NCBI GenBank assembly: GCA_903821875.1
Contig: CAIJMU010000016.1
Location: 36,961 to 100,960, forward strand
Length of the DNA: 64,000 nucleotides
Reading direction: 5' to 3'
Origin: an uncultured Spirochaetota bacterium
GTDB lineage: Bacteria; Spirochaetota; Spirochaetia; Treponematales; Rectinemataceae
Of this stretch, positions 1 to 64,000 are shown piece after piece. A program made the position numbers and the translations under genes. The notes beneath the pieces were generated by a model. That model saw only the letters and a program-made list of their open reading frames with translations. It was not told where the DNA came from and made no database searches. Each line of letters begins with the position of its first letter. The stretch's first letter is position 1.

Positions 1-931
1 CGGTCTGCAGGAAGTCCGCCAGTACGCGGTTGCGGTTGGTCGATACGAGGAAATTCCCGATCGGCAGCCCCATGCGCCGGGCGTACCAGGCGGCCAGGAC
101 GTTGCCGAAGTTGCCCGAGGGCACAGCCACGTCCATAAGGCCCGAGGGCCCCAGGAGCCCAGCCGCCCCAAGCTCCCGAAAAGAATGTACGTAGTAGGAT
201 ATCTGGGGAATGAGCCTGCCCACGTTGATGGAATTCGCAGAGCAGGGGGAGTAGCCTGCGGCAGCGAAGCGCGCGCGGGCGGCGGGATCGACGAGGAGCT
301 TCTTGGCGATGCGCTGGGCGTCGTCGAAGGTGCCCTTCACGCCGAGCACCAGGGAGTCGGGCGAGTCGCGCGTCGTCATCTGGAGGCGCTGGACCTCGCT
401 CACTCCCTCGGAGGGATAGATGACAACCACGCGCACTCCGGGCAGGCCCTCGAGGCCGGAGAGGGCCGCGGAACCGGTATCACCTGAGGTAGCTACAATT
501 ACGATGAGTTTCTCGCGCTGGCCGGAAACCTCCCTCGCCAGCGACAGGAGGGAACCAAAGAGGGTGAGGGCAATGTCCTTGAAGGCGAGGGTGGGGCCGT
601 GGAAGAGCTCAAGGACGTGGAGGCCCCCCGCGTGGACGAGGGGCGCGACTGCCTCCGTGTCGAAGAGGGATGCCGCGCGTTCCACGGACACGCGGAGGGC
701 GGCTTCGGGCAGGCTTGAAAAGAAAGGCCTAATTACTCTGAACATCAGTTCCGGAAAGGCCATGGGGCCTTTCCGGAGGAGCTCGGGGTCGAGATGCGGG
801 ATCTCCACGGGAACGTAGAGACCCCCGTCTGGCGCGAGCCCCGCGAGGAGGGCGGTCGCGGCATCCACAGGAGGCAGGCCGCTGCCGGCATCGGAAGCGG
901 TCCGCGTGCTCCTGTAGGAAAGCGGGATCAG
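1..931 (-). CDS. thrC: Threonine synthase (partial; C-terminus runs off the window start)
   Basis: Reverse-strand translation reads LIPLSYRSTR...GLAPDGGLYVP...LFHGPTLAFKD (PLP-Lys motif)...VPSGNFGNVLAAWYARRMGLPI. No ATG/GTG/TTG lies near the conserved N-terminus. CTG at 929-931 overlaps the ferritin stop (CTGA), so the start coordinate is uncertain. Confidence 0.85.
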   Translation of the reverse strand, partial: MIPLSYRSTRTASDAGSGLPPVDAATALLAGLAPDGGLYVPVEIPHLDPELLRKGPMAFPELMFRVIRPFFSSLPEAALRVSVERAASLFDTEAVAPLVHAGGLHVLELFHGPTLAFKDIALTLFGSLLSLAREVSGQREKLIVIVATSGDTGSAALSGLEGLPGVRVVVIYPSEGVSEVQRLQMTTRDSPDSLVLGVKGTFDDAQRIAKKLLVDPAARARFAAAGYSPCSANSINVGRLIPQISYYVHSFRELGAAGLLGPSGLMDVAVPSGNFGNVLAAWYARRMGLPIGNFLVSTNRNRVLADFLQT

Positions 932-1458
932 TGGGCGCCCTCTACTTCGAGGAAGCTGGTGGCAACCTCGGGAACGCGCTTTCCAAGTTCGATGTTGAGG
1001 AGGAAGAGGGCCTGCGAAGAGCCGCCGAGGAGGTCGAGGTTCTGGAGGATCTCGGAGGCGTTTTTCTCCTCCTCGACCTGCTCGCCGACATACCACTGGA
1101 CGAAGATCTCGGTGGCGTAGTCGTTCTCGGCCTTGGCCATGGCGAGCAACTCGACAATGCTCTTCGTTACTCCCTTTTCGTGCTCAAGGACCTTCTGGAA
1201 GAGTTCCTTGAAATCGCTGGTCTTGACCTCGGGGGCAGGAAGGGTCTTGAGCTCCACGGAGGCTCCCTGGTCGAGGAGGTAGCCGTAGAACTTCATGGCA
1301 TGGAACATTTCTTCGTGATACTGGGAAAGGAGCCACTTGGCCGCTCCGTGGTAGCCCTTTTCCGCCATCTTGGCGGACATCCCGAGGTAGAGATAGGCCG
1401 AGGCCATCTCGCGGTTGATCTGCTCGTTGATCCTGTCGGCTATTTTCCTGGAAATCAT
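928..1458 (-). CDS. ftn: Non-haem ferritin
   Basis: 176-aa ORF with a ferritin-like four-helix pattern (EMASAYLYLGMS...HEEMFHAMKFY...LEHEKGVT...QWYVGEQVEEE). Confidence 0.85.
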   Translation of the reverse strand: MISRKIADRINEQINREMASAYLYLGMSAKMAEKGYHGAAKWLLSQYHEEMFHAMKFYGYLLDQGASVELKTLPAPEVKTSDFKELFQKVLEHEKGVTKSIVELLAMAKAENDYATEIFVQWYVGEQVEEEKNASEILQNLDLLGGSSQALFLLNIELGKRVPEVATSFLEVEGAH

Positions 1459-1529
1459 GCTAAGCCTCCCATGGCTGCTCTGTCTGACTTCAGGTCAAAG
1501 TACTGATGGATCCTGCAAAGACCCAAGTC

Positions 1530-2393
1530 TCAGCCCCCGGGAATCCAGCTGGAGATATATGAAAAATTCGGCTTGAGTCCGACAGGATCGTGCTCAAGCC
1601 GCCGCCAGGATCCTAGCATTTCCTGCGCGCGCGCCGCTACCTCGAAATGACGCATGGCAATGCCCATGTCGATGTTCTGGATATGGATCTCGCCGAGGGC
1701 TGAATTGTAGAGCCGGTCCTCCTCGAGGTGGAGGTGGAATGTTGAGCCAGCCCGGTCGCGCAGGATGCGCCAGGGCTGCTTGTTGGAGGCCGAGGGTCCC
1801 AGCCGCACCGCTTCGAGGAGCCCTGAATCACGGGCGCTGATCGCAAGCGGCCTGTCGAAATCGCTGTCGAAGAAAAGTTCCGAGGCGGGCTTCCTGGAAT
1901 CCCCTCGGGCAGCCACGCGGGTGAGGCGGTCGGGGACAGTGCGGCGCTTTGCTTCCTTGCCAATGGCCAGGACTGCGGGCATAAGCTCGTCCGAGCCGAG
2001 TCCGAGGGCGGCAGCGGCGGCGCTCCGGTCGAAGAGACCGCCGATCCAGCAGCTGCCGAGCCCGAGTTCAGCGAGCCTGAGCACGAGGCCCTCCATCGCG
2101 TAGCCGAAGTCCTCGAGGGCGCGCGGCCCCCTCGCAACGGCTCCGACCACAAAGGCGGGTACCCGGGATATCAGGCCGTAGGTCCCGATCCGGCCCTCCC
2201 GGATTTTTGGGTCGTCCTTGGAGCCGATGAGGCCCGAGGCTACAAGGAGGAATCTCGGCGAGCTGCCGAAGGGGGCGGGAAGGCACTCGTCAAAGGCCTT
2301 CTCGATGGCGAGGCTGTCGGCGGGGGACAGGGGAAGACCGTCGAAGCTCCGGATGGAGCGCCGTGTCCTTATGGAATCGTAGCTGAGATTCAT
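1530..2393 (-). CDS. Nitroreductase family protein
   Basis: 287-aa ORF with RRSIRSF near the N-terminus and SASNKQPWR. AAGGA RBS lies upstream of the ATG, 16 nt after the tag stop. Confidence 0.75.
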   Translation of the reverse strand: MNLSYDSIRTRRSIRSFDGLPLSPADSLAIEKAFDECLPAPFGSSPRFLLVASGLIGSKDDPKIREGRIGTYGLISRVPAFVVGAVARGPRALEDFGYAMEGLVLRLAELGLGSCWIGGLFDRSAAAAALGLGSDELMPAVLAIGKEAKRRTVPDRLTRVAARGDSRKPASELFFDSDFDRPLAISARDSGLLEAVRLGPSASNKQPWRILRDRAGSTFHLHLEEDRLYNSALGEIHIQNIDMGIAMRHFEVAARAQEMLGSWRRLEHDPVGLKPNFSYISSWIPGG

Positions 2394-2409
2394 GGAGTTC
2401 CTTGTGCTG

Positions 2410-3000
2410 TCAGAGTGTGGGACTGGCTGTGGCCGATGTCGTGGCGAGTTCAGAAAAGCGGAAACAGGAGGCGAGGTGATCGTTTACCACCCCGATAGCC
2501 TGGAGGTGGGCATAGATAGTGGTCGAGCCCACAAAGGAAAAGCCGCGGCGCTTGAGCTCCTTGGCGAGGGAGTCCGAGAGGGGTGAGGTTGCTGGGATGT
2601 CGGCGAGGGTCTGTGGCGCGTTGACCAGGGGATGCCCGCCGGCAAAGTTCCAGATCCAGCGGTCAAAGCTGCCGGCCTCCTCTTGAATGGCGAGGAAGGC
2701 CTTGGCGTTGCTGATGGAAGCTTCGATCTTGCGACGGTTTTTTATGATTCCTGGGTTTCCCATGAGTTTTTCGACCTGGGCCTGCCCGAAACGGGCGACT
2801 TTTCCGGGGTCGAAGCCGGCGAAGGCTTCGCGGTAGGCTTCGCGCTTCCTCAAGATAGTAATCCAGGAGAGCCCCGCCTGCTGCGTTTCGAGGAGGAGGA
2901 ACTCGAAGTGCTTGTCCTCGTCATGGAGGGGGCTGCCCCACTCCTCGTCGTGATACCGGACATAGAGCGGGTCCGTTCCGCACCAGGGGCAGCGATTCAT
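2410..3000 (-). CDS. tag: DNA-3-methyladenine glycosylase I
   Basis: MNRCPWCGTDPLYVRYHDEEWGSP...LLLETQQAGLSWITIL is the typical Tag N-terminus. Start placed at the internal ATG (3000), because the longer TTG-started ORF would overlap the upstream lipoprotein gene. Confidence 0.85.
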   Translation of the reverse strand: MNRCPWCGTDPLYVRYHDEEWGSPLHDEDKHFEFLLLETQQAGLSWITILRKREAYREAFAGFDPGKVARFGQAQVEKLMGNPGIIKNRRKIEASISNAKAFLAIQEEAGSFDRWIWNFAGGHPLVNAPQTLADIPATSPLSDSLAKELKRRGFSFVGSTTIYAHLQAIGVVNDHLASCFRFSELATTSATASPTL

Positions 3001-3067
3001 GGCGGAAAGATAGTCAGAGGGAGGAGGCTTCGGCAATGGGGGAGCTGCTTTCGGCAATGGGCCAGGC

Positions 3068-4813
3068 TTACAGGCGCGTGTGCACAAGGAGGCCCGAGCC
3101 CACTGACCAGGCGCTCATCGACTCGAACTCCATCGAGGCGACAAAGCCCAGGGCCAGTGGAATTTCCCGTGCATGCCACCTGAGTTCGAGGCCAGCCTCG
3201 ACGGGAAGTGCTAGCCTGAAAGCCCTGTCGAAGCTGGTCGAGCGGAGGGCGGCGGAGAGGCCAAGGCGGAAGTCACCCAGAGGCGCTTCCACGCCGCCAC
3301 GGAGGTAGCCCCAGGCGTAGAAACCCGGCACCCTCGCTGGCACATAGCCCGGATAGAAAGCAGAAACCTCGAGTTCCGGCGCGATCATCGCGCGGATCAG
3401 GCCGTCGCTCCACTCCAGGGGGAGGGTGAGGGAGAGCCCCGGAAAGCGGGTGGGACCGTCCCAGGGGCTTGGCCAGTCGCCAGCGCTGATGAAGCTGCCG
3501 TAGGTCCAGGTCCCGACGAGGGCTGCCGACAGGGACTGGCTGCGCCTACTGCTGAGCGGCAGCTCCACCGAAAGGCTCGTTGCGTAGCTGTCGCTCGACA
3601 CCGTCTGGCTCGCGCCTGGGTGGAAGATGCCCGCCACCGAGAAGTCCAACTCGAGGGAACGCGTTTCGTCGAGTCCGTCCATCGGAATGCCGATGCGCAG
3701 CCCCGCCTGGGAGATGAGGCGGCCGGACACTGCGCTGCCCGAGCCGGGATCCAGATGGCCGATCATGCCGACCGTAAACTCAGGATGGCCGCTGGCCAGG
3801 CTCTGGGCGGAAGGGACGTAGAGGAGGCCGCCCATGCCCGAGGAGAGGCTGGCCAGGGGCGCCGCAGAGTGCCCCCTGGAAATTTCGATGGCAGCGGTCA
3901 TGGGGCTTGCGCCTGCGGGGGTGGCTCCCGTGGCGATGATCGGCGTGCCTTCTGAGGCGGGCTTGTATTCCGGGGCGCCGACTGCCTGTCCATCGGGGGA
4001 GCCGGCTGACAGGGTGTAGATCCCCTCGGGGAGGGGGCGGCCAAAGCCGTCGCGGCCGTCCCAGCGCCAGGACCAGGTCGGCTCTGTGACGGCTATCTCG
4101 GGCAGGCTGCGCACAATCCGTCCCGAGTCATCCCGTATTTCCAGGACGAAGGTACCAGGCGAGACAAAGGCCAGTTCGAGCGAGCTGCTTCCGAGGAAGC
4201 CGGGGTCGGAGGGGCTAAAGCTATGGGGGGAAGCCTCAATGGAGCGGAGGGCGAAGCCGATTGCCTTGTAGTTCGCCTCGTAGCGGAAGATTCCGTCTTC
4301 GGAGAGGGCGAAGCTTTCGCTCTGGTCGGCAAAACCGAAGCGGCTGAGGCGCAGCTGGTGTGAGCCCGCCGGAAGCCGAGTCACGAGGGGGGCGATGTTC
4401 GAGGGGATGGCTGCGTAGGGGATACCGTCTATCTCGACGCGCGAATCCCTGGCTATACCGGAAATGACGACAGTACCTATGGATGGAGGTGGTGGCGGCG
4501 GCGGGAGGGGGGACCAATATCCTGTCTGCTGCCTGGGCGTTCCGAAGGCCTGGGTGTACTGGGGTGGGGGAGGGGTCGAAGCTGGATTCGGAGGGCGCGG
4601 TCGTGAGGGTTCCTTGGTCTTGGCTGCTTCGGCCTTGCGGGCTTCGGCTGCCTTCGCACTGGCGGCCGCTGCGGTATTTTCGTCCTGCGAGCCGGAGCGG
4701 TAGGTCGAGCCCCTGGAGGAGGCACAGCCGACGGCGAGGGCCCCGAGCACAAGGACTGCCACGAAGGCGGCGAGGATTCTCGGAGGCCTGCCGCGGAGCT
4801 TGTGTGTTCTCAT
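3068..4813 (-). CDS. Lipoprotein with Pro/Ala-rich linker, PEGA-like and FlgD-Ig-like segments and a large C-terminal domain of unknown function
   Basis: Signal peptide plus lipobox (LGALAVGC|ASS). PEGA-like stretch VVISGIARDSRVEIDGIPY...AGSHQLRLSRFGF. FlgD-Ig-like stretch FVLEIRDDSGRIVRSL...WDGRDGFGRPLPEGIYTL. Confidence 0.6.
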   Translation of the reverse strand: MRTHKLRGRPPRILAAFVAVLVLGALAVGCASSRGSTYRSGSQDENTAAAASAKAAEARKAEAAKTKEPSRPRPPNPASTPPPPQYTQAFGTPRQQTGYWSPLPPPPPPPSIGTVVISGIARDSRVEIDGIPYAAIPSNIAPLVTRLPAGSHQLRLSRFGFADQSESFALSEDGIFRYEANYKAIGFALRSIEASPHSFSPSDPGFLGSSSLELAFVSPGTFVLEIRDDSGRIVRSLPEIAVTEPTWSWRWDGRDGFGRPLPEGIYTLSAGSPDGQAVGAPEYKPASEGTPIIATGATPAGASPMTAAIEISRGHSAAPLASLSSGMGGLLYVPSAQSLASGHPEFTVGMIGHLDPGSGSAVSGRLISQAGLRIGIPMDGLDETRSLELDFSVAGIFHPGASQTVSSDSYATSLSVELPLSSRRSQSLSAALVGTWTYGSFISAGDWPSPWDGPTRFPGLSLTLPLEWSDGLIRAMIAPELEVSAFYPGYVPARVPGFYAWGYLRGGVEAPLGDFRLGLSAALRSTSFDRAFRLALPVEAGLELRWHAREIPLALGFVASMEFESMSAWSVGSGLLVHTRL

Positions 4814-4851
4814 GTCAGGAGTATAGCGCGGCTAATCCGCTTTGCCCTCCT

Positions 4852-6189
4852 ATGCCCGCCATGCTACACCTGTGGACGATGTTCACCGAAATCGCGCTGA
4901 TGCTCGCCCTGGTCCTGGCCAACGGCTTTTTCTCGCTGGCGGAGATGGCCGTCGTCTCCTCCCGCAAGGCGCGGCTGCGGAGCGAGGCCGAACAGGGCAA
5001 GCGCGCCTACGCCCTCGTCCTCGCCACCGCCGAAAATCCCTCGCGATTCCTTTCCACCATCCAGATCGTCATCACCCTCGTCGGGACCTCCACGGGGGCC
5101 ATAGGCGGAGCCACCGTCGCCCAGGGCCTCGAGGGATTCCTTTTGCGGGTGCCCGCCCTCGCGGCCGCCGCCGGACCGCTGTCGCTCGGTATCGTCGTAA
5201 TTGTGACGACCTTCATCACGGTCGTGATCGGCGAGCTGGTGCCCAAGACCCTCGCCCTCTCGCGGCCGGAGACCATCGCCGCTGCGGTGATCCATCCCAT
5301 CCGCGGCTTCGCCATCGCCTTTTCACCCCTGGCCCGCCTCCTGTCGGCCATCACCAATCTCATCGTCGGGCTCATGGGCATCCATTCCAATCCCGAACCC
5401 TCGGTCACCGAGGACGAGGTGAAGGTCCTCATTGCGCTGGGAGCCGAGGCGGGAGTCTTCGAGGACCGCGAACGCGAGATGGTGGAGGGCGTGCTCGCCC
5501 TCGGCGACCTCCGCGTCACCTCGCTGATGACTCCGCGCACCGAGGTCGAGGCCATCGACGCGGGCGAGGACCCAGGCTCGATCCGCGCCCGCGTCCTCGC
5601 CTGCTCGCGCTACGCCTATCTCCCGGTTTTCGAGGGGGACCTGGACGACGTCATCGGCCTCCTCCCTGTCAAGGAAACCCTCGCCGCCATCGTGGGAGGT
5701 TCCTTTGCCGGACTCGGCCCCCTCCTTCACAAGCCTGTGATGATCCCCGAGACCATGACAGCCCTCAAGGCCTTTGCAGCCATCAAGGAAAGTGGCGTCA
5801 AGACTGCCCTCATCCTCGACGAGTACGGCGGAGTGACCGGGCTTGTCGCCCTTGCCGACCTTATGGAAGCCGTTGTCGGGGACATACCCCAGACCGGCGA
5901 CGCCGACGAGCCCGAGATGACGCGTCGCGAGGACGGCTCCTGGCTTGTGGACGGCTCCCTTTCCATCGACGACTTCGTCGATGTCCTCGGCCTCGAGGGG
6001 ATACCCGGGGAGGGAGAATACGAGACGGTCGCAGGACTTGTACTCCATGTCATGGGCGTCATCCCGCGTCCGGGGGACAAATGTTCCTGGAAGGGCTGCA
6101 GTATCGAGATAGTCGACATGGACGGGAACCGCATCGACAAGCTCATCGTGACACCCGCGCCTGCGCCGGCCAACGGCGCCGACATCTAG
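4852..6189 (+). CDS. Hemolysin/CorC (CNNM) family protein: DUF21 membrane domain, CBS pair and CorC_HlyC domain
   Basis: NGFFSLAEMAVVSSRKARL (DUF21), then a CBS-pair region and a C-terminal transporter-associated domain. Start chosen at ATG 4852 (4861 and 4879 are alternatives). The upstream part of the 568-aa ORF is a low-complexity read-through. Confidence 0.8.
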   Translation: MPAMLHLWTMFTEIALMLALVLANGFFSLAEMAVVSSRKARLRSEAEQGKRAYALVLATAENPSRFLSTIQIVITLVGTSTGAIGGATVAQGLEGFLLRVPALAAAAGPLSLGIVVIVTTFITVVIGELVPKTLALSRPETIAAAVIHPIRGFAIAFSPLARLLSAITNLIVGLMGIHSNPEPSVTEDEVKVLIALGAEAGVFEDREREMVEGVLALGDLRVTSLMTPRTEVEAIDAGEDPGSIRARVLACSRYAYLPVFEGDLDDVIGLLPVKETLAAIVGGSFAGLGPLLHKPVMIPETMTALKAFAAIKESGVKTALILDEYGGVTGLVALADLMEAVVGDIPQTGDADEPEMTRREDGSWLVDGSLSIDDFVDVLGLEGIPGEGEYETVAGLVLHVMGVIPRPGDKCSWKGCSIEIVDMDGNRIDKLIVTPAPAPANGADI

Positions 6190-6250
6190 GGCCGGGGAAA
6201 GGACTACCATCATCAAGAAGCAGCTTCAGTTACTCGCCCTCCTGTCTGTC

Positions 6251-6814
6251 GTGGCAGCGCTCTCACTCGGATGCTCAGGGCCTTCCTGGGTATCGATCGA
6301 CCAGGGCGGCCGGAGCTTCGTCCCCTCCTCCGACACCACCGTACGCGCTGCCCTCGAGGCCAGGCCCTTCTCCATCCACGCCCTCGTCAAGCCCTACGAC
6401 GAGGCAGGCAGGCGCTTCTATGGCATCAAGATCCTGGCGGGAACCCTGGCGAGCGTCCAGTTCCTCGCCCACGTCGGCGACAGGACCGATTCCGAGGGAC
6501 CCTTTGGCCCGGGAATGGGCATGGCGGTCGACCCCTCCTCGCGTACGCTCTACCTGGGCGAAGGTGGGTTCAATTACCTCTATTACATCGATGGAGGCAC
6601 GGAGGCCCAGAGCCTGAAGCTCGTCGCGGCGAAGGGGGAATCCCGCGACGTCATGGCCACCTTCATCTCTCTGGCCCAGGGAGGGACGACGGAGCCGGTC
6701 GAATCCTGGGGCGGCAAGGAACTCTTTCTGCTCATGTTCTACGATGCCGACCTCGACGACACCATCGATCCCGGGGAGCTTGTCAGGGCGAGGCTCCGCT
6801 TCGGGAAGGGCTGA
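6251..6814 (+). CDS. Putative lipoprotein, unknown function (true start probably upstream of 6251)
   Basis: Lipobox LSLGC|SG lies directly after GTG 6251. The in-frame upstream sequence IIKKQLQLLALLSVVAALSLGCSG is a complete signal peptide with no ATG/GTG/TTG. Confidence 0.55.
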   Translation: MAALSLGCSGPSWVSIDQGGRSFVPSSDTTVRAALEARPFSIHALVKPYDEAGRRFYGIKILAGTLASVQFLAHVGDRTDSEGPFGPGMGMAVDPSSRTLYLGEGGFNYLYYIDGGTEAQSLKLVAAKGESRDVMATFISLAQGGTTEPVESWGGKELFLLMFYDADLDDTIDPGELVRARLRFGKG

Positions 6815-7496
6815 GGGGGGCCTGCTCCTCCGCTTCTCCGCCTTTCGGGCCTCGAGGCAGCAAGTGGTCGATGCCCGTGAACAAGAGACCAAGTATGATG
6901 AAACCGCAGGCCAGCACGGCCGCCCAGGCTCCCACTGCGGCGAGGGAGCCGACCCCGCCCGGCTTTGGAAGTGGACTCACGAAGTAATAGGGATAGAATC
7001 CGTCAATCTGGCCCCTGAGCAGGCAGAATACGCAGTACGCCAGGGGATAGGAGATCCAGAGGCCGAGTTCGCCTATCTTGTAGCTTCCCTTCGGCTCGAG
7101 GAAAAGCCAGATGAGGAAGGATCCGATGGGCACTACGTAATGGGCGAGCAAGTTGGCCGCTCCCAGGGCGCCTTCCGGGTGGTAGATCGCCGACAACAGG
7201 AAATGGAAGGCCAGGCCTGTCATGACGATCCAGACCCTCGCGCAGCGCTCGAGCGCCGCAAGGGCCTTTCCGGGCTGCCTTCCCGCCAACGCGCCGAAGC
7301 CGGTGAATATAAAAACAATTGCTATAATCAGGTTGCTCTGCTCGGTGAAGTAGGACGCCAGGGTGATGCTCCCCCTTACTCCATTCCAGAAGGCAAAGTC
7401 CAGGAAAATGCCTGTGAGGGCACCGGCAGCCACAAGCAGCTTTGCGCTGCCGCGCCAGATCCGGAGCCTGTCCCCGTCTTTGTCATGTTCGCCCAT
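6783..7496 (-). CDS. Pr6Pr family membrane protein
   Basis: Multi-TM protein with the YFTEQSN signature. Start set at ATG 7496, preceded by GGAGGACAAA. The 3' end overlaps the convergent 6251-6814 gene by 32 nt. Confidence 0.65.
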   Translation of the reverse strand: MGEHDKDGDRLRIWRGSAKLLVAAGALTGIFLDFAFWNGVRGSITLASYFTEQSNLIIAIVFIFTGFGALAGRQPGKALAALERCARVWIVMTGLAFHFLLSAIYHPEGALGAANLLAHYVVPIGSFLIWLFLEPKGSYKIGELGLWISYPLAYCVFCLLRGQIDGFYPYYFVSPLPKPGGVGSLAAVGAWAAVLACGFIILGLLFTGIDHLLPRGPKGGEAEEQAPLSPSRSGASP

Positions 7497-7653
7497 TTTG
7501 TCCTCCGAAGCCAAGCTTAGCCGCGCAGCCTGACGAATGCAAACGAGGGGAAATACCCAATTTCAGAGAGGGCTACCCCGGGGGTGGGCCGATCACCCCT
7601 GCATTCATTGACAAGAGGAAGACAAGGCATGATCTTCAGAGGCAGGGGGAAAC

Positions 7654-8385
7654 ATGAAGGAAATCAAGTCGGCACTGGTAGTCGCGGCGGCTCTGGTGCT
7701 GGTGGCAGTCATCGTCAGCCTCACGTATTTCAACCGAGCCAAGGCCGACGACATGCTGAGCGTGACGGGGATGGGCAGCATCGACTTCTCCTCCGACATC
7801 GTTACCTGGCAGGCCTTTTTCCAGAGCGAGGCGAGGGAGCTCGCCCCCGCCTACGCAAGGCTCAAGGAAAACAGGGTGGCCCTCGAGGACTTCCTCAAGG
7901 AAAAACGCATCGGGAGCCCGGACTATGTCTTCCAGCCGGTTACCATCGAAAAGCAGTACCAGGACATATTCAACAGCGAGGGCAAGCAGGTCGGGCAGAG
8001 CTTTACCGGCTACCTCCTGACGCAGACCATCAGGGTCCAGTCCCGGGATCTTGACGCTGTTGCCGTAGCCGCGCGCGAGGTGACCGACCTCATCCAGAAG
8101 GGCTACACCGTCCAGTCTGAAAGCCCGCAGTATTTCTTTTCGGCCCTCGCCGACCTCAAGCTCAAGCTGATCGCCACCGCCTCGCAGGACGCCAGGAACC
8201 GGGCGCTTCAGATTGCGCGGAACGTCGGTGGCAGCCTTGGCAAGGTACGCTGGTCGAGCATGGGGGTGATCCAGATCGTCGGCGAGAACTCCCCTGTCGA
8301 CGACAGCTGGCAGGGAAGCTACGACACGGGTTCGAGGAAGAAGACCGCCACCGTGACGATCAAGGCGCAGTACGAGCTGAGGTAG
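7654..8385 (+). CDS. SIMPL (DUF541) domain protein with N-terminal membrane anchor
   Basis: 243-aa ORF with an N-terminal TM helix, then an LSVTGMG...QYELR layout typical of SIMPL/DUF541 proteins. Confidence 0.65.
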   Translation: MKEIKSALVVAAALVLVAVIVSLTYFNRAKADDMLSVTGMGSIDFSSDIVTWQAFFQSEARELAPAYARLKENRVALEDFLKEKRIGSPDYVFQPVTIEKQYQDIFNSEGKQVGQSFTGYLLTQTIRVQSRDLDAVAVAAREVTDLIQKGYTVQSESPQYFFSALADLKLKLIATASQDARNRALQIARNVGGSLGKVRWSSMGVIQIVGENSPVDDSWQGSYDTGSRKKTATVTIKAQYELR

Positions 8386-8476
8386 TCACCTCAATAGAGG
8401 CAGCGGAAGAGGCCCATGCACCACAGGCAGGCAGCGCAGGGCTCTTCGTTGATGTGACAGTCCTGGGTGAAATCTT

Positions 8477-9799
8477 CTAATTGCACATAGTCGCAGAGGG
8501 CGAGGTTGCAGTTGAGGCAGAAGGGATACTCGTAGCGGAGCACGTTGTGCGGAAGGTCGCAAAGGCCTTGTCGTTCCAGATTTCCAGGATTCCGCGCTCC
8601 TCGAGGCTCCCGAAACTTTTCGGGGCGACGAGCTTTTCCCAGCCCCCGACGTGGCAGGCGTAGCGGTGCCAGAGGAAGTAGCAGGGATGGACCTTCCCGT
8701 CACGCGACACGAAGGCCGAGCCGCCCTCCACGAATTCGCAGGCCCTCTGGCTCTTCGGAGCCGCCTCTGGAAGGGCCAGCTCGAGGCCGGCAGCCCCGGC
8801 GATCGAGTGTGCCTCGGCAAACACGCGGCGGGCGCCTTCCATCCACGTCGCGTCGTGGCGGAACAGCCGCTCGAGGTTGAGCGTGATGCCGCGTCCGATG
8901 GCCTCGGCCTGGAGCTCCTTCACAATTGCGACAATACTCTCGTCCTCGGCAGTCTTTGAGTACTTGAGGTAGACCTCGGGATAGCGCGTGATGTCGAGGC
9001 CACGAGCTGCGCCTCTGGCCTCGTGCTTGGCCCGCAGTTCCAGCGCGAGGTCGAGGTTGGCGTCGTAGGCAGTCTCATCCACCGAGGCCTTTTCGTAGGG
9101 AAAGAGCTGGCTGACGAGCATGAAGTCCACACCGTGCTTCACAGCCCATGAGACCACGCGGGGCAGCTCTGCGAGGTTGTCCCTGCGGACGACGAACTCG
9201 ATGCCGATACGGGCCCTGTCCTTCCCGGTCGCCTTCCGTGCCTTGCCCAGGGCTTCGATCGCTGCCAAGGTGCGTGAGAGCTTTCCCCCTGTCCTGATGC
9301 CCGCATAGAGGGACTCGTCGAGGGCGTCCAGCGAGACGCAGATGCGGTCCGCTCCCGCCTCGATGAGCGACATGGCGCTGGCTTCATCCATGAGGACGCC
9401 GTTGGTCTGGAAGCCAATCGTGGAGTCCGGGGGCATGGCCGCGCGCGCCTGCCTTACGAAGTCCGCCAGGGCCGGATGCAGGAGGGGCTCGCCGATGCCG
9501 TTCAATACAAGGGATTCGAGCCGGGGAAAGGCCGGGGCGAGGGCCCTGAAGAGCTCTTCCGCGAAATCCCCGTCGCCTCCGCCCTCCCCGTCGTCGCAAC
9601 CGTTCTGCTTGGGGCACATGGCACAGGCCAGGTTGCACCTGGTGCTCGTCTCGACCACGAGGCGGCTGGGCCAGGGGAGGCCGGCCCGGGCCCCGCCGGC
9701 GCTAGCCTGAACCCCGCCGGCGCCAGCCTGAGCCCTGCCGGCGCCAGCCTGGGCCCTGCCGGCGATCGTCGGTGTTATCGTACTATTTACGATATTCAT
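8477..9799 (-). CDS. Radical SAM/SPASM-domain enzyme. An apparent 1-nt frameshift near 8547-8549 puts the conserved Cys-rich tail in another frame, continuing to 8391.
   Basis: CNLACAMCPKQ (CxxxCxxC) and the first SPASM element CEFVEGGSAFVSRDGKVHPC. After ...EIWNDKAFATFR the listed frame becomes low-complexity. The adjacent frame reads NVLRYEYPFCLNCNLALCDYVQLEDFTQDCHINEEPCAACLWCMGLFRCLY* with its stop at 8391-8393. Confidence 0.8.
   Translation of the reverse strand: MNIVNSTITPTIAGRAQAGAGRAQAGAGGVQASAGGARAGLPWPSRLVVETSTRCNLACAMCPKQNGCDDGEGGGDGDFAEELFRALAPAFPRLESLVLNGIGEPLLHPALADFVRQARAAMPPDSTIGFQTNGVLMDEASAMSLIEAGADRICVSLDALDESLYAGIRTGGKLSRTLAAIEALGKARKATGKDRARIGIEFVVRRDNLAELPRVVSWAVKHGVDFMLVSQLFPYEKASVDETAYDANLDLALELRAKHEARGAARGLDITRYPEVYLKYSKTAEDESIVAIVKELQAEAIGRGITLNLERLFRHDATWMEGARRVFAEAHSIAGAAGLELALPEAAPKSQRACEFVEGGSAFVSRDGKVHPCYFLWHRYACHVGGWEKLVAPKSFGSLEERGILEIWNDKAFATFRTTCSATSIPSASTATSPSATMCN
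9695..9764. repeat. 21-bp tandem repeat, about 3.3 copies, inside the 5' end of the radical SAM gene
   Basis: GCCGGCGCTAGCCTGAACCCC / GCCGGCGCCAGCCTGAGCCCT / GCCGGCGCCAGCCTGGGCCCT / GCCGGCG. It encodes (AGRAQAG)-like heptads upstream of the CxxxCxxC motif. Confidence 0.9.
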
Positions 9800-9800
9800 A

Positions 9801-11081
9801 TTACGTAGGTGTCCCGCCGCCTGCCAGTCTATCCAGGAAGGAATCCCAGTCTGCCATCATTGTGTCGACGGTCGTCCTGGCCCTGGCGAGGGCCTCGTCG
9901 CCAGGCGCCTTCAGGTAGCTGGCGACTGCCTCGTCGCACAGCCGTCCCTGGAGGGCATCGCGCTTTTCAAGGAAGGCCGGATCGGATGAACGCAGCGCTC
10001 CCCCGAGTTTCCTGGCGCGGAGCCTCGAGCGTTCCCAACTAGCATAGGATTCCCTGGAGTCCTCTTCGTAGGCATAGCCGGTCCAGAGCGGAATAAAACC
10101 CGAGTCGGAAAGAACAATTGGTGCAAAGAGGGAAAGGCAGGGATAGGGCGTCCCTGAAAACCAGACGATAGCCCAGGCTCCTTTGCCGGCACCCGGGGCA
10201 GCCGGCGAGCCGCCACTGCCCGAGCGGGGGGCCAGATACTCGACGACGAGGCTGGCGGTGGCCGTGCTTTTTACCGGGAACCCTGCCTCGTGGACGCAGG
10301 GCGCGCCCATGTCCCTGCCGTCGGAACGATTCCTCCCGTGGTCGCGCAGGGCCTTCAGCATTGTGTCCAAACCCGCATGGCTATCCCCGGCTATGGTCGC
10401 GGCGGTGCAGGACCTCCGGCTGTCGCCCTTTGAAAAGGCCAGGTAGAAGCGGTCCTCGACCAGGCTTCGCCAGCTCTTTCCGCCCCGTGCTGTTTCCAGC
10501 TCCAAGCTGCTACGGCTGTCCATCCCCCCTGCGTCCTCGCCGATGGAGTAGGCATTAGATATCGTGGCGGCTTTTCCCGCATGTTTCCAGGCCCAGCGCC
10601 GGCCGGCCGTCTCGACGACAAAGGCTTCCGAGGGGTCGGATACGATAAAGGAATTGGAATAGACGAGGCTGCCCTTGTAGGCCCCGTTCCCCCCCTGGTC
10701 ATGCGTCTCGACAAAGGCGCAGATGAGGTCCCTCGCCTCGGCAGCGCTGCCGGCAGAAGCGAGGGTAGCCCGAAGGAGGGCCATGCCCAGGACGCCGTCT
10801 TTTTTCACCTTGAAGCGGGAGAAGACCGCTTCGTTTCCCACGGCCAGGCCACGGGAGTTGACACCCATCTCCCCCCCGGGCATCCAGGAGGGCTTTGACA
10901 ATACATAGGAATATCCGGAGTCGGCTGCGTCGAAGGAGAGCCCCCCGGAGGCTGTGTGCGCTGCGGGAGCCCGTGAGGGAACCAGGCAGATAGCCTGGGG
11001 CTCCTCAGGATGGCGGTCGGAGTTCTTGGCGAAGAAGGAACCCTGCGATCCGCCGGGGGCCGAGTAAAGGGTGTCACACAT
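9801..11081 (-). CDS. Peptidase C69 / secernin-like Cys N-terminal-nucleophile hydrolase
   Basis: Met-Cys start MCDTLY...FFAKNSDRHPEEPQ is typical of C69/secernin-type Ntn hydrolases. AGGAG RBS lies 7 nt upstream of ATG 11081. The stop TAA is 1 nt before the radical SAM ATG. Confidence 0.7.
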   Translation of the reverse strand: MCDTLYSAPGGSQGSFFAKNSDRHPEEPQAICLVPSRAPAAHTASGGLSFDAADSGYSYVLSKPSWMPGGEMGVNSRGLAVGNEAVFSRFKVKKDGVLGMALLRATLASAGSAAEARDLICAFVETHDQGGNGAYKGSLVYSNSFIVSDPSEAFVVETAGRRWAWKHAGKAATISNAYSIGEDAGGMDSRSSLELETARGGKSWRSLVEDRFYLAFSKGDSRRSCTAATIAGDSHAGLDTMLKALRDHGRNRSDGRDMGAPCVHEAGFPVKSTATASLVVEYLAPRSGSGGSPAAPGAGKGAWAIVWFSGTPYPCLSLFAPIVLSDSGFIPLWTGYAYEEDSRESYASWERSRLRARKLGGALRSSDPAFLEKRDALQGRLCDEAVASYLKAPGDEALARARTTVDTMMADWDSFLDRLAGGGTPT

Positions 11082-11094
11082 GATTACTCCTGTC

Positions 11095-12072
11095 TCAGCG
11101 CTTGATCCTGCCAGGCAGGATGAAATCGTAGCGCAGGCCAAGCAGCCTGGATTTGACAAAGCGGTCGAAGCGCCTGAATCCGAGGAAGAGCGTCCAGATG
11201 AGCCTGTCCTCGCGGTAGTAGTCGTCGATCTCCTTGACCGTGAAGGGGGTCAGCCCAGGAGGAAGGAAGCCGTTCAGGATGGCGAGCGAGGGTACCACCA
11301 GGTCGGATCGTCCTTCCTTGTAGAGGTTAGCCGCAAGATCCTTGAGCACGAAACGGAGGTCGTAGTAGCGCTCCATCACGTCTTTCAGGAAGAAGAGCCT
11401 GAGTATCCAGCGGAGGAAGCCGGGTGTGCTCCGGAGGAGGATCTCGGGCTCGAGCTGTTCGATCCCGTACTTGCGGAACAGGGGTGTGCCGGTGTCGACG
11501 TAGACAATGCCCGTGACGGCATCGATTGTCCTGATCGCCCAGTTCGACAGCTGACCGTCGAGGGCGAGGCGCAGGGCCGGTTCGCCGTGCCTGTTGTATT
11601 CCCAGATCTTTGCAATTTCGTGCACGACACGGTCTATTACCTCGAGGGAGGCTGAAGCCTCCGAGGATCGCACCCGGGAATGGCAGAAGTCCACCGCTCG
11701 GAGCTCCTCCTGTCCGATGTAGAGCACGGACATCATCCCGGGCCTGTCGATGATCGTCGTCGTCTGGGCCGGGAGCTCGAGGCCGGCAGCCGTGAGGGCC
11801 GCGGAATATTCGTGGAAACTCCTGGCGTAGCGCTCGGCCTCGGCGTGGTCGCGGAACAGCGGCAGGCGCTTCCAGATCCGTCCGTGACTGCCCTCGGAGC
11901 GGAGGATGCAGGAGATCTCCCCGAAGCCTATGACCTCGACGCTGCCCTTGGGCACGGACCTTCCCTCTGTGGCTGCCTCCTGGGCGGCGGCGATGGCCTT
12001 CGGGTCGATGTCCGCCTCCATCGCCGCGAGGAAGGCCCCGTCCCCTGGAGGAATATTCCTATTTGTTCCCAT
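11095..12072 (-). CDS. Hypothetical protein, possibly a protein-kinase-like fold
   Basis: 325 aa from ATG 12072, which overlaps the upstream stop (ATGA). Weak kinase-like features: VIGFGEISCIL (Gly-rich loop), IWKRLP (Lys), DGQLSNWAI (catalytic-loop-like), YVDTGT (DxG-like). No family recognised with certainty. Confidence 0.5.
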   Translation of the reverse strand: MGTNRNIPPGDGAFLAAMEADIDPKAIAAAQEAATEGRSVPKGSVEVIGFGEISCILRSEGSHGRIWKRLPLFRDHAEAERYARSFHEYSAALTAAGLELPAQTTTIIDRPGMMSVLYIGQEELRAVDFCHSRVRSSEASASLEVIDRVVHEIAKIWEYNRHGEPALRLALDGQLSNWAIRTIDAVTGIVYVDTGTPLFRKYGIEQLEPEILLRSTPGFLRWILRLFFLKDVMERYYDLRFVLKDLAANLYKEGRSDLVVPSLAILNGFLPPGLTPFTVKEIDDYYREDRLIWTLFLGFRRFDRFVKSRLLGLRYDFILPGRIKR

Positions 12073-13358
12073 CACTTCCCTTTCTTCCCGAAGACCCCTG
12101 CGGCCATCGCCGCCAGTGCCAGTCCGGGCTTGAGCAGGCGGGCCTTCCCGATGGCGGCTTCGAGCCGCCCGAAGACCTCGTCGAGCTCTCCCTCCTCCAT
12201 CACCAGAGGAGGGAGGCACTGCAGTATGCGCTTGTCGTTGTTGGCGTAGATCATGAGGAGCCCTGCGTCATAGCTGGTCCGGGTCATGAGGGGGCCGTCG
12301 TCCTCGTCGCCGAACTCCAGGCCCATCATGAGGCCGAGGCGTCTGAGTCCCTTGAGGTAGCCGTGGCTCCGTCCCGCGAGCTCCCCGACGCGTTGTGCGA
12401 AAGCATCCGACAGGGATCTGACATGGGCGAGGAAGGCTGGCTCCTGGGAAATGCGCAGCACTTCCATCGCTACCCGGCAGCCGAGCTCAGAGCCGCCGAA
12501 GGTCGAGATGTGGATAAAGGGGTCCTCATGGAAAACCTCTTCGAGTTCGTCCCTGAACATGGTCGCACTTATCGGGTAGATGCCGCCGGAGAGCCCCTTC
12601 CCTGTCACCACGATGTCCGGCACGATGCCGAAGTGCTCGAAGCCCCAGAAGCGTCCAGTCCTCCCGAGGCCCGTCTGCACCTCGTCCATGACCAGGAGGG
12701 CTCCGCGCTTCCGGCAGAGCGCAGCGGCGCCTTCCATGAAAGCGGTCGTCGGTATCGGCATACCGAGGGTCGCCGGCACGGTCTCCATGATGACTGCCGC
12801 CGTATCCGCGTCGACCGCCTCCTCGAGGGCGGCCAGATCGTGGTGGGACACCTGGACGAAGCCCCCTGGCCGCGGTCCGAAGGGCGCGCGGTACTTGTCG
12901 TCTCCGGTAGCGAGCGCATAACCTGTGTGCCCATGGTAGGCCCCGACAAAGGAGACGATCTTCGCGCGCCTCGTGTATGCCCGTGCGAGCTTGATGGCGA
13001 CATCGATCGCCTCACCTCCGCCGACGCCGAACACCGTTTTCCCCAGCCCCTTCGGCAGGGTCGCCGCGAGGGCCTTCGCCAATGCGGCACGCTCGGCGCT
13101 CATCAGGTGGTGGTTCCCGATGTCGAGCTCGTCGAGCGATTTCTTCATGACTGATATGATTGCGGGATTCCGGTGTCCGAGGTTGAAGACCCCGCCGTTG
13201 GAGTGGAGGTTGATGAGTTCCTTCCGGCCGTCGAGGTCGGACAGGCGCGTGCCGCCGCGGCTGCCCATCACGAAGTCCATGCCGTACTTCCTGAAAAAGG
13301 CCGCCTTCCACTTCGACACGTGGGTCGCGAAGGCCTCGATGCTCTCTTTCCTGTCCAT
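12072..13358 (-). CDS. Class-III (omega-type) PLP aminotransferase
   Basis: 428 aa with GGGEAIDVAIKLAR, DEVQTGLGRTGRFWGFEH and the PLP-Lys motif VVTGKGLSGG. Confidence 0.85.
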   Translation of the reverse strand: MDRKESIEAFATHVSKWKAAFFRKYGMDFVMGSRGGTRLSDLDGRKELINLHSNGGVFNLGHRNPAIISVMKKSLDELDIGNHHLMSAERAALAKALAATLPKGLGKTVFGVGGGEAIDVAIKLARAYTRRAKIVSFVGAYHGHTGYALATGDDKYRAPFGPRPGGFVQVSHHDLAALEEAVDADTAAVIMETVPATLGMPIPTTAFMEGAAALCRKRGALLVMDEVQTGLGRTGRFWGFEHFGIVPDIVVTGKGLSGGIYPISATMFRDELEEVFHEDPFIHISTFGGSELGCRVAMEVLRISQEPAFLAHVRSLSDAFAQRVGELAGRSHGYLKGLRRLGLMMGLEFGDEDDGPLMTRTSYDAGLLMIYANNDKRILQCLPPLVMEEGELDEVFGRLEAAIGKARLLKPGLALAAMAAGVFGKKGK

Positions 13359-13448
13359 GCTCCCCTTCCGCGATCACCCGACGCGCATGATCGCACGGGT
13401 TGACTGCCCCCGCAATGGACGCCGCTGGATGTGAATATTCCTTTCCAC

Positions 13449-13477
13449 TTGACTTCCTGTCTGCAAACGATAAAAAT
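13449..13477 (+). promoter_or_regulatory. Candidate sigma70-type promoter for the CoA-transferase gene
   Basis: TTGACT (13449-13454), a 16-17 nt spacer, then TAAAAAT (13471-13477), about 45 nt upstream of the AGGAGG RBS and TTG start. Confidence 0.4.
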
Positions 13478-13519
13478 AGCCCGAATAAGCCCTTTATCTG
13501 TCCCTTCTAGGAGGCTCCC

Positions 13520-15019
13520 TTGTCCCTTCCCTTTCCCATACTCAGCGCCGAAGAGGCTGCCGAGCTTGTCCAGGATGGACAGACCATCGGCTTCAGCGGT
13601 TTCACTCCAGCGGGTGCGGCCAAGGCAGTTCCGGCAGCCCTGGCGCTCAAGGCCAGGAGGGAGCACGCAGCGGGCCGGGCCTTCAAGGTCGGCGTGCTCA
13701 CGGGAGCGTCCACGGGGAAGAGCCTCGACGGGGCCCTTGCCGCCGCCGAGGCCATCAGCTTCCGCATGCCCTACCAGTCCGATTCGACCCTGCGCAAGCA
13801 GATCAACGAGGGGAAGGTGCGCTTTGTCGACATGCACCTCTCCCTCGTGCCCCAGAACGTGCGCTACGGCTTCATGGGACCGATACACTGGGCCATCGTC
13901 GAGGCCTGCGACATCACTGCCGGAGGCGGTGTGGTGCTGACCTCCTCGGTGGGAGCCTCCAACACCTACCTCCGGCTTGCGGACAGGATCATCATAGAAC
14001 TGAACGCCCGCCATCCCAGCTCCCTCCTCGGGCTGCACGACCTCTTCGAACCCCAGGATCCCCCCGCCCGCCAGGAGATCCCCATCTATGCGGCTTCCGA
14101 CCGCGTGGGTTCCCCGATCTGCGTCATCGACCCGAAAAAAATAGCGGGAATTGTGATGACTGACCTCGCCGACGAGACGGGAGGCTTTGACGAAGCCACC
14201 GAGGTCACCGGGCGCATCGGGCAGCACGTGGCCGACTTCCTGGCGGCAGAAATGCGGGCCGGACGCATACCCCCGGGCTTCTTGCCCCTCCAGTCGGGCG
14301 TCGGCAACATAGCCAACGCCGTCCTCGGAGCCCTCGGCCAGAGCAGGGACATCCCAGCCTTCGAGATGTACACCGAGGTGCTGCAGGACTCTGTCGTGCC
14401 CCTCCTTGAAAACGGTCGCTGCACCTTCGCCTCGACCTGCGCCCTGACCCTCTCGCAGGAGTCCATGAAGCGTGTAACTGAAAACATCGATTATTTCAAG
14501 CGGCGTGTGGTCCTCCGCCCACAGGAGATCTCCAACCACCCCGAGATCGTGCGTCGCCTGGGCATCGTGTCGATGAACACAGCCATCGAGGTGGACCTCG
14601 GCGGCAACGTCAACTCCACCCACCTCATGGGCAAGACCATGATGAACGGCATCGGGGGATCGGGCGACTTCACGAGAAACGCCTATCTGTCAATATTTTC
14701 CTGTCCCTCGACGGCCAAGGAGGGGAAGATCTCCGCGATTGTCCCGCTCGCCGCACACATGGACCACAGCGAGCACTCTGTGCAGGTCATCGTGACCGAG
14801 CACGGTGTCGCCGACCTCCGCGGCAAGGACCCCCGCGAGCGCGCCAGGATCATCATCGAAAAATGCGCCGATCCTGAGTACCGCGATATGCTCCGCGACT
14901 ACCTCAAGCTTTCGCTGACGGGGCACGAGCCCCTCTCGCTCTCCCTGGGCCTCGCCATGCACCGCGCCTACCTCAGGCACGGTGACATGAGGAACATCCA
15001 GTGGGAAGAGTATAGATAG
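13520..15019 (+). CDS. Acetyl-CoA hydrolase/transferase family protein (succinyl-CoA:acetate CoA-transferase-like)
   Basis: 499 aa with a TTG start after AGGAGG. ILSAEEAAELVQDGQTIGFSGFTPAG...SMNTAIEVDLGGNVNS...GIGGSGDF is typical of the Cat1/ASCT family. Confidence 0.85.
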   Translation: MSLPFPILSAEEAAELVQDGQTIGFSGFTPAGAAKAVPAALALKARREHAAGRAFKVGVLTGASTGKSLDGALAAAEAISFRMPYQSDSTLRKQINEGKVRFVDMHLSLVPQNVRYGFMGPIHWAIVEACDITAGGGVVLTSSVGASNTYLRLADRIIIELNARHPSSLLGLHDLFEPQDPPARQEIPIYAASDRVGSPICVIDPKKIAGIVMTDLADETGGFDEATEVTGRIGQHVADFLAAEMRAGRIPPGFLPLQSGVGNIANAVLGALGQSRDIPAFEMYTEVLQDSVVPLLENGRCTFASTCALTLSQESMKRVTENIDYFKRRVVLRPQEISNHPEIVRRLGIVSMNTAIEVDLGGNVNSTHLMGKTMMNGIGGSGDFTRNAYLSIFSCPSTAKEGKISAIVPLAAHMDHSEHSVQVIVTEHGVADLRGKDPRERARIIIEKCADPEYRDMLRDYLKLSLTGHEPLSLSLGLAMHRAYLRHGDMRNIQWEEYR

Positions 15020-15069
15020 GAAGGTCGGTTAGGCCCGGCGCGCTGGCTGCCGATCGGCCCGCGGTGGGC

Positions 15070-15780
15070 TCAGCCGGGCGCGACGGAGCGCCGCACGAGG
15101 TCGACGAGGGAGGCTATAAGGCCCTCGCCGTCGTCGGCGTCGACAGAATCCCCGGCGAAGATGCGCATCCGGTCGCGGTAGTAGTCCGAGGCGAAGGAGA
15201 ACTGGAACACGATCAGGAGGTTGTCCAGGTAGAAGGCGAGGGCTCCGGCGTCGAGTTCCTGCCTGATGGTGCCCGCAGCCTTGGACGCCGCGATGGAACG
15301 TTGATACAGGGATGCAGTTATCGTTTCGAGTCGATAGGACAGCCGTCCCGAAAGCGGGGCCAGGCCCTGGGTGGTGGCGTCCAGATAGATCTGGGTGAGT
15401 TCGGGGTACTTCCTGGCATAGTCGCGCGAGGAGTGGAGGAGGCGGGCAAAGAGACTAACTATGCCTTCAGCGCCAGCCTTATCTGAAGCCTCGGTTGCGG
15501 CCTCGGCTTCGGTGAGGGCCTCCCTGAGGACACGGTAGCCCTCGTCGATGATGGTGAGGAAGAGGGCTTCCTTGGATTCGAAATAGCTGTACATCGAGCC
15601 GATGCTGATGCCCGACCTTTTGGCAATCTCGTTGATGTTGGCGGCATTGAAACCCTTCTGTGCAAACTCGGCCACAGCCATCTCAAGGAGGAGGCGCTTC
15701 CGCTCCTCGTCGATCTTGCCGAAGGTCGCCTTGTAGAAGGGGGGCCATTCGGCTGCGGAGTCGATGTCGGGAGGAATCAC
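15070..15780 (-). CDS. TetR/AcrR family transcriptional regulator
   Basis: N-terminal HTH: LLEMAVAEFAQKGFNAANINEIAKRSGISIGSMYSYFESKEALF. The GTG start overlaps the upstream stop (GTGA). Confidence 0.85.
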   Translation of the reverse strand: MIPPDIDSAAEWPPFYKATFGKIDEERKRLLLEMAVAEFAQKGFNAANINEIAKRSGISIGSMYSYFESKEALFLTIIDEGYRVLREALTEAEAATEASDKAGAEGIVSLFARLLHSSRDYARKYPELTQIYLDATTQGLAPLSGRLSYRLETITASLYQRSIAASKAAGTIRQELDAGALAFYLDNLLIVFQFSFASDYYRDRMRIFAGDSVDADDGEGLIASLVDLVRRSVAPG

Positions 15781-16586
15781 GTCAACATCCCCTGGAGTAT
15801 GGCCATGTGGTCGTTGAGCTGGGCTGCGTATTCAGGCGAGCCCTCGACGCTGACACAGCCGCGTTCCACGCCCTCCACGAAGCCCACATCCTTGAGGAGG
15901 ACAGCCATGGCTCCGTCGACGGAGAGGAAGCGGAAGTGCACAAAGGGACTCCGCCTCGTGTAGATGCCCCGGCCCGCCTTGGTGTTGCCGGCTTTCACGC
16001 GGAGCCAGACCGCAATGCGCGTCTCCTCGACCGGTTCGACGGTGAACTGGTAGACGCGGTCGGGTTGCCGGGAGGTCCATTCGCGCATCACCTCCACGCC
16101 GGCCTTGTTGTACTGGCTGAGCGCAGTCGTGATCATCGACAAGGCGAGCTTGATCTTCAGGCGGCGGCGCTCGGGGTCCTTGGGGCGGGCGCTCGGCATC
16201 ATGAGCTTGAGGCTCATGAGAAGCATCAATACCTTAATAAGTAGGCCTGGTTTGCCAAGGCCCTTGATGGCGGGCAGGTTGGCTCCCCCCCGCAGCATCT
16301 GGTTCATCTTGCCGACCGACTTGAAGGAGAGCGTGATGTCCGGCCCCTCGAGGAGCTCCTCGACGATATCGAGCCTGCCCTCGTCGAAGACAAGGGTTAC
16401 TCCCTCCCAGACTCCGCCCTCGAGGTAGCACATGCGCACCCGGGCCTTGACCTTCGCGAAGCTCCTGGCCATCGCGGGATCCTCCGCGATGACGATCTTC
16501 ATGACCGGGAAGGCTGCGCGGAAAAATAGCCTGGCGACGAGGTGATCCTGGTCAGGGACCGCCGGAGCGGCATCGGATTCGGCCAT
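15777..16586 (-). CDS. SCP2-like (sterol-carrier-type) domain protein, paralogue of 19730-20488
   Basis: 269 aa from ATG 16586, 1 nt after the transketolase stop. It shares the segment ITLSFKS..MNQMLRGGANLPAIKGLGK with the paralogue (ISLWFSG..FNSMVAGSGSPIPLKGLTK). The C-terminal tail is SCP2-like. The fold assignment is tentative. Confidence 0.5.
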   Translation of the reverse strand: MAESDAAPAVPDQDHLVARLFFRAAFPVMKIVIAEDPAMARSFAKVKARVRMCYLEGGVWEGVTLVFDEGRLDIVEELLEGPDITLSFKSVGKMNQMLRGGANLPAIKGLGKPGLLIKVLMLLMSLKLMMPSARPKDPERRRLKIKLALSMITTALSQYNKAGVEVMREWTSRQPDRVYQFTVEPVEETRIAVWLRVKAGNTKAGRGIYTRRSPFVHFRFLSVDGAMAVLLKDVGFVEGVERGCVSVEGSPEYAAQLNDHMAILQGMLT

Positions 16587-16587
16587 G

Positions 16588-17604
16588 CTAGACCTCGTCT
16601 TCCCAGGACTCGTCTTCCTCGAAGTCCCGACCCATGATGGCGCGCACCGCGTCGGCGATGCCATTGGCGTCAAGCCTGTAGTGGGAGTACAGGTCCTCCG
16701 GGTAGCCGACCACCGAAAACTCGTCGTTGAAGCCGAGCTTGGAAAAGGCGCAGCCCTTGCCGCTTTCTGCAATGACGTCGGCGACGGCGCCCCCGAGGCC
16801 GCCTATGACCGAGTGCTCCTCGACCGTCAGGATCCGGCGGGTCTCCCGGATTGCTGCGAGGACCTCTTCCCTGTCGATAGGCTTAATTGTATGCATGTTG
16901 ACCACGCGGATGGACAGTCCGTCCGAGGCGGCCAAAAGCTTCGCGGCTTCGGCTGCCTGCAGCACGGCGATGCCGCAGGCGATGATCGTGAGGTCCGTCC
17001 CCTCGCGGAAGCGCTGGGCCTTGCCGACCCTGAAGCCGTAGTCCTCGCTGGCGTGGAACTTCGGCTCGAAACCCCGGCCGACGCGGATGTAGACAGGCCC
17101 TGGGATGTCCATCGAAGCGCGGACGGCATTGGCTGTCTCGATGCCGTCAGCGGGTACTATGACGGTCATGTTGGGAAAGGCACGCATGATCGCGATGTCC
17201 TCGAGGCAGTGGTGGGTAGTCCCCGCCTGGCCGAAGGCGACGCCGGCGTGGGTCGCTATGATCTTTACCGGGAGGTTCTGGTAACAGATGTCCGTGCGGA
17301 CCTGTTCTGCGGCGCGCATCGAGGCGAAGGCGGCAAAGGTCGAGGCAAAGGGGATGAGGCCTGATTTGGCCAGGCCAGCCGCCACGCCGAAGAGGTTCTG
17401 CTCGGCTATGCCGACATTGAAGAGGCGATCGGGGAAGGCTTTCCCGAAGACGCCGATCTTGGTGGAATTGGCAAGGTCGGCAGTGACACCCACGACACGG
17501 GGATCCTTTTCCCCCAGCTCGGTCAGGACGCGGCCGTAGATCTCGGCCTGGGTCATCGTGTTCGAGTCATAGCAGGTCCAGGTGGTTCCAGTTATCTCAG
17601 CCAT
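16588..17604 (-). CDS. Transketolase, C-terminal (pyrimidine-binding) subunit
   Basis: 338 aa: FNVGIAEQNLFGVAAGLA...FASMRAAEQVR...HHCLEDIAIMRAFPNMTV. Overlaps the upstream subunit gene by 8 nt. Confidence 0.9.
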   Translation of the reverse strand: MAEITGTTWTCYDSNTMTQAEIYGRVLTELGEKDPRVVGVTADLANSTKIGVFGKAFPDRLFNVGIAEQNLFGVAAGLAKSGLIPFASTFAAFASMRAAEQVRTDICYQNLPVKIIATHAGVAFGQAGTTHHCLEDIAIMRAFPNMTVIVPADGIETANAVRASMDIPGPVYIRVGRGFEPKFHASEDYGFRVGKAQRFREGTDLTIIACGIAVLQAAEAAKLLAASDGLSIRVVNMHTIKPIDREEVLAAIRETRRILTVEEHSVIGGLGGAVADVIAESGKGCAFSKLGFNDEFSVVGYPEDLYSHYRLDANGIADAVRAIMGRDFEEDESWEDEV

Positions 17605-18454
17605 GATTCCTCCCCTTGTCAGAAGCCCCAGCTTCTATCGAGGCTTTGGCCTTGGCTTCCAGTACGGAGTCGACCGAACCGTAGTGCCATTTTACCTGTC
17701 CTTCCATGAAGTCCACGCCCTTGCCCTTTACGGTCTCTGCGATGATCGCGACCGGTTTGCCGGGCTTCGAGAGGGCGAAGTCGATGGCTGAGGAAAGTTC
17801 GTCATAGTCATGACCATCCACCTTCCGGGTGAGGAAGCCGAAGGCCTTCCACTTGTCCTCGAAGGGTTCGAGGCCCATCACATCCTCGGTGCGCCCGTCG
17901 ATCATGAGTCCGTTGCGGTCGACCATGACTACCAGGTTGTCGAGCCTGAAGTGGGCGGCGCTCATCGCGGCTTCCCAGACCGAACCCTCGTCGCACTCCC
18001 CGTCACCGAGGATGCAGAAGGTCTTCCAGTCCTTTTTCTGGAGGCGGGCGCCGAGGGCAAGGCCCACCGACATCGGCAGCCCGTGCCCGAGGGAGCCGGT
18101 GGACAGGTCGACGCCCCTCACCTTGGCGGCGTCCAGATGCATGCCGAAGGGCGACATGAAGTGGTTGAAGCTCTTGAGCTCTTCCTTCGGGAAGTATCCC
18201 CTGAGCGCGAGGGCTGGCGCGATGCCGACGCCCGCGTGGCCCTTGCTCACCACAAGGCGGTCGCGTTCGTCCCAGTCGGGACGTTGCGGGTCGATTTTCA
18301 GGTACTTCCAATACAGGATGACGAGCATCTCCACCATGCTGAGCGCCCCCCCGAGATGTGCGCCTCCGGCCCAGACTGTCGTATCTATGATGTCCAGTCG
18401 CAATTGCCTAGCGGTCTGGGCAAAGGCCGCCTTTTCCTCGTTGGTCAGTGCCAT
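17597..18454 (-). CDS. Transketolase, N-terminal (TPP-binding) subunit
   Basis: MALTNEEK...GGAHLGGALS...VVSKGHAG...ILGDGECDEGSVWEAA (TPP motif). Start placed at internal ATG 18454. Confidence 0.9.
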   Translation of the reverse strand: MALTNEEKAAFAQTARQLRLDIIDTTVWAGGAHLGGALSMVEMLVILYWKYLKIDPQRPDWDERDRLVVSKGHAGVGIAPALALRGYFPKEELKSFNHFMSPFGMHLDAAKVRGVDLSTGSLGHGLPMSVGLALGARLQKKDWKTFCILGDGECDEGSVWEAAMSAAHFRLDNLVVMVDRNGLMIDGRTEDVMGLEPFEDKWKAFGFLTRKVDGHDYDELSSAIDFALSKPGKPVAIIAETVKGKGVDFMEGQVKWHYGSVDSVLEAKAKASIEAGASDKGRNHG

Positions 18455-18464
18455 GTGATGCTCC

Positions 18465-19718
18465 TCAAGCCTTGGGGTGACGCCCGCGCACGATGGCGAA
18501 GGCCTCGTCGGCGACCTCGAGGCTGAGGGCAATGTCCTCCTTCGAGATGGCCGTATTTATGAAGAGATTGTGGTGGTTGGTGAAATAGACGCCCCGCATC
18601 ACGCATTCCGCCACCCATTCCTGGTGCAGCAGGAGGCTGTCGTCGTCGGCTATCCGCATGTACCACATCGAAGGGACGCCGGAGACCCTAAGGTCGAAGC
18701 CGTGGGCTTTTCCTGCCACTACGAGGCCCTCGGTGAGTTCCTTGCCGATAGACTGCGTGACCCGGGCGGCGTCGATGCGGCGCATCTTCCGCACGCAGGC
18801 GAGGCCAGCAGCCAGGGGCATGGCCGAGAGCCAGTAGCTCCCCGTGTACATGATGGAGGAGGCAGCGTCCTTGAGCGCATCGATGCCGCAGACGGCCGAG
18901 ACGTTGTAGCCGTTCGCGATAGCCTTGCAGAAGCACATGAGGTCTGCCTTGAAGCCGAAGTAGTGGTCGGAACCGGCCATGTCGAGGCGGAAGCCGCAGC
19001 GCACGTCATCGATTGCCAGTACTATGCCATTGTCGTCGCAGATCTTCCGGATGGCCGCCCAGTATCCGGGCTTTGGAAGTTCGCTGTCGGTGAACACGGG
19101 GTGGGAGTAGGGCGTTGCCATGAAGACGGCGATCTGTCCCCTGTGTTCCGACACGAGGCGCTCGACGGCGGCGATGTCGTTCCAGTCGACGTAGAGGTTG
19201 TTCGAAACATCGGCATTGGTAATACCAGGTTGTCCCTTCTTCTGGGTCCAGGGAGCGACCCCGTGGTAGCCGCCCTTGACGAGGATGGCCTTGTCGCGGC
19301 CCGTGGCAGCGCGCGCTATCATCAGGGCGAAGCTCGTGGCGTCCCCCCCGTTCTTGGCGAAAAAGGCCCAGTCGGCCATCGCCACCGTATCGACCATCTC
19401 CTCGGCGAAATCGATCAGCAGGCTCGGGGGGCTGGTCGTGCAGTTGCCCTTTTTAAGGGCAGCCAGGGCTGCAGCGTCGACCTCCGGATCGTTATAGCCC
19501 AGGATATTGGGACCGTAGGCGCACATGTAGTCGATGAAGCGGTTGCCGTCGACGTCCCAGAAATGGGCTCCCTCGGCGCGATCGCCGAACATCGGGAAGG
19601 CTTCCACCGGAATAAAGCAGCTCTCGGCCGGACCGAGGTGACCGTAGACGCCGCCGGGAATCACCTTGGCAGCCCTGGCAAAAAGCTCGCGGCTCTTCGG
19701 ATACCTGTATGTGTTCAT
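18465..19718 (-). CDS. Class-III aminotransferase (glutamate-1-semialdehyde aminomutase-like)
   Basis: 417 aa: KVIPGGV...GPNILGYNDPEV...AKNGGDATSFA...DDVRCGFR...MCFCKAIANGY (PLP-Lys). Confidence 0.85.
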   Translation of the reverse strand: MNTYRYPKSRELFARAAKVIPGGVYGHLGPAESCFIPVEAFPMFGDRAEGAHFWDVDGNRFIDYMCAYGPNILGYNDPEVDAAALAALKKGNCTTSPPSLLIDFAEEMVDTVAMADWAFFAKNGGDATSFALMIARAATGRDKAILVKGGYHGVAPWTQKKGQPGITNADVSNNLYVDWNDIAAVERLVSEHRGQIAVFMATPYSHPVFTDSELPKPGYWAAIRKICDDNGIVLAIDDVRCGFRLDMAGSDHYFGFKADLMCFCKAIANGYNVSAVCGIDALKDAASSIMYTGSYWLSAMPLAAGLACVRKMRRIDAARVTQSIGKELTEGLVVAGKAHGFDLRVSGVPSMWYMRIADDDSLLLHQEWVAECVMRGVYFTNHHNLFINTAISKEDIALSLEVADEAFAIVRGRHPKA

Positions 19719-19729
19719 GCCATCCTCCT

Positions 19730-20488
19730 TCAGGCCAGATAGCGCGGCACGAGGCCGAGCACCTTGTTCATGTGTTCGAGCATGGGGATAAAGCCGCTCA
19801 TGGCGACCTCACCGAGGCCGAGGGCAGTCATCGCGTCCCTCCTCCCGCCGAGCACCCCGCTGGCGGCCTGGTAGTCGGCGAAGGTCATCGAGGCGCGTGC
19901 TTTGCCAGTCCTTCCCTTGGCTGCCGAAAGACAGCCTCCCTTGGCAGTGAGGGATACCGCTGGCCCGTCCTTGATGCCGATCTCGATGATGCCATCGGGT
20001 ATGCGTCCCGCATTGAGCATGCCGACCGGGTCGGCGTTGCCCACTTCGGCGAGGGCAAAGCCCGCAGTGTAGAGGGTCAGTTCAGTAGTGGCCTTGAAGA
20101 TGGCAGGGTCGGCGAGGGCCTCGGGACTGGGCCGGAGGTAGGACTCGAGCCGCTTTGTCAGCATCGTGAAGGGGCCGGTGAGGAAGGATAGTTTGGTCAA
20201 TCCCTTGAGCGGAATGGGGCTGCCGCTTCCAGCGACCATGGAGTTGAAGTGCTCGGGGCCGGAAAACCAGAGGCTGATGCTGGTTTTTGCCGCTCCGCGC
20301 ACGAAGCTGCCTCCTCCCTTTCCGTCAAAGGAGAGGACTCCCCGAGGGCCCCCGTGCACCGAGAATCCGATGGCTTCCCTTCGTCCCGCGATCAGTTTCC
20401 CGGCTTCTTCATCGAGGGTGACGAGGTCCTCTATATTGCGGAGCACGGCATAGAGATTGACATTGGCCATTGTGGCAGGGTCTGGCAT
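19730..20488 (-). CDS. SCP2-like domain protein, paralogue of 15777-16586; first gene of the operon
   Basis: 252 aa from ATG 20488, preceded by AAGGAGG. The C-terminus FADYQAASGVLGGRRDAMTALGLGEVAMSGF resembles SCP2. Fold assignment is tentative. Confidence 0.5.
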   Translation of the reverse strand: MPDPATMANVNLYAVLRNIEDLVTLDEEAGKLIAGRREAIGFSVHGGPRGVLSFDGKGGGSFVRGAAKTSISLWFSGPEHFNSMVAGSGSPIPLKGLTKLSFLTGPFTMLTKRLESYLRPSPEALADPAIFKATTELTLYTAGFALAEVGNADPVGMLNAGRIPDGIIEIGIKDGPAVSLTAKGGCLSAAKGRTGKARASMTFADYQAASGVLGGRRDAMTALGLGEVAMSGFIPMLEHMNKVLGLVPRYLA

Positions 20489-20511
20489 TGCGGCCTCCTT
20501 GCGTCTATGAT

Positions 20512-20557
20512 ATAGAGTGAGCGCTCGCTCTATGAAGCGAGCATAGTAGTACTCGCT
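20512..20557. promoter_or_regulatory. Two adjacent inverted repeats (candidate operators) in a divergent promoter region
   Basis: ATAGAGTGAGCGCTCGCTCTAT (20512-20533) is a 22-bp palindrome with 2 mismatches. AGCGAG-N10-CTCGCT lies at 20536-20557. Both sit between the divergent starts at 20488 and 20628. Confidence 0.4.
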
Positions 20558-20627
20558 GAAACCTGCAAGCCAAAATCGAAAACATGGACTATGATTTCCA
20601 GCTTGCCAGCTGGCGAGGAGAGGCATC

Positions 20628-22997
20628 ATGAGCGGTATTCACGAACCCTGCGTCTACTTTGCCCTGCGCTTCCATGTGAACTTCTACCATTCCTACCGAG
20701 GCGATTCCCTCGACGAACGGGGGATCGGAAAGGATATCCGCATAATCCGTGGCATCCTCGACGGCCTCGACCTCCTCGAAGCGGAGGGCCTTCCCGTCCG
20801 GGCAGCCTGGGACATCGAGAACTATTACTCGCTCCAGGTCTACATGCCCAAACATGCACCGGACATAATTGAACGCATCCAGGCCCGCGTGAGGGCTGGC
20901 AAGGACGAGGTCGAGCCGATGTCCTGGAACAACGGCATCATCACGGCCCACGACCGGGAGGAGTTCGAAGCCGCGATCGGCATGGCGATTTCCAACAAGG
21001 CGGGCTCCGGACTCGCGGACCTTTTTCCCTCCTGGGCACCCATCGTGCGGCCCCAGGAGTGCATGTGGAACGCTACCCAGATCGCCTCCTACCGGAAGCT
21101 CGGCATCGAGGCTGTCTCGGTCTACTACTCGGCGATTCCCTTCAACGGCTTCGGTTCCTTTGTGGCGCCCCTGCCCCTCGCGCAGCGCTACAACCCACTC
21201 CGCATCGTGGATCCGGCCACCGGGGCCGCCATGAGGCTCCTGCCCTGCTACAACCACGGCGATATCCTGGAGCATGGCGCCAGCCTTCGCCTCTGGATCA
21301 AGTCCCTACGAAAATCACAATTAGAAAGTTCTCCGCCGGTCGACCTCCTCCTTCTCCTGGACCTGGACGCCGATGACAGCTTCTGGGAGGGCTACATCGG
21401 ATCGAAACTGCCCACATGGACAGGTCCCTTTCTCGGCCTCGTCCCGCCCGCGCTGCGCGGTCTCGTACCGATGATCAGGAGTCTCCGGAGGCTGCCCTGG
21501 CTGCGCTTTACCCTGCCGGGCGACTATATCCGGGAGCATGGCGATGCAGGAGAACTTGCCCTCGGCCAGGACCTCGCCGACGGGGCCTTCGACGGCTACT
21601 CCTCCTGGTCGGAGAAAGAGGAGAACGCGCGGCTCTGGAGCATCGTGCACGAGGCTCGGCGAAGGGCAAGCCTTGCAGCGCGCCTGGGTTCGGAGCGCGA
21701 GGGCGTGGATCGCCGAGCCCTCGATGCCACGCTGCGGGATGCCCTTGAGGAAAGGCTCCTGTCCATGTCGACGACGCACTTCGGCATGGCCTCGCCGGTG
21801 ATGAATGCCGAGCGCCTTGTAGACGGATTCCGCCAGGCTGAAAAGGCCCTGGACGCCTCCGAGCGCGCCCTGGAGCTCGCCGGGGCAGGCAGAGGTGCAA
21901 GCTATTGGTACTATGACCAGGAGATCGACGGGCTCGGGCGAGGATCGGGGGCAATTGTCATGGACCCTGGGAAGGCCCGGGAGTCGGGCTTTCCTGGCCT
22001 CATGGTGGTCGAGCCTGCTGCGTCCAAGGTCCGTGCCCTGGCGGCAGGGGGGATGAGCGGAGGCCTCGATAACAGTGGCAACCGAATCGGGAACGGGGAC
22101 CTGGAGCTCGAAGCCGGGCCCGAAGGCGGGATCATCGTGCGTCGGGGGGGAGAGGCGCTTTTCGCCGCCCCGCTTTCACGGCCCTGGATACGACACAGCG
22201 GCAGGCGGCTGGAAGGTCACGGCGAAGCGCTACCAGCCAGGGGCGGGCCCCAGGGTTCAGTAATGGAAATGAGGCTCGATGGCAGGATCACGATGCCGCG
22301 TGCGGGACTCGCTGGCGAGGATGTCTACGCCCGCTTCACCCACCGCTATGCGCTGGCAGCGGGCGTCCAGGGCCTTCGCGTCGACATCGAGATGGAGTAT
22401 CCGCGCACGCTGCGCCGGGGCTTCGACCGGGGAAAGGCCTCACGCCTGGCGCGGGACTGGGACGCGCGGTGGACAGAGGTTGCACCCTTCGAAATCGAGC
22501 CGACCCTGGATGCGACGCTCGATAGTCCCGTCCGGGTCTGGAAGCACGATTTTTCGGGGACAGTTTCCAGTTATGATATTAATTATCATGGATTCGGCCC
22601 CAACCGAGAGCCGGACTCCCTCGACAACCACATCACCAATGGCTGGGTCGCGGTTTCAGCCGGTGGCAAGGGTCTCCTCGTTGCCCAGTCCGACGAGGCT
22701 GAAACACTTTTCGCTTTCTGCCCCATGCGTGTTCGCCTGGATGGTGGCAGGCAACGCGTCTTCCTCAACCCCTTCGGTTCCTACCACGGCAGGCAGTGGC
22801 GCTACCCGACGGCGACCACGGGACTTGGCCGGCTCGCTGCCCTGGCGGCTGCTGACAACCTCGACCCCTACGCCCCCTCCTGGGAGGGCGGAAGGCTGCA
22901 CTGCGTCCTCTTCCTCATTCCCTACGAAGGCGACCGGCCTCCCGAGGGTGTGCAGCGTGATGCCCTCGTGTTTGCCTCGAAGGCCATCGAGGCCTGA
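20628..22997 (+). CDS. Large glycoside-hydrolase-57-like protein (distant; function uncertain)
   Basis: 789 aa. The N-terminal region FALRFHVNFYHSYRGD...GKDEVEPMSWNNGIIT...VRPQECMW resembles the GH57 conserved-region order. The C-terminal ~450 aa is unassigned. Confidence 0.4.
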   Translation: MSGIHEPCVYFALRFHVNFYHSYRGDSLDERGIGKDIRIIRGILDGLDLLEAEGLPVRAAWDIENYYSLQVYMPKHAPDIIERIQARVRAGKDEVEPMSWNNGIITAHDREEFEAAIGMAISNKAGSGLADLFPSWAPIVRPQECMWNATQIASYRKLGIEAVSVYYSAIPFNGFGSFVAPLPLAQRYNPLRIVDPATGAAMRLLPCYNHGDILEHGASLRLWIKSLRKSQLESSPPVDLLLLLDLDADDSFWEGYIGSKLPTWTGPFLGLVPPALRGLVPMIRSLRRLPWLRFTLPGDYIREHGDAGELALGQDLADGAFDGYSSWSEKEENARLWSIVHEARRRASLAARLGSEREGVDRRALDATLRDALEERLLSMSTTHFGMASPVMNAERLVDGFRQAEKALDASERALELAGAGRGASYWYYDQEIDGLGRGSGAIVMDPGKARESGFPGLMVVEPAASKVRALAAGGMSGGLDNSGNRIGNGDLELEAGPEGGIIVRRGGEALFAAPLSRPWIRHSGRRLEGHGEALPARGGPQGSVMEMRLDGRITMPRAGLAGEDVYARFTHRYALAAGVQGLRVDIEMEYPRTLRRGFDRGKASRLARDWDARWTEVAPFEIEPTLDATLDSPVRVWKHDFSGTVSSYDINYHGFGPNREPDSLDNHITNGWVAVSAGGKGLLVAQSDEAETLFAFCPMRVRLDGGRQRVFLNPFGSYHGRQWRYPTATTGLGRLAALAAADNLDPYAPSWEGGRLHCVLFLIPYEGDRPPEGVQRDALVFASKAIEA

Positions 22998-23056
22998 GGG
23001 TTGCTGTATCAGGGCAGCGCCCGCGCGGAATGGTCTGCCGCACGGAGGTTCCGGAC

Positions 23057-23740
23057 ATGAGGATTCTCCTGGTGGATTCGGGCCTCTTCCATCCCTCCCT
23101 CCTGGCGCGTTCCCGGCTCCTTGGCCTTCTGGAAGAAACCAAGTGTGAGCAAATCCATCGAGTGGCAGCGCTCTCGGCTCTCCCGAGGGATCTTTCCGCC
23201 TGGAATGTCATAGTGCTGTATTTCCACGCTGCCTCGGCGCCGGAGGCAGCTGTCGCCAGGCTCGAGTCCTTTGTCCGTGCCGGCGGAGGGATCCTGGCCA
23301 TCCATGCAGCTACGGCCTCCTTCAAGAAACAGACGGCCTTCGGGAAGCTCCTCGGGGGGTACTTTGCGGGGCATGACGCGGTGGGCGAGTACCTGCTTGA
23401 GCCTGCCAGCTCAGATAGCCCCTTTGCCGGACTGCCCGCTCTCAGGGTGAGGGACGAGATGTACTTCCATGAAATTGTAGCTGACATTGAGATAGCCTTT
23501 ACGGCAAGGCCCTGGAGCCCCCATGGGCAGGCCGCCGGCCAGCGCGGCAGGCAGCCTGGCGTGAATCCGCCCATACCCGCTGTCTGGACGCGCCGCGTCG
23601 GCGCCGGCCGAGTCTGTTATGCATGTCCGGGGCACCGTGCGGCAACCCTTGACAATGCTGACTATCGAAGAGTCCTCCTTCGGGGGCTGTACTGGGCAGC
23701 CGGCGTGGAAGATCGGGGAGGCGGCCATGGACACTCTTAG
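23057..23740 (+). CDS. ThuA domain protein (trehalose-utilisation-like)
   Basis: MRILLVDSG...FHPS...WNVIVLYFH...GGGILAIHAATASF...DEMYFHE. GGAGG RBS upstream of ATG 23057. Confidence 0.7.
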   Translation: MRILLVDSGLFHPSLLARSRLLGLLEETKCEQIHRVAALSALPRDLSAWNVIVLYFHAASAPEAAVARLESFVRAGGGILAIHAATASFKKQTAFGKLLGGYFAGHDAVGEYLLEPASSDSPFAGLPALRVRDEMYFHEIVADIEIAFTARPWSPHGQAAGQRGRQPGVNPPIPAVWTRRVGAGRVCYACPGHRAATLDNADYRRVLLRGLYWAAGVEDRGGGHGHS

Positions 23741-24743
23741 GCTCGGCATAGCTGGCTGCGGCGACATAGCCGGATTCACTGCCCTCGTTTCACGATTCGT
23801 GCCGGCCCTTCGCCTGACCGCGTCTTGCGACCTCGATGCAGCGCGGGTTTCATCCTTTGCCAGACGCTACGGCATCAAGGCTACCTATACCAATTACGAA
23901 GAAATGCTGCAGTGCGGGGGCATCGACGCCGTCTATCTTGCCGTTCCCCATGACCTCCACCTGCCCATGGCCTGTGCGGCAATCGCGGCGGGCCTTCCTG
24001 TGTTCGTGGAAAAACCCCTCGCCCGCAACCTCCCCGAGGGGAGGAGGCTCGTGGCGGCATCTGAAGCAGCTGGTGTCAAGGTCGGCGTCAATTACCAGTA
24101 TCGCTACGACCGGGCCTGCCATGCCCTCCATGGGCTCCTGGCGGAGGGCGCGCTCGGCACGATCCGCCATGCGCGGATCAACCTTCCCTGGCATAGAGAC
24201 AAAAAATACTTCGAGGCCTCGCCCTGGCACAGGAGCATTTCCCGCGCTGGCGGCGGTACCCTCATCACCCAGGGCAGCCACTTCCTCGATGTGGCCCTCT
24301 GGTCCATCGGAAAGGCCCCGGTCTCGGCCATGGGCTACGTAGCGAGTCCGGGCTTCAAAGCTGATATCGATGTGGAAGTCGATACCCTTGCTGCGGGAAT
24401 CGTCGAGACCGAGGGCGGCGCATTGATCAGTATTAGTTCCTCTATGGTGGCTGCCCGGGAAGGGCGGGTCTCGATCGAGGTCTACGGGGAGAGGGGAAGC
24501 GCTGTCTACACGAACAGGCCCTGGCCACGGCTCGTGGTCAGGGCACCGGGCTTTCGCGCGGCTCGTCAGTCTGGCCCCTGCCTGCCCGGTTTCCACGCCC
24601 TGCAACGGAGCCTTGCCGCCTTCGTCGGCTGGGTCCAGAGCGACCGGCCCTACCTCGTCCCAGCGTCAGAGGCCCTGCCCGTGCTCGCGGCCGTGGACGG
24701 TATCTACCGCTCCGCCGCCTCCGGGAAGAGGGAATTGCTCTGA
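23727..24743 (+). CDS. Gfo/Idh/MocA family oxidoreductase (ThuB-like position)
   Basis: LRLGIAGCGDIAG (Rossmann)...VYLAVPHDLH...VFVEKPLA. Overlaps the ThuA-like gene by 14 nt. Confidence 0.8.
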   Translation: MDTLRLGIAGCGDIAGFTALVSRFVPALRLTASCDLDAARVSSFARRYGIKATYTNYEEMLQCGGIDAVYLAVPHDLHLPMACAAIAAGLPVFVEKPLARNLPEGRRLVAASEAAGVKVGVNYQYRYDRACHALHGLLAEGALGTIRHARINLPWHRDKKYFEASPWHRSISRAGGGTLITQGSHFLDVALWSIGKAPVSAMGYVASPGFKADIDVEVDTLAAGIVETEGGALISISSSMVAAREGRVSIEVYGERGSAVYTNRPWPRLVVRAPGFRAARQSGPCLPGFHALQRSLAAFVGWVQSDRPYLVPASEALPVLAAVDGIYRSAASGKRELL

Positions 24744-24800
24744 TGTGGCGGCCTCCCGAAGCGGGGCGCCGCGTTCAGGATGGAGCTCTCCTGGCCCGGG

Positions 24801-26012
24801 CTACAGGCTGAGTATCTCGTTCCCGAGGAGTTTCTCGATGACGAGGGTCGCCGCTCCGAGGGCACCTGAATCGGAATTGAGGGCGCTTTTAATGATCACT
24901 GTCCTCTGCGCGATCGCATGTACGGCCCTCCGCCTTGCGATGCGTTCGATACCTTCGAGGATGAGGCCGTGCAATTCCTCCACCACCTCACCCGCCAGGA
25001 CTACCGTTCCTGGATCGAATACGTTGATCACGTCCGCAATGCCGATTCCGATGCTCTCCTCGATCTCGGAGACGATGATGTTCGCCAACTTGTCGCCCTT
25101 CTGGGCAGCGCTGCCCACCTGGGTAAGTGTAAGGCCTGCGGACAGATCGACGCTGCCGCCGAGGCTGGTATGCACTCCGGCGACCATCAAGTCCCTCACC
25201 CGATTGAGGATCGCGCCGGAGGAAACGAGGGCTTCGAGGCAGCCATAATTGCCGCATTTGCACAAGGGGCCGTTTTCCTTGACAGTGATGTGGCCGAATT
25301 CGCCCGATGCGCCGTTGACGCCCCGATAGATGCGGTTGCCCAGTATTATTCCCGATCCGACGCCGATGCCGATGTACAGGAAGAGAAAGGTATCCTCGCC
25401 TTTCATGGCGCCATGCCGCTTTTCTGCGAGCGCCATGCATCGCGACACGTCGTCGAGGAGGACCTCGACCCCGAAGCGCTCTTTTACTGTTTTGACGAGG
25501 TGGATGTTTTCCCAACCAGGCAGGCCGGGACAATAGAGCACTACCCCGGAACGGGCGTCGACGAGCCCCGCTACTCCGATGCCGATACCACGGAGCACTC
25601 CGTAATTGCCTGATTCGCAGGCGGCTATCGCCATGGCGATCTCGGACATCAGGAGCTCCTGGAGTGACATCCGGTCATCGGTAGCCACGTCCAACTCTCT
25701 TTGATAGAGAATGGCGTCGTCGAACCCTATAGCGGTGAGGTTCATCCTGCCCGGCTTTATTACTCCGCCAACCGAAAAGCCGTAGCTATCGCAGAGGGCA
25801 ATGGACGATGGCTTTCTTCCCCTGCCCACACTCTGCTGCTGGCTTCCTTCGATGAGAAGTCCCTGAGAGATGAGTTCATCAACGAGGCGTTTGGCCGTCG
25901 CGACGCTCAGGCCGCAGGAATCCGATATCTGGAGTCGCGAAATCGGCCCACGATCGCGGACAGTGTTGAGGATGACCCTGCGATTACGTGCGGCGTTTTC
26001 AATGTGGCTCAG
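24801..26012 (-). CDS. ROK family transcriptional repressor (wHTH plus ROK sugar-kinase-like domain); start codon non-canonical or unresolved
   Basis: ROK motifs: GIGVAGLVD, GEFGHITV, CKCGNYGCLEA. The wHTH RNRRVILNTVRDRGPISRLQISDSCGLSVATAKRLVDELISQGLL is in frame upstream of the first GTG (25829). No ATG/GTG/TTG occurs back to the stop at 26085-26087. CTG 26010-26012 is taken as a provisional start. Confidence 0.75.
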   Translation of the reverse strand: MSHIENAARNRRVILNTVRDRGPISRLQISDSCGLSVATAKRLVDELISQGLLIEGSQQQSVGRGRKPSSIALCDSYGFSVGGVIKPGRMNLTAIGFDDAILYQRELDVATDDRMSLQELLMSEIAMAIAACESGNYGVLRGIGIGVAGLVDARSGVVLYCPGLPGWENIHLVKTVKERFGVEVLLDDVSRCMALAEKRHGAMKGEDTFLFLYIGIGVGSGIILGNRIYRGVNGASGEFGHITVKENGPLCKCGNYGCLEALVSSGAILNRVRDLMVAGVHTSLGGSVDLSAGLTLTQVGSAAQKGDKLANIIVSEIEESIGIGIADVINVFDPGTVVLAGEVVEELHGLILEGIERIARRRAVHAIAQRTVIIKSALNSDSGALGAATLVIEKLLGNEILSL

Positions 26013-26121
26013 CCCCTGGTTGTCGATTCGGTCCTCCTCACAGCCTCGATCATAGCATCTGTTCTTCCTTGTAGAATTGGATAATTAAAGCTCAACTTGA
26101 TTTTATATGACCAAGTTTTTC

Positions 26122-26150
26122 TTGACAAGCGGTTTTATTGGGATTATCGT
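26122..26150 (+). promoter_or_regulatory. Candidate sigma70-type promoter for the 26199-36843 sugar operon
   Basis: TTGACA (26122-26127), a 17-nt spacer, then TATCGT (26145-26150), within the only AT-rich intergenic stretch of the locus (26060-26198). Confidence 0.4.
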
Positions 26151-26198
26151 GAGCTTAAATAAGGATGCATATCCAGAAACTGATGGTAGGAGGCAGTC

Positions 26199-27431
26199 AT
26201 GAACGGTGGGCCTGGGCTTTATAGTTTCGGAGACGAGGAAAGAAAAGAACTCTTGGACGTTATGGAAAGCGGCCATCTTTCGCGCTACGGATCAGAGGAT
26301 GATCCGGCCTTCAAGCGCAAGGTTGCTACCTTCGAACTTGAGTTTGCCTCATTCATTGACGTGAAATACGCAGTCGCGACGAGCAGCGGCACCGGTTCGC
26401 TCATGTGTTGCCTGGCAGCCCTGGGTATCGGGGCCGGAGACGAGGTCATCGTTCCAGGCTATACCTTCATTGCTTCGATCTCCTCGATCATCATGTCCAA
26501 TGCCATTCCTGTCCTCGCCGAAATAGACGAATCCCTCACCATCGATCCCGACGACATCGAAAAGCGCATAACTCCGAGGACCAAGGCCATCATGCCGGTG
26601 CATATGCTGGGCAATCCCTGTGCCATGGACAGGATCATGGCCATTGCGAAGAAGCACAAACTGCATGTCATAGAGGACTGCTGCCAGGCGGGAGGCGCAG
26701 CCTACAAGGGCAGGCGCGTCGGTACCTTCGGCGACATCGCTGCCTTCTCTCTCAATGTCTTCAAGACAATCACGGCCGGCGACGGCGGCGTGGTTGTTAC
26801 CAACGATGAGCGCCTTTATGAGCGGGCCTTCGGCTTTCATGACCAGGGTCACAAGCCCAACCGCATGGGCGTCGAGGTGGGCAATCGGAGCATCGTCGGT
26901 GTGAACATGCGCATCAATGAGCTGACCGGAGCCGTTGCCCTCGCGCAGCTACGCAAGCTCGAGGGCATGCTTGCCACCCTCCACACGAAGAAGGACAGGC
27001 TCAAGAAAGCCCTCGATGGTCTGCCAGGTTTCAAATGGCGGACGATCAATGATGTCGGAGGCGAGTGCGCGACCCTTCTCACCCTGCTTTTCGATACCAA
27101 GGACAGGGCGGAAAGATTCAGCGCGGAAATCGGCGGCAAGCCCCTCGCCTATTCCGGCTGGCATGTCTACAACAACATGGAGCAGGTGCTCAACAAGGTG
27201 ACTGCCTCTGCGTCGAACTGCCCCTACGACTGTGAAAAGCATGGCACTGAGGTTACCTACGCCAAGCACATGCTCCCGAAGACCGACGCCATCCTCGACA
27301 GGGCAGTCAACATCTCGGTCGGTGTCGTCGACAAGGGCCTGGGCTCGGGCTTTGGAATCAACATCAAGTCGAGTGATGCCGAAATCGCCTCCGTGGCGGC
27401 GCGCCTGACCGGCATTCTCAAAGCATTATAA
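26199..27431 (+). CDS. DegT/DnrJ/EryC1/StrS family PLP aminotransferase (copy 1)
   Basis: SGTGSLMCCLAALGIGAGDEVIVPGYTFIAS...VIEDCCQA...FSLNVFKTITAGDGG (PLP-Lys). AGGAGG RBS. Confidence 0.85.
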   Translation: MNGGPGLYSFGDEERKELLDVMESGHLSRYGSEDDPAFKRKVATFELEFASFIDVKYAVATSSGTGSLMCCLAALGIGAGDEVIVPGYTFIASISSIIMSNAIPVLAEIDESLTIDPDDIEKRITPRTKAIMPVHMLGNPCAMDRIMAIAKKHKLHVIEDCCQAGGAAYKGRRVGTFGDIAAFSLNVFKTITAGDGGVVVTNDERLYERAFGFHDQGHKPNRMGVEVGNRSIVGVNMRINELTGAVALAQLRKLEGMLATLHTKKDRLKKALDGLPGFKWRTINDVGGECATLLTLLFDTKDRAERFSAEIGGKPLAYSGWHVYNNMEQVLNKVTASASNCPYDCEKHGTEVTYAKHMLPKTDAILDRAVNISVGVVDKGLGSGFGINIKSSDAEIASVAARLTGILKAL

Positions 27432-27471
27432 GTACCGACAGACCTGTGGCATGGTTCAAGGAGGGGCGGGA

Positions 27472-28626
27472 ATGGAAAGGATAAAAGCCGGCATAATTGG
27501 GATGGGCTTTATCGGCGTAAGCCATGTCGAGGCCATTCGCCGGATAGGCTTTGCCCAGCTCGTGGCGGTCGCGGACGCCAATCCGGCCCTGGCCCAGGCC
27601 AAGGCCAGCGAATACGACATCCCGAAGTGCTATGCGACGGTCGAGGAGCTGCTGGCCGACCCCGAGATCAGCGTTGTGCATAACTGCACGCCCAACAACC
27701 AGCACCTCGAGATCAACGAGAAGATCATCCGCTCGGGCAAGCACGTGTTTTCGGAAAAGCCCCTGGGCATGACGAGCGTCGAGACCCGGAAGATGCTCGA
27801 TCTTCTTGCCGCGAATCCGCGCATCGTGGGCGGAGTGAACTTCAACTACCGCATGAATCCCCTCGTGCAGGACATGAAGAACCGCGTGAGGAAGGGGGAT
27901 ATCGGCACAGTCAATCTCGTCCACGGCTCCTATCTGCAGGACTGGCTTCTCTACGATACCGATTACAACTGGCGCGTCGAGCCCGAGGTGAGCGGCCTGT
28001 CCCGCTGCGTCGCCGACATCGGCTCCCACTGGATGGACATTGTGCAGACGGTGACCGGCCTTAAGATCGTCGAAGTCTGCTCGGACCTCTTCATAGCCCA
28101 TCCGGTCAGGAAAAAGCCCAGGGGGCAGGTCGAGACCTTCAGCATCAACACCAATGCCGACTTCGAGCCGAAAAAGGTCAGCACCGAGGACTATGGCGCC
28201 GTCCTCATCAAGTTCGACAGCGGTGCGCATGGAGTCTTCCATGTTTCCCAGATCAGCGCGGGCAGGAAGTGCCATTTCAATTTCGAGATAGACGGTACTA
28301 CATCATCCTTCTACTGGAACCAGGAAACTGCCGACCACATGTGGCAGGGCTCGCGCGACGGCTACAACAGCCAGATCATGCGGAACCCGAATCTCATGAC
28401 GCCCGAGAGCAGGCCCTATTCCTATCTTGCTGCCGGGCATCCAGAGGGCTGGAACGACGCGATGAAGAACAACGTCTATGCCATGTACAAATTCATAGCA
28501 GACGGCAGGGACATGCGAAAGGACAAACCTGACTTCGCTGTTTTCGAGGACGGACACTACATAACGAGACTTGTCGAGGCGATCCTCGAGAGCAATGCGG
28601 AACGACGTTGGGTAACGATCAGCTAG
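27472..28626 (+). CDS. Gfo/Idh/MocA family oxidoreductase
   Basis: MERIKAGIIGMGFIGVSH...VHNCTPNNQH...VFSEKPLG. AAGGAGG RBS before ATG 27472. Confidence 0.85.
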   Translation: MERIKAGIIGMGFIGVSHVEAIRRIGFAQLVAVADANPALAQAKASEYDIPKCYATVEELLADPEISVVHNCTPNNQHLEINEKIIRSGKHVFSEKPLGMTSVETRKMLDLLAANPRIVGGVNFNYRMNPLVQDMKNRVRKGDIGTVNLVHGSYLQDWLLYDTDYNWRVEPEVSGLSRCVADIGSHWMDIVQTVTGLKIVEVCSDLFIAHPVRKKPRGQVETFSINTNADFEPKKVSTEDYGAVLIKFDSGAHGVFHVSQISAGRKCHFNFEIDGTTSSFYWNQETADHMWQGSRDGYNSQIMRNPNLMTPESRPYSYLAAGHPEGWNDAMKNNVYAMYKFIADGRDMRKDKPDFAVFEDGHYITRLVEAILESNAERRWVTIS

Positions 28627-28644
28627 ATTCTTGAAGGAGGCTCT

Positions 28645-29676
28645 ATGTCGATGTTCAGGTTTTCTGTAGGTCCATGGAACGTGCACAGCGGTGCGGATGC
28701 CTTTGGTCCCGAGGTCCGCTCGGAGATCCCCTTCGCCGACAAGGTGAAACGCTTCAAGGAGATCGGGTTTGACGCGGTGCAATTCCATGACGACGACGCC
28801 GTGCCGGACATGAATGACCTTTCCGATGCGCAGATACGGGCCAAAGCCAAGGCTACCCGGAAAATCCTCGAAGACAATGGCCTTGTAGCGGAATTTGTCG
28901 CCCCACGCCTGTGGATGGACAGGCGCACGATCGATGGCGGCTATACCTCCAATTCGGCCAAGGAGAGGGAGTTCGCGGACTGGCGCTCGCTGCGTTCGAT
29001 CGATATCGCCAATGAGCTGGGCTGCGACAAGATCGTGTTGTGGCTGGCCCGCGAGGGAACCCTTTGCTACGAAAGCAAAGATGCAATTACAAGTGTCCGG
29101 CGCATCCTTGATGCGATCAACAAGATGCTCGAATACGACAAGAAGATCAAAGTACTCATAGAGACCAAACCCAACGAGCCGGTGGACATCAGCTTCTGTC
29201 CGACCATGGGCCACGCCCTCGCCCTGTCAGCGGCATCGGTCGATCCGAATCGCGTTGGAGGCCTCCTTGAAAGCGCCCATGCGATGCTGGCGGGCCTCGA
29301 TCCCGCCAACGAGATAGCCTTCGCCCTGACCTTCGGCAAGCTCTGGGGTGTCCACCTGAACGACCAGAATGGTCTCAAGTTCGATCAGGACAAGGCTTTT
29401 GGCGTGCAGAATCTCAGGACAGCATTCAACCAGGTCAAGGTCCTCGTCGAGAACAACTACGGATCGAAGGGCGAGTATGTAGGCCTCGACGTCAAGGCCA
29501 TGCGCACGCAGCCCCAGGAGAATTCCTACAGGCACCTCGAGAACAGCCTGAAGATCGCCAAGATGCTCGAGGAAAAGGCCAAGAAATTCGACTACGCCTT
29601 CCAGAAGAAGTGCGTCGAGACCCGCGACTACGAAGCCCTCGAGATGTATGTGCTCGAATTGCTCATGAAGGGTTGA
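28645..29676 (+). CDS. Xylose-isomerase-type (class-I-like) metal-dependent sugar isomerase, TIM barrel
   Basis: The motif order matches class I xylose isomerases: FSVGPWNV, FHDDDAVP, IETKPNEP, ESAHAMLAG, VHLNDQNG, FDQDKAFG, GLDVKAMR. The counterparts of the catalytic His/Asp/Lys and all metal ligands appear to be present. At 343 aa it is shorter than typical XylA. Confidence 0.7.
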   Translation: MSMFRFSVGPWNVHSGADAFGPEVRSEIPFADKVKRFKEIGFDAVQFHDDDAVPDMNDLSDAQIRAKAKATRKILEDNGLVAEFVAPRLWMDRRTIDGGYTSNSAKEREFADWRSLRSIDIANELGCDKIVLWLAREGTLCYESKDAITSVRRILDAINKMLEYDKKIKVLIETKPNEPVDISFCPTMGHALALSAASVDPNRVGGLLESAHAMLAGLDPANEIAFALTFGKLWGVHLNDQNGLKFDQDKAFGVQNLRTAFNQVKVLVENNYGSKGEYVGLDVKAMRTQPQENSYRHLENSLKIAKMLEEKAKKFDYAFQKKCVETRDYEALEMYVLELLMKG

Positions 29677-29688
29677 GGAGGACCAACT

Positions 29689-30978
29689 ATGACCTATACG
29701 AAACAGGATCTGGCCCTGAACGGGGGGCCGAAGGCGAAGACCTCGCCGACAATCCCGATGTTTCCAGGCGGCCTTGAAATAGGCGACGAGGAAAAGAAGG
29801 AAGTAATGGAGGTGCTGGACAACAAGTACCTCTTCCGCTACTACGGCCCGACGGATTCTCCCTCCAAGGTAAAGGCCTTCGAAGAGTCTTATGCGGAATA
29901 TCTTGGGACGAAGCACAGCCTTGCGCTCAACTCCTGCACCTCCGCGCTGGTCAGCGCCCTGGTCGCAGTCGGCGTCGGCCCCGGCGACGAAGTCATCGTT
30001 CCGGCTTACACCTTCTTCGCCACCTGCGCCGCAGTCGTCGCAGCACGCGCTATCCCCGTCGTGGCGGAGGTCGACGCCTCCCTGACGATGGACCCCCTGG
30101 ATCTCGAGAAGAAGATCACAAAGCGTACTAAAGCCATCATCCCTGTCCACATGCGGGGCATGCCGGCGAAGATCGACAGGATCATGGAGATCGCCCGCAG
30201 GCACAAGCTCAAGGTGATCGAAGACGTCGCCCAGGCCAACGGTGGCAGTTTCAAGGGGAAGCCCCTCGGATCCTTCGGCGATGCCGGCTGCTTTTCCCTG
30301 CAGTTTCACAAGACCATCACCTCAGGGGAGGGCGGAGTGCTCGCGACCAGCGATGACCTCACCTATACCCGGGCCCAGGCCTACCACGACGTAGCAGCCT
30401 GCTGGCGCAAGGACCGCTTCGCCCCTCCTGAATTCGCGGGAGAAATATTCTTCGGCGTCAATTTCCGCATGAGCGAGCTCACCGGGGCCGTCGCCCTGGC
30501 CCAGTTCAGGAAACTCGACTCCATCGTCGGACGGATGAAGCACAACAAGAAGCTCATCAAGGACAGGCTCCTAGATCTGAAGGGAATCCAGTTCCGAGAG
30601 GTGACCGACGAGGCCGGAGACACCGCAACCTGCCTCATTTTCTTCCTGCCGAAGGGTAGCCAGGTCTCTGATTTCACCACGGCCCTCCACGCCGAGGGAA
30701 TCGAGGCAGGGGGCATCTACAACAAGGGTGTGCCCGACTGGCATATGTACCCTCACTGGAAGATGCTCATCGAAAAGATGATGCCGACCGACAAGGGCTG
30801 TCCCTTCAATTGTGAGCAAAGCGGTCCAGCACCCAATTACGATCCCGATGCCTGTCCACAGACAATGGGCCTGCTCGAACGCTCGATCCACCTGGATATC
30901 CCTCCGCAGCTGTCGGAAAAGGATTGTGAGCAGATAGCCCTGGGCATCCGCAAGGTCGCTTCGGTGCTTCTCGCGTGA
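29689..30978 (+). CDS. DegT/DnrJ/EryC1/StrS family PLP aminotransferase (copy 2)
   Basis: NSCTSALVSALVAVGVGPGDEVIVPAYTFFAT...VIEDVAQA...FSLQFHKTITSGEGG. Paralogue of 26199-27431. Confidence 0.85.
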   Translation: MTYTKQDLALNGGPKAKTSPTIPMFPGGLEIGDEEKKEVMEVLDNKYLFRYYGPTDSPSKVKAFEESYAEYLGTKHSLALNSCTSALVSALVAVGVGPGDEVIVPAYTFFATCAAVVAARAIPVVAEVDASLTMDPLDLEKKITKRTKAIIPVHMRGMPAKIDRIMEIARRHKLKVIEDVAQANGGSFKGKPLGSFGDAGCFSLQFHKTITSGEGGVLATSDDLTYTRAQAYHDVAACWRKDRFAPPEFAGEIFFGVNFRMSELTGAVALAQFRKLDSIVGRMKHNKKLIKDRLLDLKGIQFREVTDEAGDTATCLIFFLPKGSQVSDFTTALHAEGIEAGGIYNKGVPDWHMYPHWKMLIEKMMPTDKGCPFNCEQSGPAPNYDPDACPQTMGLLERSIHLDIPPQLSEKDCEQIALGIRKVASVLLA

Positions 30979-31012
30979 ATGACGGCCCGATTCAGGGCAG
31001 CTACAAGGAGAC

Positions 31013-31831
31013 ATGATGGTCCAGCTCAGCGTGTGCATCGAACCCTTTTTCTCGGACCTGCCATACGCGGAGCGTCTGAAGCGGATCGCCGGGCTGGGGT
31101 TCAAGGCCTATGAGTTCTGGTTTCATGACAAGCGTTTTGACGGCAAGGGTCTGGTTGCAGAAACGAAGGATTTCGACCAGATTGCGGAGCTCAACTCGAA
31201 GTACGGACTAGTTGCAAACGATTTTGTCTTCAACCACCCTGACGGCGGAGTCGTGGCTTCGCTTATCGACAAAGGGGACAGGGCGAAACTCCTGGATTCG
31301 GTGGAGGGCATGATCGCTCTGGCGAAAAAGATTGGCTGTCGCAAGCTCATCAGCGGGAGTGGAAACAAGGTTCCAGGCCTTCGTCGCGAAGATGCACTGG
31401 AAAGCATGACAGAAGGCCTCTCCCTTCTGGCCAAGGTCTGTGAGAAAGAAGACATAACCTTGATAGTCGAGCCCTTCAATTCCCGGGTCGACCATCCTGA
31501 TTACTTTCTCGATAACCCTGAGACCTGCGTCGAAGTCCTCCGTGCCGTGGGCAGTCCGAATGTAAAAATGCTCTTCGACATCTACCACATGCAGATCATG
31601 TACGGAAACATCCTTTCCTTTGTAAAGGCCAATCTCGACTTCATCGGGCACTTCCACGTGGCGGGAATCCAGGGACGGCACGAACCCTTTCCCTGCGAAC
31701 TGGACTTCGCCTTCATTTTGAATACAATAGATGCCATGGGCTACTCGGGTTACTTTGGCCTCGAGTACTGGCCGAGCACGGATGCGGGCAAATCACTCGC
31801 AGACACGAAAAAGCTGCTTGCAGGACCATGA
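31013..31831 (+). CDS. Hydroxypyruvate-isomerase-like / sugar phosphate isomerase-epimerase TIM-barrel protein
   Basis: 272 aa: SVCIEPFF...GFKAYEFW...LIVEPFNS...DIYHMQIM...GHFHVAG. Typical Hyi/AP-endonuclease-2 TIM-barrel layout. Confidence 0.7.
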   Translation: MMVQLSVCIEPFFSDLPYAERLKRIAGLGFKAYEFWFHDKRFDGKGLVAETKDFDQIAELNSKYGLVANDFVFNHPDGGVVASLIDKGDRAKLLDSVEGMIALAKKIGCRKLISGSGNKVPGLRREDALESMTEGLSLLAKVCEKEDITLIVEPFNSRVDHPDYFLDNPETCVEVLRAVGSPNVKMLFDIYHMQIMYGNILSFVKANLDFIGHFHVAGIQGRHEPFPCELDFAFILNTIDAMGYSGYFGLEYWPSTDAGKSLADTKKLLAGP

Positions 31832-31877
31832 AGAAGGGTTGCTTCAAGGCGCGATATCCGCGCGGAAGGACGAGTCA

Positions 31878-32702
31878 ATGAACGACCGGGAAATCCGCTT
31901 CGAAATGATGCGGCCTGCCCAGCTCCGAGAGGAGCTGGCTCGGGCACCGCTGGTATTCCTCCCTGTCGGTCCGCTTGAGTACCACGGTCCACACCTGCCG
32001 CTCGGCATGGATCCAATCAATGCCCGGCTTTGCGCGGAAGAATCCTGCAGGCGGCTCGGCAAGGGCGTGGTCATGCCTACCCTCTATATCGGGACCGAGC
32101 GCGAGAGGCCTGACTGGATGCTGGAGAGCCTCGGGTTCAAGAAGGGCGATTGGGTAGTGGGAATGGATTTCCCCACCTGCACCTGGACGAGCCATTACTA
32201 TCAGGAGCATCTATTCGGACTTATGGTCGCCTCCACCGTGGAGATGCTCATAGGTCAGGGCTACAAGGCCATCGTCATCGTGAATGGCCATGGGGCCTGG
32301 AACCAGCTTGAAACCCTCGAAAGGCTGGCCAGGCATTACTCTCACACTACTGACGTGACCGTGGTCTGGAAGCTTGCGGTGGTGCTCGACATCTCTGAAA
32401 AAAACCTCATGGGCCACGCCGACCTGGGCGAGACTTCGATCATGCTTCACTACGAGAAGGAGTTCCTTGGCGGACAGAAGGTCGTCGACCTCGCCGCGCT
32501 GCCGGCGCGCGAAGTCCCCTTGCACTACAAGGATTTTTCCATTGTCGACGGGCCGGGTTTCAGTGACCATCCTGCGCAGGACAAGGTTGTCAGGATGGAT
32601 CCGCGCGACTCCACTGCGGAAAAGGGAAAGAGGATATTCGAGGACACGGTCGCAATGTACGTGGACCTCGCCGGCAAGGCCTTGCAGGGGCAGGGCCAAT
32701 GA
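31878..32702 (+). CDS. Creatininase-family amidohydrolase
   Basis: LVFLPVGPLEYHGPHLPLGMD and VIVNGHGAW motifs. Start at internal ATG 31878. Confidence 0.75.
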   Translation: MNDREIRFEMMRPAQLREELARAPLVFLPVGPLEYHGPHLPLGMDPINARLCAEESCRRLGKGVVMPTLYIGTERERPDWMLESLGFKKGDWVVGMDFPTCTWTSHYYQEHLFGLMVASTVEMLIGQGYKAIVIVNGHGAWNQLETLERLARHYSHTTDVTVVWKLAVVLDISEKNLMGHADLGETSIMLHYEKEFLGGQKVVDLAALPAREVPLHYKDFSIVDGPGFSDHPAQDKVVRMDPRDSTAEKGKRIFEDTVAMYVDLAGKALQGQGQ

Positions 32703-32792
32703 TTGGCTGACACGGCTCCGTTGGGGCTGATATCGGCGGATGCCTGGGGAAGAAAGGGAAAACCCGGCTCCGGAGGGAAACTAGGAGGCACA

Positions 32793-34079
32793 ATGATGAG
32801 ACGCGTTCTGTTATTCGCATTGGCGTTCGCGATTGCGCTGGCTGCAAGCGGCGCTCCCAAGATCGTTCTCTACCACTACCATTGGTCCGAGACGGTTTAC
32901 GACCAGATCAATACCAATGCGGTGAAAAAATTCATGGCAGACAATCCGGGCGTAGAGGTCAAGATGGTCCTCCTTCCGGACGGCGACCGGGTGAACATCA
33001 TCCGCACCGTCCTCGCTGCGGGCGGCTCCATCGATTCCTTCGCCCTCAACAACGGAGAGGCTGCGGAGTTCCTGAGCGCCGGCATGGCAGTTCCGCTTGT
33101 TCCTTCAGCCTTCGGAAAGAAGAGCGTAACTGACGTAGTCAAGATGTGGAATCCCGGCGCCATCGAAACCTGTGGCGGCTATTGGGATGGCCAGTACTAT
33201 GGCGTTCCCTTTGAGCTTTCCAACTATGTCGGATGGATCAACATCGCCGACATGAAAGCCGCAGGCCTTAATCCGGCCAAGGACAAGCCCAAGACCTGGG
33301 AGCAGTTCGCCACGGTTGGCAAGAAACTCATGCAGGTTCAGAATGGCACGACCGTCCGCAACGGCTTCATGGCCAACTCGAAGCAGGGAGTCTTCAGCTT
33401 CCTTGTGCTCACGAACATGATGGAGCAGCTCGGCCTTGACTGGGGCACCGAAAAGGGCCTCGTAGCTTCGATGGACCAGACCGCAGTGCTCGAGCGCGGA
33501 ATCAAGACCTACACCGATTTCGTGACGAGCAGCAAGATCTGGGATCCCGCCCTCGCCGACAATGATCGCGAGGGATTCGGCAACAACAAGACCGGCATGT
33601 TCCTTACCGGTGGAACCTGGTACTGGGGCGTCCTCGACACCTACTCGGTCAAGCGTGCCGACGTCGAGCCCTTCCCCTATCCCCGCTTCGCGGATGGCAA
33701 GGACATCGGCGGCGTCGGCTATGGCTACTGCCTCTATGTGTCCAAGTTCTCCAAGAATCCCGAGATGGCCTTCAAGCTTCTCGACGCCCTTGCCAGCCAG
33801 CCCAACGAGTTCATCAAGCAGGGCTATCACCAGCCCCGCATGACGCTCTCGAACGGAAAGCAGGCCCTCGATCCGGCCCTTGCGAAAAAATTCATTCCGT
33901 ATTACGACGAAGTATTCAAGGGCGAGCTCGCCAAGACGGCTGTCTGGCTTTCTTCCACCAAGGGTGGACTCGTTACGGACGCAGCCTGGCAGGCCGTTTC
34001 CGGCGTGATCTACCAGGGCAGCTCGGTCCAGGATGCCGTAGCCCAGCTCCAGGACGAGATCAGGAACATTTACAAGTAG
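32793..34079 (+). CDS. ABC transporter substrate-binding protein (carbohydrate-type, family 1)
   Basis: Signal peptide MMRRVLLFALAFAIALAASG, AGGAGG RBS and a 428-aa SBP-like sequence. Immediately upstream of two MalF/MalG-type permease genes. Confidence 0.8.
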   Translation: MMRRVLLFALAFAIALAASGAPKIVLYHYHWSETVYDQINTNAVKKFMADNPGVEVKMVLLPDGDRVNIIRTVLAAGGSIDSFALNNGEAAEFLSAGMAVPLVPSAFGKKSVTDVVKMWNPGAIETCGGYWDGQYYGVPFELSNYVGWINIADMKAAGLNPAKDKPKTWEQFATVGKKLMQVQNGTTVRNGFMANSKQGVFSFLVLTNMMEQLGLDWGTEKGLVASMDQTAVLERGIKTYTDFVTSSKIWDPALADNDREGFGNNKTGMFLTGGTWYWGVLDTYSVKRADVEPFPYPRFADGKDIGGVGYGYCLYVSKFSKNPEMAFKLLDALASQPNEFIKQGYHQPRMTLSNGKQALDPALAKKFIPYYDEVFKGELAKTAVWLSSTKGGLVTDAAWQAVSGVIYQGSSVQDAVAQLQDEIRNIYK

Positions 34080-34096
34080 TATCAGGGTTCTTAGTA

Positions 34097-34130
34097 CTGT
34101 CCCCGCCTTCATGAGGCGGGGACAGTTTTT
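34097..34130 (+). terminator. Rho-independent terminator/attenuator between the SBP and permease genes
   Basis: Perfect 11-bp stem CTGTCCCCGCC / GGCGGGGACAG, 7-nt loop TTCATGA, followed by TTTTT. Confidence 0.8.
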
Positions 34131-34146
34131 GAAGGGGAAATGAGAG

Positions 34147-35034
34147 ATGCGAAAAGCCAGCTACTCGGTGAACAGTCTCCAGAAGACCGGCTATGTCTTC
34201 ATTCTTCCGACGATCATCATATTCTCGATCTTCCTCATATACCCGATGATCAGCGCTTTTTGCCTTTCTTTCTTCGACTGGAACCTTCTCAACCCCATGA
34301 AATTCGTGGGCTTCAAGAACTTTGTGAGCATGGCGGGGGATGGGCGCGTCATCAATTCCTATGTGGGCACCCTGCATTTCAGCCTCATCTCGGTCATGGC
34401 GATCAATGTCCTGGCTTTCCTTTTTGCCATGATGCTGAGCAGTCGGCTGATACAGTACAAGAACTTCCTCCAATCCCTCATCTTCCTGCCCGTCATCCTG
34501 TCCATCGTGGCGGTGGGAGTCGTATGGGAGTTCATGTTCCAGTCCACGGGCCTGATCCCCATCATCCTCAGGAAACTCATCGGTATCAGCCCCGCCTGGC
34601 TCACGAAGTCGAGCGCGGCACCCTACGCGATCATAATCGTCTATGTCTGGAAATCGGTTGGCTACTACATGGTCATCTACATCGCTGGGCTCATGGATAT
34701 TCCCGTCACATACTACGAGGCGGCGCGCATCGATGGGGCTGGGTTCTGGAGCCAGCTCTTCTACATCACGATTCCCAATCTGCGCAACACGATAGCCCTG
34801 GGAGTAATCTCCTGCATCATCTTCACCTTCGGGCAATTTTCCCTTCAGTACGTCATCACCAAGGGGGGACCAGCCCGGTCCACAGAGGTACTGTCCCTCC
34901 TCATTTTCAAGGAAGCCTTCGAGTTCAGCAAATTCGGCTACTCGGCTGCGATATCGGTCCTGTTCTTCCTGACGCTCCTTGTCTTCTCGGTTTTCCAGCT
35001 GCGGCTCTTCAAGTCCGGTGCGGTGGGGGAGTAG
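34147..35034 (+). CDS. Carbohydrate ABC transporter permease (MalF-type)
   Basis: 295 aa, multi-TM: KTGYVFILPTIIIFSIFLIYP...YYEAARIDGAGFWSQLFYITIP (EAA loop). Confidence 0.85.
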   Translation: MRKASYSVNSLQKTGYVFILPTIIIFSIFLIYPMISAFCLSFFDWNLLNPMKFVGFKNFVSMAGDGRVINSYVGTLHFSLISVMAINVLAFLFAMMLSSRLIQYKNFLQSLIFLPVILSIVAVGVVWEFMFQSTGLIPIILRKLIGISPAWLTKSSAAPYAIIIVYVWKSVGYYMVIYIAGLMDIPVTYYEAARIDGAGFWSQLFYITIPNLRNTIALGVISCIIFTFGQFSLQYVITKGGPARSTEVLSLLIFKEAFEFSKFGYSAAISVLFFLTLLVFSVFQLRLFKSGAVGE

Positions 35035-35038
35035 GCTG

Positions 35039-35884
35039 ATGACCTCATATCGATTCAGGGAGAGGGTGCTGCGGGCCATCCTCTATGTCTTGATCGCCGC
35101 CCTCGGAGCGGTCTTCGTCTTCCCCTTCCTCTGGATGATCATCTCCTCGTTCAAGCTCAACCGGGATGTCCTGGCCATTCCCATCAGGTTCTTTCCGCCC
35201 GAATGGAACTGGATGAGTTATGTGAATGTTTTCACTAAATTCCCGGACTTCAATTTCCCGAGGCTCATCCTCAACAGCCTGGTTGTCACGACCATCGCGG
35301 TACTGTTCTGCCTCTTCCTCGCCGCTACCGCCGGCTATGGTTTTGCGAAATACAGGTTCAAAGGGAACAATGTCCTGTTTACGATAGTACTGGCTACCAT
35401 GATGATTTCCTTCGAAGCCATTGTCGTCCCGCTCTTCATCCTTGTGCGTCAATTGGGCATGCAGAACAACTACTGGGGTCTGATCATACCTGAAAGCCTC
35501 ACTGCCTTCGGGGTCTTCATGATGCGGCAGTTCTTCTATGCCCTTCCCAACGACTATATCGAAAGTGCGCGCATCGACGGCGCAAACGAATACACTATCT
35601 TCGTCAAGCTCGGCCTCCCGATGGCCAAGACCGCCCTCCTCGCCCTCGTCATCTTCCATGCCCAGTGGGTCTGGAACCTCCTGCTTTGGCCCATGATCGT
35701 CATGTCGAACCCCGACATGAGGGTCCTGCCCCAGGGGATCGCCCTCTTCAAGGGTGGTTATAATACCCCCTATCCGGAGCAACTGGCAGTAAGCGTGATC
35801 GCCTGCCTTCCCATCCTCCTCCTCTATATTTTTCTTTCCAAGTATTTCGTCAAGGGCATCGCCATGACCGGTCTGAAAGGCTAG
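35039..35884 (+). CDS. Carbohydrate ABC transporter permease (MalG-type)
   Basis: 281 aa from ATG 35039: FPFLWMIISSFK...YIESARIDGANEYTIFVKLGLP (EAA loop). Confidence 0.85.
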   Translation: MTSYRFRERVLRAILYVLIAALGAVFVFPFLWMIISSFKLNRDVLAIPIRFFPPEWNWMSYVNVFTKFPDFNFPRLILNSLVVTTIAVLFCLFLAATAGYGFAKYRFKGNNVLFTIVLATMMISFEAIVVPLFILVRQLGMQNNYWGLIIPESLTAFGVFMMRQFFYALPNDYIESARIDGANEYTIFVKLGLPMAKTALLALVIFHAQWVWNLLLWPMIVMSNPDMRVLPQGIALFKGGYNTPYPEQLAVSVIACLPILLLYIFLSKYFVKGIAMTGLKG

Positions 35885-35895
35885 GAAGGATCGAT

Positions 35896-36843
35896 ATGCG
35901 TGTAGTCGTGATCGGTGGAAGCGGACATATCGGGTCGTACCTGATACCCAGGCTGGTAGCCTTTGAACATGAGGTCTTCTGTGTGACGAGGGGCGAAAGA
36001 AGTCCCTATGTGGCTTCCCGCGCCTGGGAAAAGGTTTCGATGGTTGTCGCGGACCGCGAACTTGAAGACTTGGCCGGAACCTTCGGAAAGCGTATCGCAG
36101 CCCTAAAGGCCGATGTCGTCATAGACCTCGTGTGCTTCGATGAGGGGAGCGCCCGCCAATTGCTGGAGGCGCTCCGGGGACGCATTCGTATGCTCCTCCA
36201 CTGTGGCACGATCTGGGTCCATGGACACAGCGCCGTGCTGCCGACGTCGGAACTGCAACCCCGCCATCCCTTCGGGGACTATGGGATCAAAAAGGCAGCA
36301 ATAGAAGCATATTTATTGGAAGAAGCCGGCAGCCGCGGATTCCCTGTTTCGATCATCCACCCGGGGCACATAGTGGGCCGGGGATGGTGGCCGCTGAATC
36401 CGGCGGGGAACTTCAACCCGGAGGTATTCCAGAATCTGGCCCGAGGGAAGGATATCTCCCTGCCCCACCTCGGACTTGAGACTGTCCATCATGTGCATGC
36501 CGATGACCTTGCCTGGGCCTTCATGGCAGCGATGTCGAGCGCTGGACGGGCTATCGGGGAGAGTTTCCACATTGTATCAGGAAAGGCCCTGACCCTGCGC
36601 GGCTACGCCGAGGCTGTCTCGCGCTGGTTTGGCCAGACGCCATCGATCAGCTTCCACTCCTGGGAAGCCTTCCGTGCTGGCTGCTCAGAGGCGGATGCTG
36701 CCGCCAGTTGGGACCACATCGCCCATAGCCCCAACTGCAGCATTGAAAAGGCTGCGAATCTGATCGGCTATCACCCCCGGTATACCTCGCTCGAGGCGGT
36801 GTTCGATTCGCTCGAATACATGCAGGGCAAGGGACTCCTGTAG
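35896..36843 (+). CDS. NAD-dependent epimerase/dehydratase (SDR) family protein
   Basis: MRVVVIGGSGHIGSYL Rossmann motif; 315 aa. Confidence 0.75.
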   Translation: MRVVVIGGSGHIGSYLIPRLVAFEHEVFCVTRGERSPYVASRAWEKVSMVVADRELEDLAGTFGKRIAALKADVVIDLVCFDEGSARQLLEALRGRIRMLLHCGTIWVHGHSAVLPTSELQPRHPFGDYGIKKAAIEAYLLEEAGSRGFPVSIIHPGHIVGRGWWPLNPAGNFNPEVFQNLARGKDISLPHLGLETVHHVHADDLAWAFMAAMSSAGRAIGESFHIVSGKALTLRGYAEAVSRWFGQTPSISFHSWEAFRAGCSEADAAASWDHIAHSPNCSIEKAANLIGYHPRYTSLEAVFDSLEYMQGKGLL

Positions 36844-36864
36844 CGGGGCGTTGCTGCAACTCCT

Positions 36865-37941
36865 TCAGCCGGGCAGGGCCGACGGCGGCAGACCTCCGAT
36901 GTCAAAGCGCTCCGAAACATACTCAGCTAATTCATTTCTTTTGAGACGGGCGACGGTCACTTCGATTTCGCTGATGTCGGATTCTCCTGGTCCAAGGCAG
37001 GCAGCCCCCGAGTGGGCTTCTATCTCACAGAAAGCGCGATCTCCCTTTCCCGGATCGCTGTAGGCCTGGGCAGCATCTCCATTCATGAGCGCTTCCGTAC
37101 CCATGTGGCTGGGCTTGTCGAGATAGACGCCAGCGGGATCCACGGCAAAGCGCATCGCCACGAGAAGATACGAATTGCGATCGCTTCCTGTTATGCTTGA
37201 CCTGCGGATGTGGAGGACCGTCCCATTTGAGTCCTTTGCCCCCAGGCCGACCTTGTATCTCGAGCCTCCGCGGACCCTGAGCCAGGCCCATTTTCCGCTC
37301 AGGCCTGAGACTCCAGGCGGCAAGGCTACAAAGTAGGGCCTGAGGCAGGAGTCGCCTTCTGCGTGCATCGAGGTAAGAGCGAAAAATACCGTGCCCACTT
37401 CTGCACAGGGAAGCTGGAGAATCGACCAGAGGCCAATGCGCTGGTCGACGGTCGAAGTGCCCAGGTTCCTGACCTCGTGCCTGAAATCGAAGACCAGCGT
37501 TGCGGGATGAGCCGGGACCTTTTCCGACAGTCTCATGCTGCGGGTAATGGAAATGGGGAACCTCGCTCCGTCGGCCGCTGAGGCTTTAAGCACCGTGCAG
37601 TAGTTCCGCCACCCAGTGAGGGCTGAAATAGCCTCATAGTTACCCGGATCGAGGTCGGGGGGCACCCCCCAATCCAGGCCGTCGGAGGAAAAGAAGAAAG
37701 CCCCAGGGCCGGATTCAGGGGCAAGCCAGGTCCTCATTCCGCCGGCATTGCCGCCCTTATCCCAAGGGCCTTGCGACAGCTCGGGCGAAACCCAGAAGGC
37801 GTTTTCCTCGTCGATGCCAGCTCCCATGATGCGCGCCCCGAGGCCAGGCGCGACAAGCATCCAGCGGGACCCGGATTCGACGAGGTCGAAGGCAAGTCCG
37901 GAAGCCTCGAGCAATGCGATGAGTCCCAGTTTCGTCAGCAT
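36865..37941 (-). CDS. Hypothetical protein (possibly aldose-epimerase-like beta-sandwich); last gene of the operon
   Basis: 358 aa from ATG 37941, 10 nt after the PIG-L stop. GGNAGGMRTWLAPE resembles the GG..W.APE segment of DUF4380-type proteins. The assignment is weak. Confidence 0.45.
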   Translation of the reverse strand: MLTKLGLIALLEASGLAFDLVESGSRWMLVAPGLGARIMGAGIDEENAFWVSPELSQGPWDKGGNAGGMRTWLAPESGPGAFFFSSDGLDWGVPPDLDPGNYEAISALTGWRNYCTVLKASAADGARFPISITRSMRLSEKVPAHPATLVFDFRHEVRNLGTSTVDQRIGLWSILQLPCAEVGTVFFALTSMHAEGDSCLRPYFVALPPGVSGLSGKWAWLRVRGGSRYKVGLGAKDSNGTVLHIRRSSITGSDRNSYLLVAMRFAVDPAGVYLDKPSHMGTEALMNGDAAQAYSDPGKGDRAFCEIEAHSGAACLGPGESDISEIEVTVARLKRNELAEYVSERFDIGGLPPSALPG

Positions 37942-37951
37942 TATGACGATC

Positions 37952-38659
37952 CTAGGGAAGGAGCTTCCAGTCGGGCATGTAGCCATGGATGCGATAGGCG
38001 CGGAAACCCTCCGCGTATTTCCGCCCGACGGCGAGGCCCCTGAAAGAGCCCAGGATGCGGCTGTGCTCAGTGAGGCTCACGTCCTGGAAGGTAGAAAGCC
38101 AGGCGAACTGGCTCTTGTGCATACCGAGGCCCCTGAGCTTGTCTTCCATCGTATCCGAGACGTCCACGTAGGCCTCGGGTTCAAAGTGGAGCCCGGCCGC
38201 AGTATCCCAGTAGAAAAGGGCGGGAGCTGTGGTCATGGGGGCTTCTGTGGCGGGCACGTTCTTGCCCGGAAGGCTCAGCATGACGCGGCCCACCACGGTT
38301 CCCGTCACATTGTGGTCTGTGCTCATGTCGCCGGGAAAGTGGGTGAGGATCACGTCGGGTGAGGCCCAGCGGATCGCATCGATGAGGTCGCTTCGAAGCT
38401 TGGGGCTATCGAGGAGTCCCTCGTCGTCGTTGCGGAGGAAGCGGACAGCGGCGTTGTTGTAGAGCTTGGCGGATTCGAGCTGCTCTTGTTCGCGGATGCG
38501 CGCTATCTCCTCCCGTCCCACGATCACGTTGGAACCGATGTTGCCGCTTGTCGTGAGCGTTATGAAGACCTTGTGGCCGGCACGGGCATACTTGAGCAGG
38601 GTTCCCGCACAGTAGAATTCCACATCGTCGGGATGTGCGCCGATTGCGAGGATGTTCAT
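37952..38659 (-). CDS. PIG-L/LmbE family deacetylase (copy 1)
   Basis: MNILAIGAHPDDVEFYCAGTL motif. ATG 38659 overlaps the GatC-like stop (ATGA), with AAGGAG upstream. Confidence 0.8.
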   Translation of the reverse strand: MNILAIGAHPDDVEFYCAGTLLKYARAGHKVFITLTTSGNIGSNVIVGREEIARIREQEQLESAKLYNNAAVRFLRNDDEGLLDSPKLRSDLIDAIRWASPDVILTHFPGDMSTDHNVTGTVVGRVMLSLPGKNVPATEAPMTTAPALFYWDTAAGLHFEPEAYVDVSDTMEDKLRGLGMHKSQFAWLSTFQDVSLTEHSRILGSFRGLAVGRKYAEGFRAYRIHGYMPDWKLLP

Positions 38660-40002
38660 TCCAATAGCTCCTTCTTGTTGCGTTTCCACGCGAAATACAT
38701 GAGTGCCAGGACGACCGGAACTCCCAGGAGGGCGAGCGGATTGCCCTGGAAGAGGTAGAAGAACCAGAAGCGAAGGGGGTTGCCTCCATCGGCAAAGGCC
38801 GTGATCTGTCCCGCGTAACTTGCCGTGCCCACCATGCCTGCCTGGGCCGAGAGCCTCGTGTACATGGGCGCAAAATGCGTGGCGATGAGAAGGAAGGAGA
38901 TGACCACCGGGATGCCTATGATGACAGCGCGGAACACGTTGCTCCGGGTGACGAGCACTATGACCGACATCACCGAGATGAGGTTCGCCAGGTCGCCGAG
39001 GGGGAGGACCTTGTTGCCCGGCAGGATGAAGGCGATGGCGATGCTGATCGGCATGAGGATGAGCCCGGTTACTATTACAGCACTGTTCTGCATCAGGATA
39101 CCGGAGTCCATGCCGATGTACAGGACCTTCTTGTCGGGAAAGCGTTTTTGGATCAAGGCCTTCAATTGCAGCGATACCGGTTCCATGGCCCTGCCGATGA
39201 GACCTCCACAGTGTGGGAGTATGAACATGACGGCAGCTATGTTGATGGCCAGCTCGAGCACGCGCTTGATGTCGTAGGCGGCCAGGATCCCGAAAAGGAT
39301 GCCGATGCTGGCTCCGATGACGAGGGGGTCCATGAGGATGCCGAAACGCTGCGCCGCGCCCTTGGGGGAGAGGGATATCTTTCGCAGGCCCGGGACGAGG
39401 TCAAAAAACCTGTCTGCCGCTACCGCGTAGGGAAGGATGCCGTTGACCGAGAGGGTCGTGATGGAAATGCCCTTGAGCCCACACTCCCTCTCCACCCCGG
39501 GGGCAGTCCAGTCTGCGACAAGGATTGAGTAGAAGGCTATGAGAACCGTGACGAAGAGGCCAAGGGCGATGCTTCCGGAAACGCTCTGTACCAAGGCTCC
39601 CACGAGGGCGAAGTGCCAGTAATTCCAGATATCGATATTGATCGTTTTAGTTATGTTTAAAGAAAGCATCGCAATATTGAGGACGAGCACGAGGACGATG
39701 GTGAGGGGGGCAATGGGCGATGCCCAGGTTATCGCAGCGAGGGGAGGCCAGCCCACATCCAGCACAGGAAAGTCGAGCCCTCGGGTTACGACCATCGAGG
39801 TTACCGCTGGGGCGATCTGCTTTACGAAAAAGTCGAAGACGATAAAGATGCCGGCGAAGCCCACACCAAGACGCAGGGCTGAAAGCGCAGCCTGGCCTGG
39901 CTTCATCCTGATGATGAGGCCGAGGGCGAGGATGATGCCAGGCAGCATGACGTAGGCCTTGAAGCTGAAGATAAAGGCTACGACATTCGAAAGTGTTTCC
40001 AT
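38656..40002 (-). CDS. PTS galactitol-family EIIC-type permease (GatC-like), with no IIA/IIB nearby
   Basis: 448 aa, co-linear with E. coli GatC as I remember it (not re-aligned): ...VLDVGWPPLAAITWASPIA...NIDIWNYWHFALVGALV...VLPLGDLAN... Confidence 0.8.
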   Translation of the reverse strand: METLSNVVAFIFSFKAYVMLPGIILALGLIIRMKPGQAALSALRLGVGFAGIFIVFDFFVKQIAPAVTSMVVTRGLDFPVLDVGWPPLAAITWASPIAPLTIVLVLVLNIAMLSLNITKTINIDIWNYWHFALVGALVQSVSGSIALGLFVTVLIAFYSILVADWTAPGVERECGLKGISITTLSVNGILPYAVAADRFFDLVPGLRKISLSPKGAAQRFGILMDPLVIGASIGILFGILAAYDIKRVLELAINIAAVMFILPHCGGLIGRAMEPVSLQLKALIQKRFPDKKVLYIGMDSGILMQNSAVIVTGLILMPISIAIAFILPGNKVLPLGDLANLISVMSVIVLVTRSNVFRAVIIGIPVVISFLLIATHFAPMYTRLSAQAGMVGTASYAGQITAFADGGNPLRFWFFYLFQGNPLALLGVPVVLALMYFAWKRNKKELLE

Positions 40003-40015
40003 CGGAGCTATTCCG

Positions 40016-40786
40016 CTAGGCCAGGGGAAGGGTCATGCAGCTTCCACCGAGGAGTTCGGCCAGAGGGTTGCAGTCCTGCCTGGTGAAGCCCACGTGCGAA
40101 TGCCTGCGCCATCCCTCCGCCCAGCGAAAGCTTCCCGACATCGTCCCTACGCGCTCGGCGATATCCCTCATGGTTGCGAGGTAGGAGTCGAAGCCCTGTG
40201 TTGTATCCAGCCAGGCTTTCTGGCTTTCGTGGCAGGCGAGCATCCTGGTCTTCTCTTCGAGGACACTGCCTATATCCACGAAGATTTCGGGGACGATGGG
40301 TCTCCGCATCATGTCGGTGAGGGTGTGGGGTGTCGCGTGATAGAGCATGGCGTCTTCGAAGATGGCCGATTCATCAGGGATAGAACGATAGCTTTCGATG
40401 CCCCGCGAAAAGGTGGCGGTGACTGCGACCCGCGCAGTGTTCATGTGGTCTTCCATGTAGTCCTCAAGGGACTGGGTGAACACAAGGTCGGGTTTGACCT
40501 TGCGCACGAGGGCCGTGACACGCTTGATGAGAGTCTGCTCGTAGAAGACGCCCAGGTCGTCCACGAGGCTTTCATGGATGATGAAACCGTTCCGCGCCGC
40601 CGACGCCTGGGCTTCTGCCCAGCGTATCGCGGCGATCTCCTGTGGCCTATGCTCGGCGCTTCCGACACAACCATTGGCGATGTTGATGGTGTGGATCGCG
40701 CAACCTGCCTGCTTGAGGAGGAGTAGCGTGCCTCCCATCATCATCTCCATGTCGTCGGGGTGGCAACAGATCGCGAGGACTGTCAT
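40016..40786 (-). CDS. PIG-L/LmbE family deacetylase (copy 2)
   Basis: MTVLAICCHPDDMEMMMGGTL motif; 256 aa. Confidence 0.8.
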   Translation of the reverse strand: MTVLAICCHPDDMEMMMGGTLLLLKQAGCAIHTINIANGCVGSAEHRPQEIAAIRWAEAQASAARNGFIIHESLVDDLGVFYEQTLIKRVTALVRKVKPDLVFTQSLEDYMEDHMNTARVAVTATFSRGIESYRSIPDESAIFEDAMLYHATPHTLTDMMRRPIVPEIFVDIGSVLEEKTRMLACHESQKAWLDTTQGFDSYLATMRDIAERVGTMSGSFRWAEGWRRHSHVGFTRQDCNPLAELLGGSCMTLPLA

Positions 40787-40831
40787 GGCTTGACTCCTTG
40801 TGTCGAGATGCCAGAAAAGGCATAGCTACGA

Positions 40832-41485
40832 TCAATCATGGCCGAAAAACTCATTTTCGAGCATCGCGCAAAGCGCATGGTAGATCGGCAGGTGGAGTTC
40901 CTGCACGAGGAAGGTCTCGTCGGCGGGGGCCCTGATGCAGGTATCGGAAAGCTCGCCTAACTTCCCTCCTTCGCGGCCGGTCAGGCCGATCACCGTGATG
41001 CCGAAGGCCTTGGCCGCGATGCTTGCGTTGAAGACATTCTGGGCATTGCCGGAAGTGCTGATCGCGAGGAGGCTGTCACCTGGCTTGCCCCAGCCACAGA
41101 GGAGCTGGGCAAAGACCATGTCGGCGGACAGGTCGTTGGCAAAGGCGGTCGCCAGGCTCGGGTGGCCGTTGAGCGAGATGGCTGGCAGTGCAGCCTGGAG
41201 TCCCTTTGCGAAGTCCAGGGCCTGGCCGCCCAGGATCCCGGCGAGGGCCATGACCTTATTCTCGGCGAGGGGCCTGGGCAACCTGAAGCCCTTCATCAGC
41301 TCTCCCACGATGTGCTCGGCATCGGCAGCGCTTCCGCCGTTCCCGCAGGTGAAGAGCTTGCCTCCGGCGGCGAAACAGTCGCGCAGGACAGTGCAGGCTG
41401 CGAGGATGTCGCGCTCGCAGGCCTTGAGTTCGGGCCTCCGGACCATGAGGTCGGCCAGGATGTCAGCGCTTCGAGTATTCATCAT
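40832..41485 (-). CDS. SIS-domain sugar-phosphate isomerase (GmhA/DiaA-like)
   Basis: GGKLFTCGNGGSAADAEHIVGEL...LLAISTSGNAQNV...VIGLTG. The ATG overlaps the ROK kinase stop (ATGA). Confidence 0.75.
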   Translation of the reverse strand: MMNTRSADILADLMVRRPELKACERDILAACTVLRDCFAAGGKLFTCGNGGSAADAEHIVGELMKGFRLPRPLAENKVMALAGILGGQALDFAKGLQAALPAISLNGHPSLATAFANDLSADMVFAQLLCGWGKPGDSLLAISTSGNAQNVFNASIAAKAFGITVIGLTGREGGKLGELSDTCIRAPADETFLVQELHLPIYHALCAMLENEFFGHD

Positions 41486-42519
41486 AGTTCCTTTCCTGTG
41501 TGGTCAAAGGCGACTGCCAGGGCAGCGTAGTCGCCGACCTCCTCACCGAGCCCGGCGGAAAGGACGACGCAGGCCTTCCGGCTCAGGCCGAGGCACTCGG
41601 CGGACATGGCCTTTTCCATGGATGGGAATAGGAGGTCGGCGCAGCGCATGAAGATGCCACCAATTATTATTGCCTCGGGGTTGAGGATGTCTACCAGGAC
41701 CGAAAGCCCCTTTCCGAGAAAGCGTCCCGAAACGGCGAACACCGATTTCGCGCCCTCGTCGCCGGCCCTGGCTGCCACTGCGACCGATTTTGCGTCGATC
41801 CCGGCAAGGTTATCGGTACTGGGACAAAATACCCATGGCCTGCCGGCCTGGATGCCCTCGAGGGCAAGGCTTCTGGCGAGTTGGGCGATCCCTCCACCCG
41901 AGCAGAAGCCCTCGAAAGAGCCGGACTTTCCGTAGCCGACGGGGCCGAAATCGGCGAGCCTGATGTGCCCGACCTCCCCCGCCATGGAGGACCTGCCCTC
42001 GATGAGGTGTCCGCCTGCGATTATTCCGGCTCCAAGGCCCGTTCCGAAGGTGAGGAACACGAGGTCTGAGAGTCCCCTGCCCGCGCCGTAGCGCCACTCC
42101 GCCAAAGCACAGGCATTGGCATCATTTTGCAGCAGGGCTTCGATGCCGAAGCGTTCCTTGAAAAAGCCACTTACCGGCACCTCGTCCCAGCCGGGAAGGT
42201 TGGGAGGCGAAAGAATGAGACCCTTTTTGCAATCGAGGGGGCCGCCGCAGCTGATGCCTATCGATCCTATGGCCTGGATCGAAAGCCCTTTGTCTTCCAA
42301 GGCCCGGTCTATGAGGCCAGCGAGGCCCTCGAGACAGGCAGTCGGACCCGTGAAATCTGCCGTCGTAAGTGAGGCCTTCCACTCGATGTCCAGCCGTTCA
42401 TTCGAGCTTCCGCCATCGAGCAGGCAGCCAAGCGTGACAGCGCACTTTGTGCCACCGATATCGATGCCCAGGGCACGGGGTGGAGAGTCTTGATTTTCTT
42501 GCTGCGTGCTTCCTCGCAT
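41482..42519 (-). CDS. ROK family sugar kinase
   Basis: ALGIDIGGTKCAV...GISCGGPLD...GEVGHIRL. No N-terminal HTH. Start ambiguous: ATG 42519 or TTG 42555. Confidence 0.8.
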   Translation of the reverse strand: MRGSTQQENQDSPPRALGIDIGGTKCAVTLGCLLDGGSSNERLDIEWKASLTTADFTGPTACLEGLAGLIDRALEDKGLSIQAIGSIGISCGGPLDCKKGLILSPPNLPGWDEVPVSGFFKERFGIEALLQNDANACALAEWRYGAGRGLSDLVFLTFGTGLGAGIIAGGHLIEGRSSMAGEVGHIRLADFGPVGYGKSGSFEGFCSGGGIAQLARSLALEGIQAGRPWVFCPSTDNLAGIDAKSVAVAARAGDEGAKSVFAVSGRFLGKGLSVLVDILNPEAIIIGGIFMRCADLLFPSMEKAMSAECLGLSRKACVVLSAGLGEEVGDYAALAVAFDHTGKEL

Positions 42520-42601
42520 GAAGCTACTTTGCTCCGGCGCTGGGAAGGCTGTCAAATGGATTCACTCCGCATGATGGTTCTGCGCGGGGCTGCCGAGGGC
42601 G

Positions 42602-42651
42602 ACAAAACAAGAGATCGAGGCCTCGGTTGCCCTCGTCCCAAACGCCTCGAT
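42602..42651 (-). terminator. Possible terminator downstream of vapC
   Basis: On the minus strand, an 8-bp stem ATCGAGGC/GCCTCGAT (42614-42621 and 42644-42651) with a large loop, followed by CTCTTGTTTTGT. Weak. Confidence 0.3.
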
Positions 42652-43080
42652 TCAGCTCTTTCCAAGATCCCAGGGATTGAAGAGTTCGACCCCCGTCTCA
42701 ACGAAGTCTTTGACGTTTCTGGTCGCCAGGACGGCGCCATGTCCGATCGCGCTTGCGGCCTTCAGGCCATCGACCACAGGAAGGGTCCGGCCTCTGGATG
42801 CCAGCAGGGCATCCAGATGTCCCCAGAGAAGCGCCACCCCGGCATCGATAGGAAGCACCCTCGAGCCAAAGCGACGTTGGAGCTCCAGGAGCCAGTTCTC
42901 CAGACTGCTGCGCTTTGCCCCCTGCTTGAGTTTTTCGATTCCCTTTCCGAGTTCTCCCAAGGTCAGCGAGCACAGGAAGAGCTCGGATTCGTCCTGCGCT
43001 GCCAGCCAGGCAAGGACTGCGGAATGAGGCCGAGGACGGACCAGCTCAGAAATGATGCAGGTATCCAGTACGACCTTCAC
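42652..43080 (-). CDS. vapC: Type II toxin VapC (PIN domain)
   Basis: MKVVLDTCIISEL...LCSLTLGEL...LATRNVKDF, 142 aa. 4-nt overlap with the upstream antitoxin gene. Confidence 0.85.
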   Translation of the reverse strand: MKVVLDTCIISELVRPRPHSAVLAWLAAQDESELFLCSLTLGELGKGIEKLKQGAKRSSLENWLLELQRRFGSRVLPIDAGVALLWGHLDALLASRGRTLPVVDGLKAASAIGHGAVLATRNVKDFVETGVELFNPWDLGKS

Positions 43081-43328
43081 AGTGCTATCGCCCTCCCTCC
43101 CTCCTTCGAGCGCTCTATCGCAAGCTCGACTCGAGGAGCGGAACGCAGGAAGGAAACGAGATCGGTCCCTCTCCTCGTGAGCCGGGCGTATTCCTCGTCC
43201 GAAACCATTACCACGGAGGCCTTACCCCTTCGGGTGATAACCTGAGGGCCTTCGTCGATGGTCTTCTGTACGAGCTCACTGAAGCGGGCCTTGGCTTCCT
43301 GCAGCTGCCAGGTATCGGAATCTGCCAT
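43077..43328 (-). CDS. Type II antitoxin (Phd/YefM-type) partner of VapC
   Basis: 83 aa: WQLQEAKARFSELVQKTIDEGPQVITRRGKASVVMVSDEEYARL. Confidence 0.8.
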   Translation of the reverse strand: MADSDTWQLQEAKARFSELVQKTIDEGPQVITRRGKASVVMVSDEEYARLTRRGTDLVSFLRSAPRVELAIERSKEGGRAIAL

Positions 43329-43345
43329 GGTATACCTCCAGACAA

Positions 43346-43374
43346 TAATTACTCTGACCAGTCTGACCAGTCAA
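43346..43374 (-). promoter_or_regulatory. Candidate sigma70-type promoter of the antitoxin/toxin operon, with a direct repeat in the spacer
   Basis: Minus strand: TTGACT (43369-43374), a 17-nt spacer, TAATTA (43346-43351), then GGAGG and ATG. The spacer carries the 9-bp tandem CTGACCAGT x2 (43354-43371). Confidence 0.5.
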
Positions 43375-43495
43375 GCCCGAGGGCTGCCGAGCCGCCGGCC
43401 CTCGTCATCCATGACGTCCCGAAGCTCACGCTTCGGTCTTTCCTTGGCGCCAGCTCCTGTGGCGCAAGTCCCCGGATTCTTGCTATCCTCCCCCC

Positions 43496-45178
43496 ATGGC
43501 AACTACCTACGACGACAAGAAGATCATCTACACGATGGACAGGGTGACCAAGCGGCACGGGACCAAGGTCGTGCTCAAGGACATCCGGATTTCCTATTAC
43601 TACGGCGCCAAGATCGGCGTGATCGGCCTCAACGGCTCGGGCAAGTCGAGCCTCCTCCGCATCCTTTCGGGGCGGGACACGGAGATCCTCGGCGAAACCC
43701 AGCTCGAGAAGGGCTACACGATAGGCTTCCTTGAACAGGAGCCCGAGCTCGCGGCCGGCAAGACTGTCAAGGAGATCGTGAGCGAGGGTGTCCAGGAGAT
43801 CGTGGACATGCTGACCGAGTTCGAGGCGATCGGTGAGGCCTATGGAGACCCCGACGCGGACTTTGACAAGCTCGCGGCCAAGCAGGCCAAGCTCCAGGAA
43901 AAGCTGGACGGAAACGATGGCTGGAACCTCGATGCGCGCCTTGAATTGGCGATGGACGCCCTGCGCTGCCCGCCCGCGGACAAGGTCGTCGATGTGCTGT
44001 CGGGAGGCGAGCGACGCCGAGTAGCCCTCTGCAGGCTCCTCCTGCGCAAGCCCGACATCCTCCTCCTCGACGAGCCGACCAACCATCTTGATGCCGAGAC
44101 CGTGGCCTGGCTCGAGCGGCACCTGCGGGAGTACGAGGGCACGGTCATCGCAGTGACGCACGACCGCTATTTCCTCGACAACATCGCCGGCTGGATCCTC
44201 GAACTCGACCGGGGTGAGGGCATTCCCTGGAAGGGCAATTATTCCAGTTGGTTGGATCAGAAAAAGAAACAACTGGAAATGGAAGAAAAGGGCGAGTCCG
44301 ACCGCGCCAAGACCCTGGCCCGCGAGCTGGAGTGGATCGGCATGTCGCCCAAGGGCAGGCACGCGAAGAGCAAGGCACGCATCGACCGCTACGAGCGCCT
44401 GGTCAACGAAGACGGCCGCGAAAAGGTCAAGGATTCGCGCATCGTGCTGCCGGTCGGTCCGCGCCTCGGAAGTGTGGTGATCGAGGCTGTCGGTGTGGCC
44501 AAGGGCTATGACGGGCAACTCCTCTACGAGGGCCTGAGCTTTGCCGTGCCGCCGGGCGCCATAGTGGGACTAATTGGTCCAAACGGCGCGGGAAAGACCA
44601 CGCTGTTGCGGATGATCACCGGCCAGGAAAAGCCCGATGCAGGAACCATCAAGTTGGGTGACACCGTCAAGCTCGCCTACGCGGACCAGAGCCGCTCGAT
44701 CCTCGACGCTGACAAGTCGGTCTGGGAGCAGCTTTCCGGCGGCCTCGATATCATCAAGCTGGGAAAGCGCGAGGTGAACAGCAGGGCCTTCTGCAGCTGG
44801 TTTAATTTCTCGGGCACCGACCAGTCCAAGAAGGTCGGCATCCTGTCCGGCGGCGAACGCAACCGGCTCAACTTGGCCATGATGGTGCAGGACTGCGCGA
44901 ATGTGCTCTTGCTCGACGAACCGACCAACGACCTCGACGTAAATACGATGCGCGCCCTCGAAGAGGCCCTCGACGATTTCGCCGGTGTCGCCCTGGTGGT
45001 GAGCCACGACCGCTGGTTCCTCGACCGTGTGTGTACCCACATCCTGGCCTTCGAGGGCAACTCCGAGGCTGTCTGGTATGATGGCAATTGGTCAGAATAC
45101 GCCGCCTGGAGGCACGAAAAACTCGGTACCGATGCCGATAGGCCCCATCGGATTGTCTATAGAAGGCTTGAGAGGTAG
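43496..45178 (+). CDS. ettA: Energy-dependent translational throttle protein EttA (ABC-F ATPase)
   Basis: 560 aa with two ABC cassettes (GLNGSGKS/LSGGERRR and GPNGAGKT/LSGGERNR) and the typical EttA N-terminus IIYTMDRVTK. Confidence 0.9.
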   Translation: MATTYDDKKIIYTMDRVTKRHGTKVVLKDIRISYYYGAKIGVIGLNGSGKSSLLRILSGRDTEILGETQLEKGYTIGFLEQEPELAAGKTVKEIVSEGVQEIVDMLTEFEAIGEAYGDPDADFDKLAAKQAKLQEKLDGNDGWNLDARLELAMDALRCPPADKVVDVLSGGERRRVALCRLLLRKPDILLLDEPTNHLDAETVAWLERHLREYEGTVIAVTHDRYFLDNIAGWILELDRGEGIPWKGNYSSWLDQKKKQLEMEEKGESDRAKTLARELEWIGMSPKGRHAKSKARIDRYERLVNEDGREKVKDSRIVLPVGPRLGSVVIEAVGVAKGYDGQLLYEGLSFAVPPGAIVGLIGPNGAGKTTLLRMITGQEKPDAGTIKLGDTVKLAYADQSRSILDADKSVWEQLSGGLDIIKLGKREVNSRAFCSWFNFSGTDQSKKVGILSGGERNRLNLAMMVQDCANVLLLDEPTNDLDVNTMRALEEALDDFAGVALVVSHDRWFLDRVCTHILAFEGNSEAVWYDGNWSEYAAWRHEKLGTDADRPHRIVYRRLER

Positions 45179-45204
45179 ACAGGCTGTCGCCCACTGGGCG
45201 GCGC

Positions 45205-45290
45205 TACAGCTCCCCCGGGATGCCTTTATAGCTCCCCCGGGAGGCCTTTATAGCTCCCGCGGGAGGCCTTTATAGCTCCCGCGGGCTCTT
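45205..45290. repeat. 22-bp tandem repeat, about 3.9 copies, each with a short GC palindrome, between convergent genes
   Basis: TACAGCTCCCCCGGGATGCCTT / TATAGCTCCCCCGGGAGGCCTT / TATAGCTCCCGCGGGAGGCCTT / TATAGCTCCCGCGGGCTCTT. The last unit provides the final codons and TAA stop of the SEC-C gene. Confidence 0.9.
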
Positions 45291-45947
45291 TGTCCTACCG
45301 CAGCAGCGGCACCAGGAAAGGCCCGAGCCGCAGCTGCAGCGGTCTGAGGCTCGAAGTATGCGCCCACGCTTGAAGTCAACAGCAACTATCCCTTCGCCGC
45401 AGGCTGAGGGCTGCCGGGCAGCCGGGCGAGGAAAATCGATGGAGCAGCCCGAGAAGAGAGCAAGGCGCCTTTCGACTGAGGAGCCTTCGAGCTGCCCGCT
45501 CTTTCTGAGGCCGAGCCAGGCTGTGGCTACGAGCCTCATGACGAGCTCCGATTCGGCGGCAGAGGCAAAGCGCCGGGAGGGCCGGGTACCGAGGTAGCGG
45601 GTGATCTGGATCGAGTGAAAGGCGTGGAAGTCGTCCAGTTCGGGACTCTCCCGGCGGCGCATTCCATAACAATTGCTTCGAGCCTCCCAGGCGTCGCGGG
45701 CATGGCTCCTTGGTCGTAGTTTTTGGGCTGAGGCGAGGCTGGCTATCGCCAGATCAACGCGGTCGAGGCGCAGGAGTGCGACTGACAGCCAGTACAGGCG
45801 GAGGGACAAGAGGCCCTTCCGGTCGGGGTCGGTCGCTTCGACTGCGGCGCGGAGACGTGGAACCGCCCTGTCCGCCCTGTGGGCGACAAGGTCCCTCAGG
45901 CCTTCCCTGAAGGCACGCTGGGCCTTTGCTCGTTCCGTGCAATCCAT
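45270..45947 (-). CDS. SEC-C motif (zinc-binding) domain protein
   Basis: 225 aa from internal ATG 45947. The C-terminus CSCGSGLSWCRCCG is a SEC-C metal-binding motif. The upstream part of the 349-aa ORF overlaps glgX and is rejected. Confidence 0.6.
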   Translation of the reverse strand: MDCTERAKAQRAFREGLRDLVAHRADRAVPRLRAAVEATDPDRKGLLSLRLYWLSVALLRLDRVDLAIASLASAQKLRPRSHARDAWEARSNCYGMRRRESPELDDFHAFHSIQITRYLGTRPSRRFASAAESELVMRLVATAWLGLRKSGQLEGSSVERRLALFSGCSIDFPRPAARQPSACGEGIVAVDFKRGRILRASDRCSCGSGLSWCRCCGRTKSPREL

Positions 45948-45997
45948 GAAGACTAAGGTAGCCAGAGCCAGAGTCGGAGGCAAGCAGGTCCGGCCGG

Positions 45998-48184
45998 CTA
46001 AAGGGTCTTGGACATGAGGAGGACAAAGCTCCGACCGGCCATTCGATATGCAGTCTGGGGGGAGATGGCTTCTTCCAGGCCTTGGGCGACAATATCGTGG
46101 GGGCTCGGCAGGGCTGTATCGATGACGCGGGTCCAGATCTTGCCCCGGGGAGCCGCGTGGATGGTCCAGTCGCGGGCTTCGGGCCAGGCGTTGCAGATGG
46201 CCAGAAAGTCGTTGTCGTCCCTGTCCGAGATGATGTCCGCCCGGGAGCCGTCCATGCGCCAGGCTATCATGTGCTCCACACGGGCCCAGTCGGGGCTCAG
46301 GCCCTCGTCGTCGTACCACACGATGTCGGGGATGGCGTTGTAGTCCGCGTCCCGGCCGGTAAAGAACTCCGGTCGCCTGAAGGCCGGGTGCCTGAGCCTG
46401 AACGCCACCAGCTCGCGGGCAAAGCGGAAGTGTCCCGCGTAGTCCTTCACGAGGGAATAATCAAACCAACTAATATCATTGTCCTGGCAGTAGGCATTGT
46501 TGTTGCCCTTTTGCGTACGGAGGAACTCGTCGCCGCCCAGGAGCATGGGAGTGCCGATCGAAAGCAGCAAGGTAGCAAGGATGTTCCTGGCCTGGCGCTC
46601 GCGTATGACGGTTACCTCCGCGTCGTCGCAGGATGCGACGGGCCGCGGCTGCCCGATAGGCAGCTCACCCTCGGCTCCGTAATTGTAGCTCCAGTTGCCG
46701 TCGCCGCCGTCCCGGTTGCCCTCGCCGTTGTCGTCGTTGTGTTTCGCATTGTAGGTAACGAGGTCGCGCAAGGTGAAGCCGTCGTGGCTCGTGAGGTAGT
46801 TGATGGAGTGGAAGGGCTTCCGCCCGTCGCGCAGGTAGAGGTCGCTCGAGCCGGTGACCCGGGTGGCAAAGCCCTGCACCGCGCGGTCGTCGCCCCGCCA
46901 GAAGCGGCGCACGTCGTCACGGAAGCGGTCGTTCCATTCGGCCCAGCGGCCGCCGGGGAACCAGCCCACCTGGTAGGCCCCTCCCGCGTCCCAGGCCTCC
47001 GCGATGATCTTCGTGTGCCGGAGGATGGGATCCTCGGCGATCTCCTCGAGGACGGGGGGATTTTCCAGCATCTTGCCATTCTGGTCACGGCCCAGTATGG
47101 AGCCCAGGTCGAAGCGGAAGCCGTCGATGTGCATCTCGCAGACCCAGTAGTGCAGGGCGTCGCGGATGAGGGAGCGTACGACCGGATGATTGCAATTGAG
47201 CGTATTTCCACAGCCTGAGAAGTTGCGGTAGAAGCGGTGGTTCTCGTCCAGGAGGTAATAGATGGGATTGTCGAGGCCCCGGAAAGAGAGGGTAGGGCCG
47301 TACTCGTTGCCCTCGGCAGTGTGGTTGAACACGATGTCGAGGATGACCTCGAGGCCCGCGCGGTGGAGCTCGCGGACCATGAACTTGAATTCTTCCACCT
47401 GGCCGCCAGGCTCCTGTGAGGCCGCATAACTTGCCTTGGGCGCGAAGAAGGCGATGGTCGAGTAGCCCCAGTAATTGCGGAGGCGCTCGCCTGTGCGGGG
47501 ATTTTTCCGGAGGACCTCGTTCTCGTCGAACTCCATCACCGGGAGGAACTCCACGCTCGTGATCCCGAGGGACTTGAGGTGGGGAATCATCTCCACCACT
47601 CCCTTGTAGGTGCCCGGGAATTTCGCCTTTGCGCTTTCATGGCGGGAAAGGCCCTTTACGTGGGCCTCGTAGATCACGCAGTGCCGCAGCGGGTAGTTCA
47701 AGGGGCGGTCACCCTGCCAGTCGAAGCTGTCGGCGACGACGACGCACTTGGGCATAAGGCCCGTGTTGTCGCGGTCGGAGTGGGAGAGGTCCCCGTCCGG
47801 TGAGTCGGGGTCATAGGCTCGGGCGGCTGAAAAATGCCAGCCGGGAAGGGTGGAGAGCGCCTTTGCGTAGGGATCGACGAGGCCGCGGTGCCGGTTGAAG
47901 CGGAGGCCCCGCGTCGGGATGTAGGGTCCCTCGGCGTGCCAGAGGTAGAAGGCGCCGGGTCCGAGGCCCGCCACAAAGACGTGCCAGATGTCACCGGTGC
48001 GGTTGTGGTGGGGGTCGAGGCGGAACTCGAGGATGGGCTTGGCGTCTTCCGCCCGCGCGTAGACCGAGAGCACGAGGGCTTCGGCGTTGCGCGAGAAGAT
48101 GGCGAAGTTGACTCCGCCTGCGGTCGGCGTCGCCCCGAGGGTCGAAGGCGATCCGGCGAGAAGGATGTTCGGGTTTTCAGTCAC
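45998..48184 (-). CDS. glgX: Glycogen debranching enzyme GlgX (GH13 isoamylase-type)
   Basis: 728 aa: GVNFAIFS N-terminus, DIVFNHTAEGNE, GFRFDLGSIL, IAEAWD, YLTSHDGFTL. Confidence 0.9.
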   Translation of the reverse strand: MTENPNILLAGSPSTLGATPTAGGVNFAIFSRNAEALVLSVYARAEDAKPILEFRLDPHHNRTGDIWHVFVAGLGPGAFYLWHAEGPYIPTRGLRFNRHRGLVDPYAKALSTLPGWHFSAARAYDPDSPDGDLSHSDRDNTGLMPKCVVVADSFDWQGDRPLNYPLRHCVIYEAHVKGLSRHESAKAKFPGTYKGVVEMIPHLKSLGITSVEFLPVMEFDENEVLRKNPRTGERLRNYWGYSTIAFFAPKASYAASQEPGGQVEEFKFMVRELHRAGLEVILDIVFNHTAEGNEYGPTLSFRGLDNPIYYLLDENHRFYRNFSGCGNTLNCNHPVVRSLIRDALHYWVCEMHIDGFRFDLGSILGRDQNGKMLENPPVLEEIAEDPILRHTKIIAEAWDAGGAYQVGWFPGGRWAEWNDRFRDDVRRFWRGDDRAVQGFATRVTGSSDLYLRDGRKPFHSINYLTSHDGFTLRDLVTYNAKHNDDNGEGNRDGGDGNWSYNYGAEGELPIGQPRPVASCDDAEVTVIRERQARNILATLLLSIGTPMLLGGDEFLRTQKGNNNAYCQDNDISWFDYSLVKDYAGHFRFARELVAFRLRHPAFRRPEFFTGRDADYNAIPDIVWYDDEGLSPDWARVEHMIAWRMDGSRADIISDRDDNDFLAICNAWPEARDWTIHAAPRGKIWTRVIDTALPSPHDIVAQGLEEAISPQTAYRMAGRSFVLLMSKTL

Positions 48185-48196
48185 CCGAGCATTGAA

Positions 48197-48946
48197 TCAC
48201 ATCGCCATCCCTCCATCAACCTTCAGAACCTCCCCTGTGACATAAGAAGCGAGGTCTGAGGCCAGGAAAAGCGCTGCTTTTGCGACATCCTCTGGATTTC
48301 CGGTGCGTCCGAGGGGAATGGTGCCGATCAGAGCCTGCTTGGCGTCGGCTCCGAGCTTCTCTGTCATGGAGGTGTCGATGAAGCCGGGAGCGAGGGCGTT
48401 CACGCGCACATTGCGGCTTGCGACCTCGCGGGCGAGGCTCTTTGTGAAGCCGATGAGGCCTGCCTTGGAGGCCGAATAGTTGGCTTGGCCCCCATTTCCC
48501 GTGATGCCCACGATACTCGTGATGTTGATGATGGAGCCCCGGCGGGCCTTGATCATGTGACGGGCAGCGCTCCGGCAGACGAGGAAGGCGCTCGTGAGGT
48601 TGGTGGCCATGACAGCCTCCCAGTCCTCGAGCTTCATGCGGAAAATGAGTCCATCGCGGGTGATGCCCGCGTTGTTCACGAGGACCTCGGGAGTGCCGCC
48701 TGCAGCGATGACTGCGGCCAGCGCCGCCTCCACCGAGGCTTCGCTGCCGACATCGCAGGAAATCCAGGTTGCAGAGCCTCCACCCTCCGCGGCTGCCGCA
48801 GCCAGGGCTGCCTGATCCTCTGCCGGGCTCCTCGAAAGATAAAAGACCTTCCCGCCCTCGGAGGCGAAGGCTCTGACGATGGCCAGGCCAATCCCACGGG
48901 AACCACCCGTGACGACGCAGGTTTTTTCGGCAAGCAGTTTTTGCAC
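48197..48946 (-). CDS. fabG: 3-oxoacyl-ACP reductase
   Basis: VTGGSRGIGLAI, NAG, YSASKAG; 249 aa, immediately downstream of fabD. Confidence 0.85.
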   Translation of the reverse strand: MQKLLAEKTCVVTGGSRGIGLAIVRAFASEGGKVFYLSRSPAEDQAALAAAAAEGGGSATWISCDVGSEASVEAALAAVIAAGGTPEVLVNNAGITRDGLIFRMKLEDWEAVMATNLTSAFLVCRSAARHMIKARRGSIINITSIVGITGNGGQANYSASKAGLIGFTKSLAREVASRNVRVNALAPGFIDTSMTEKLGADAKQALIGTIPLGRTGNPEDVAKAALFLASDLASYVTGEVLKVDGGMAM

Positions 48947-48954
48947 GGGTGACC

Positions 48955-49875
48955 TCAGAGGGAGATGCCGGCGACCAGGGCGAGGGTACCCAGGGGAGCG
49001 CAGGCTATGTCGGGGTTGATCGCATCCCAGAGGCCAGTCAAGACCTTGCCGGGACCGATTTCAAAGCACTGGTCGTAACCAGCAGCAGCTATGGATTTTT
49101 CCTCGTCGATCCAGCGGACGGGGCTGATGATCTGCTCTGCGGCCAGGCGCTTTGCCTCGGCTCCGCTGGATATCTTCTTGCCTGTTACATTCGAGAAGAC
49201 CTCGAGCTTCGGGTCGGAGAACTTCACATCTATGAGCAATTCCTTAAAGCCCTCGTAGGCGTAGGCCATGATGGGGGAATGGAAGGCGCCGGAAACCTTG
49301 AGGCGGATGGCACGCTTGGCGCCAGCTGCCTTGCAGGCTATTTCCGCTGCGGCGACATCGGCCTCGGTGCCGGATATCACGCTCTGGCTGGGGCTGTTGT
49401 AGTTGGCCACCCACACATTCGCGAGCCCCGCTTCCTTGATGGCTGCCTCGATGGCATCCGGGGCGAGGTTGAGGATGGCACTCATCGTGGAGCCGCCCGA
49501 ACGCTTGCCCGCCTCTTCCATGAGGCGGCCGCGCTCGGCCACGAGACGGAACATGTCAGCGTGTGTAAGGACCCCAGCCTCGGCGAGGGCCGGCCATTCG
49601 CCGACCGAAAATCCCGCGCAGGCAAGGGGAATGACCGCGTGCTCACGGGAGGAGAGGGCTGCGGCAGCCTCGACGACTGCCATCGCTATCTGGGTGTTCT
49701 GCGTCTGCTTGAGATCTTCCTCGCTTCCCTCGAAGACCAGCTTTTTGAGGTCCATCTTCGCCGAATCGGAGGCCAGCTCAAAGAGCGCCCGCACAGCCTT
49801 GCTCGTTTCGTAAAAATCCTTGCCCATGCCGGCGTACTGGGCGCCCTGGCCGGGAAACAGGAAACAGGTTTTCAT
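48955..49875 (-). CDS. fabD: ACP S-malonyltransferase
   Basis: FLFPGQGAQYAGMG, GFSVGEWPA (active-site Ser), SGAFHSP; 306 aa. Confidence 0.9.
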   Translation of the reverse strand: MKTCFLFPGQGAQYAGMGKDFYETSKAVRALFELASDSAKMDLKKLVFEGSEEDLKQTQNTQIAMAVVEAAAALSSREHAVIPLACAGFSVGEWPALAEAGVLTHADMFRLVAERGRLMEEAGKRSGGSTMSAILNLAPDAIEAAIKEAGLANVWVANYNSPSQSVISGTEADVAAAEIACKAAGAKRAIRLKVSGAFHSPIMAYAYEGFKELLIDVKFSDPKLEVFSNVTGKKISSGAEAKRLAAEQIISPVRWIDEEKSIAAAGYDQCFEIGPGKVLTGLWDAINPDIACAPLGTLALVAGISL

Positions 49876-50088
49876 GTGTGGCTCCTTGGGACGGGGTCAG
49901 ACCCTATGATTTACAAAAATCGAGGAAATGTAAAGGTGGGCGAGGAGAGCTTGCGCCCCGGTCTGGCCGCTTCTATGGGTTCTGAGGCTGGCGCCGGCCC
50001 TTCGGGCCAGGCCCTGTGGCGGGGCACTAGGCTCCGCCCCCCCCCTTCGCGCTTGCCGACCCCGAGTTCATGGTCCACTATTGTCTCC

Positions 50089-50457
50089 ATGCCATCTGAA
50101 AGTACTGAACGCATCAAAGCCGCCCTCCGCGCCATCCCCCCTGGCCGAGTGTCCACCTACGGGGCGGTAGCCGGGGCTGCCGGCCTCGTCAACGGTGCCC
50201 GCCAGGTTGTGCGGACGCTCCACTCGAGCGCGAGGGCCGAGGCGCTCCCCTGGCACCGGGTCCTCAGGAAGGACGGGAGCATCGCCTTGCCCGAGGGGGC
50301 GGGCTTCGAACTCCAGAAGGCTCTTCTTGAGAGCGAGGGCGTCGAGGTGGACAGAGATGGGGTGGTGGACCTCAGCCGCTTCGGGATGGAGGCGCCTGCC
50401 CTCCTCAGCTCCCCCTCCGCCAGGCCCGCGCGCCGAAATTCTCAAAGCCCGAACTGA
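50089..50457 (+). CDS. Alkyltransferase-like (ATL) protein: MGMT DNA-binding domain lacking the acceptor Cys
   Basis: IPPGRVSTYGAVA...LPWHRVL. PWHRV replaces the PCHRV active site. 122 aa from ATG 50089; the rest of the 502-aa ORF is antisense to fabD and rejected. Confidence 0.75.
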   Translation: MPSESTERIKAALRAIPPGRVSTYGAVAGAAGLVNGARQVVRTLHSSARAEALPWHRVLRKDGSIALPEGAGFELQKALLESEGVEVDRDGVVDLSRFGMEAPALLSSPSARPARRNSQSPN

Positions 50458-51325
50458 AGAGGCCCTTCTCGAGTCCTGGGGCCGGGAGGGCAAGGTCCAC
50501 GAGGATGGGCAGGTTGTAGTCAGATGCTGACTCGTCGGAAGCGAGTTCACCGGCGAGGCGGTCCACCAGGCTGCGGGCGATGCCCATGCGGCGGAAGTCC
50601 GAAAGGACGCTGACAAAGAAGATGCGGGCCATCCGGGCCTCGGGGGGGCCTTCGAGGCGGCCGGCTGCTCCAGCTATCGCTCCACCCTCACCGTCCTCGA
50701 CCCAGAGGCCGATCCAATCCTCGCGGTCGAGTTCAAGCCGGAGTTGGTGGAGGCCCCGGGCTGCAAGGGCGAGCGGGACCTCCTCCTCGATCTCGGCGCC
50801 GAGGGCTTCGATGAGGGGGGCAAAGAAGTCGCGGGCAATCGAGGGCAGGCCTGTGGCAAAGCCTAAGTCGGATTCGACGAGGTCGCCTACTTCCTCGGGA
50901 GTTTCACCGAGGCGCTCAAGGCCCCCGGCTACCCGGACCTCGTCGTACCACTCGCGGATCGCCTGGCTCATGATGCGTAATTTACGCTCGCGAAAGGACT
51001 TTTCGATGGCGGGGTAGGCCGCCAGGCATTCCTTGAAACCACGGAAAACCCCTCGGCCCTGCGACAGTATGGCGTGAAGGGCCTTTTTGGCGCTCGGCTC
51101 CCGAAGCTCGGATGTAAAGGACTCCATGAGCCTGAAGCCGTCGCGGGGATGCCACTCCGGGATGTCGACCGAGTCGGGTTGGGGCAGGGCGAGGGGATCG
51201 AGGTCGCCGCAGGCAGCCTCCCGCGCGATCAGATCACCGGTCTCTAGGTTGACGCGCCATGCCCCGTCCTGATCCTCCATCGCGAAGATAATGTCATCGA
51301 CCACGTCTTTCCTGAGTTCGAACAT
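50405..51325 (-). CDS. Hypothetical protein with a C-terminal GNAT-like segment
   Basis: 306 aa. FFVSVLSDFRRMGIARSLVDRL resembles GNAT motif A. The N-terminal half is unassigned. The 3' end overlaps the convergent ATL gene by 53 nt. Confidence 0.45.
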   Translation of the reverse strand: MFELRKDVVDDIIFAMEDQDGAWRVNLETGDLIAREAACGDLDPLALPQPDSVDIPEWHPRDGFRLMESFTSELREPSAKKALHAILSQGRGVFRGFKECLAAYPAIEKSFRERKLRIMSQAIREWYDEVRVAGGLERLGETPEEVGDLVESDLGFATGLPSIARDFFAPLIEALGAEIEEEVPLALAARGLHQLRLELDREDWIGLWVEDGEGGAIAGAAGRLEGPPEARMARIFFVSVLSDFRRMGIARSLVDRLAGELASDESASDYNLPILVDLALPAPGLEKGLFSSGFENFGARAWRRGS

Positions 51326-51378
51326 GGGAGCCTCCGACTATAAGTTGCCCATAGCTGGGGATGCGGTCAATGCGACAG

Positions 51379-51420
51379 CCAACAAGCTTCGAGGAACTAC
51401 CAACAAGCTTCGAGGAACTA
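51379..51420. repeat. Perfect 21-bp tandem duplication in an intergenic spacer
   Basis: CCAACAAGCTTCGAGGAACTA x2, between the DMT transporter stop (51422) and the start of 50405-51325. Confidence 0.9.
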
Positions 51421-51421
51421 C

Positions 51422-52381
51422 CTACTTTATGAATAGCAGGGCAGTGCCGCCGACGGCGATGAGGGCGCCGAGCACTTCGAGGAAGGCGACCTTTTCCTTG
51501 AAGATGGCGACCGAGGGCAGGATGATCATGATCGGCACGAGGGACATGATGGAGGCCGCGATGCCAGCCTGGGTGCCCTGGACAGCCGCCAGGCTGAGTG
51601 AAACCCCGAGGAAGGGGCCGAAAAAGGAACCGGCAACGAGGCTCGCTGTCGCCTTGCCGTCGCGGAGAGAGCCGAGCACGCCCCTCCAGCTCCCTGTAGC
51701 GACCAGGACAATCCCAAAGCCCAGGACTCCCACGATGACACGGACCTGGGTTCCCGAAAAGGCGTCGAGGCTCGGCGCGCCGATCTTGGAGAGGATGAGG
51801 CCCCCCGCCTGGCAGAGGGTCGCCAGGAGAGCAACCAGAATTCCGCGCAGGCGACGGGCAGCGGTGGCGGCATGGGCCTCGGCGCTGGCGGCCGCAGCGC
51901 CCGCGGCTTTAGCGCCAGCGTGGGCGGCCTGGGTAGCGGCTTCCGGCTTTGCTCCGGGGCGGCCGAGGATGGCGAGGGCGATACCTGCCAGGGTGAGGGC
52001 CATGCCGACGAGGGCCAGGGTTCCCAGGGTTTCGCCGAGGATGAGCCAGCCCAGGATGGCCGCAAAGGCCGGGGACAGGGCGTAGACCAGCATGGACAGG
52101 CGTGCGCCAAAGTCGATAAAGGCCTGGAAGAGGAGGAGGTCGCCGATGACCAGCCCGACAAGACCCGAGGCGCCGAGCCAGAGCCAGGTCTCCAGCGGGG
52201 CATCGAAGGGCGCAAAGCTCCCGTGCACTACGAGGCCGTAGATTCCGAGAAAGAGCGAGCCCATCACAAGGCGGAGGAAGTTGAGCGCCTTCGCCCCGAT
52301 GCGCTTGCCTGCATATTCGAAGGTTATCGCGGTTATTGTCCACAGGAGGGCTGTAGCCAGGGCTGCGCTTTCACCGCGCAT
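51422..52381 (-). CDS. EamA/DMT family transporter
   Basis: 319 aa with two EamA-like multi-TM halves joined by an Ala-rich linker (AKPEAATQAAHAGAKAAGAAAASAEAHAA). Confidence 0.8.
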   Translation of the reverse strand: MRGESAALATALLWTITAITFEYAGKRIGAKALNFLRLVMGSLFLGIYGLVVHGSFAPFDAPLETWLWLGASGLVGLVIGDLLLFQAFIDFGARLSMLVYALSPAFAAILGWLILGETLGTLALVGMALTLAGIALAILGRPGAKPEAATQAAHAGAKAAGAAAASAEAHAATAARRLRGILVALLATLCQAGGLILSKIGAPSLDAFSGTQVRVIVGVLGFGIVLVATGSWRGVLGSLRDGKATASLVAGSFFGPFLGVSLSLAAVQGTQAGIAASIMSLVPIMIILPSVAIFKEKVAFLEVLGALIAVGGTALLFIK

Positions 52382-52463
52382 GTTGCATGTCTCTCATCGT
52401 TCGGCGAATATAGCACTTCAAGGCAAGCTTCGGCTTGGCCAGGTTTGTTCAGGGGAGGAATCG

Positions 52464-53312
52464 ATGGCGCATTGTGTGGTAGAGGCAGCGGAAGAGATCC
52501 TCGACAGGGAATACCCCGTGCTCGACCACGGCTTCGTGCGGCTCGTGGATTACCTCGGCGGCGACGAACGCATCGTGCAGGCAGCCCGCGTGTCCTATGG
52601 CGAGGGCACGAAGAGCTACCGCGAGGATGCGGGCCTCATCGACTACCTCCTCCGCAACGAGCATACCTCGCCCTTCGAGCAGGTAGTCCTGACCTTCCAT
52701 GTAAAGCTGCCGATCTTCGTGGCGCGGCAGTGGGTGCGCCACCGCACCGCGCGGCTCAACGAGATCTCGGGCCGCTACTCGGTCATGAAGGACGAATTCT
52801 ACCGCCCTGCGCCAGCCGACCTCGCAGCCCAGAGCTCCGACAACAAGCAGGGCCGGAAGGACGAAGCCCTGGGTTCCGAGGAGGCTGCTGCCACCCTCGC
52901 CCGTTTCGAGGCCGGCCAGCGGTCGTCATACCACGACTATTCAGTATTGGTTGAAAGTGGCCTCGCCCGCGAGATTGCCCGCATCAACCTTCCGCTCTCC
53001 CTCTACACCGAGTGGTACTGGCAGATCGATCTTCATAACTTGTTCCGTTTTCTCGCCCTCAGGCTCGACCCCCACGCCCAGCTCGAGATCCGCCGCTACG
53101 CCGAGGTCCTTCTCGGCCTCGCCCGCCTCGTGGCCCCCGCCGCAACCGCGAGCTTCGAAAGCCACCTCCTTGGCGGCACGCGCTTTTCCGTTGCGGAGAT
53201 GGCTGAGCTCAGGCGGCGGCTCGAAGGAGCTGGCGCGCCCCCTGTCAGCGGCCTCAGGGGCAAGGAACTCGAACGCTTCGAGGAAAAGCTCGCCAAGGGC
53301 AAGCAGCGCTAA
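52464..53312 (+). CDS. thyX: FAD-dependent thymidylate synthase
   Basis: ThyX motif RQWVRHRTARLNEISGRYS. Start at ATG 52464, preceded by GGGGAGGAA. Confidence 0.9.
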   Translation: MAHCVVEAAEEILDREYPVLDHGFVRLVDYLGGDERIVQAARVSYGEGTKSYREDAGLIDYLLRNEHTSPFEQVVLTFHVKLPIFVARQWVRHRTARLNEISGRYSVMKDEFYRPAPADLAAQSSDNKQGRKDEALGSEEAAATLARFEAGQRSSYHDYSVLVESGLAREIARINLPLSLYTEWYWQIDLHNLFRFLALRLDPHAQLEIRRYAEVLLGLARLVAPAATASFESHLLGGTRFSVAEMAELRRRLEGAGAPPVSGLRGKELERFEEKLAKGKQR

Positions 53313-55330
53313 TTAGATGTAATCCACCATGTCTGCGAGGCCAGGTCCACCGTAAAGGTGTAACTCCCCGCGACGGATGGCATGAAGCTCAGATTGAGCC
53401 CCTCCCAGCCATCACTGGAGCTGCCGAGGGTTCCGGGAGCGGCATGGGAGGAATCGTAGAAGACCTCGTTTCCGCCGAGGGCAGTGCTCCAGTCCGCGTT
53501 GCCGAACTTGAACTGGTAGGGGCTTCCTCCAGCGAGGGTCTGCGTGAAGCTGTAGACGCTCCCGTTCCTTGTCATCGCCGCGGAGGTCCCCCAGGCGTTG
53601 AAGCTCCCACGCAGGAAGAGGGCCGGGAGGCTGATGGACTGGAAGTCGGCCCTGACTGGGTCGTGGTCGAAGGCAACAGGAACCAATTGGTCATTCATGG
53701 CCCAGGCCCGTATCCCGTAGGCCGGAAGGCCCTTCACCGCGAGGCTGCCCTCCGCGAGGCTGCCTTCCGCGAGGGTGGCCCCGGCAAGGCTGTCGCCCTC
53801 CGTCGACCCCAGAATGCCCTTTGCCGAGTCGGCTGCGAGCGCTACGGCGCAATCCGCGGCCGTGGTGTTCAGGTTGGCGACCAGGACGACCGAAGCCCCA
53901 GCGCTGCCGCTCACCTTCAAGGCGAGTATCCCGGCTTCTGCGACGGCGAGTTGTGCGATGGAGGGCTGGTTCCAGGCTGCGTTGCTGCTGCGGAGCTTGA
54001 GGAGGGCGCGGTGCCAGGCCAGGAGGCTGTCCTTGTCGGCAGCCTGCCTCGCCTCCTCCGCCCAGTCGAAGCTCTGCCGCATGTTGATGTCGTTGCCGAC
54101 CTGGCCAGCCATGCCTATCTCGTTTCCATAGTAGACGATGGGCATTCCCTGTCCGAGGATGGACAGGGCTGCGGCGAGATAGACGCGCTTTCCGTCGCCT
54201 CCATACAGGGTCGCAGGGCGGCTGGCGGCGTTGTCGTGGTTGGACTGGAAGACTCCGAAGATCCCCCCCGCGCGCGAGACTGCCATGCTGTCATCGACCA
54301 TGTGCGAGGCCAGGCGCGCTACGGCGGCAGCTGGGGGGTCGGAGTTGAGGGCCCGTCCCAGCACATCGGGCCAGATGAAGTCGAGGGGGACGTTGAATTC
54401 CGCCACTGATCCGTTCTTCACATAGGAGAGCACATTGGACAGGTCCCCGTCCCAGTTTTCGGCGAGCATTACACGGGACCCCCCTTCCGGGTAGGCATCG
54501 AGGAGACCGGAGCGCAGCTCGTCGAAAAATGCGTGGGTCTCGCCCAGGTCCTTCCACGCGGCATCGCTGTCGCCTTCGTAGAGGTACTTCACCGCGTCGA
54601 TCCGGAGGCCGTCAAAGCCGAAGTCGAGCCAGTCCCTGGCGACCGTCCTCATCGCCGCACGCGCGCCTGGGTCGCGGAAGTTGAGGTCAGGCATGCCCGA
54701 GCCGAAAACTCCGTAATAATAGGGTCCAGTTCCCTGCCAGTCCGACCAGCTGTCGAAGCCTGTCCAGCCCGAGGGTCGTGCATCGCGCCAGAGGTACCAG
54801 GACCGGTATGCTGCGCCTGTAGACGATGATGAGTCGATAAACCAGGGATGGTTCCGGCTCGTATGGTTGGGGACAAAATCGAAGATGACCCTGATGCCGC
54901 GGGAGTGGGCTTCGCCAAGGAGGTCGGCGAGGTCGCCGAGATTTCCGTAGATCGCTGCGATGGAGTCATAGTCCTCGGTATCATAGCCGTGCTTGTTGCC
55001 CGAGCCTGAGTTGAGGCTGGTCGCCTTGAAGATGGGCGAGAGCCACAGGCCGTTTATGCCGAGGTCCGTGAAATAACCTGCCCTGAGGGCGGCCGTGATT
55101 CCCGGAAGGTCCCCGGTGTTGCCCGTGGCGAGCGAGGGCCCCGCACCCTTTCCGAAGGCGCTCACCCAGACCTGGTAGAAGGCCGTGTTGGATCGCTCCC
55201 AGCCGCGCTCGCCACCGAGGGCCCCCGGTGGCGTGAGGGGCCAGGCCCTGGGCTGCGCCGTCGGCTGCGTGCATCCGGCAAGCAGGATTCCCAGCCACAG
55301 CGCAAGAAAGCTAACAATTGGACGCTTCAC
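53309..55330 (-). CDS. Alpha-amylase family (GH13) lipoprotein with a C-terminal accessory domain
   Basis: Lipobox LLAGC|TQP. GH13 regions VIFDFVPNHTS, GLRIDAVKY, LAENWD, FQSNHDN. The GTG start overlaps the upstream stop (GTGA). Confidence 0.85.
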   Translation of the reverse strand: MKRPIVSFLALWLGILLAGCTQPTAQPRAWPLTPPGALGGERGWERSNTAFYQVWVSAFGKGAGPSLATGNTGDLPGITAALRAGYFTDLGINGLWLSPIFKATSLNSGSGNKHGYDTEDYDSIAAIYGNLGDLADLLGEAHSRGIRVIFDFVPNHTSRNHPWFIDSSSSTGAAYRSWYLWRDARPSGWTGFDSWSDWQGTGPYYYGVFGSGMPDLNFRDPGARAAMRTVARDWLDFGFDGLRIDAVKYLYEGDSDAAWKDLGETHAFFDELRSGLLDAYPEGGSRVMLAENWDGDLSNVLSYVKNGSVAEFNVPLDFIWPDVLGRALNSDPPAAAVARLASHMVDDSMAVSRAGGIFGVFQSNHDNAASRPATLYGGDGKRVYLAAALSILGQGMPIVYYGNEIGMAGQVGNDINMRQSFDWAEEARQAADKDSLLAWHRALLKLRSSNAAWNQPSIAQLAVAEAGILALKVSGSAGASVVLVANLNTTAADCAVALAADSAKGILGSTEGDSLAGATLAEGSLAEGSLAVKGLPAYGIRAWAMNDQLVPVAFDHDPVRADFQSISLPALFLRGSFNAWGTSAAMTRNGSVYSFTQTLAGGSPYQFKFGNADWSTALGGNEVFYDSSHAAPGTLGSSSDGWEGLNLSFMPSVAGSYTFTVDLASQTWWITSN

Positions 55331-57015
55331 GGAGCTTCGGTCTTTTTCCGCTCCCGGAAGGCCCTTTCAGGTGCCGATCCCGATCCCCCTGGGCCCGCCG
55401 CTGCGCCGGCCATGGATCCGGACGTGGCTCCTTCCCTCTCACGGAGCCAGGCTCCGTAGTGGAAGTCCGCCTCGAGGAAGTGCCCTCCGACGAGGCGGCC
55501 CACGATGAAGTTGAACAGGGCACCCGGGCTGCTTTCGACCCTGGATGCAGCGTCCCGTATGGCCCGGGCGTCGCGGCTGATCACTTCGTGGAGTCGCGCG
55601 TGTTCTGCAAGCCCCATCCAGCCGGCTACCTTGAGGATCGATTCCTCAAGCGCGAACTCGGCCGAGAGCCTTTCGAGGAGGGCGTCGAAGCGTGCGATGA
55701 AGGTCGCCTTGTCGGTGGAGCTGCCTGCGAGTTCCAGGAAGGTCCCCGCAGCCTCGATGAGGCCCCTGTGGCTGTCGTCGATCCGCTGATCCCCCGAAGC
55801 CCATTCCGGCTTCCATTCGAGCCTGACCACCGAGGCTGGAGGCAGGACCCACTCGTGTTCGAAGCCGACCACGCAGCTCCCCCCGGCCTCGCGCGCCATG
55901 TATATGGTGTGCTCGAGGCGTTTGAAGAGCTGTGAGGGCGTCTCCTGGGCCTGCCATTCCACGATACCAATACTAACGGTCATCGGTCCTGCGCCGGGGA
56001 AGTTCTCCGCCTCGATGGCCTGCCTGAGCTTCTCGCCCAGCACGAGGCCGGCGCCCTGGGTCGTCTGTGGAGCCACGACGACGAACTCGGCCTCCCCGCG
56101 GCGGAAGAGGCCGTCCGACTCCCTGATGTGTCCCTTCACGAGGGCGGCGAGCTTTTTTACGATCGGCCCTGCGGCTGCCCTGCCCGCGCCTTCGAGGGAG
56201 GCCGTAAAACGGTCGAGGGCCACGATGGCGAGCGTGAGGGGCCGGCTGTAGCGGGCGGCGCGCTCGAGTTCCACCGGAAGGGAGACCTCGAGGAAGTGGC
56301 GGTTCCCGATGCCGGTCAGTCCGTCAGTCATGGTCATGTCCGCCAGCGTCGCTTCTGATTTCCCGAGATCGCTCTTAAGCGAGGCGTAGTCGAGCATGAG
56401 CACCAGGCCTGCGAAGGCGATGACCTGGATGATGGTAAAGGCTGATGTGAAGGCGTTCACGAAGCTGTTGTCAAAGGGCTTTGCTTCCGGGGAGGAGCTC
56501 ACCAGGAAAAGGATTATGCGAAGGCCGTGACAGGCGATGAGTGTGGCGGCAAGGACGAGGCTTCCCTTCCTGAAGGGCTCAGCGACCCGCGGATTCCTCG
56601 GCCAGAAGGCAAATATGAGTTCGGCAGTGGCAGCGACGGTGAATACCGACGCGAAGATAGCCCTGAGGTTGTTGGCAGGGAGGCCTAAGGCCAGGACTGC
56701 CAGGAGGATGAACCAGGCCCCGAGGAGGATCCAGAGGCGCCAGGTCCAGGCGGGGCTCGCTTCAAGGAAGGTCCTGGCTCCCCAGACGAGGCCGACTAGC
56801 CAGGCCAGGCTTAGCATGTTGGCAACAACGATGCCCAAGAGGGGGCCCAGGTCTTCCTGGAAGGGGAGGAGGATAAAGCCCAAAGCGCCGCAAATAAAGG
56901 CAGCGGCAAAGATGAACTGCAGCTGTTTTCGCCCAGCAACAGCTTGCAGCACCATGAGCGCCGCGACTGCTACCGAGACCAGGGCGACTGCGAAGGCAAG
57001 GGTCCTTGTATCCAT
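55327..57015 (-). CDS. Membrane sensor protein: N-terminal multi-TM domain, degenerate GGDEF domain, C-terminal hemerythrin-like domain
   Basis: DGLTGIGNRHFL starts the GGDEF domain. The GG[DE]EF position reads GEAEF and the upstream DxD-type Asp reads ALDRF. RESD (RxxD) lies 5 residues before the motif. The C-terminus W..EW..G...IDDSHRGLI...HARLH...HFLEADFHY is hemerythrin-like. Confidence 0.75.
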   Translation of the reverse strand: MDTRTLAFAVALVSVAVAALMVLQAVAGRKQLQFIFAAAFICGALGFILLPFQEDLGPLLGIVVANMLSLAWLVGLVWGARTFLEASPAWTWRLWILLGAWFILLAVLALGLPANNLRAIFASVFTVAATAELIFAFWPRNPRVAEPFRKGSLVLAATLIACHGLRIILFLVSSSPEAKPFDNSFVNAFTSAFTIIQVIAFAGLVLMLDYASLKSDLGKSEATLADMTMTDGLTGIGNRHFLEVSLPVELERAARYSRPLTLAIVALDRFTASLEGAGRAAAGPIVKKLAALVKGHIRESDGLFRRGEAEFVVVAPQTTQGAGLVLGEKLRQAIEAENFPGAGPMTVSIGIVEWQAQETPSQLFKRLEHTIYMAREAGGSCVVGFEHEWVLPPASVVRLEWKPEWASGDQRIDDSHRGLIEAAGTFLELAGSSTDKATFIARFDALLERLSAEFALEESILKVAGWMGLAEHARLHEVISRDARAIRDAASRVESSPGALFNFIVGRLVGGHFLEADFHYGAWLREREGATSGSMAGAAAGPGGSGSAPERAFRERKKTEAP

Positions 57016-57070
57016 TGTCCTAGACTACCCTTCCCAAGCCTCCATTGTCATCGCATGCTGATGGGTCCCT

Positions 57071-57760
57071 TCAGTCACCCCGCTCGCGTCCTATGGTCGT
57101 GGGCCCTCCGTGGCCAGGAAAGACCCTGGTCTCGGGCGGGAGTGAGAAGAGCCTGCCTGCGATGCTCTGCCGGAGCGCCGCCCCGTCGGAGTCAGGGCCG
57201 TCAGTGCGTCCGACGCCGTCCCTGAAAAGGGTGTCGCCTGAAATGAGGAAGCCCTGTCCCGCGTGGTACAGGCATATCGAACCGGCTGTGTGACCCGGCG
57301 TATGGATAACCACCCACCCTGCGCCAGGCAGGGTCTGGCCCCCCTCGACCAGGATGTCCGCCTCGGGCAGGGGCGCCCACAGTGCGCTGAAGAACTCAGA
57401 GGCCCCGATCGCTGCGAAGAGTGCCCGGTTGGTTTCTTCCCCCTTCTGGCCAAGCCAGCATGCATCCCGGCTGTGTATCGCGATCGGAAGCTCCCGACCC
57501 TTGGCACGGGCTGCTGCCACCAGTTCTGGAACCGCAGAAGTGTGGTCGAGGTGACCGTGGGTCAGGGCAATCAGGACAGGCTCGAAGTGCCGGTCCTCGA
57601 GAAAGCGGATGATGCGCTCCCCGTCGCCGCCTGGGTCGACCACGACGACAGAGGTGGAACCCTTTCCGCCATCCTGGGTCTGAGCCTCGCCCTCGTCGGG
57701 ATCGGCAGGAACTATCCAGCAGTTGCTGCCGATCGCGCCTACAAGAATTCGTTCGATCAT
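57071..57760 (-). CDS. MBL-fold metallo-hydrolase (glyoxalase-II-like)
   Basis: LTHGHLDH motif, HTPGHTAGS, 229 aa. Confidence 0.8.
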   Translation of the reverse strand: MIERILVGAIGSNCWIVPADPDEGEAQTQDGGKGSTSVVVVDPGGDGERIIRFLEDRHFEPVLIALTHGHLDHTSAVPELVAAARAKGRELPIAIHSRDACWLGQKGEETNRALFAAIGASEFFSALWAPLPEADILVEGGQTLPGAGWVVIHTPGHTAGSICLYHAGQGFLISGDTLFRDGVGRTDGPDSDGAALRQSIAGRLFSLPPETRVFPGHGGPTTIGRERGD

Positions 57761-57801
57761 GGTAGGGTCACCCTATCGCGCGCGAAAGCCGAGGGCAAGC
57801 G

Positions 57802-58731
57802 ATGCTGGCTCCTTTGTATACGGCCATCCTGGTCGCCATCCTGTTCTATGTCCTCGTTCCCGTCCTGGGCGCCTTCCACACGCACAGGCGCTGGAGGATT
57901 TTCCGTTCTCGTCTCGTCGCGCTCAGCGGAGCAGCAGAGCTCAACGAGCTGGTTTCGGTTGGCGGAGCTAGCAGCGGGGGCGAAGCCTTGACTGTCCGCT
58001 TTACAGGCGATATCGAGGGCATCGAGGGCTCAGGCCGGATCTGGCTCCGGGGCGAGGGGGCGACCGCCGTCGTCGATCTCGGGAAGGCCCCCTTCCACGT
58101 CCTCGCTGATGAGGGCGGTGGCCAGAGGGCCCTTGGCCGCAATTCCTTTGTGGAGAGCCTGCCCTGGCAGCGCGTCAGGATGGTCCCCGAGGGTACAAAG
58201 CTCTACGCCGGAGGGCTCCTCCGCTTCGAGGGGGGCACGCCGGTGATCTACGGCACAGCCAAGGAGCCCCTCATCGCGCTTTCCTGGACCGGCGACGAAC
58301 AAAGCCTCCTCGAGCGGGCCATCGCCGGCGGGCGCAAGGAAAACGAGTACTGGAGCCCCCTTTCGAGGGCCTCTGTGGGAGTGGGCATCGGTTTGCAGGC
58401 GATTTTGCTGCTGCTGATCTGGCCTTTTGCCTTCCCCTCGGTCCGCTATCTCACCTTTCTCGTCGGATTCTCTCCCATCCTCTGCCTCCTTCCGCCGGGG
58501 CTGCCCTTCTTTTTTCTGTATGTCCGCTTCTGGCGACTTGCCCTGCTTGCCCGGATCGAGCGCGACGCTCTCGCCTTGCCTAGCCCCTTCCCCACAGACG
58601 CCTCCCAAAAAGACCATCATGGGCGGACTTCGACGAGGGCCTTTCGCCAAGTCATGCTATCTGGTCTTTTCCTGGCCCTCGACCTCGGTCTCAACTTCTT
58701 CCTGGCCATATGGATCTGGCGACTGATATAG
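57802..58731 (+). CDS. Hypothetical membrane protein
   Basis: 309 aa with an N-terminal TM helix, a soluble middle region and 3-4 C-terminal TM helices. No family recognised. Confidence 0.5.
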   Translation: MLAPLYTAILVAILFYVLVPVLGAFHTHRRWRIFRSRLVALSGAAELNELVSVGGASSGGEALTVRFTGDIEGIEGSGRIWLRGEGATAVVDLGKAPFHVLADEGGGQRALGRNSFVESLPWQRVRMVPEGTKLYAGGLLRFEGGTPVIYGTAKEPLIALSWTGDEQSLLERAIAGGRKENEYWSPLSRASVGVGIGLQAILLLLIWPFAFPSVRYLTFLVGFSPILCLLPPGLPFFFLYVRFWRLALLARIERDALALPSPFPTDASQKDHHGRTSTRAFRQVMLSGLFLALDLGLNFFLAIWIWRLI

Positions 58732-58764
58732 TTGCGCGTCGTGAATATATAAGGTGGAGCTTGC

Positions 58765-60450
58765 ATGCCTTCTCATAGACAGCCTTCCCGAGTACAGTTC
58801 GCCCTTCTCGCGCTGTGCTTCCTTTTTCTGATAGCCAATCCCCTTGCCGCAGAAGAATACGGTCCAGCTAGCCCCGAAGTCCTCGCCCTTTCCAATGCCT
58901 ATGTCCGGGGGGGGATACTCTTTCCCTGGACCAGCTACCCCGTTTCCGGGATGAAGCTGCGGGAGCTCGCTGACTCTCTTGCTTCCACAGGCATTGAGTT
59001 GCCATCCCTGCCACTTTTCTATCCCGTACACGGTGCTACTGAGGAGGTTTCATCCCTTTCTGGCTACCTGAAGTACAACTACACGCGCATCTCCAGCAGC
59101 CAGCAGAGCCTTGTCCAACCCGACGCCCCCCGCGATGGCATCGACCTCCAACGGGGCTGGCTAGCCCTGCCGCCCCTCGCTGCGGCGGGCTTTGTTGCCA
59201 GCTCTGATACCGGCCTTTCCATCGAATTCGACGGTGTGTTGCGTTCGCCGCGACCCGAAGGTCGCCTCTCGATCGACAATCTGCCAGGATTCACTACGGG
59301 GGTAGGTCCGTCCATCGACCACCATATACTTGGGCGGGGCATCCTCTCCTGGGAAAACCCAGCCTTCCGCGTCTGGTTTGGTCGCGACACAATGCAGATC
59401 GGCGCTCCGGATCTTTCGACCCTCTATCCCTCGAAGTTGCTCCCCTATATGGATGCTGCCCGTCTCCAGGGCAGGGCTGGACCGGTGAATCTTGATTGGA
59501 CGGTCTCTACATTTCTTCCGGTCAAGAACTGGGAGGGCCTCGACGTGGACAATGCAGCTAAGCCTTTCGAGCGAAACTGGGGCGGACAATGGTGGAGCAG
59601 CAGTGACTTCAATCCCACAACCATCCTGTATGTTGCGCATCGACTGGAGTTTGTCGGCGATCGCCTTTCCTTCGCTCTGGGCGAACAGATCATCTATGCC
59701 CGCCCCAATAACTCCTACGAAATCAAGAATTTCTTGCCGGTCGGCACCTTCCACGCCAACGACACCTATCCCGACAACATGAACCTTATCTTCGAGTTCG
59801 GGGCGGCTCTCCTTCCCGGTCTGACTCTTCGGGCGATGGCCGGTTTCGACGACCTCAGCTCCGACATAATAGGGATAGCCGACAGCCCTGTTCCCACAAT
59901 CCCGGCTGCCATACTGGGCTTCGAGTTCTCCGGCGCGCCGGTCAAAATTCCTCTTTCAGGCATCATCGAGGGAGGCTACACCCACTACCTTTGGGGCAAT
60001 TTTGATGCCGATCAGAACCAGAGCGGCAACTGGTATGGCAACGGCGAGTTCCTCGCACGGATGATTGCCCGCTATGAATACGATGGGGGAGGAGTGCTGC
60101 TTCCTCTCACCAGTCCCTACGGACCGGGAGCGCTATGGGCAAGGGGTCTGGCCCGGGTGGTTCTGCCGGTCAGGGACCTCAATCTCGAGGTTCGAGCCCT
60201 CTTCCTCTCCAAAAACAAGTCGACGAACCTGGTTTCGACAGCCTATGCCTCCGATCCGGCAGTCGAGAAAGCCACCAGGACCGTGCTGGCTGAAATCCGG
60301 GTAGCCCTGAGCTATACCATCGCGTTGACAGGAGCATCCCTTGCACTGTGCGCAGAACCCGTCGTAACCCTTCTCGATGGGAAATTGGGAACGGGAGTTT
60401 GCATTGCAGGCAGTCTCGATTTGTCATTCAAGGACACCCGGAGGCAGTAG
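58765..60450 (+). CDS. Secreted/outer-membrane hypothetical protein (Wzi-like role is speculative)
   Basis: Signal peptide FALLALCFLFLIANPLAAEE. 561 aa, rich in aromatic/Gly beta-strand-like segments. RBS AAGGTGGAG. Lies upstream of an EPS-type gene set. Confidence 0.45.
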   Translation: MPSHRQPSRVQFALLALCFLFLIANPLAAEEYGPASPEVLALSNAYVRGGILFPWTSYPVSGMKLRELADSLASTGIELPSLPLFYPVHGATEEVSSLSGYLKYNYTRISSSQQSLVQPDAPRDGIDLQRGWLALPPLAAAGFVASSDTGLSIEFDGVLRSPRPEGRLSIDNLPGFTTGVGPSIDHHILGRGILSWENPAFRVWFGRDTMQIGAPDLSTLYPSKLLPYMDAARLQGRAGPVNLDWTVSTFLPVKNWEGLDVDNAAKPFERNWGGQWWSSSDFNPTTILYVAHRLEFVGDRLSFALGEQIIYARPNNSYEIKNFLPVGTFHANDTYPDNMNLIFEFGAALLPGLTLRAMAGFDDLSSDIIGIADSPVPTIPAAILGFEFSGAPVKIPLSGIIEGGYTHYLWGNFDADQNQSGNWYGNGEFLARMIARYEYDGGGVLLPLTSPYGPGALWARGLARVVLPVRDLNLEVRALFLSKNKSTNLVSTAYASDPAVEKATRTVLAEIRVALSYTIALTGASLALCAEPVVTLLDGKLGTGVCIAGSLDLSFKDTRRQ

Positions 60451-60646
60451 GCTCGACCTCGATTCTGGATGTTGATGTGGGGCTATCGATGTGATAGTCT
60501 ATTGTTCAAGCTTTGAACGATTATCTCGATAGACCTGTGTTCTATTAGGTGGGGCCATGCAGGAGTCCGTTTCGACGACCCTGATACGCTCCGCTGCCAC
60601 GTACTCCCCTCCTTTTTGCGCGCCGCATTGGCGCGAAGGCTTTGCC

Positions 60647-61225
60647 ATGCCAGCTATAACTTCCAGCTCTTCGGAGTTGGAACTCCTCGCTACAATCCAA
60701 ATCGCCTCATCCAGGGGTTGCGTGACCCAACGGGAGTTGGCCAAGTCAGCAGGCCTTTCCCTTGGCAAAACCAATCTCCTGCTCCGTCGACTAGAGGAGC
60801 TTGGGTGGCTTGCAATCCAGCGTCATACACCAAAAAACGTCAGCTATGTCCTCACCCCGATGGGAGGTGCCGAGCTTAGCTATCGGAATCGTGTGAACTT
60901 CGAGGAAGCAAGCCTTGGTCTGGCGGAAAAGACAGCCCCTATCGAAGGCTTTATTTCTGCAGCCAAGGCCCGGGGGGCCCATGCCGCTGTCCTTGTAGGG
61001 GCGAGTGCCCTCGATCTCATCCTCGAGCGGATCTGCGATGGTACGGGATTGCCTCTCCTCAAGAGCGCCGACCTCGGACGCTGGATTTCGGATGGCAACG
61101 CAGCGTACGCGCTAATCAGGGGCGAGTTCGGGCCGGCCCTTACTGATGAAGCCCGCGAGTCTGGTCACTGGCTCGATCTTGGCTTCAGGACTCCGCAACT
61201 GGAACCCAGCAAAAATGCAGTGTGA
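60647..61225 (+). CDS. Winged-helix (MarR-like) transcriptional regulator
   Basis: SELELLATIQIASSRGCVTQRELAKSAGLSLGKTNLLLRRLEELGWL. Start taken at internal ATG 60647. Confidence 0.6.
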   Translation: MPAITSSSSELELLATIQIASSRGCVTQRELAKSAGLSLGKTNLLLRRLEELGWLAIQRHTPKNVSYVLTPMGGAELSYRNRVNFEEASLGLAEKTAPIEGFISAAKARGAHAAVLVGASALDLILERICDGTGLPLLKSADLGRWISDGNAAYALIRGEFGPALTDEARESGHWLDLGFRTPQLEPSKNAV

Positions 61226-62654
61226 GGAGTTCATTAAAAGCTACTCCGGCAAGACCCGTTTCGGGGTAGTGCCGATGTCGCTGGTCTTTATCGCGAGCGA
61301 CATCCTCGTAGTGCTGCTCAGTTTCATGACTGGTTTCCTCATCATGAACTCTGTCGCGAGCTTGAACATCAACTTCAAATCATTTATTAACTATTGGTAC
61401 TATATTCCTGCCTTTTCCCTTGTCTTCGCCCTCGTCCAGCTCTATCCGGGAGACAACCACTCCCACCCGGAGGAACTGCGCCGCTTTGCCCTTGCCTCTA
61501 TGTTCGCACACATGGGCATCATCGTGTCGCGCGCCATCCTCCAATCGACCCTCGACGCCTACTCCATGGCCTTCGCGCTAAGCCTCGTGGTGAGTATCCT
61601 ATATTTCCCTTCCGGACGCGGCACTGTCCGGAGGCTCCTGATGAAGCAGCCCTGGTGGGGCGTTCCTGTGGTCGTGTTCGGCGCCAGTGATTCGGGACGG
61701 CTTCTCGTCGATCGTCTGCTCAGGCATCCCTGGCTGGCCATCCGTCCCGTCGCCTTCCTCGATGACAATCCGGACCTGGGGGACTCGTACCATGGCGTCC
61801 CGATCATCTATGGAACCTCCAACGGTCCCCGCTTGGCCGGTGAATGCGGTATCGACCGCGCGATAGTCGCCATGCCCGGCGTAAACCGTTCAGTCGTTGC
61901 CAATATCGTTTCAGACAACGTGCGCGCCTTCAAGCGCTATACCTTCATTCCGGACTATTTTGGCATGACCAACATGTGGGTGAATGTCCGTGACTTCGAC
62001 GGCATCATGGGACTCGAAATCGACCAGAAGCTGCTCGGGACGCTCAATCAGGTTCTCAAGCGCCTGCTCGACGTCGTGATCGTCATATTTGGTGGAATCA
62101 TCACTGTTCCCTTCTTTCTGCTCATCGCGCTGCTCATCAAGATCGACACTCCTGGACCCGTGTTCTATGGCCACCACCGGCTAGGCCGTAATGGTGTACC
62201 ATTCAAAGCCTGGAAGTTCCGTTCGATGGTCAGAAACTCAAGGGAAGTGCTCGAGGAGCTCCTGGCCTGCGACCCCGATGCCAGCGCTGAGTGGGAGGGC
62301 AATTTCAAGCTGCGGGAAGATCCCCGCATCACCCGCATGGGGCATTTTCTCAGGAAGACCAGTCTCGACGAGTTGCCCCAGATCTGGAACGTGCTGATAG
62401 GCCAGATGAGCCTTGTCGGTCCCCGCCCCATCATAGAGGCCGAGATCGATAAATACGGTCATAATTATGCATTATTTTCAAGTGTCAAGCCCGGCATGTC
62501 CGGACTGTGGCAGGTTTCAGGCCGCTCGGACCTCGACTACGAAGAGCGCGTCGCCCTCGACATCTATTACATCCAGAGCTGGTCACTCTGGCTCGACCTC
62601 TACATCCTGCTCAAGACCTTCGGTGTCGTCGTCGTGGGGATTGGCGCGTATTGA
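61215..62654 (+). CDS. Polyprenyl-phosphate glycosyl-1-phosphate transferase (WbaP/exopolysaccharide priming enzyme family)
   Basis: N-terminal TM helices, then the bacterial sugar-transferase domain KRLLDVVIVIFG...PGPVFYGHHRLGRNGVPFKAWKFRSM...DPRITRMGHFLRKTSLDELPQIWNVLIGQMSLVGPRP. Start ambiguous (61215 or 61275). Confidence 0.85.
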   Translation: MQCEEFIKSYSGKTRFGVVPMSLVFIASDILVVLLSFMTGFLIMNSVASLNINFKSFINYWYYIPAFSLVFALVQLYPGDNHSHPEELRRFALASMFAHMGIIVSRAILQSTLDAYSMAFALSLVVSILYFPSGRGTVRRLLMKQPWWGVPVVVFGASDSGRLLVDRLLRHPWLAIRPVAFLDDNPDLGDSYHGVPIIYGTSNGPRLAGECGIDRAIVAMPGVNRSVVANIVSDNVRAFKRYTFIPDYFGMTNMWVNVRDFDGIMGLEIDQKLLGTLNQVLKRLLDVVIVIFGGIITVPFFLLIALLIKIDTPGPVFYGHHRLGRNGVPFKAWKFRSMVRNSREVLEELLACDPDASAEWEGNFKLREDPRITRMGHFLRKTSLDELPQIWNVLIGQMSLVGPRPIIEAEIDKYGHNYALFSSVKPGMSGLWQVSGRSDLDYEERVALDIYYIQSWSLWLDLYILLKTFGVVVVGIGAY

Positions 62655-63496
62655 GTGAACTTCCGCTCGTAACCATCCTCACCCCCACCTGGAACCGAGC
62701 CGCCTGCCTGCCCGCGCTCAAGCGCTCGCTCGAGGTCCAGGGTTGCCGCGATTTCGAATGGCTCATCATCGACGACGGCTCATCAGACGAAACGCCCCAA
62801 TTGCTTGCATCATGGTCGGGCGCCACGGAATTTCCCTGCCGCTTCGTCCGCACCGTAAACGGCGGCAAGCACCGGGCGATCAACCGGGCGATGCCCGAGG
62901 TCCACGGCGAGGCGGTATTCATTGTCGATTCGGACGATGAACTCCCGCCCGAGGCCATGGCACGGATCGCCGAACTCTGGCCGAAGGTCCGCGCCGACGC
63001 CGGACTGGTGGGGCTTGTGGGATACAGGGCCCATCGGGGCGGCTTGCGAATAGGGGCAGCTTTCCCGGCATCCCTCGACAGAGCGGACTCCATAGCTCTT
63101 CACTGGCGCTACGGCTGCAGGGGAGACAAGGCTGAGGTTTTCAAGCGGCACGCGCTTCTTGATAATCCCTTTCCCGAATTCGACAGGGAGAATTTCCTTA
63201 CCGAATCGGTGGTATGGAACCGAATTGCAGGGAAGGGGCAACTGTTGCTGGAGCCTTCAACGCTCTATCTCTGCGATTACCTGGATGACGGGCTTTCTGC
63301 ACGGAGCCTCGAGCTCCGGGTGAAAAACCCGCGAGGCGCGCAGCTCTATTATCGGGAACTGATGGGAAGCCGCATTCCTCCCGTCCCTCGGCTTCGCGCG
63401 ATCGCGAATTTCATGAGGATCAGCCTGTTGGCTGCGATTGGTCGGTTTCGTGAGTGCTGCATCGCCGGGTTTCGCTTCGGTGGGGACCGTAGGTGA
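62651..63496 (+). CDS. Glycosyltransferase family 2
   Basis: VTILTPTWNRAACL...WLIIDDGSSDET...IVDSDDELPP. The TTG start overlaps the upstream stop (TTGA). Confidence 0.8.
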   Translation: MSELPLVTILTPTWNRAACLPALKRSLEVQGCRDFEWLIIDDGSSDETPQLLASWSGATEFPCRFVRTVNGGKHRAINRAMPEVHGEAVFIVDSDDELPPEAMARIAELWPKVRADAGLVGLVGYRAHRGGLRIGAAFPASLDRADSIALHWRYGCRGDKAEVFKRHALLDNPFPEFDRENFLTESVVWNRIAGKGQLLLEPSTLYLCDYLDDGLSARSLELRVKNPRGAQLYYRELMGSRIPPVPRLRAIANFMRISLLAAIGRFRECCIAGFRFGGDRR

Positions 63497-64000
63497 AGAT
63501 TCTCCACATCATCAATACCCTTGGCATGGGTGGGGCTGAGCGGCTTCTTCTGGATCTTGCCCCTCGCATCATCGCGCGGGGTGACCGGATCCTGATCCTG
63601 GTACTCTCACCCAAGGGGGATCGCTACGGATCGCAATTGCGCTTGGCCGGGGCGGAAGTCCGATATTGCCGGAGCAAGCATATCTGGTCGCCGAAGGTAG
63701 TGCTGGAGATAGCCGGCGAACTGCGGAGATGGGATCCTGATGTTGTCCATGTGCACCTGTACCCCTCGGTGCTCTGGGCTTCGCTCTGCAATTCGCGACT
63801 ATCGCGTGCGCTCTGGATGCTGACCGAACACAATACGCGCCGTAGGGGGATGGGTTTCCCTTTTCTCCTTATGATCGAACGCTGGATCTACCGTCGGTAC
63901 GACCGGATCATCGCGATTAGCGAGGCCGTTAAAGAGGGTCTCATAGCCCGTCTGGATGACGCCAGAGTCCGCATCACGGTAATACCCAATGGTGTAGACC
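63493..64000 (+). CDS. Glycosyltransferase family 4 (partial; runs off the window end)
   Basis: GTG start overlapping the upstream stop (GTGA). VKILHIINTLGMGGAERLLLDLA...DVVHVHL...ISEAVKEGL. Not in the ORF track because no stop falls inside the window. Confidence 0.8.
   Translation, partial: MKILHIINTLGMGGAERLLLDLAPRIIARGDRILILVLSPKGDRYGSQLRLAGAEVRYCRSKHIWSPKVVLEIAGELRRWDPDVVHVHLYPSVLWASLCNSRLSRALWMLTEHNTRRRGMGFPFLLMIERWIYRRYDRIIAISEAVKEGLIARLDDARVRITVIPNGVD

Follow-up and report, generated by a model that had tools for sequence, protein, structure and literature searches.

A putative amino-sugar catabolic operon built from two aminotransferase-isomerase modules in an uncultured Spirochaetota bacterium

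Organization of the locus

The window, a 64,000-nucleotide stretch of the genome of an uncultured Spirochaetota bacterium, contains a tightly packed plus-strand operon (26199-36843) with a divergent ROK regulator gene upstream (Table 1). The intergenic gaps within the operon are 4-90 nt, and the G+C content of its genes (0.54-0.60) is lower than that of the flanks (0.62-0.65). Every gene named in the original prediction was recovered with Pfam in the predicted order. The accompanying claim of near-universal AGGAGG ribosome-binding sites is largely right: the sites of DegT-1, GfoB, the XI-like gene, DegT-2 and the binding protein are strong, whereas those of the Hyi-like, creatininase-family, permease and SDR genes are weaker. 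The operon itself lacks genes for a kinase, an ABC ATPase and a glutamate dehydrogenase. Likewise, no glycosyltransferase or nucleotidyltransferase domain was found among the scanned ORFs from 18465 to 42555 and ten further ORFs up to 57015.

Table 1. Features of the locus (positions in the window)
Feature	Position	Strand	Family match or remark
ThuA-family protein	23057-23740	+	PF06283, E 7e-26
Gfo/Idh/MocA oxidoreductase, ThuB-like position	23727-24743	+	PF01408, PF22725, PF02894; coupled to ThuA
ROK-family (NagC/Mlc-like) transcription regulator	24801 to about 26027	-	PF00480, E 6.5e-57
Promoter-like site TTGTCA-17-TAAAAT, divergent	26128-26100	-	Overlaps the plus-strand TTGACA site; 10/12 consensus match only
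Promoter-like site TTGACA-17-TATCGT	26122-26150	+	48 nt upstream of DegT-1; 10/12 consensus match only
DegT-1, KdnA-like PLP sugar aminotransferase	26199-27431	+	PF01041, E 5.6e-83
GfoB, Gfo/Idh/MocA oxidoreductase, 384 aa	27472-28626	+	Pfam
XI-like protein, class-I xylose-isomerase-like, 343 aa	28645-29676	+	NCBIfam and PDB matches
DegT-2, second KdnA-like aminotransferase	29689-30978	+	PF01041, E 3e-81
Hyi/OtnI-like TIM-barrel isomerase	31013-31831	+	PF01261, E 9e-36
Creatininase-family metal amidohydrolase	31878-32702	+	PF02633, E 1e-31
CUT1-type extracellular solute-binding protein (SBP_bac_1)	32793-34079	+	PF01547
ABC permease 1 (BPD_transp_1)	34147-35034	+	PF00528, E 6e-13, in this frame only
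ABC permease 2 (BPD_transp_1)	35039-35884	+	PF00528; starts 4 nt after permease 1 stop
Extended SDR (NAD epimerase/dehydratase family), last operon gene	35896-36843	+	PF01370, E 2e-17
DUF6786 protein	36865-37986	-	PF20583
PIG-L/LmbE-family N-deacetylase 1	37952-38689	-	PF02585; AHPDD motif
EIIC-GAT permease, neighbouring operon	38656-40002		PF03611
PIG-L/LmbE-family N-deacetylase 2	40016-40786	-	PF02585; CHPDD motif
SIS protein, neighbouring operon	40832-41485		NCBIfam: GmhA-like SIS domain
ROK kinase, neighbouring operon	41482-42555		NCBIfam: ROK glucokinase family

Several gene starts required attention. The most likely start of GfoB is ATG 27472, because a GGAGGAG motif falls within the longer ORF. 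The creatininase-family gene and permease 2 start at 31878 and 35039, respectively, and the binding-protein gene starts at ATG 32793 or 32796 with AGGAGG upstream. The ORF at 34140-35039 was rejected as permease 1; it is spurious, rich in His, Pro and Arg, gives no Pfam hit and overlaps the true frame. The HTH part of the ROK regulator, whose top NCBIfam match is NagC (221 bits; cut-off 650), contains no ATG, GTG or TTG. An ATC codon (26027-26025) is located 5 nt after an AGGAGG, and the reading frame stays open to 26051. The oxidoreductase coupled to ThuA likely starts at ATG 23727, which is preceded by GGGGAGG and overlaps the ThuA stop.

The two modules of the operon

Two separable modules are fused in the operon. 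Module A consists of DegT-1, GfoB and the XI-like protein, and module B of DegT-2, the Hyi-like protein, the creatininase-family protein, the CUT1 importer and, here, the SDR. The top PDB match of DegT-1 is KdnA (5K8B; E 6e-79, full length), and the PLP lysine K189 together with D160 and Q163 is invariant. GfoB aligns end to end with the NCBIfam LGDH model (170 bits; cut-off 650) and resembles levoglucosan dehydrogenase; in the PDB it comes closest to 4H3V and 6A3F (E about 1e-38). We propose that it may act as a keto- or aldehydo-sugar reductase. The XI-like protein matches xylA_Arthro best in NCBIfam (190.8 bits; cut-off 447) and Streptomyces XI best in the PDB (E 3e-44), and is shorter than XI at the C-terminus. 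Ten of the 11 catalytic, metal-binding and substrate-binding residues of XI are intact (His54, Asp57, Glu181, Lys183, Glu217, His220, Asp255, Asp257, Asp287 and Lys289). In contrast, Asp245 is replaced by His within a conserved VHLNDQ motif. A putative role as an aldose-ketose isomerase is proposed for this protein.

DegT-2 shares 40-43% identity with DegT-1, retains the PLP lysine, Asp and Gln, and also matches 5K8B best (E 9e-76). It defines a separate orthologous group of at least 2658 proteins at E<=1e-100, with 70-95% identity among the best 120 listed. The Hyi-like protein scores 150.8 bits with the hydroxypyruvate isomerase model (cut-off 353), 133.6 with OtnI and 67.9 with IolO. In the creatininase-family protein the motifs E34-x-H36...D45, NGHG and GHAD..ETS are intact, and a function as an N-deacylase is proposed for this candidate amidohydrolase. 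The binding protein has only distant PDB relatives (E about 1e-14). All enzymes score far under the curated NCBIfam equivalog cut-offs, and each activity named here is therefore a family-level guess.

The convergent operon downstream encodes two PIG-L proteins with intact metal motifs. The top NCBIfam match of the first is BshB1 (99 bits; cut-off 182.5). The DUF6786 protein is remotely related to the TTE1925-type mutarotase-like family; hhalign of DUF6786 with the mutarotase-like family of the DegT-1 loci gave a probability of 98.6% (E 1e-15, 270 columns).

Conservation of the modules

DegT-1 and DegT-2 belong to two distinct, highly conserved groups with thousands of members in more than ten phyla (56-90% identity); for DegT-1, at least 4947 homologues were found at E<=1e-60. 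Their context was surveyed in 80 genome loci, from which recurrent neighbour clusters were derived, and in ten Pfam-annotated contexts of DegT-1 or DegT-2 orthologues. Linkage of DegT-1 was counted in the 19 loci whose orthologue reaches 64% identity or more and is flanked on both sides by 5 kb or more. GfoB or XI-like orthologues are present in 17 of them (14 with XI-like, 11 with any Gfo), and a PIG-L or creatininase-family gene in eight. Below 64% identity the link to GfoB or XI-like genes is weak (3/20). The GfoB orthologues (53-70% identity) lie directly 3´ of the DegT-1 orthologues. The predicted sequence of deacylation, transamination, reduction and isomerisation recurs elsewhere as a conserved core of PIG-L or creatininase-family, DegT, Gfo and XI-like genes.

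The Hyi-like gene always lies immediately 3´ of the DegT-2 orthologues, and the pair occurs in at least seven loci (L019, L032, L045, L051, L061, L112 and L113). The order DegT-2, Hyi, creatininase, binding protein and two permeases is repeated in L061 and L112; in L112 the whole block is an independent operon. Creatininase-family and transporter genes are also linked in L039, L058 and L094. Binding-protein orthologues (47-77% identity) were found in these three loci, L061 and L063, and permease 2 reaches 80% identity in L061 and L094. The SDR has no homologue in the 80 loci and is lineage-specific.

Of the 40 loci with >=64% identity, 12 have PIG-L genes next to the DegT-1 orthologue, and DUF6786 genes adjoin the DegT loci L063 and L112. 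Locus L063, from a cultured Pleomorphochaeta sp., carries the same set of DegT, DUF6786, ROK, Gfo, XI, two PIG-L and CUT1 binding-protein genes. Pleomorphochaeta sp. DL1XJH-081 and Atrimonadaceae G-SL-SR-0-11 are among the carriers in culture. The convergent PIG-L/DUF6786 operon is probably part of the conserved system, and the DUF6786 protein is probably tied functionally to the main operon. ROK regulators flank orthologous modules in eight loci (L023, L039, L056, L058, L063, L094, L098 and L113). Among the 80 loci no ThuA homologue was found, and the Gfo proteins in them are only 25-29% identical to the ThuA-coupled oxidoreductase. Because a counterpart is missing from all 80 loci, the ThuA/Gfo pair, which had been assigned to the system, probably only adjoins the operon and is no part of the conserved system.

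Recurrent neighbours in the 80 loci include LacI regulators (12 loci), a mutarotase-like protein that accompanies DegT-1 (12 loci), a CUT2 importer with a ChvE-like binding protein (E 1e-92; 7 to 9 loci), Mannitol_dh (9 loci), PfkB kinases (three clusters; 8, 6 and 4 loci), glutamate dehydrogenase (5 loci) and a GH3-CE4 fusion (8 loci). Deacylases of the M20 or M28 peptidase type are also recurrent near the modules, and related contexts hold LacI, ROK and AraC regulators, importers and glycoside hydrolases.

A proposed pathway and its alternatives

We infer, with a probability of about 0.62, that the two separable modules of the locus form a catabolic system that is under repressor control and degrades an N-substituted amino sugar or small amino-glycoside taken up from outside. 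The steps and the direction of flux are deduced from family chemistry, conserved gene order and context. The ABC system would import the compound, and its N-acyl group would be removed by the creatininase-family amidase, the PIG-L deacetylases of the adjacent operon or both, to yield a primary amine. Each KdnA-like DegT enzyme would then pass the amine to a 2-oxo acid, leaving a keto or aldehydo sugar. With NAD(P)H as reductant, GfoB (or the SDR) could convert this carbonyl into a hydroxyl. Finally, the XI-like and Hyi-like enzymes would perform aldose-ketose or keto-isomerisations, and a kinase, here the ROK kinase of the neighbouring operon and elsewhere a PfkB kinase, would lead the product into glycolysis. 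The ROK regulator would keep the operon repressed as long as neither the substrate nor an intermediate is present. The nearest solved relative of both DegTs, KdnA, acts on a free, non-nucleotide sugar, and the proposed pathway corresponds to the hydroxyl-to-ketone-to-amine pairs of amino-sugar biosynthesis (NtdC/NtdA, WbpB/WbpE and KdnB/KdnA) run backwards on a free sugar. No description of such a catabolic route was found in the literature searched; both aminotransferase-isomerase modules are widespread and uncharacterised.

With two aminotransferases and one importer, the locus could serve a diamino sugar, a pair of epimers or two unrelated compounds. One alternative is that modules A and B are independent pathways fused by chance, each handling a different amine-bearing compound. 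Module B could then act on a small hydroxy-amine that is not a sugar, and the Hyi-like enzyme would isomerise the resulting aldehyde. Module B occurs alone in L112 and L113 and module A alone in most Clostridia loci, the nearest named families (Hyi and OtnI) use C3-C4 hydroxy-oxo acids, and some relatives have PotD-like binding proteins or amino-acid permeases. However, at least seven loci, drawn from four phyla, carry the two DegT types less than 10 kb apart and mostly have just one importer, and here the modules share one predicted promoter and one regulator. This alternative is unlikely. The two types occur together in Actinomycetota, Lachnospiraceae, other Bacillota and two spirochaete families.

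The original prediction left the substrate as an amino or N-acyl-amino sugar, a cyclitol or a glycoside; the amino sugar is now favoured and the cyclitol option is weakened. A route for scyllo-inosamine or a diaminocyclitol would run through DegT to an inosose and then through Gfo, the creatininase-family (IolN-like) and the Hyi-like (IolO-like) proteins to uronates, as in the Thermotoga-type anaerobic inositol route. It is suggested by scyllo-inosose aminotransferases among the PDB relatives of the DegTs, by the relatedness of scyllo-inositol dehydrogenase 5YA8 to GfoB, and by Mannitol_dh-family and PfkB genes in related loci, which could be UxuB-like and KdgK-like. The matches to the IolN and IolO models are weak: the former reaches 29.6 bits (cut-off 245) and covers the N-terminal metal motif only, and the latter falls far under its cut-off of 300, with Hyi and OtnI scoring above it. 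Moreover, the XI-like protein retains the ring-opening His/Asp pair and the catalytic Lys typical for aldose substrates, some relatives use the ChvE-like aldose-binding protein for import, and the mutarotase-like proteins of relatives act on anomeric centres, which are absent in cyclitols. The known substrates of PIG-L enzymes are of the GlcNAc type. An amino-aldose thus fits better, and the aminocyclitol route is improbable. For the substrate itself, two classes are put forward tentatively and on equal terms, a hexosamine-type (2-amino) sugar freed from its N-acetyl form and a 3-, 4- or 6-amino-deoxy or diamino sugar; another compound is doubtful, and an aminocyclitol more doubtful still.

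The least probable alternative is biosynthesis, in which the DegT/Gfo pairs would turn a sugar, imported or internal, into a kanosamine- or neotrehalosadiamine-like amino sugar in the manner of B. subtilis ntdABC. DegT enzymes nearly always serve biosynthesis, the PDB relatives of the DegTs include NtdA and a trehalose-utilisation family gene (ThuA) adjoins the operon, but the annotated contexts contain no phosphatase or exporter, are rich in binding-protein-dependent importers, deacylases, PfkB kinases, glutamate dehydrogenase and glycoside hydrolases, and share a core with a predicted aldose-ketose isomerase. As ntdABC reportedly exemplifies, the presence of a LacI-type regulator and a transporter beside a DegT/Gfo pair is compatible with biosynthesis. 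Nucleotide-sugar or glycosyltransferase genes beside the orthologues had been named as evidence for biosynthesis; none adjoin them, and no glycosyltransferase or nucleotidyltransferase was found in the ten Pfam-annotated contexts or the recurrent neighbour clusters of the 80 loci, which supports the predicted catabolic role. Biosynthetic clusters (EPS, NRPS or heptose) surround only remote homologues, which share about 40% identity and are located on rhizobial and Roseibium plasmids. Homologues of MTTB and URO-D are found inside the operon in many of the related loci; the amino-sugar reading accommodates them only if one assumes, ad hoc, that some of the substrates carry N-methyl groups.

Organization of the operon

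The locus is probably an amino-sugar catabolic one, with a putative transaminase-first route that is undescribed in the literature searched. The ORF map and the Pfam scans recovered every gene of the original prediction in the same order. A divergent ROK regulator is followed by a plus-strand run with intergenic gaps of 4–90 nt, in which DegT-1, the Gfo/Idh/MocA oxidoreductase GfoB, a xylose-isomerase-like (XI-like) protein, DegT-2, a Hyi-like TIM barrel, a creatininase-family hydrolase, an SBP_bac_1 binding protein, two permeases and an extended SDR protein succeed one another. The AGGAGG-type ribosome-binding sites, which had been described as strong for almost all of these genes, are strong in five of the ten cases and weaker in the others. 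The BPD_transp_1 match of permease 1 is confined to one of two ORFs of ~300 codons that overlap on the plus strand in different frames (34140–35039 and 34147–35034). The former, which an ORF caller could choose by its length, is a His/Pro/Arg-rich artefact and was rejected as the permease.

Coordinates of the features in the window
Feature	Position	Strand	Basis or remark
ThuA	23057–23740		ORF map and Pfam
Gfo/Idh/MocA gene coupled to ThuA	ends 24743		ORF map and Pfam
DegT-1	26199–27431	plus	
GfoB	27472–28626	plus	corrected start
XI-like protein (343 aa)	28645–29676	plus	
DegT-2	29689–30978	plus	
Hyi-like protein	31013–31831	plus	
Creatininase-family hydrolase	31878–32702	plus	corrected start
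Binding protein	32793–34079	plus	corrected start
Permease 1	34147–35034	plus	BPD_transp_1 match in this frame only
Permease 2	starts 35039	plus	corrected start
SDR protein	35896–36843	plus	
Convergent operon	36865–42555		

The DegT proteins are of the transaminase type

Both DegT proteins belong to PF01041 (279.6 bits for DegT-1 and 273.8 bits for DegT-2, cut-off 19.8). KdnA (5K8B) is the best PDB relative of both, with full-length alignments (E 6e-79 and 9e-76, respectively), and NtdA is a PDB relative of DegT-1 (E 1e-35). Lys189, Asp160 and Gln163 (DegT-1 numbering), which we take to be the PLP residues from the family motifs S-x-x-x-x-K and E-D-x-x-Q, are invariant in nine sequences that cover both DegT types. 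Because the PLP lysine, Asp and Gln are retained, both are transaminase-type enzymes and not of the dehydratase type, in which the lysine is a His (ColD and E1). DegT-1 and DegT-2 are 40–43% identical, and each falls in its own large, highly conserved group, with at least 4947 relatives of DegT-1 at E≤1e-60 and at least 2658 of DegT-2 at E≤1e-100. The DegT-1 relatives with 56–75% identity are found in Clostridia, Treponema, Actinomycetota, Atribacterota, Bacteroidota, Planctomycetota, Anaerolineae, Aminicenantes, Verrucomicrobia and some archaeal bins. The presence of two DegT proteins with one importer possibly reflects a diamino sugar, a pair of epimers or two unrelated substrates.

Neither protein reached an NCBIfam equivalog cut-off. 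An identity with KdnA itself was rejected, since the matches lie below these cut-offs and the ORFs scanned contain no LPS gene and no KdnB-type alcohol dehydrogenase, the type of partner that belongs with KdnA. The JGI name 'Kdo8N transaminase' carried by DegT relatives was given by similarity only. In the C-terminal part (27200–27431 and 30750–30978 in the window), both DegT groups contain a conserved Cys-Pro-x-x-Cys motif (e.g., NCPYDCEKH and GCPFNCEQS), which is absent from the Bacteroidota DegT-1-like subgroup.

Partner enzymes and the importer

GfoB aligns end to end (1–386 of 386) with the levoglucosan dehydrogenase model NF052479 at 170 bits, below the cut-off of 650, and has scyllo-inositol/L-glucose dehydrogenase and DgpA among its further relatives. 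The XI-like protein is, by alignment, a true relative of class I xylose isomerase (E 3e-44, colinear over 311 residues), although it scores 190.8 bits against TIGR02631 (cut-off 447) and is ~45 residues shorter at the C-terminus. In the Streptomyces rubiginosus numbering, checked against the alignment, it retains His54, Asp57, Glu181, Lys183, Glu217, His220, Asp255, Asp257, Asp287 and Lys289. Nine of the ten residues of the two-metal and catalytic set are kept, and the metal-1 ligand Asp245 is replaced by His, a change conserved within the family. This short class-I-like family also replaces Gly248 with Asp, and 17 of its 21 members (the window protein and its L019–L089 orthologues) carry the resulting VHLNDQ motif.

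The Hyi-like protein resembles hydroxypyruvate and 2-oxo-tetronate isomerases at the family level only, as its scores against these nearest models (150.8 and 133.6 bits) miss both cut-offs (353.45 and 325, respectively). The creatininase-family protein scores 110.6 bits against PF02633 (cut-off 31.3) and contains the metal motifs E34-x-H36...D45, NGHG and GHAD..ETS. Its match to IolN (NF041098) amounts to 29.6 bits (cut-off 245) and covers model positions 4–71 only. The putative CUT1 importer is represented by the binding protein and both BPD_transp_1 permeases, and the Pfam scan of the operon ORFs revealed no ABC ATPase gene. Shared MsmK-type ATPases are common.

Two separable modules recur in related loci

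Eighty genome loci with 10-kb flanks were scanned by tblastn with all window proteins as queries, their ORFs were clustered and the recurrent clusters annotated; ten further contexts had precomputed Pfam annotation. DegT-1, GfoB and the XI-like protein form module A, usually in the order DegT, Gfo (384 aa) and XI-like (343 aa). GfoB or XI-like orthologues were found in 17 of the 19 loci that combine a DegT-1 orthologue of ≥64% identity with ≥5 kb on both sides. Module B comprises DegT-2 and the Hyi-like protein, usually followed by the creatininase-family gene and the CUT1 importer. The block from DegT-2 through Hyi, creatininase and binding protein to the two permeases stands as an independent operon in locus L112 (DegT-2 83% identical) and also occurs in L061. 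In the window operon, the two modules, which are separable elsewhere, are thus fused head to tail. Both DegT types occur together in Actinomycetota (L045), Lachnospiraceae (L032), other Bacillota (L019 and L051) and a second spirochaete family (L110 and L111).

Recurrent neighbours of the DegT genes in related loci
Neighbour	Occurrence
PIG-L deacetylase	12 of 40 loci with ≥64% identity
LacI regulator	12 loci
ROK regulator	7 loci
Mutarotase-like family, accompanying DegT-1	12 of 80 loci
CUT2 importer parts	7 to 9 loci
Mannitol_dh	9 loci
PfkB kinase, three clusters	8, 6 and 4 loci
Glutamate dehydrogenase	5 loci
GH3-CE4 fusion (Bacteroidota and others)	8 loci

M20 or M28 peptidase-type enzymes are further recurrent neighbours, and the CUT2 binding protein of the relatives is strongly ChvE-like (E 1e-92). 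Neither a glycosyltransferase nor a nucleotidyltransferase gene appears in the annotated contexts or the recurrent clusters, which bears out the expectation that relatives of the locus lie outside biosynthetic clusters. Plasmid homologues from rhizobia and Roseibium, which do sit in biosynthetic clusters, are only ~40% identical and were rejected as orthologues. The ThuA/Gfo pair, which had been counted as part of the pathway, has a counterpart in none of the 80 related loci and is not supported as a component. The pair itself has the ThuA/ThuB-type arrangement, with PF06283 and Gfo domains and an overlapping stop and start; 3-keto-disaccharide activity is a prediction only.

The GH3-CE4 protein is a fusion of ~1035 aa with a polysaccharide-deacetylase (CE4) part. 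It adjoins DegT-1-like genes (loci L057, L060, L062, L067, L070, L071, L082 and L086), often with PfkB, M28, BNR_2 or GH30 genes and an amino-acid-type permease.

The convergent operon probably completes the DegT operon

The neighbouring convergent operon encodes a DUF6786 protein, two PIG-L deacetylases, an EIIC-GAT permease, a SIS protein and a ROK kinase. The PIG-L proteins score 87.8 and 75.6 bits against PF02585 (cut-off 28.2) and carry the zinc motifs AHPDD and CHPDD; against the BshB1 equivalog they reach 99 and 96 bits and miss the cut-off of 182.5. DUF6786 is remotely homologous to the mutarotase-like family that accompanies DegT-1 (hhalign, 98.6%, E 1e-15). Only this profile-profile comparison is convincing, as direct BLASTP and single-sequence hhalign gave weak matches. 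DUF6786 genes also adjoin DegT loci in a cultured Pleomorphochaeta (L063) and in L112. This homology and the adjacency elsewhere indicate that the DegT operon and the convergent operon are probably one functional unit, in which the convergent operon probably supplies the deacetylases and the kinase that the DegT operon lacks.

A PDB search returned no match for the mutarotase-like family. In Caloramator sp. E03 and Paenibacillus sp. J31TS4 (L101 and L102), a member of this family (DUF4380/TTE1925 type) takes the position expected for GalM within galK-galT-galE (Leloir) operons.

A proposed route and its relation to known systems

In the best-supported reading, judged from the family chemistry and the conserved gene order, the compound would be imported, its N-acyl group removed and the amine transaminated to a carbonyl. 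The carbonyl would then undergo reduction by NAD(P)H and/or aldose-ketose isomerisation, and the product would be phosphorylated. Overall, the biosynthetic Gfo/DegT logic would be reversed on a free sugar.

DegT-family aminotransferases are textbook biosynthetic enzymes. The pairs NtdC-NtdA (kanosamine/neotrehalosadiamine, B. subtilis), WbpB/WbpE and IolG/MosB likewise combine a Gfo/Idh/MocA dehydrogenase with a DegT PLP aminotransferase and interconvert hydroxyl, ketone and amine on a sugar, which is also the predicted chemistry here. These known pairs serve biosynthesis, with sugar phosphates, nucleotide sugars or inositol as substrates. Unlike them, the window-type pair is accompanied by importers, deacylases, the XI-like isomerase and kinases, without phosphatase or nucleotide-sugar genes, and these surroundings imply that it runs in reverse on a free sugar. 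KdnA, the 8-amino-3,8-dideoxy-D-manno-octulosonate transaminase and nearest solved relative of both DegT proteins, works at a terminal carbon and takes a free sugar, not a nucleotide sugar; in contrast to KdnA, both DegT proteins have Gfo, XI-like and Hyi-like partners and no LPS context.

Cyclitol catabolism is the less fitting alternative. The Thermotoga maritima inositol enzymes IolG/IolM/IolN/IolO likewise include Gfo dehydrogenases together with a creatininase-family hydrolase and an epimerase of the XI-fold TIM-barrel type, and relatives of the window locus have downstream Mannitol_dh and PfkB genes. However, the IolN/IolO matches here lie far below the cut-offs, so the Thermotoga reading was rejected as the main model; that pathway also has no DegT protein. 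The conserved XI residues, the ChvE-like binding proteins, the mutarotase-like proteins and the PIG-L substrates (known PIG-L enzymes act on GlcNAc-type compounds) all fit an aldose better than a cyclitol and speak against the latter.

Other systems share parts of the gene set. The levoglucosan (LgdA/B), BT2157-2160 and C-glycoside (DgpA/B/C) systems also pair a Gfo enzyme with XI-fold TIM-barrel proteins, but contain no aminotransferase, and their TIM barrels are lyases or hydratases and not close XI relatives. Unlike class I xylose isomerase, the XI-like protein was never found with xylB and always lies beside DegT and Gfo genes. The archaeal (Thermococcus) chitin route and the NagA/NagB route resemble the proposed one in that de-N-acetylation (in the archaeal case through a PIG-L-family enzyme) comes first, the amine is removed and the carbon enters glycolysis. 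Both phosphorylate the sugar before an isomerising deaminase takes off the amine, whereas transamination of the unphosphorylated sugar is proposed here.

The literature searched yielded no account of a DegT/Gfo/XI module with a catabolic role; PMC8121099, considered as a candidate, proved irrelevant. If a conserved catabolic role on free sugars holds, amino sugars would have a new way into central metabolism, with deamination by transamination ahead of phosphorylation in place of NagA/NagB-type chemistry. Thousands of so far unannotated genes, in bacteria of more than 10 phyla from gut, rumen, termites, digesters and sediments, would also acquire a function. The hypothesis is directly testable, as each module comprises only three to six genes, the enzymes are soluble and at least two carriers are in culture (Pleomorphochaeta sp. 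DL1XJH-081, L063, and Atrimonadaceae G-SL-SR-0-11, L039).

MTTB and URO-D neighbours and a broader reading

MTTB and URO-D homologues, up to three and six per locus, respectively, lie inside DegT operons of Clostridia, Actinomycetota and spirochaetes (L013, L020, L024, L029, L099, L100, L110, L113 and L114) that also carry Gfo and XI-like or Hyi-like orthologues. In L113, MTTB holds the exact position of the creatininase gene of the window. No corrinoid-protein gene was found near these homologues in the related loci with annotated context. A 444-aa relative of the sulfoquinovose isomerase SftI (149 bits over the full length, below the cut-off) stands beside DegT-1 in six loci (L020, L024, L029, L058, L072 and L081), often alongside MTTB and a PotD-like binding protein. 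The repeated presence of MTTB and URO-D homologues is a hint of additional chemistry and, together with the SftI-like neighbours, suggests that N-methylated or C6-modified substrates may be handled by some relatives.

A more general and, in our estimate, improbable reading is that the DegT-isomerase modules represent a widespread, undescribed anaerobe pathway, 'unmask, transaminate, isomerise', for terminal amino-deoxy sugars or amino-polyols masked by N-acyl or N-methyl groups. PIG-L, creatininase-family, M20 and M28 enzymes would strip the N-acyl groups, and the embedded MTTB and URO-D homologues the N-methyl groups. The KdnA-like DegT proteins would then turn R-CHOH-CH2-NH2 into an alpha-hydroxy aldehyde, from which the XI-like, Hyi-like and SftI-like isomerases would make a ketose. 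If true, an abundant natural class of N-methylated or N-acylated amino sugars would serve as microbial substrates that are not yet recognised as such.

Accessory setting and control region

Full orthologues were found in only two same-genus genomes among 40 relatives. The stretch from ~17 to 43.4 kb of the window (~26 kb) is common to only one of five same-genus genomes, and the other three align well only from ~43.4 kb onward. This limited sharing marks the locus as accessory DNA. The pattern covers the whole ~17–43 kb rather than the operon alone, namely a transketolase/aminotransferase operon, a GH57-like gene, the ThuA/Gfo pair, the DegT operon and the PIG-L/EIIC operon; a clean insertion site for this stretch could not be defined by the same-genus comparison. 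The G+C content is 0.54–0.60 in the operon versus 0.62–0.65 in the flanks, and the assembly consists of 193 contigs.

An operator search detected no inverted repeat of ≥8 nt in the control region (26020–26200), and a promoter-like site, TTGACA-17-TATCGT, lies 48 nt 5´ of DegT-1. The entire HTH domain of the ROK regulator is located upstream of any ATG, GTG or TTG codon, in a minus-strand frame that is open to 26051 (25830–26051). In this frame, an ATC codon (26027–26025) sits 5 nt behind an AGGAGG sequence (26038–26033), which, with the position of the HTH domain, suggests a non-canonical start of the regulator.
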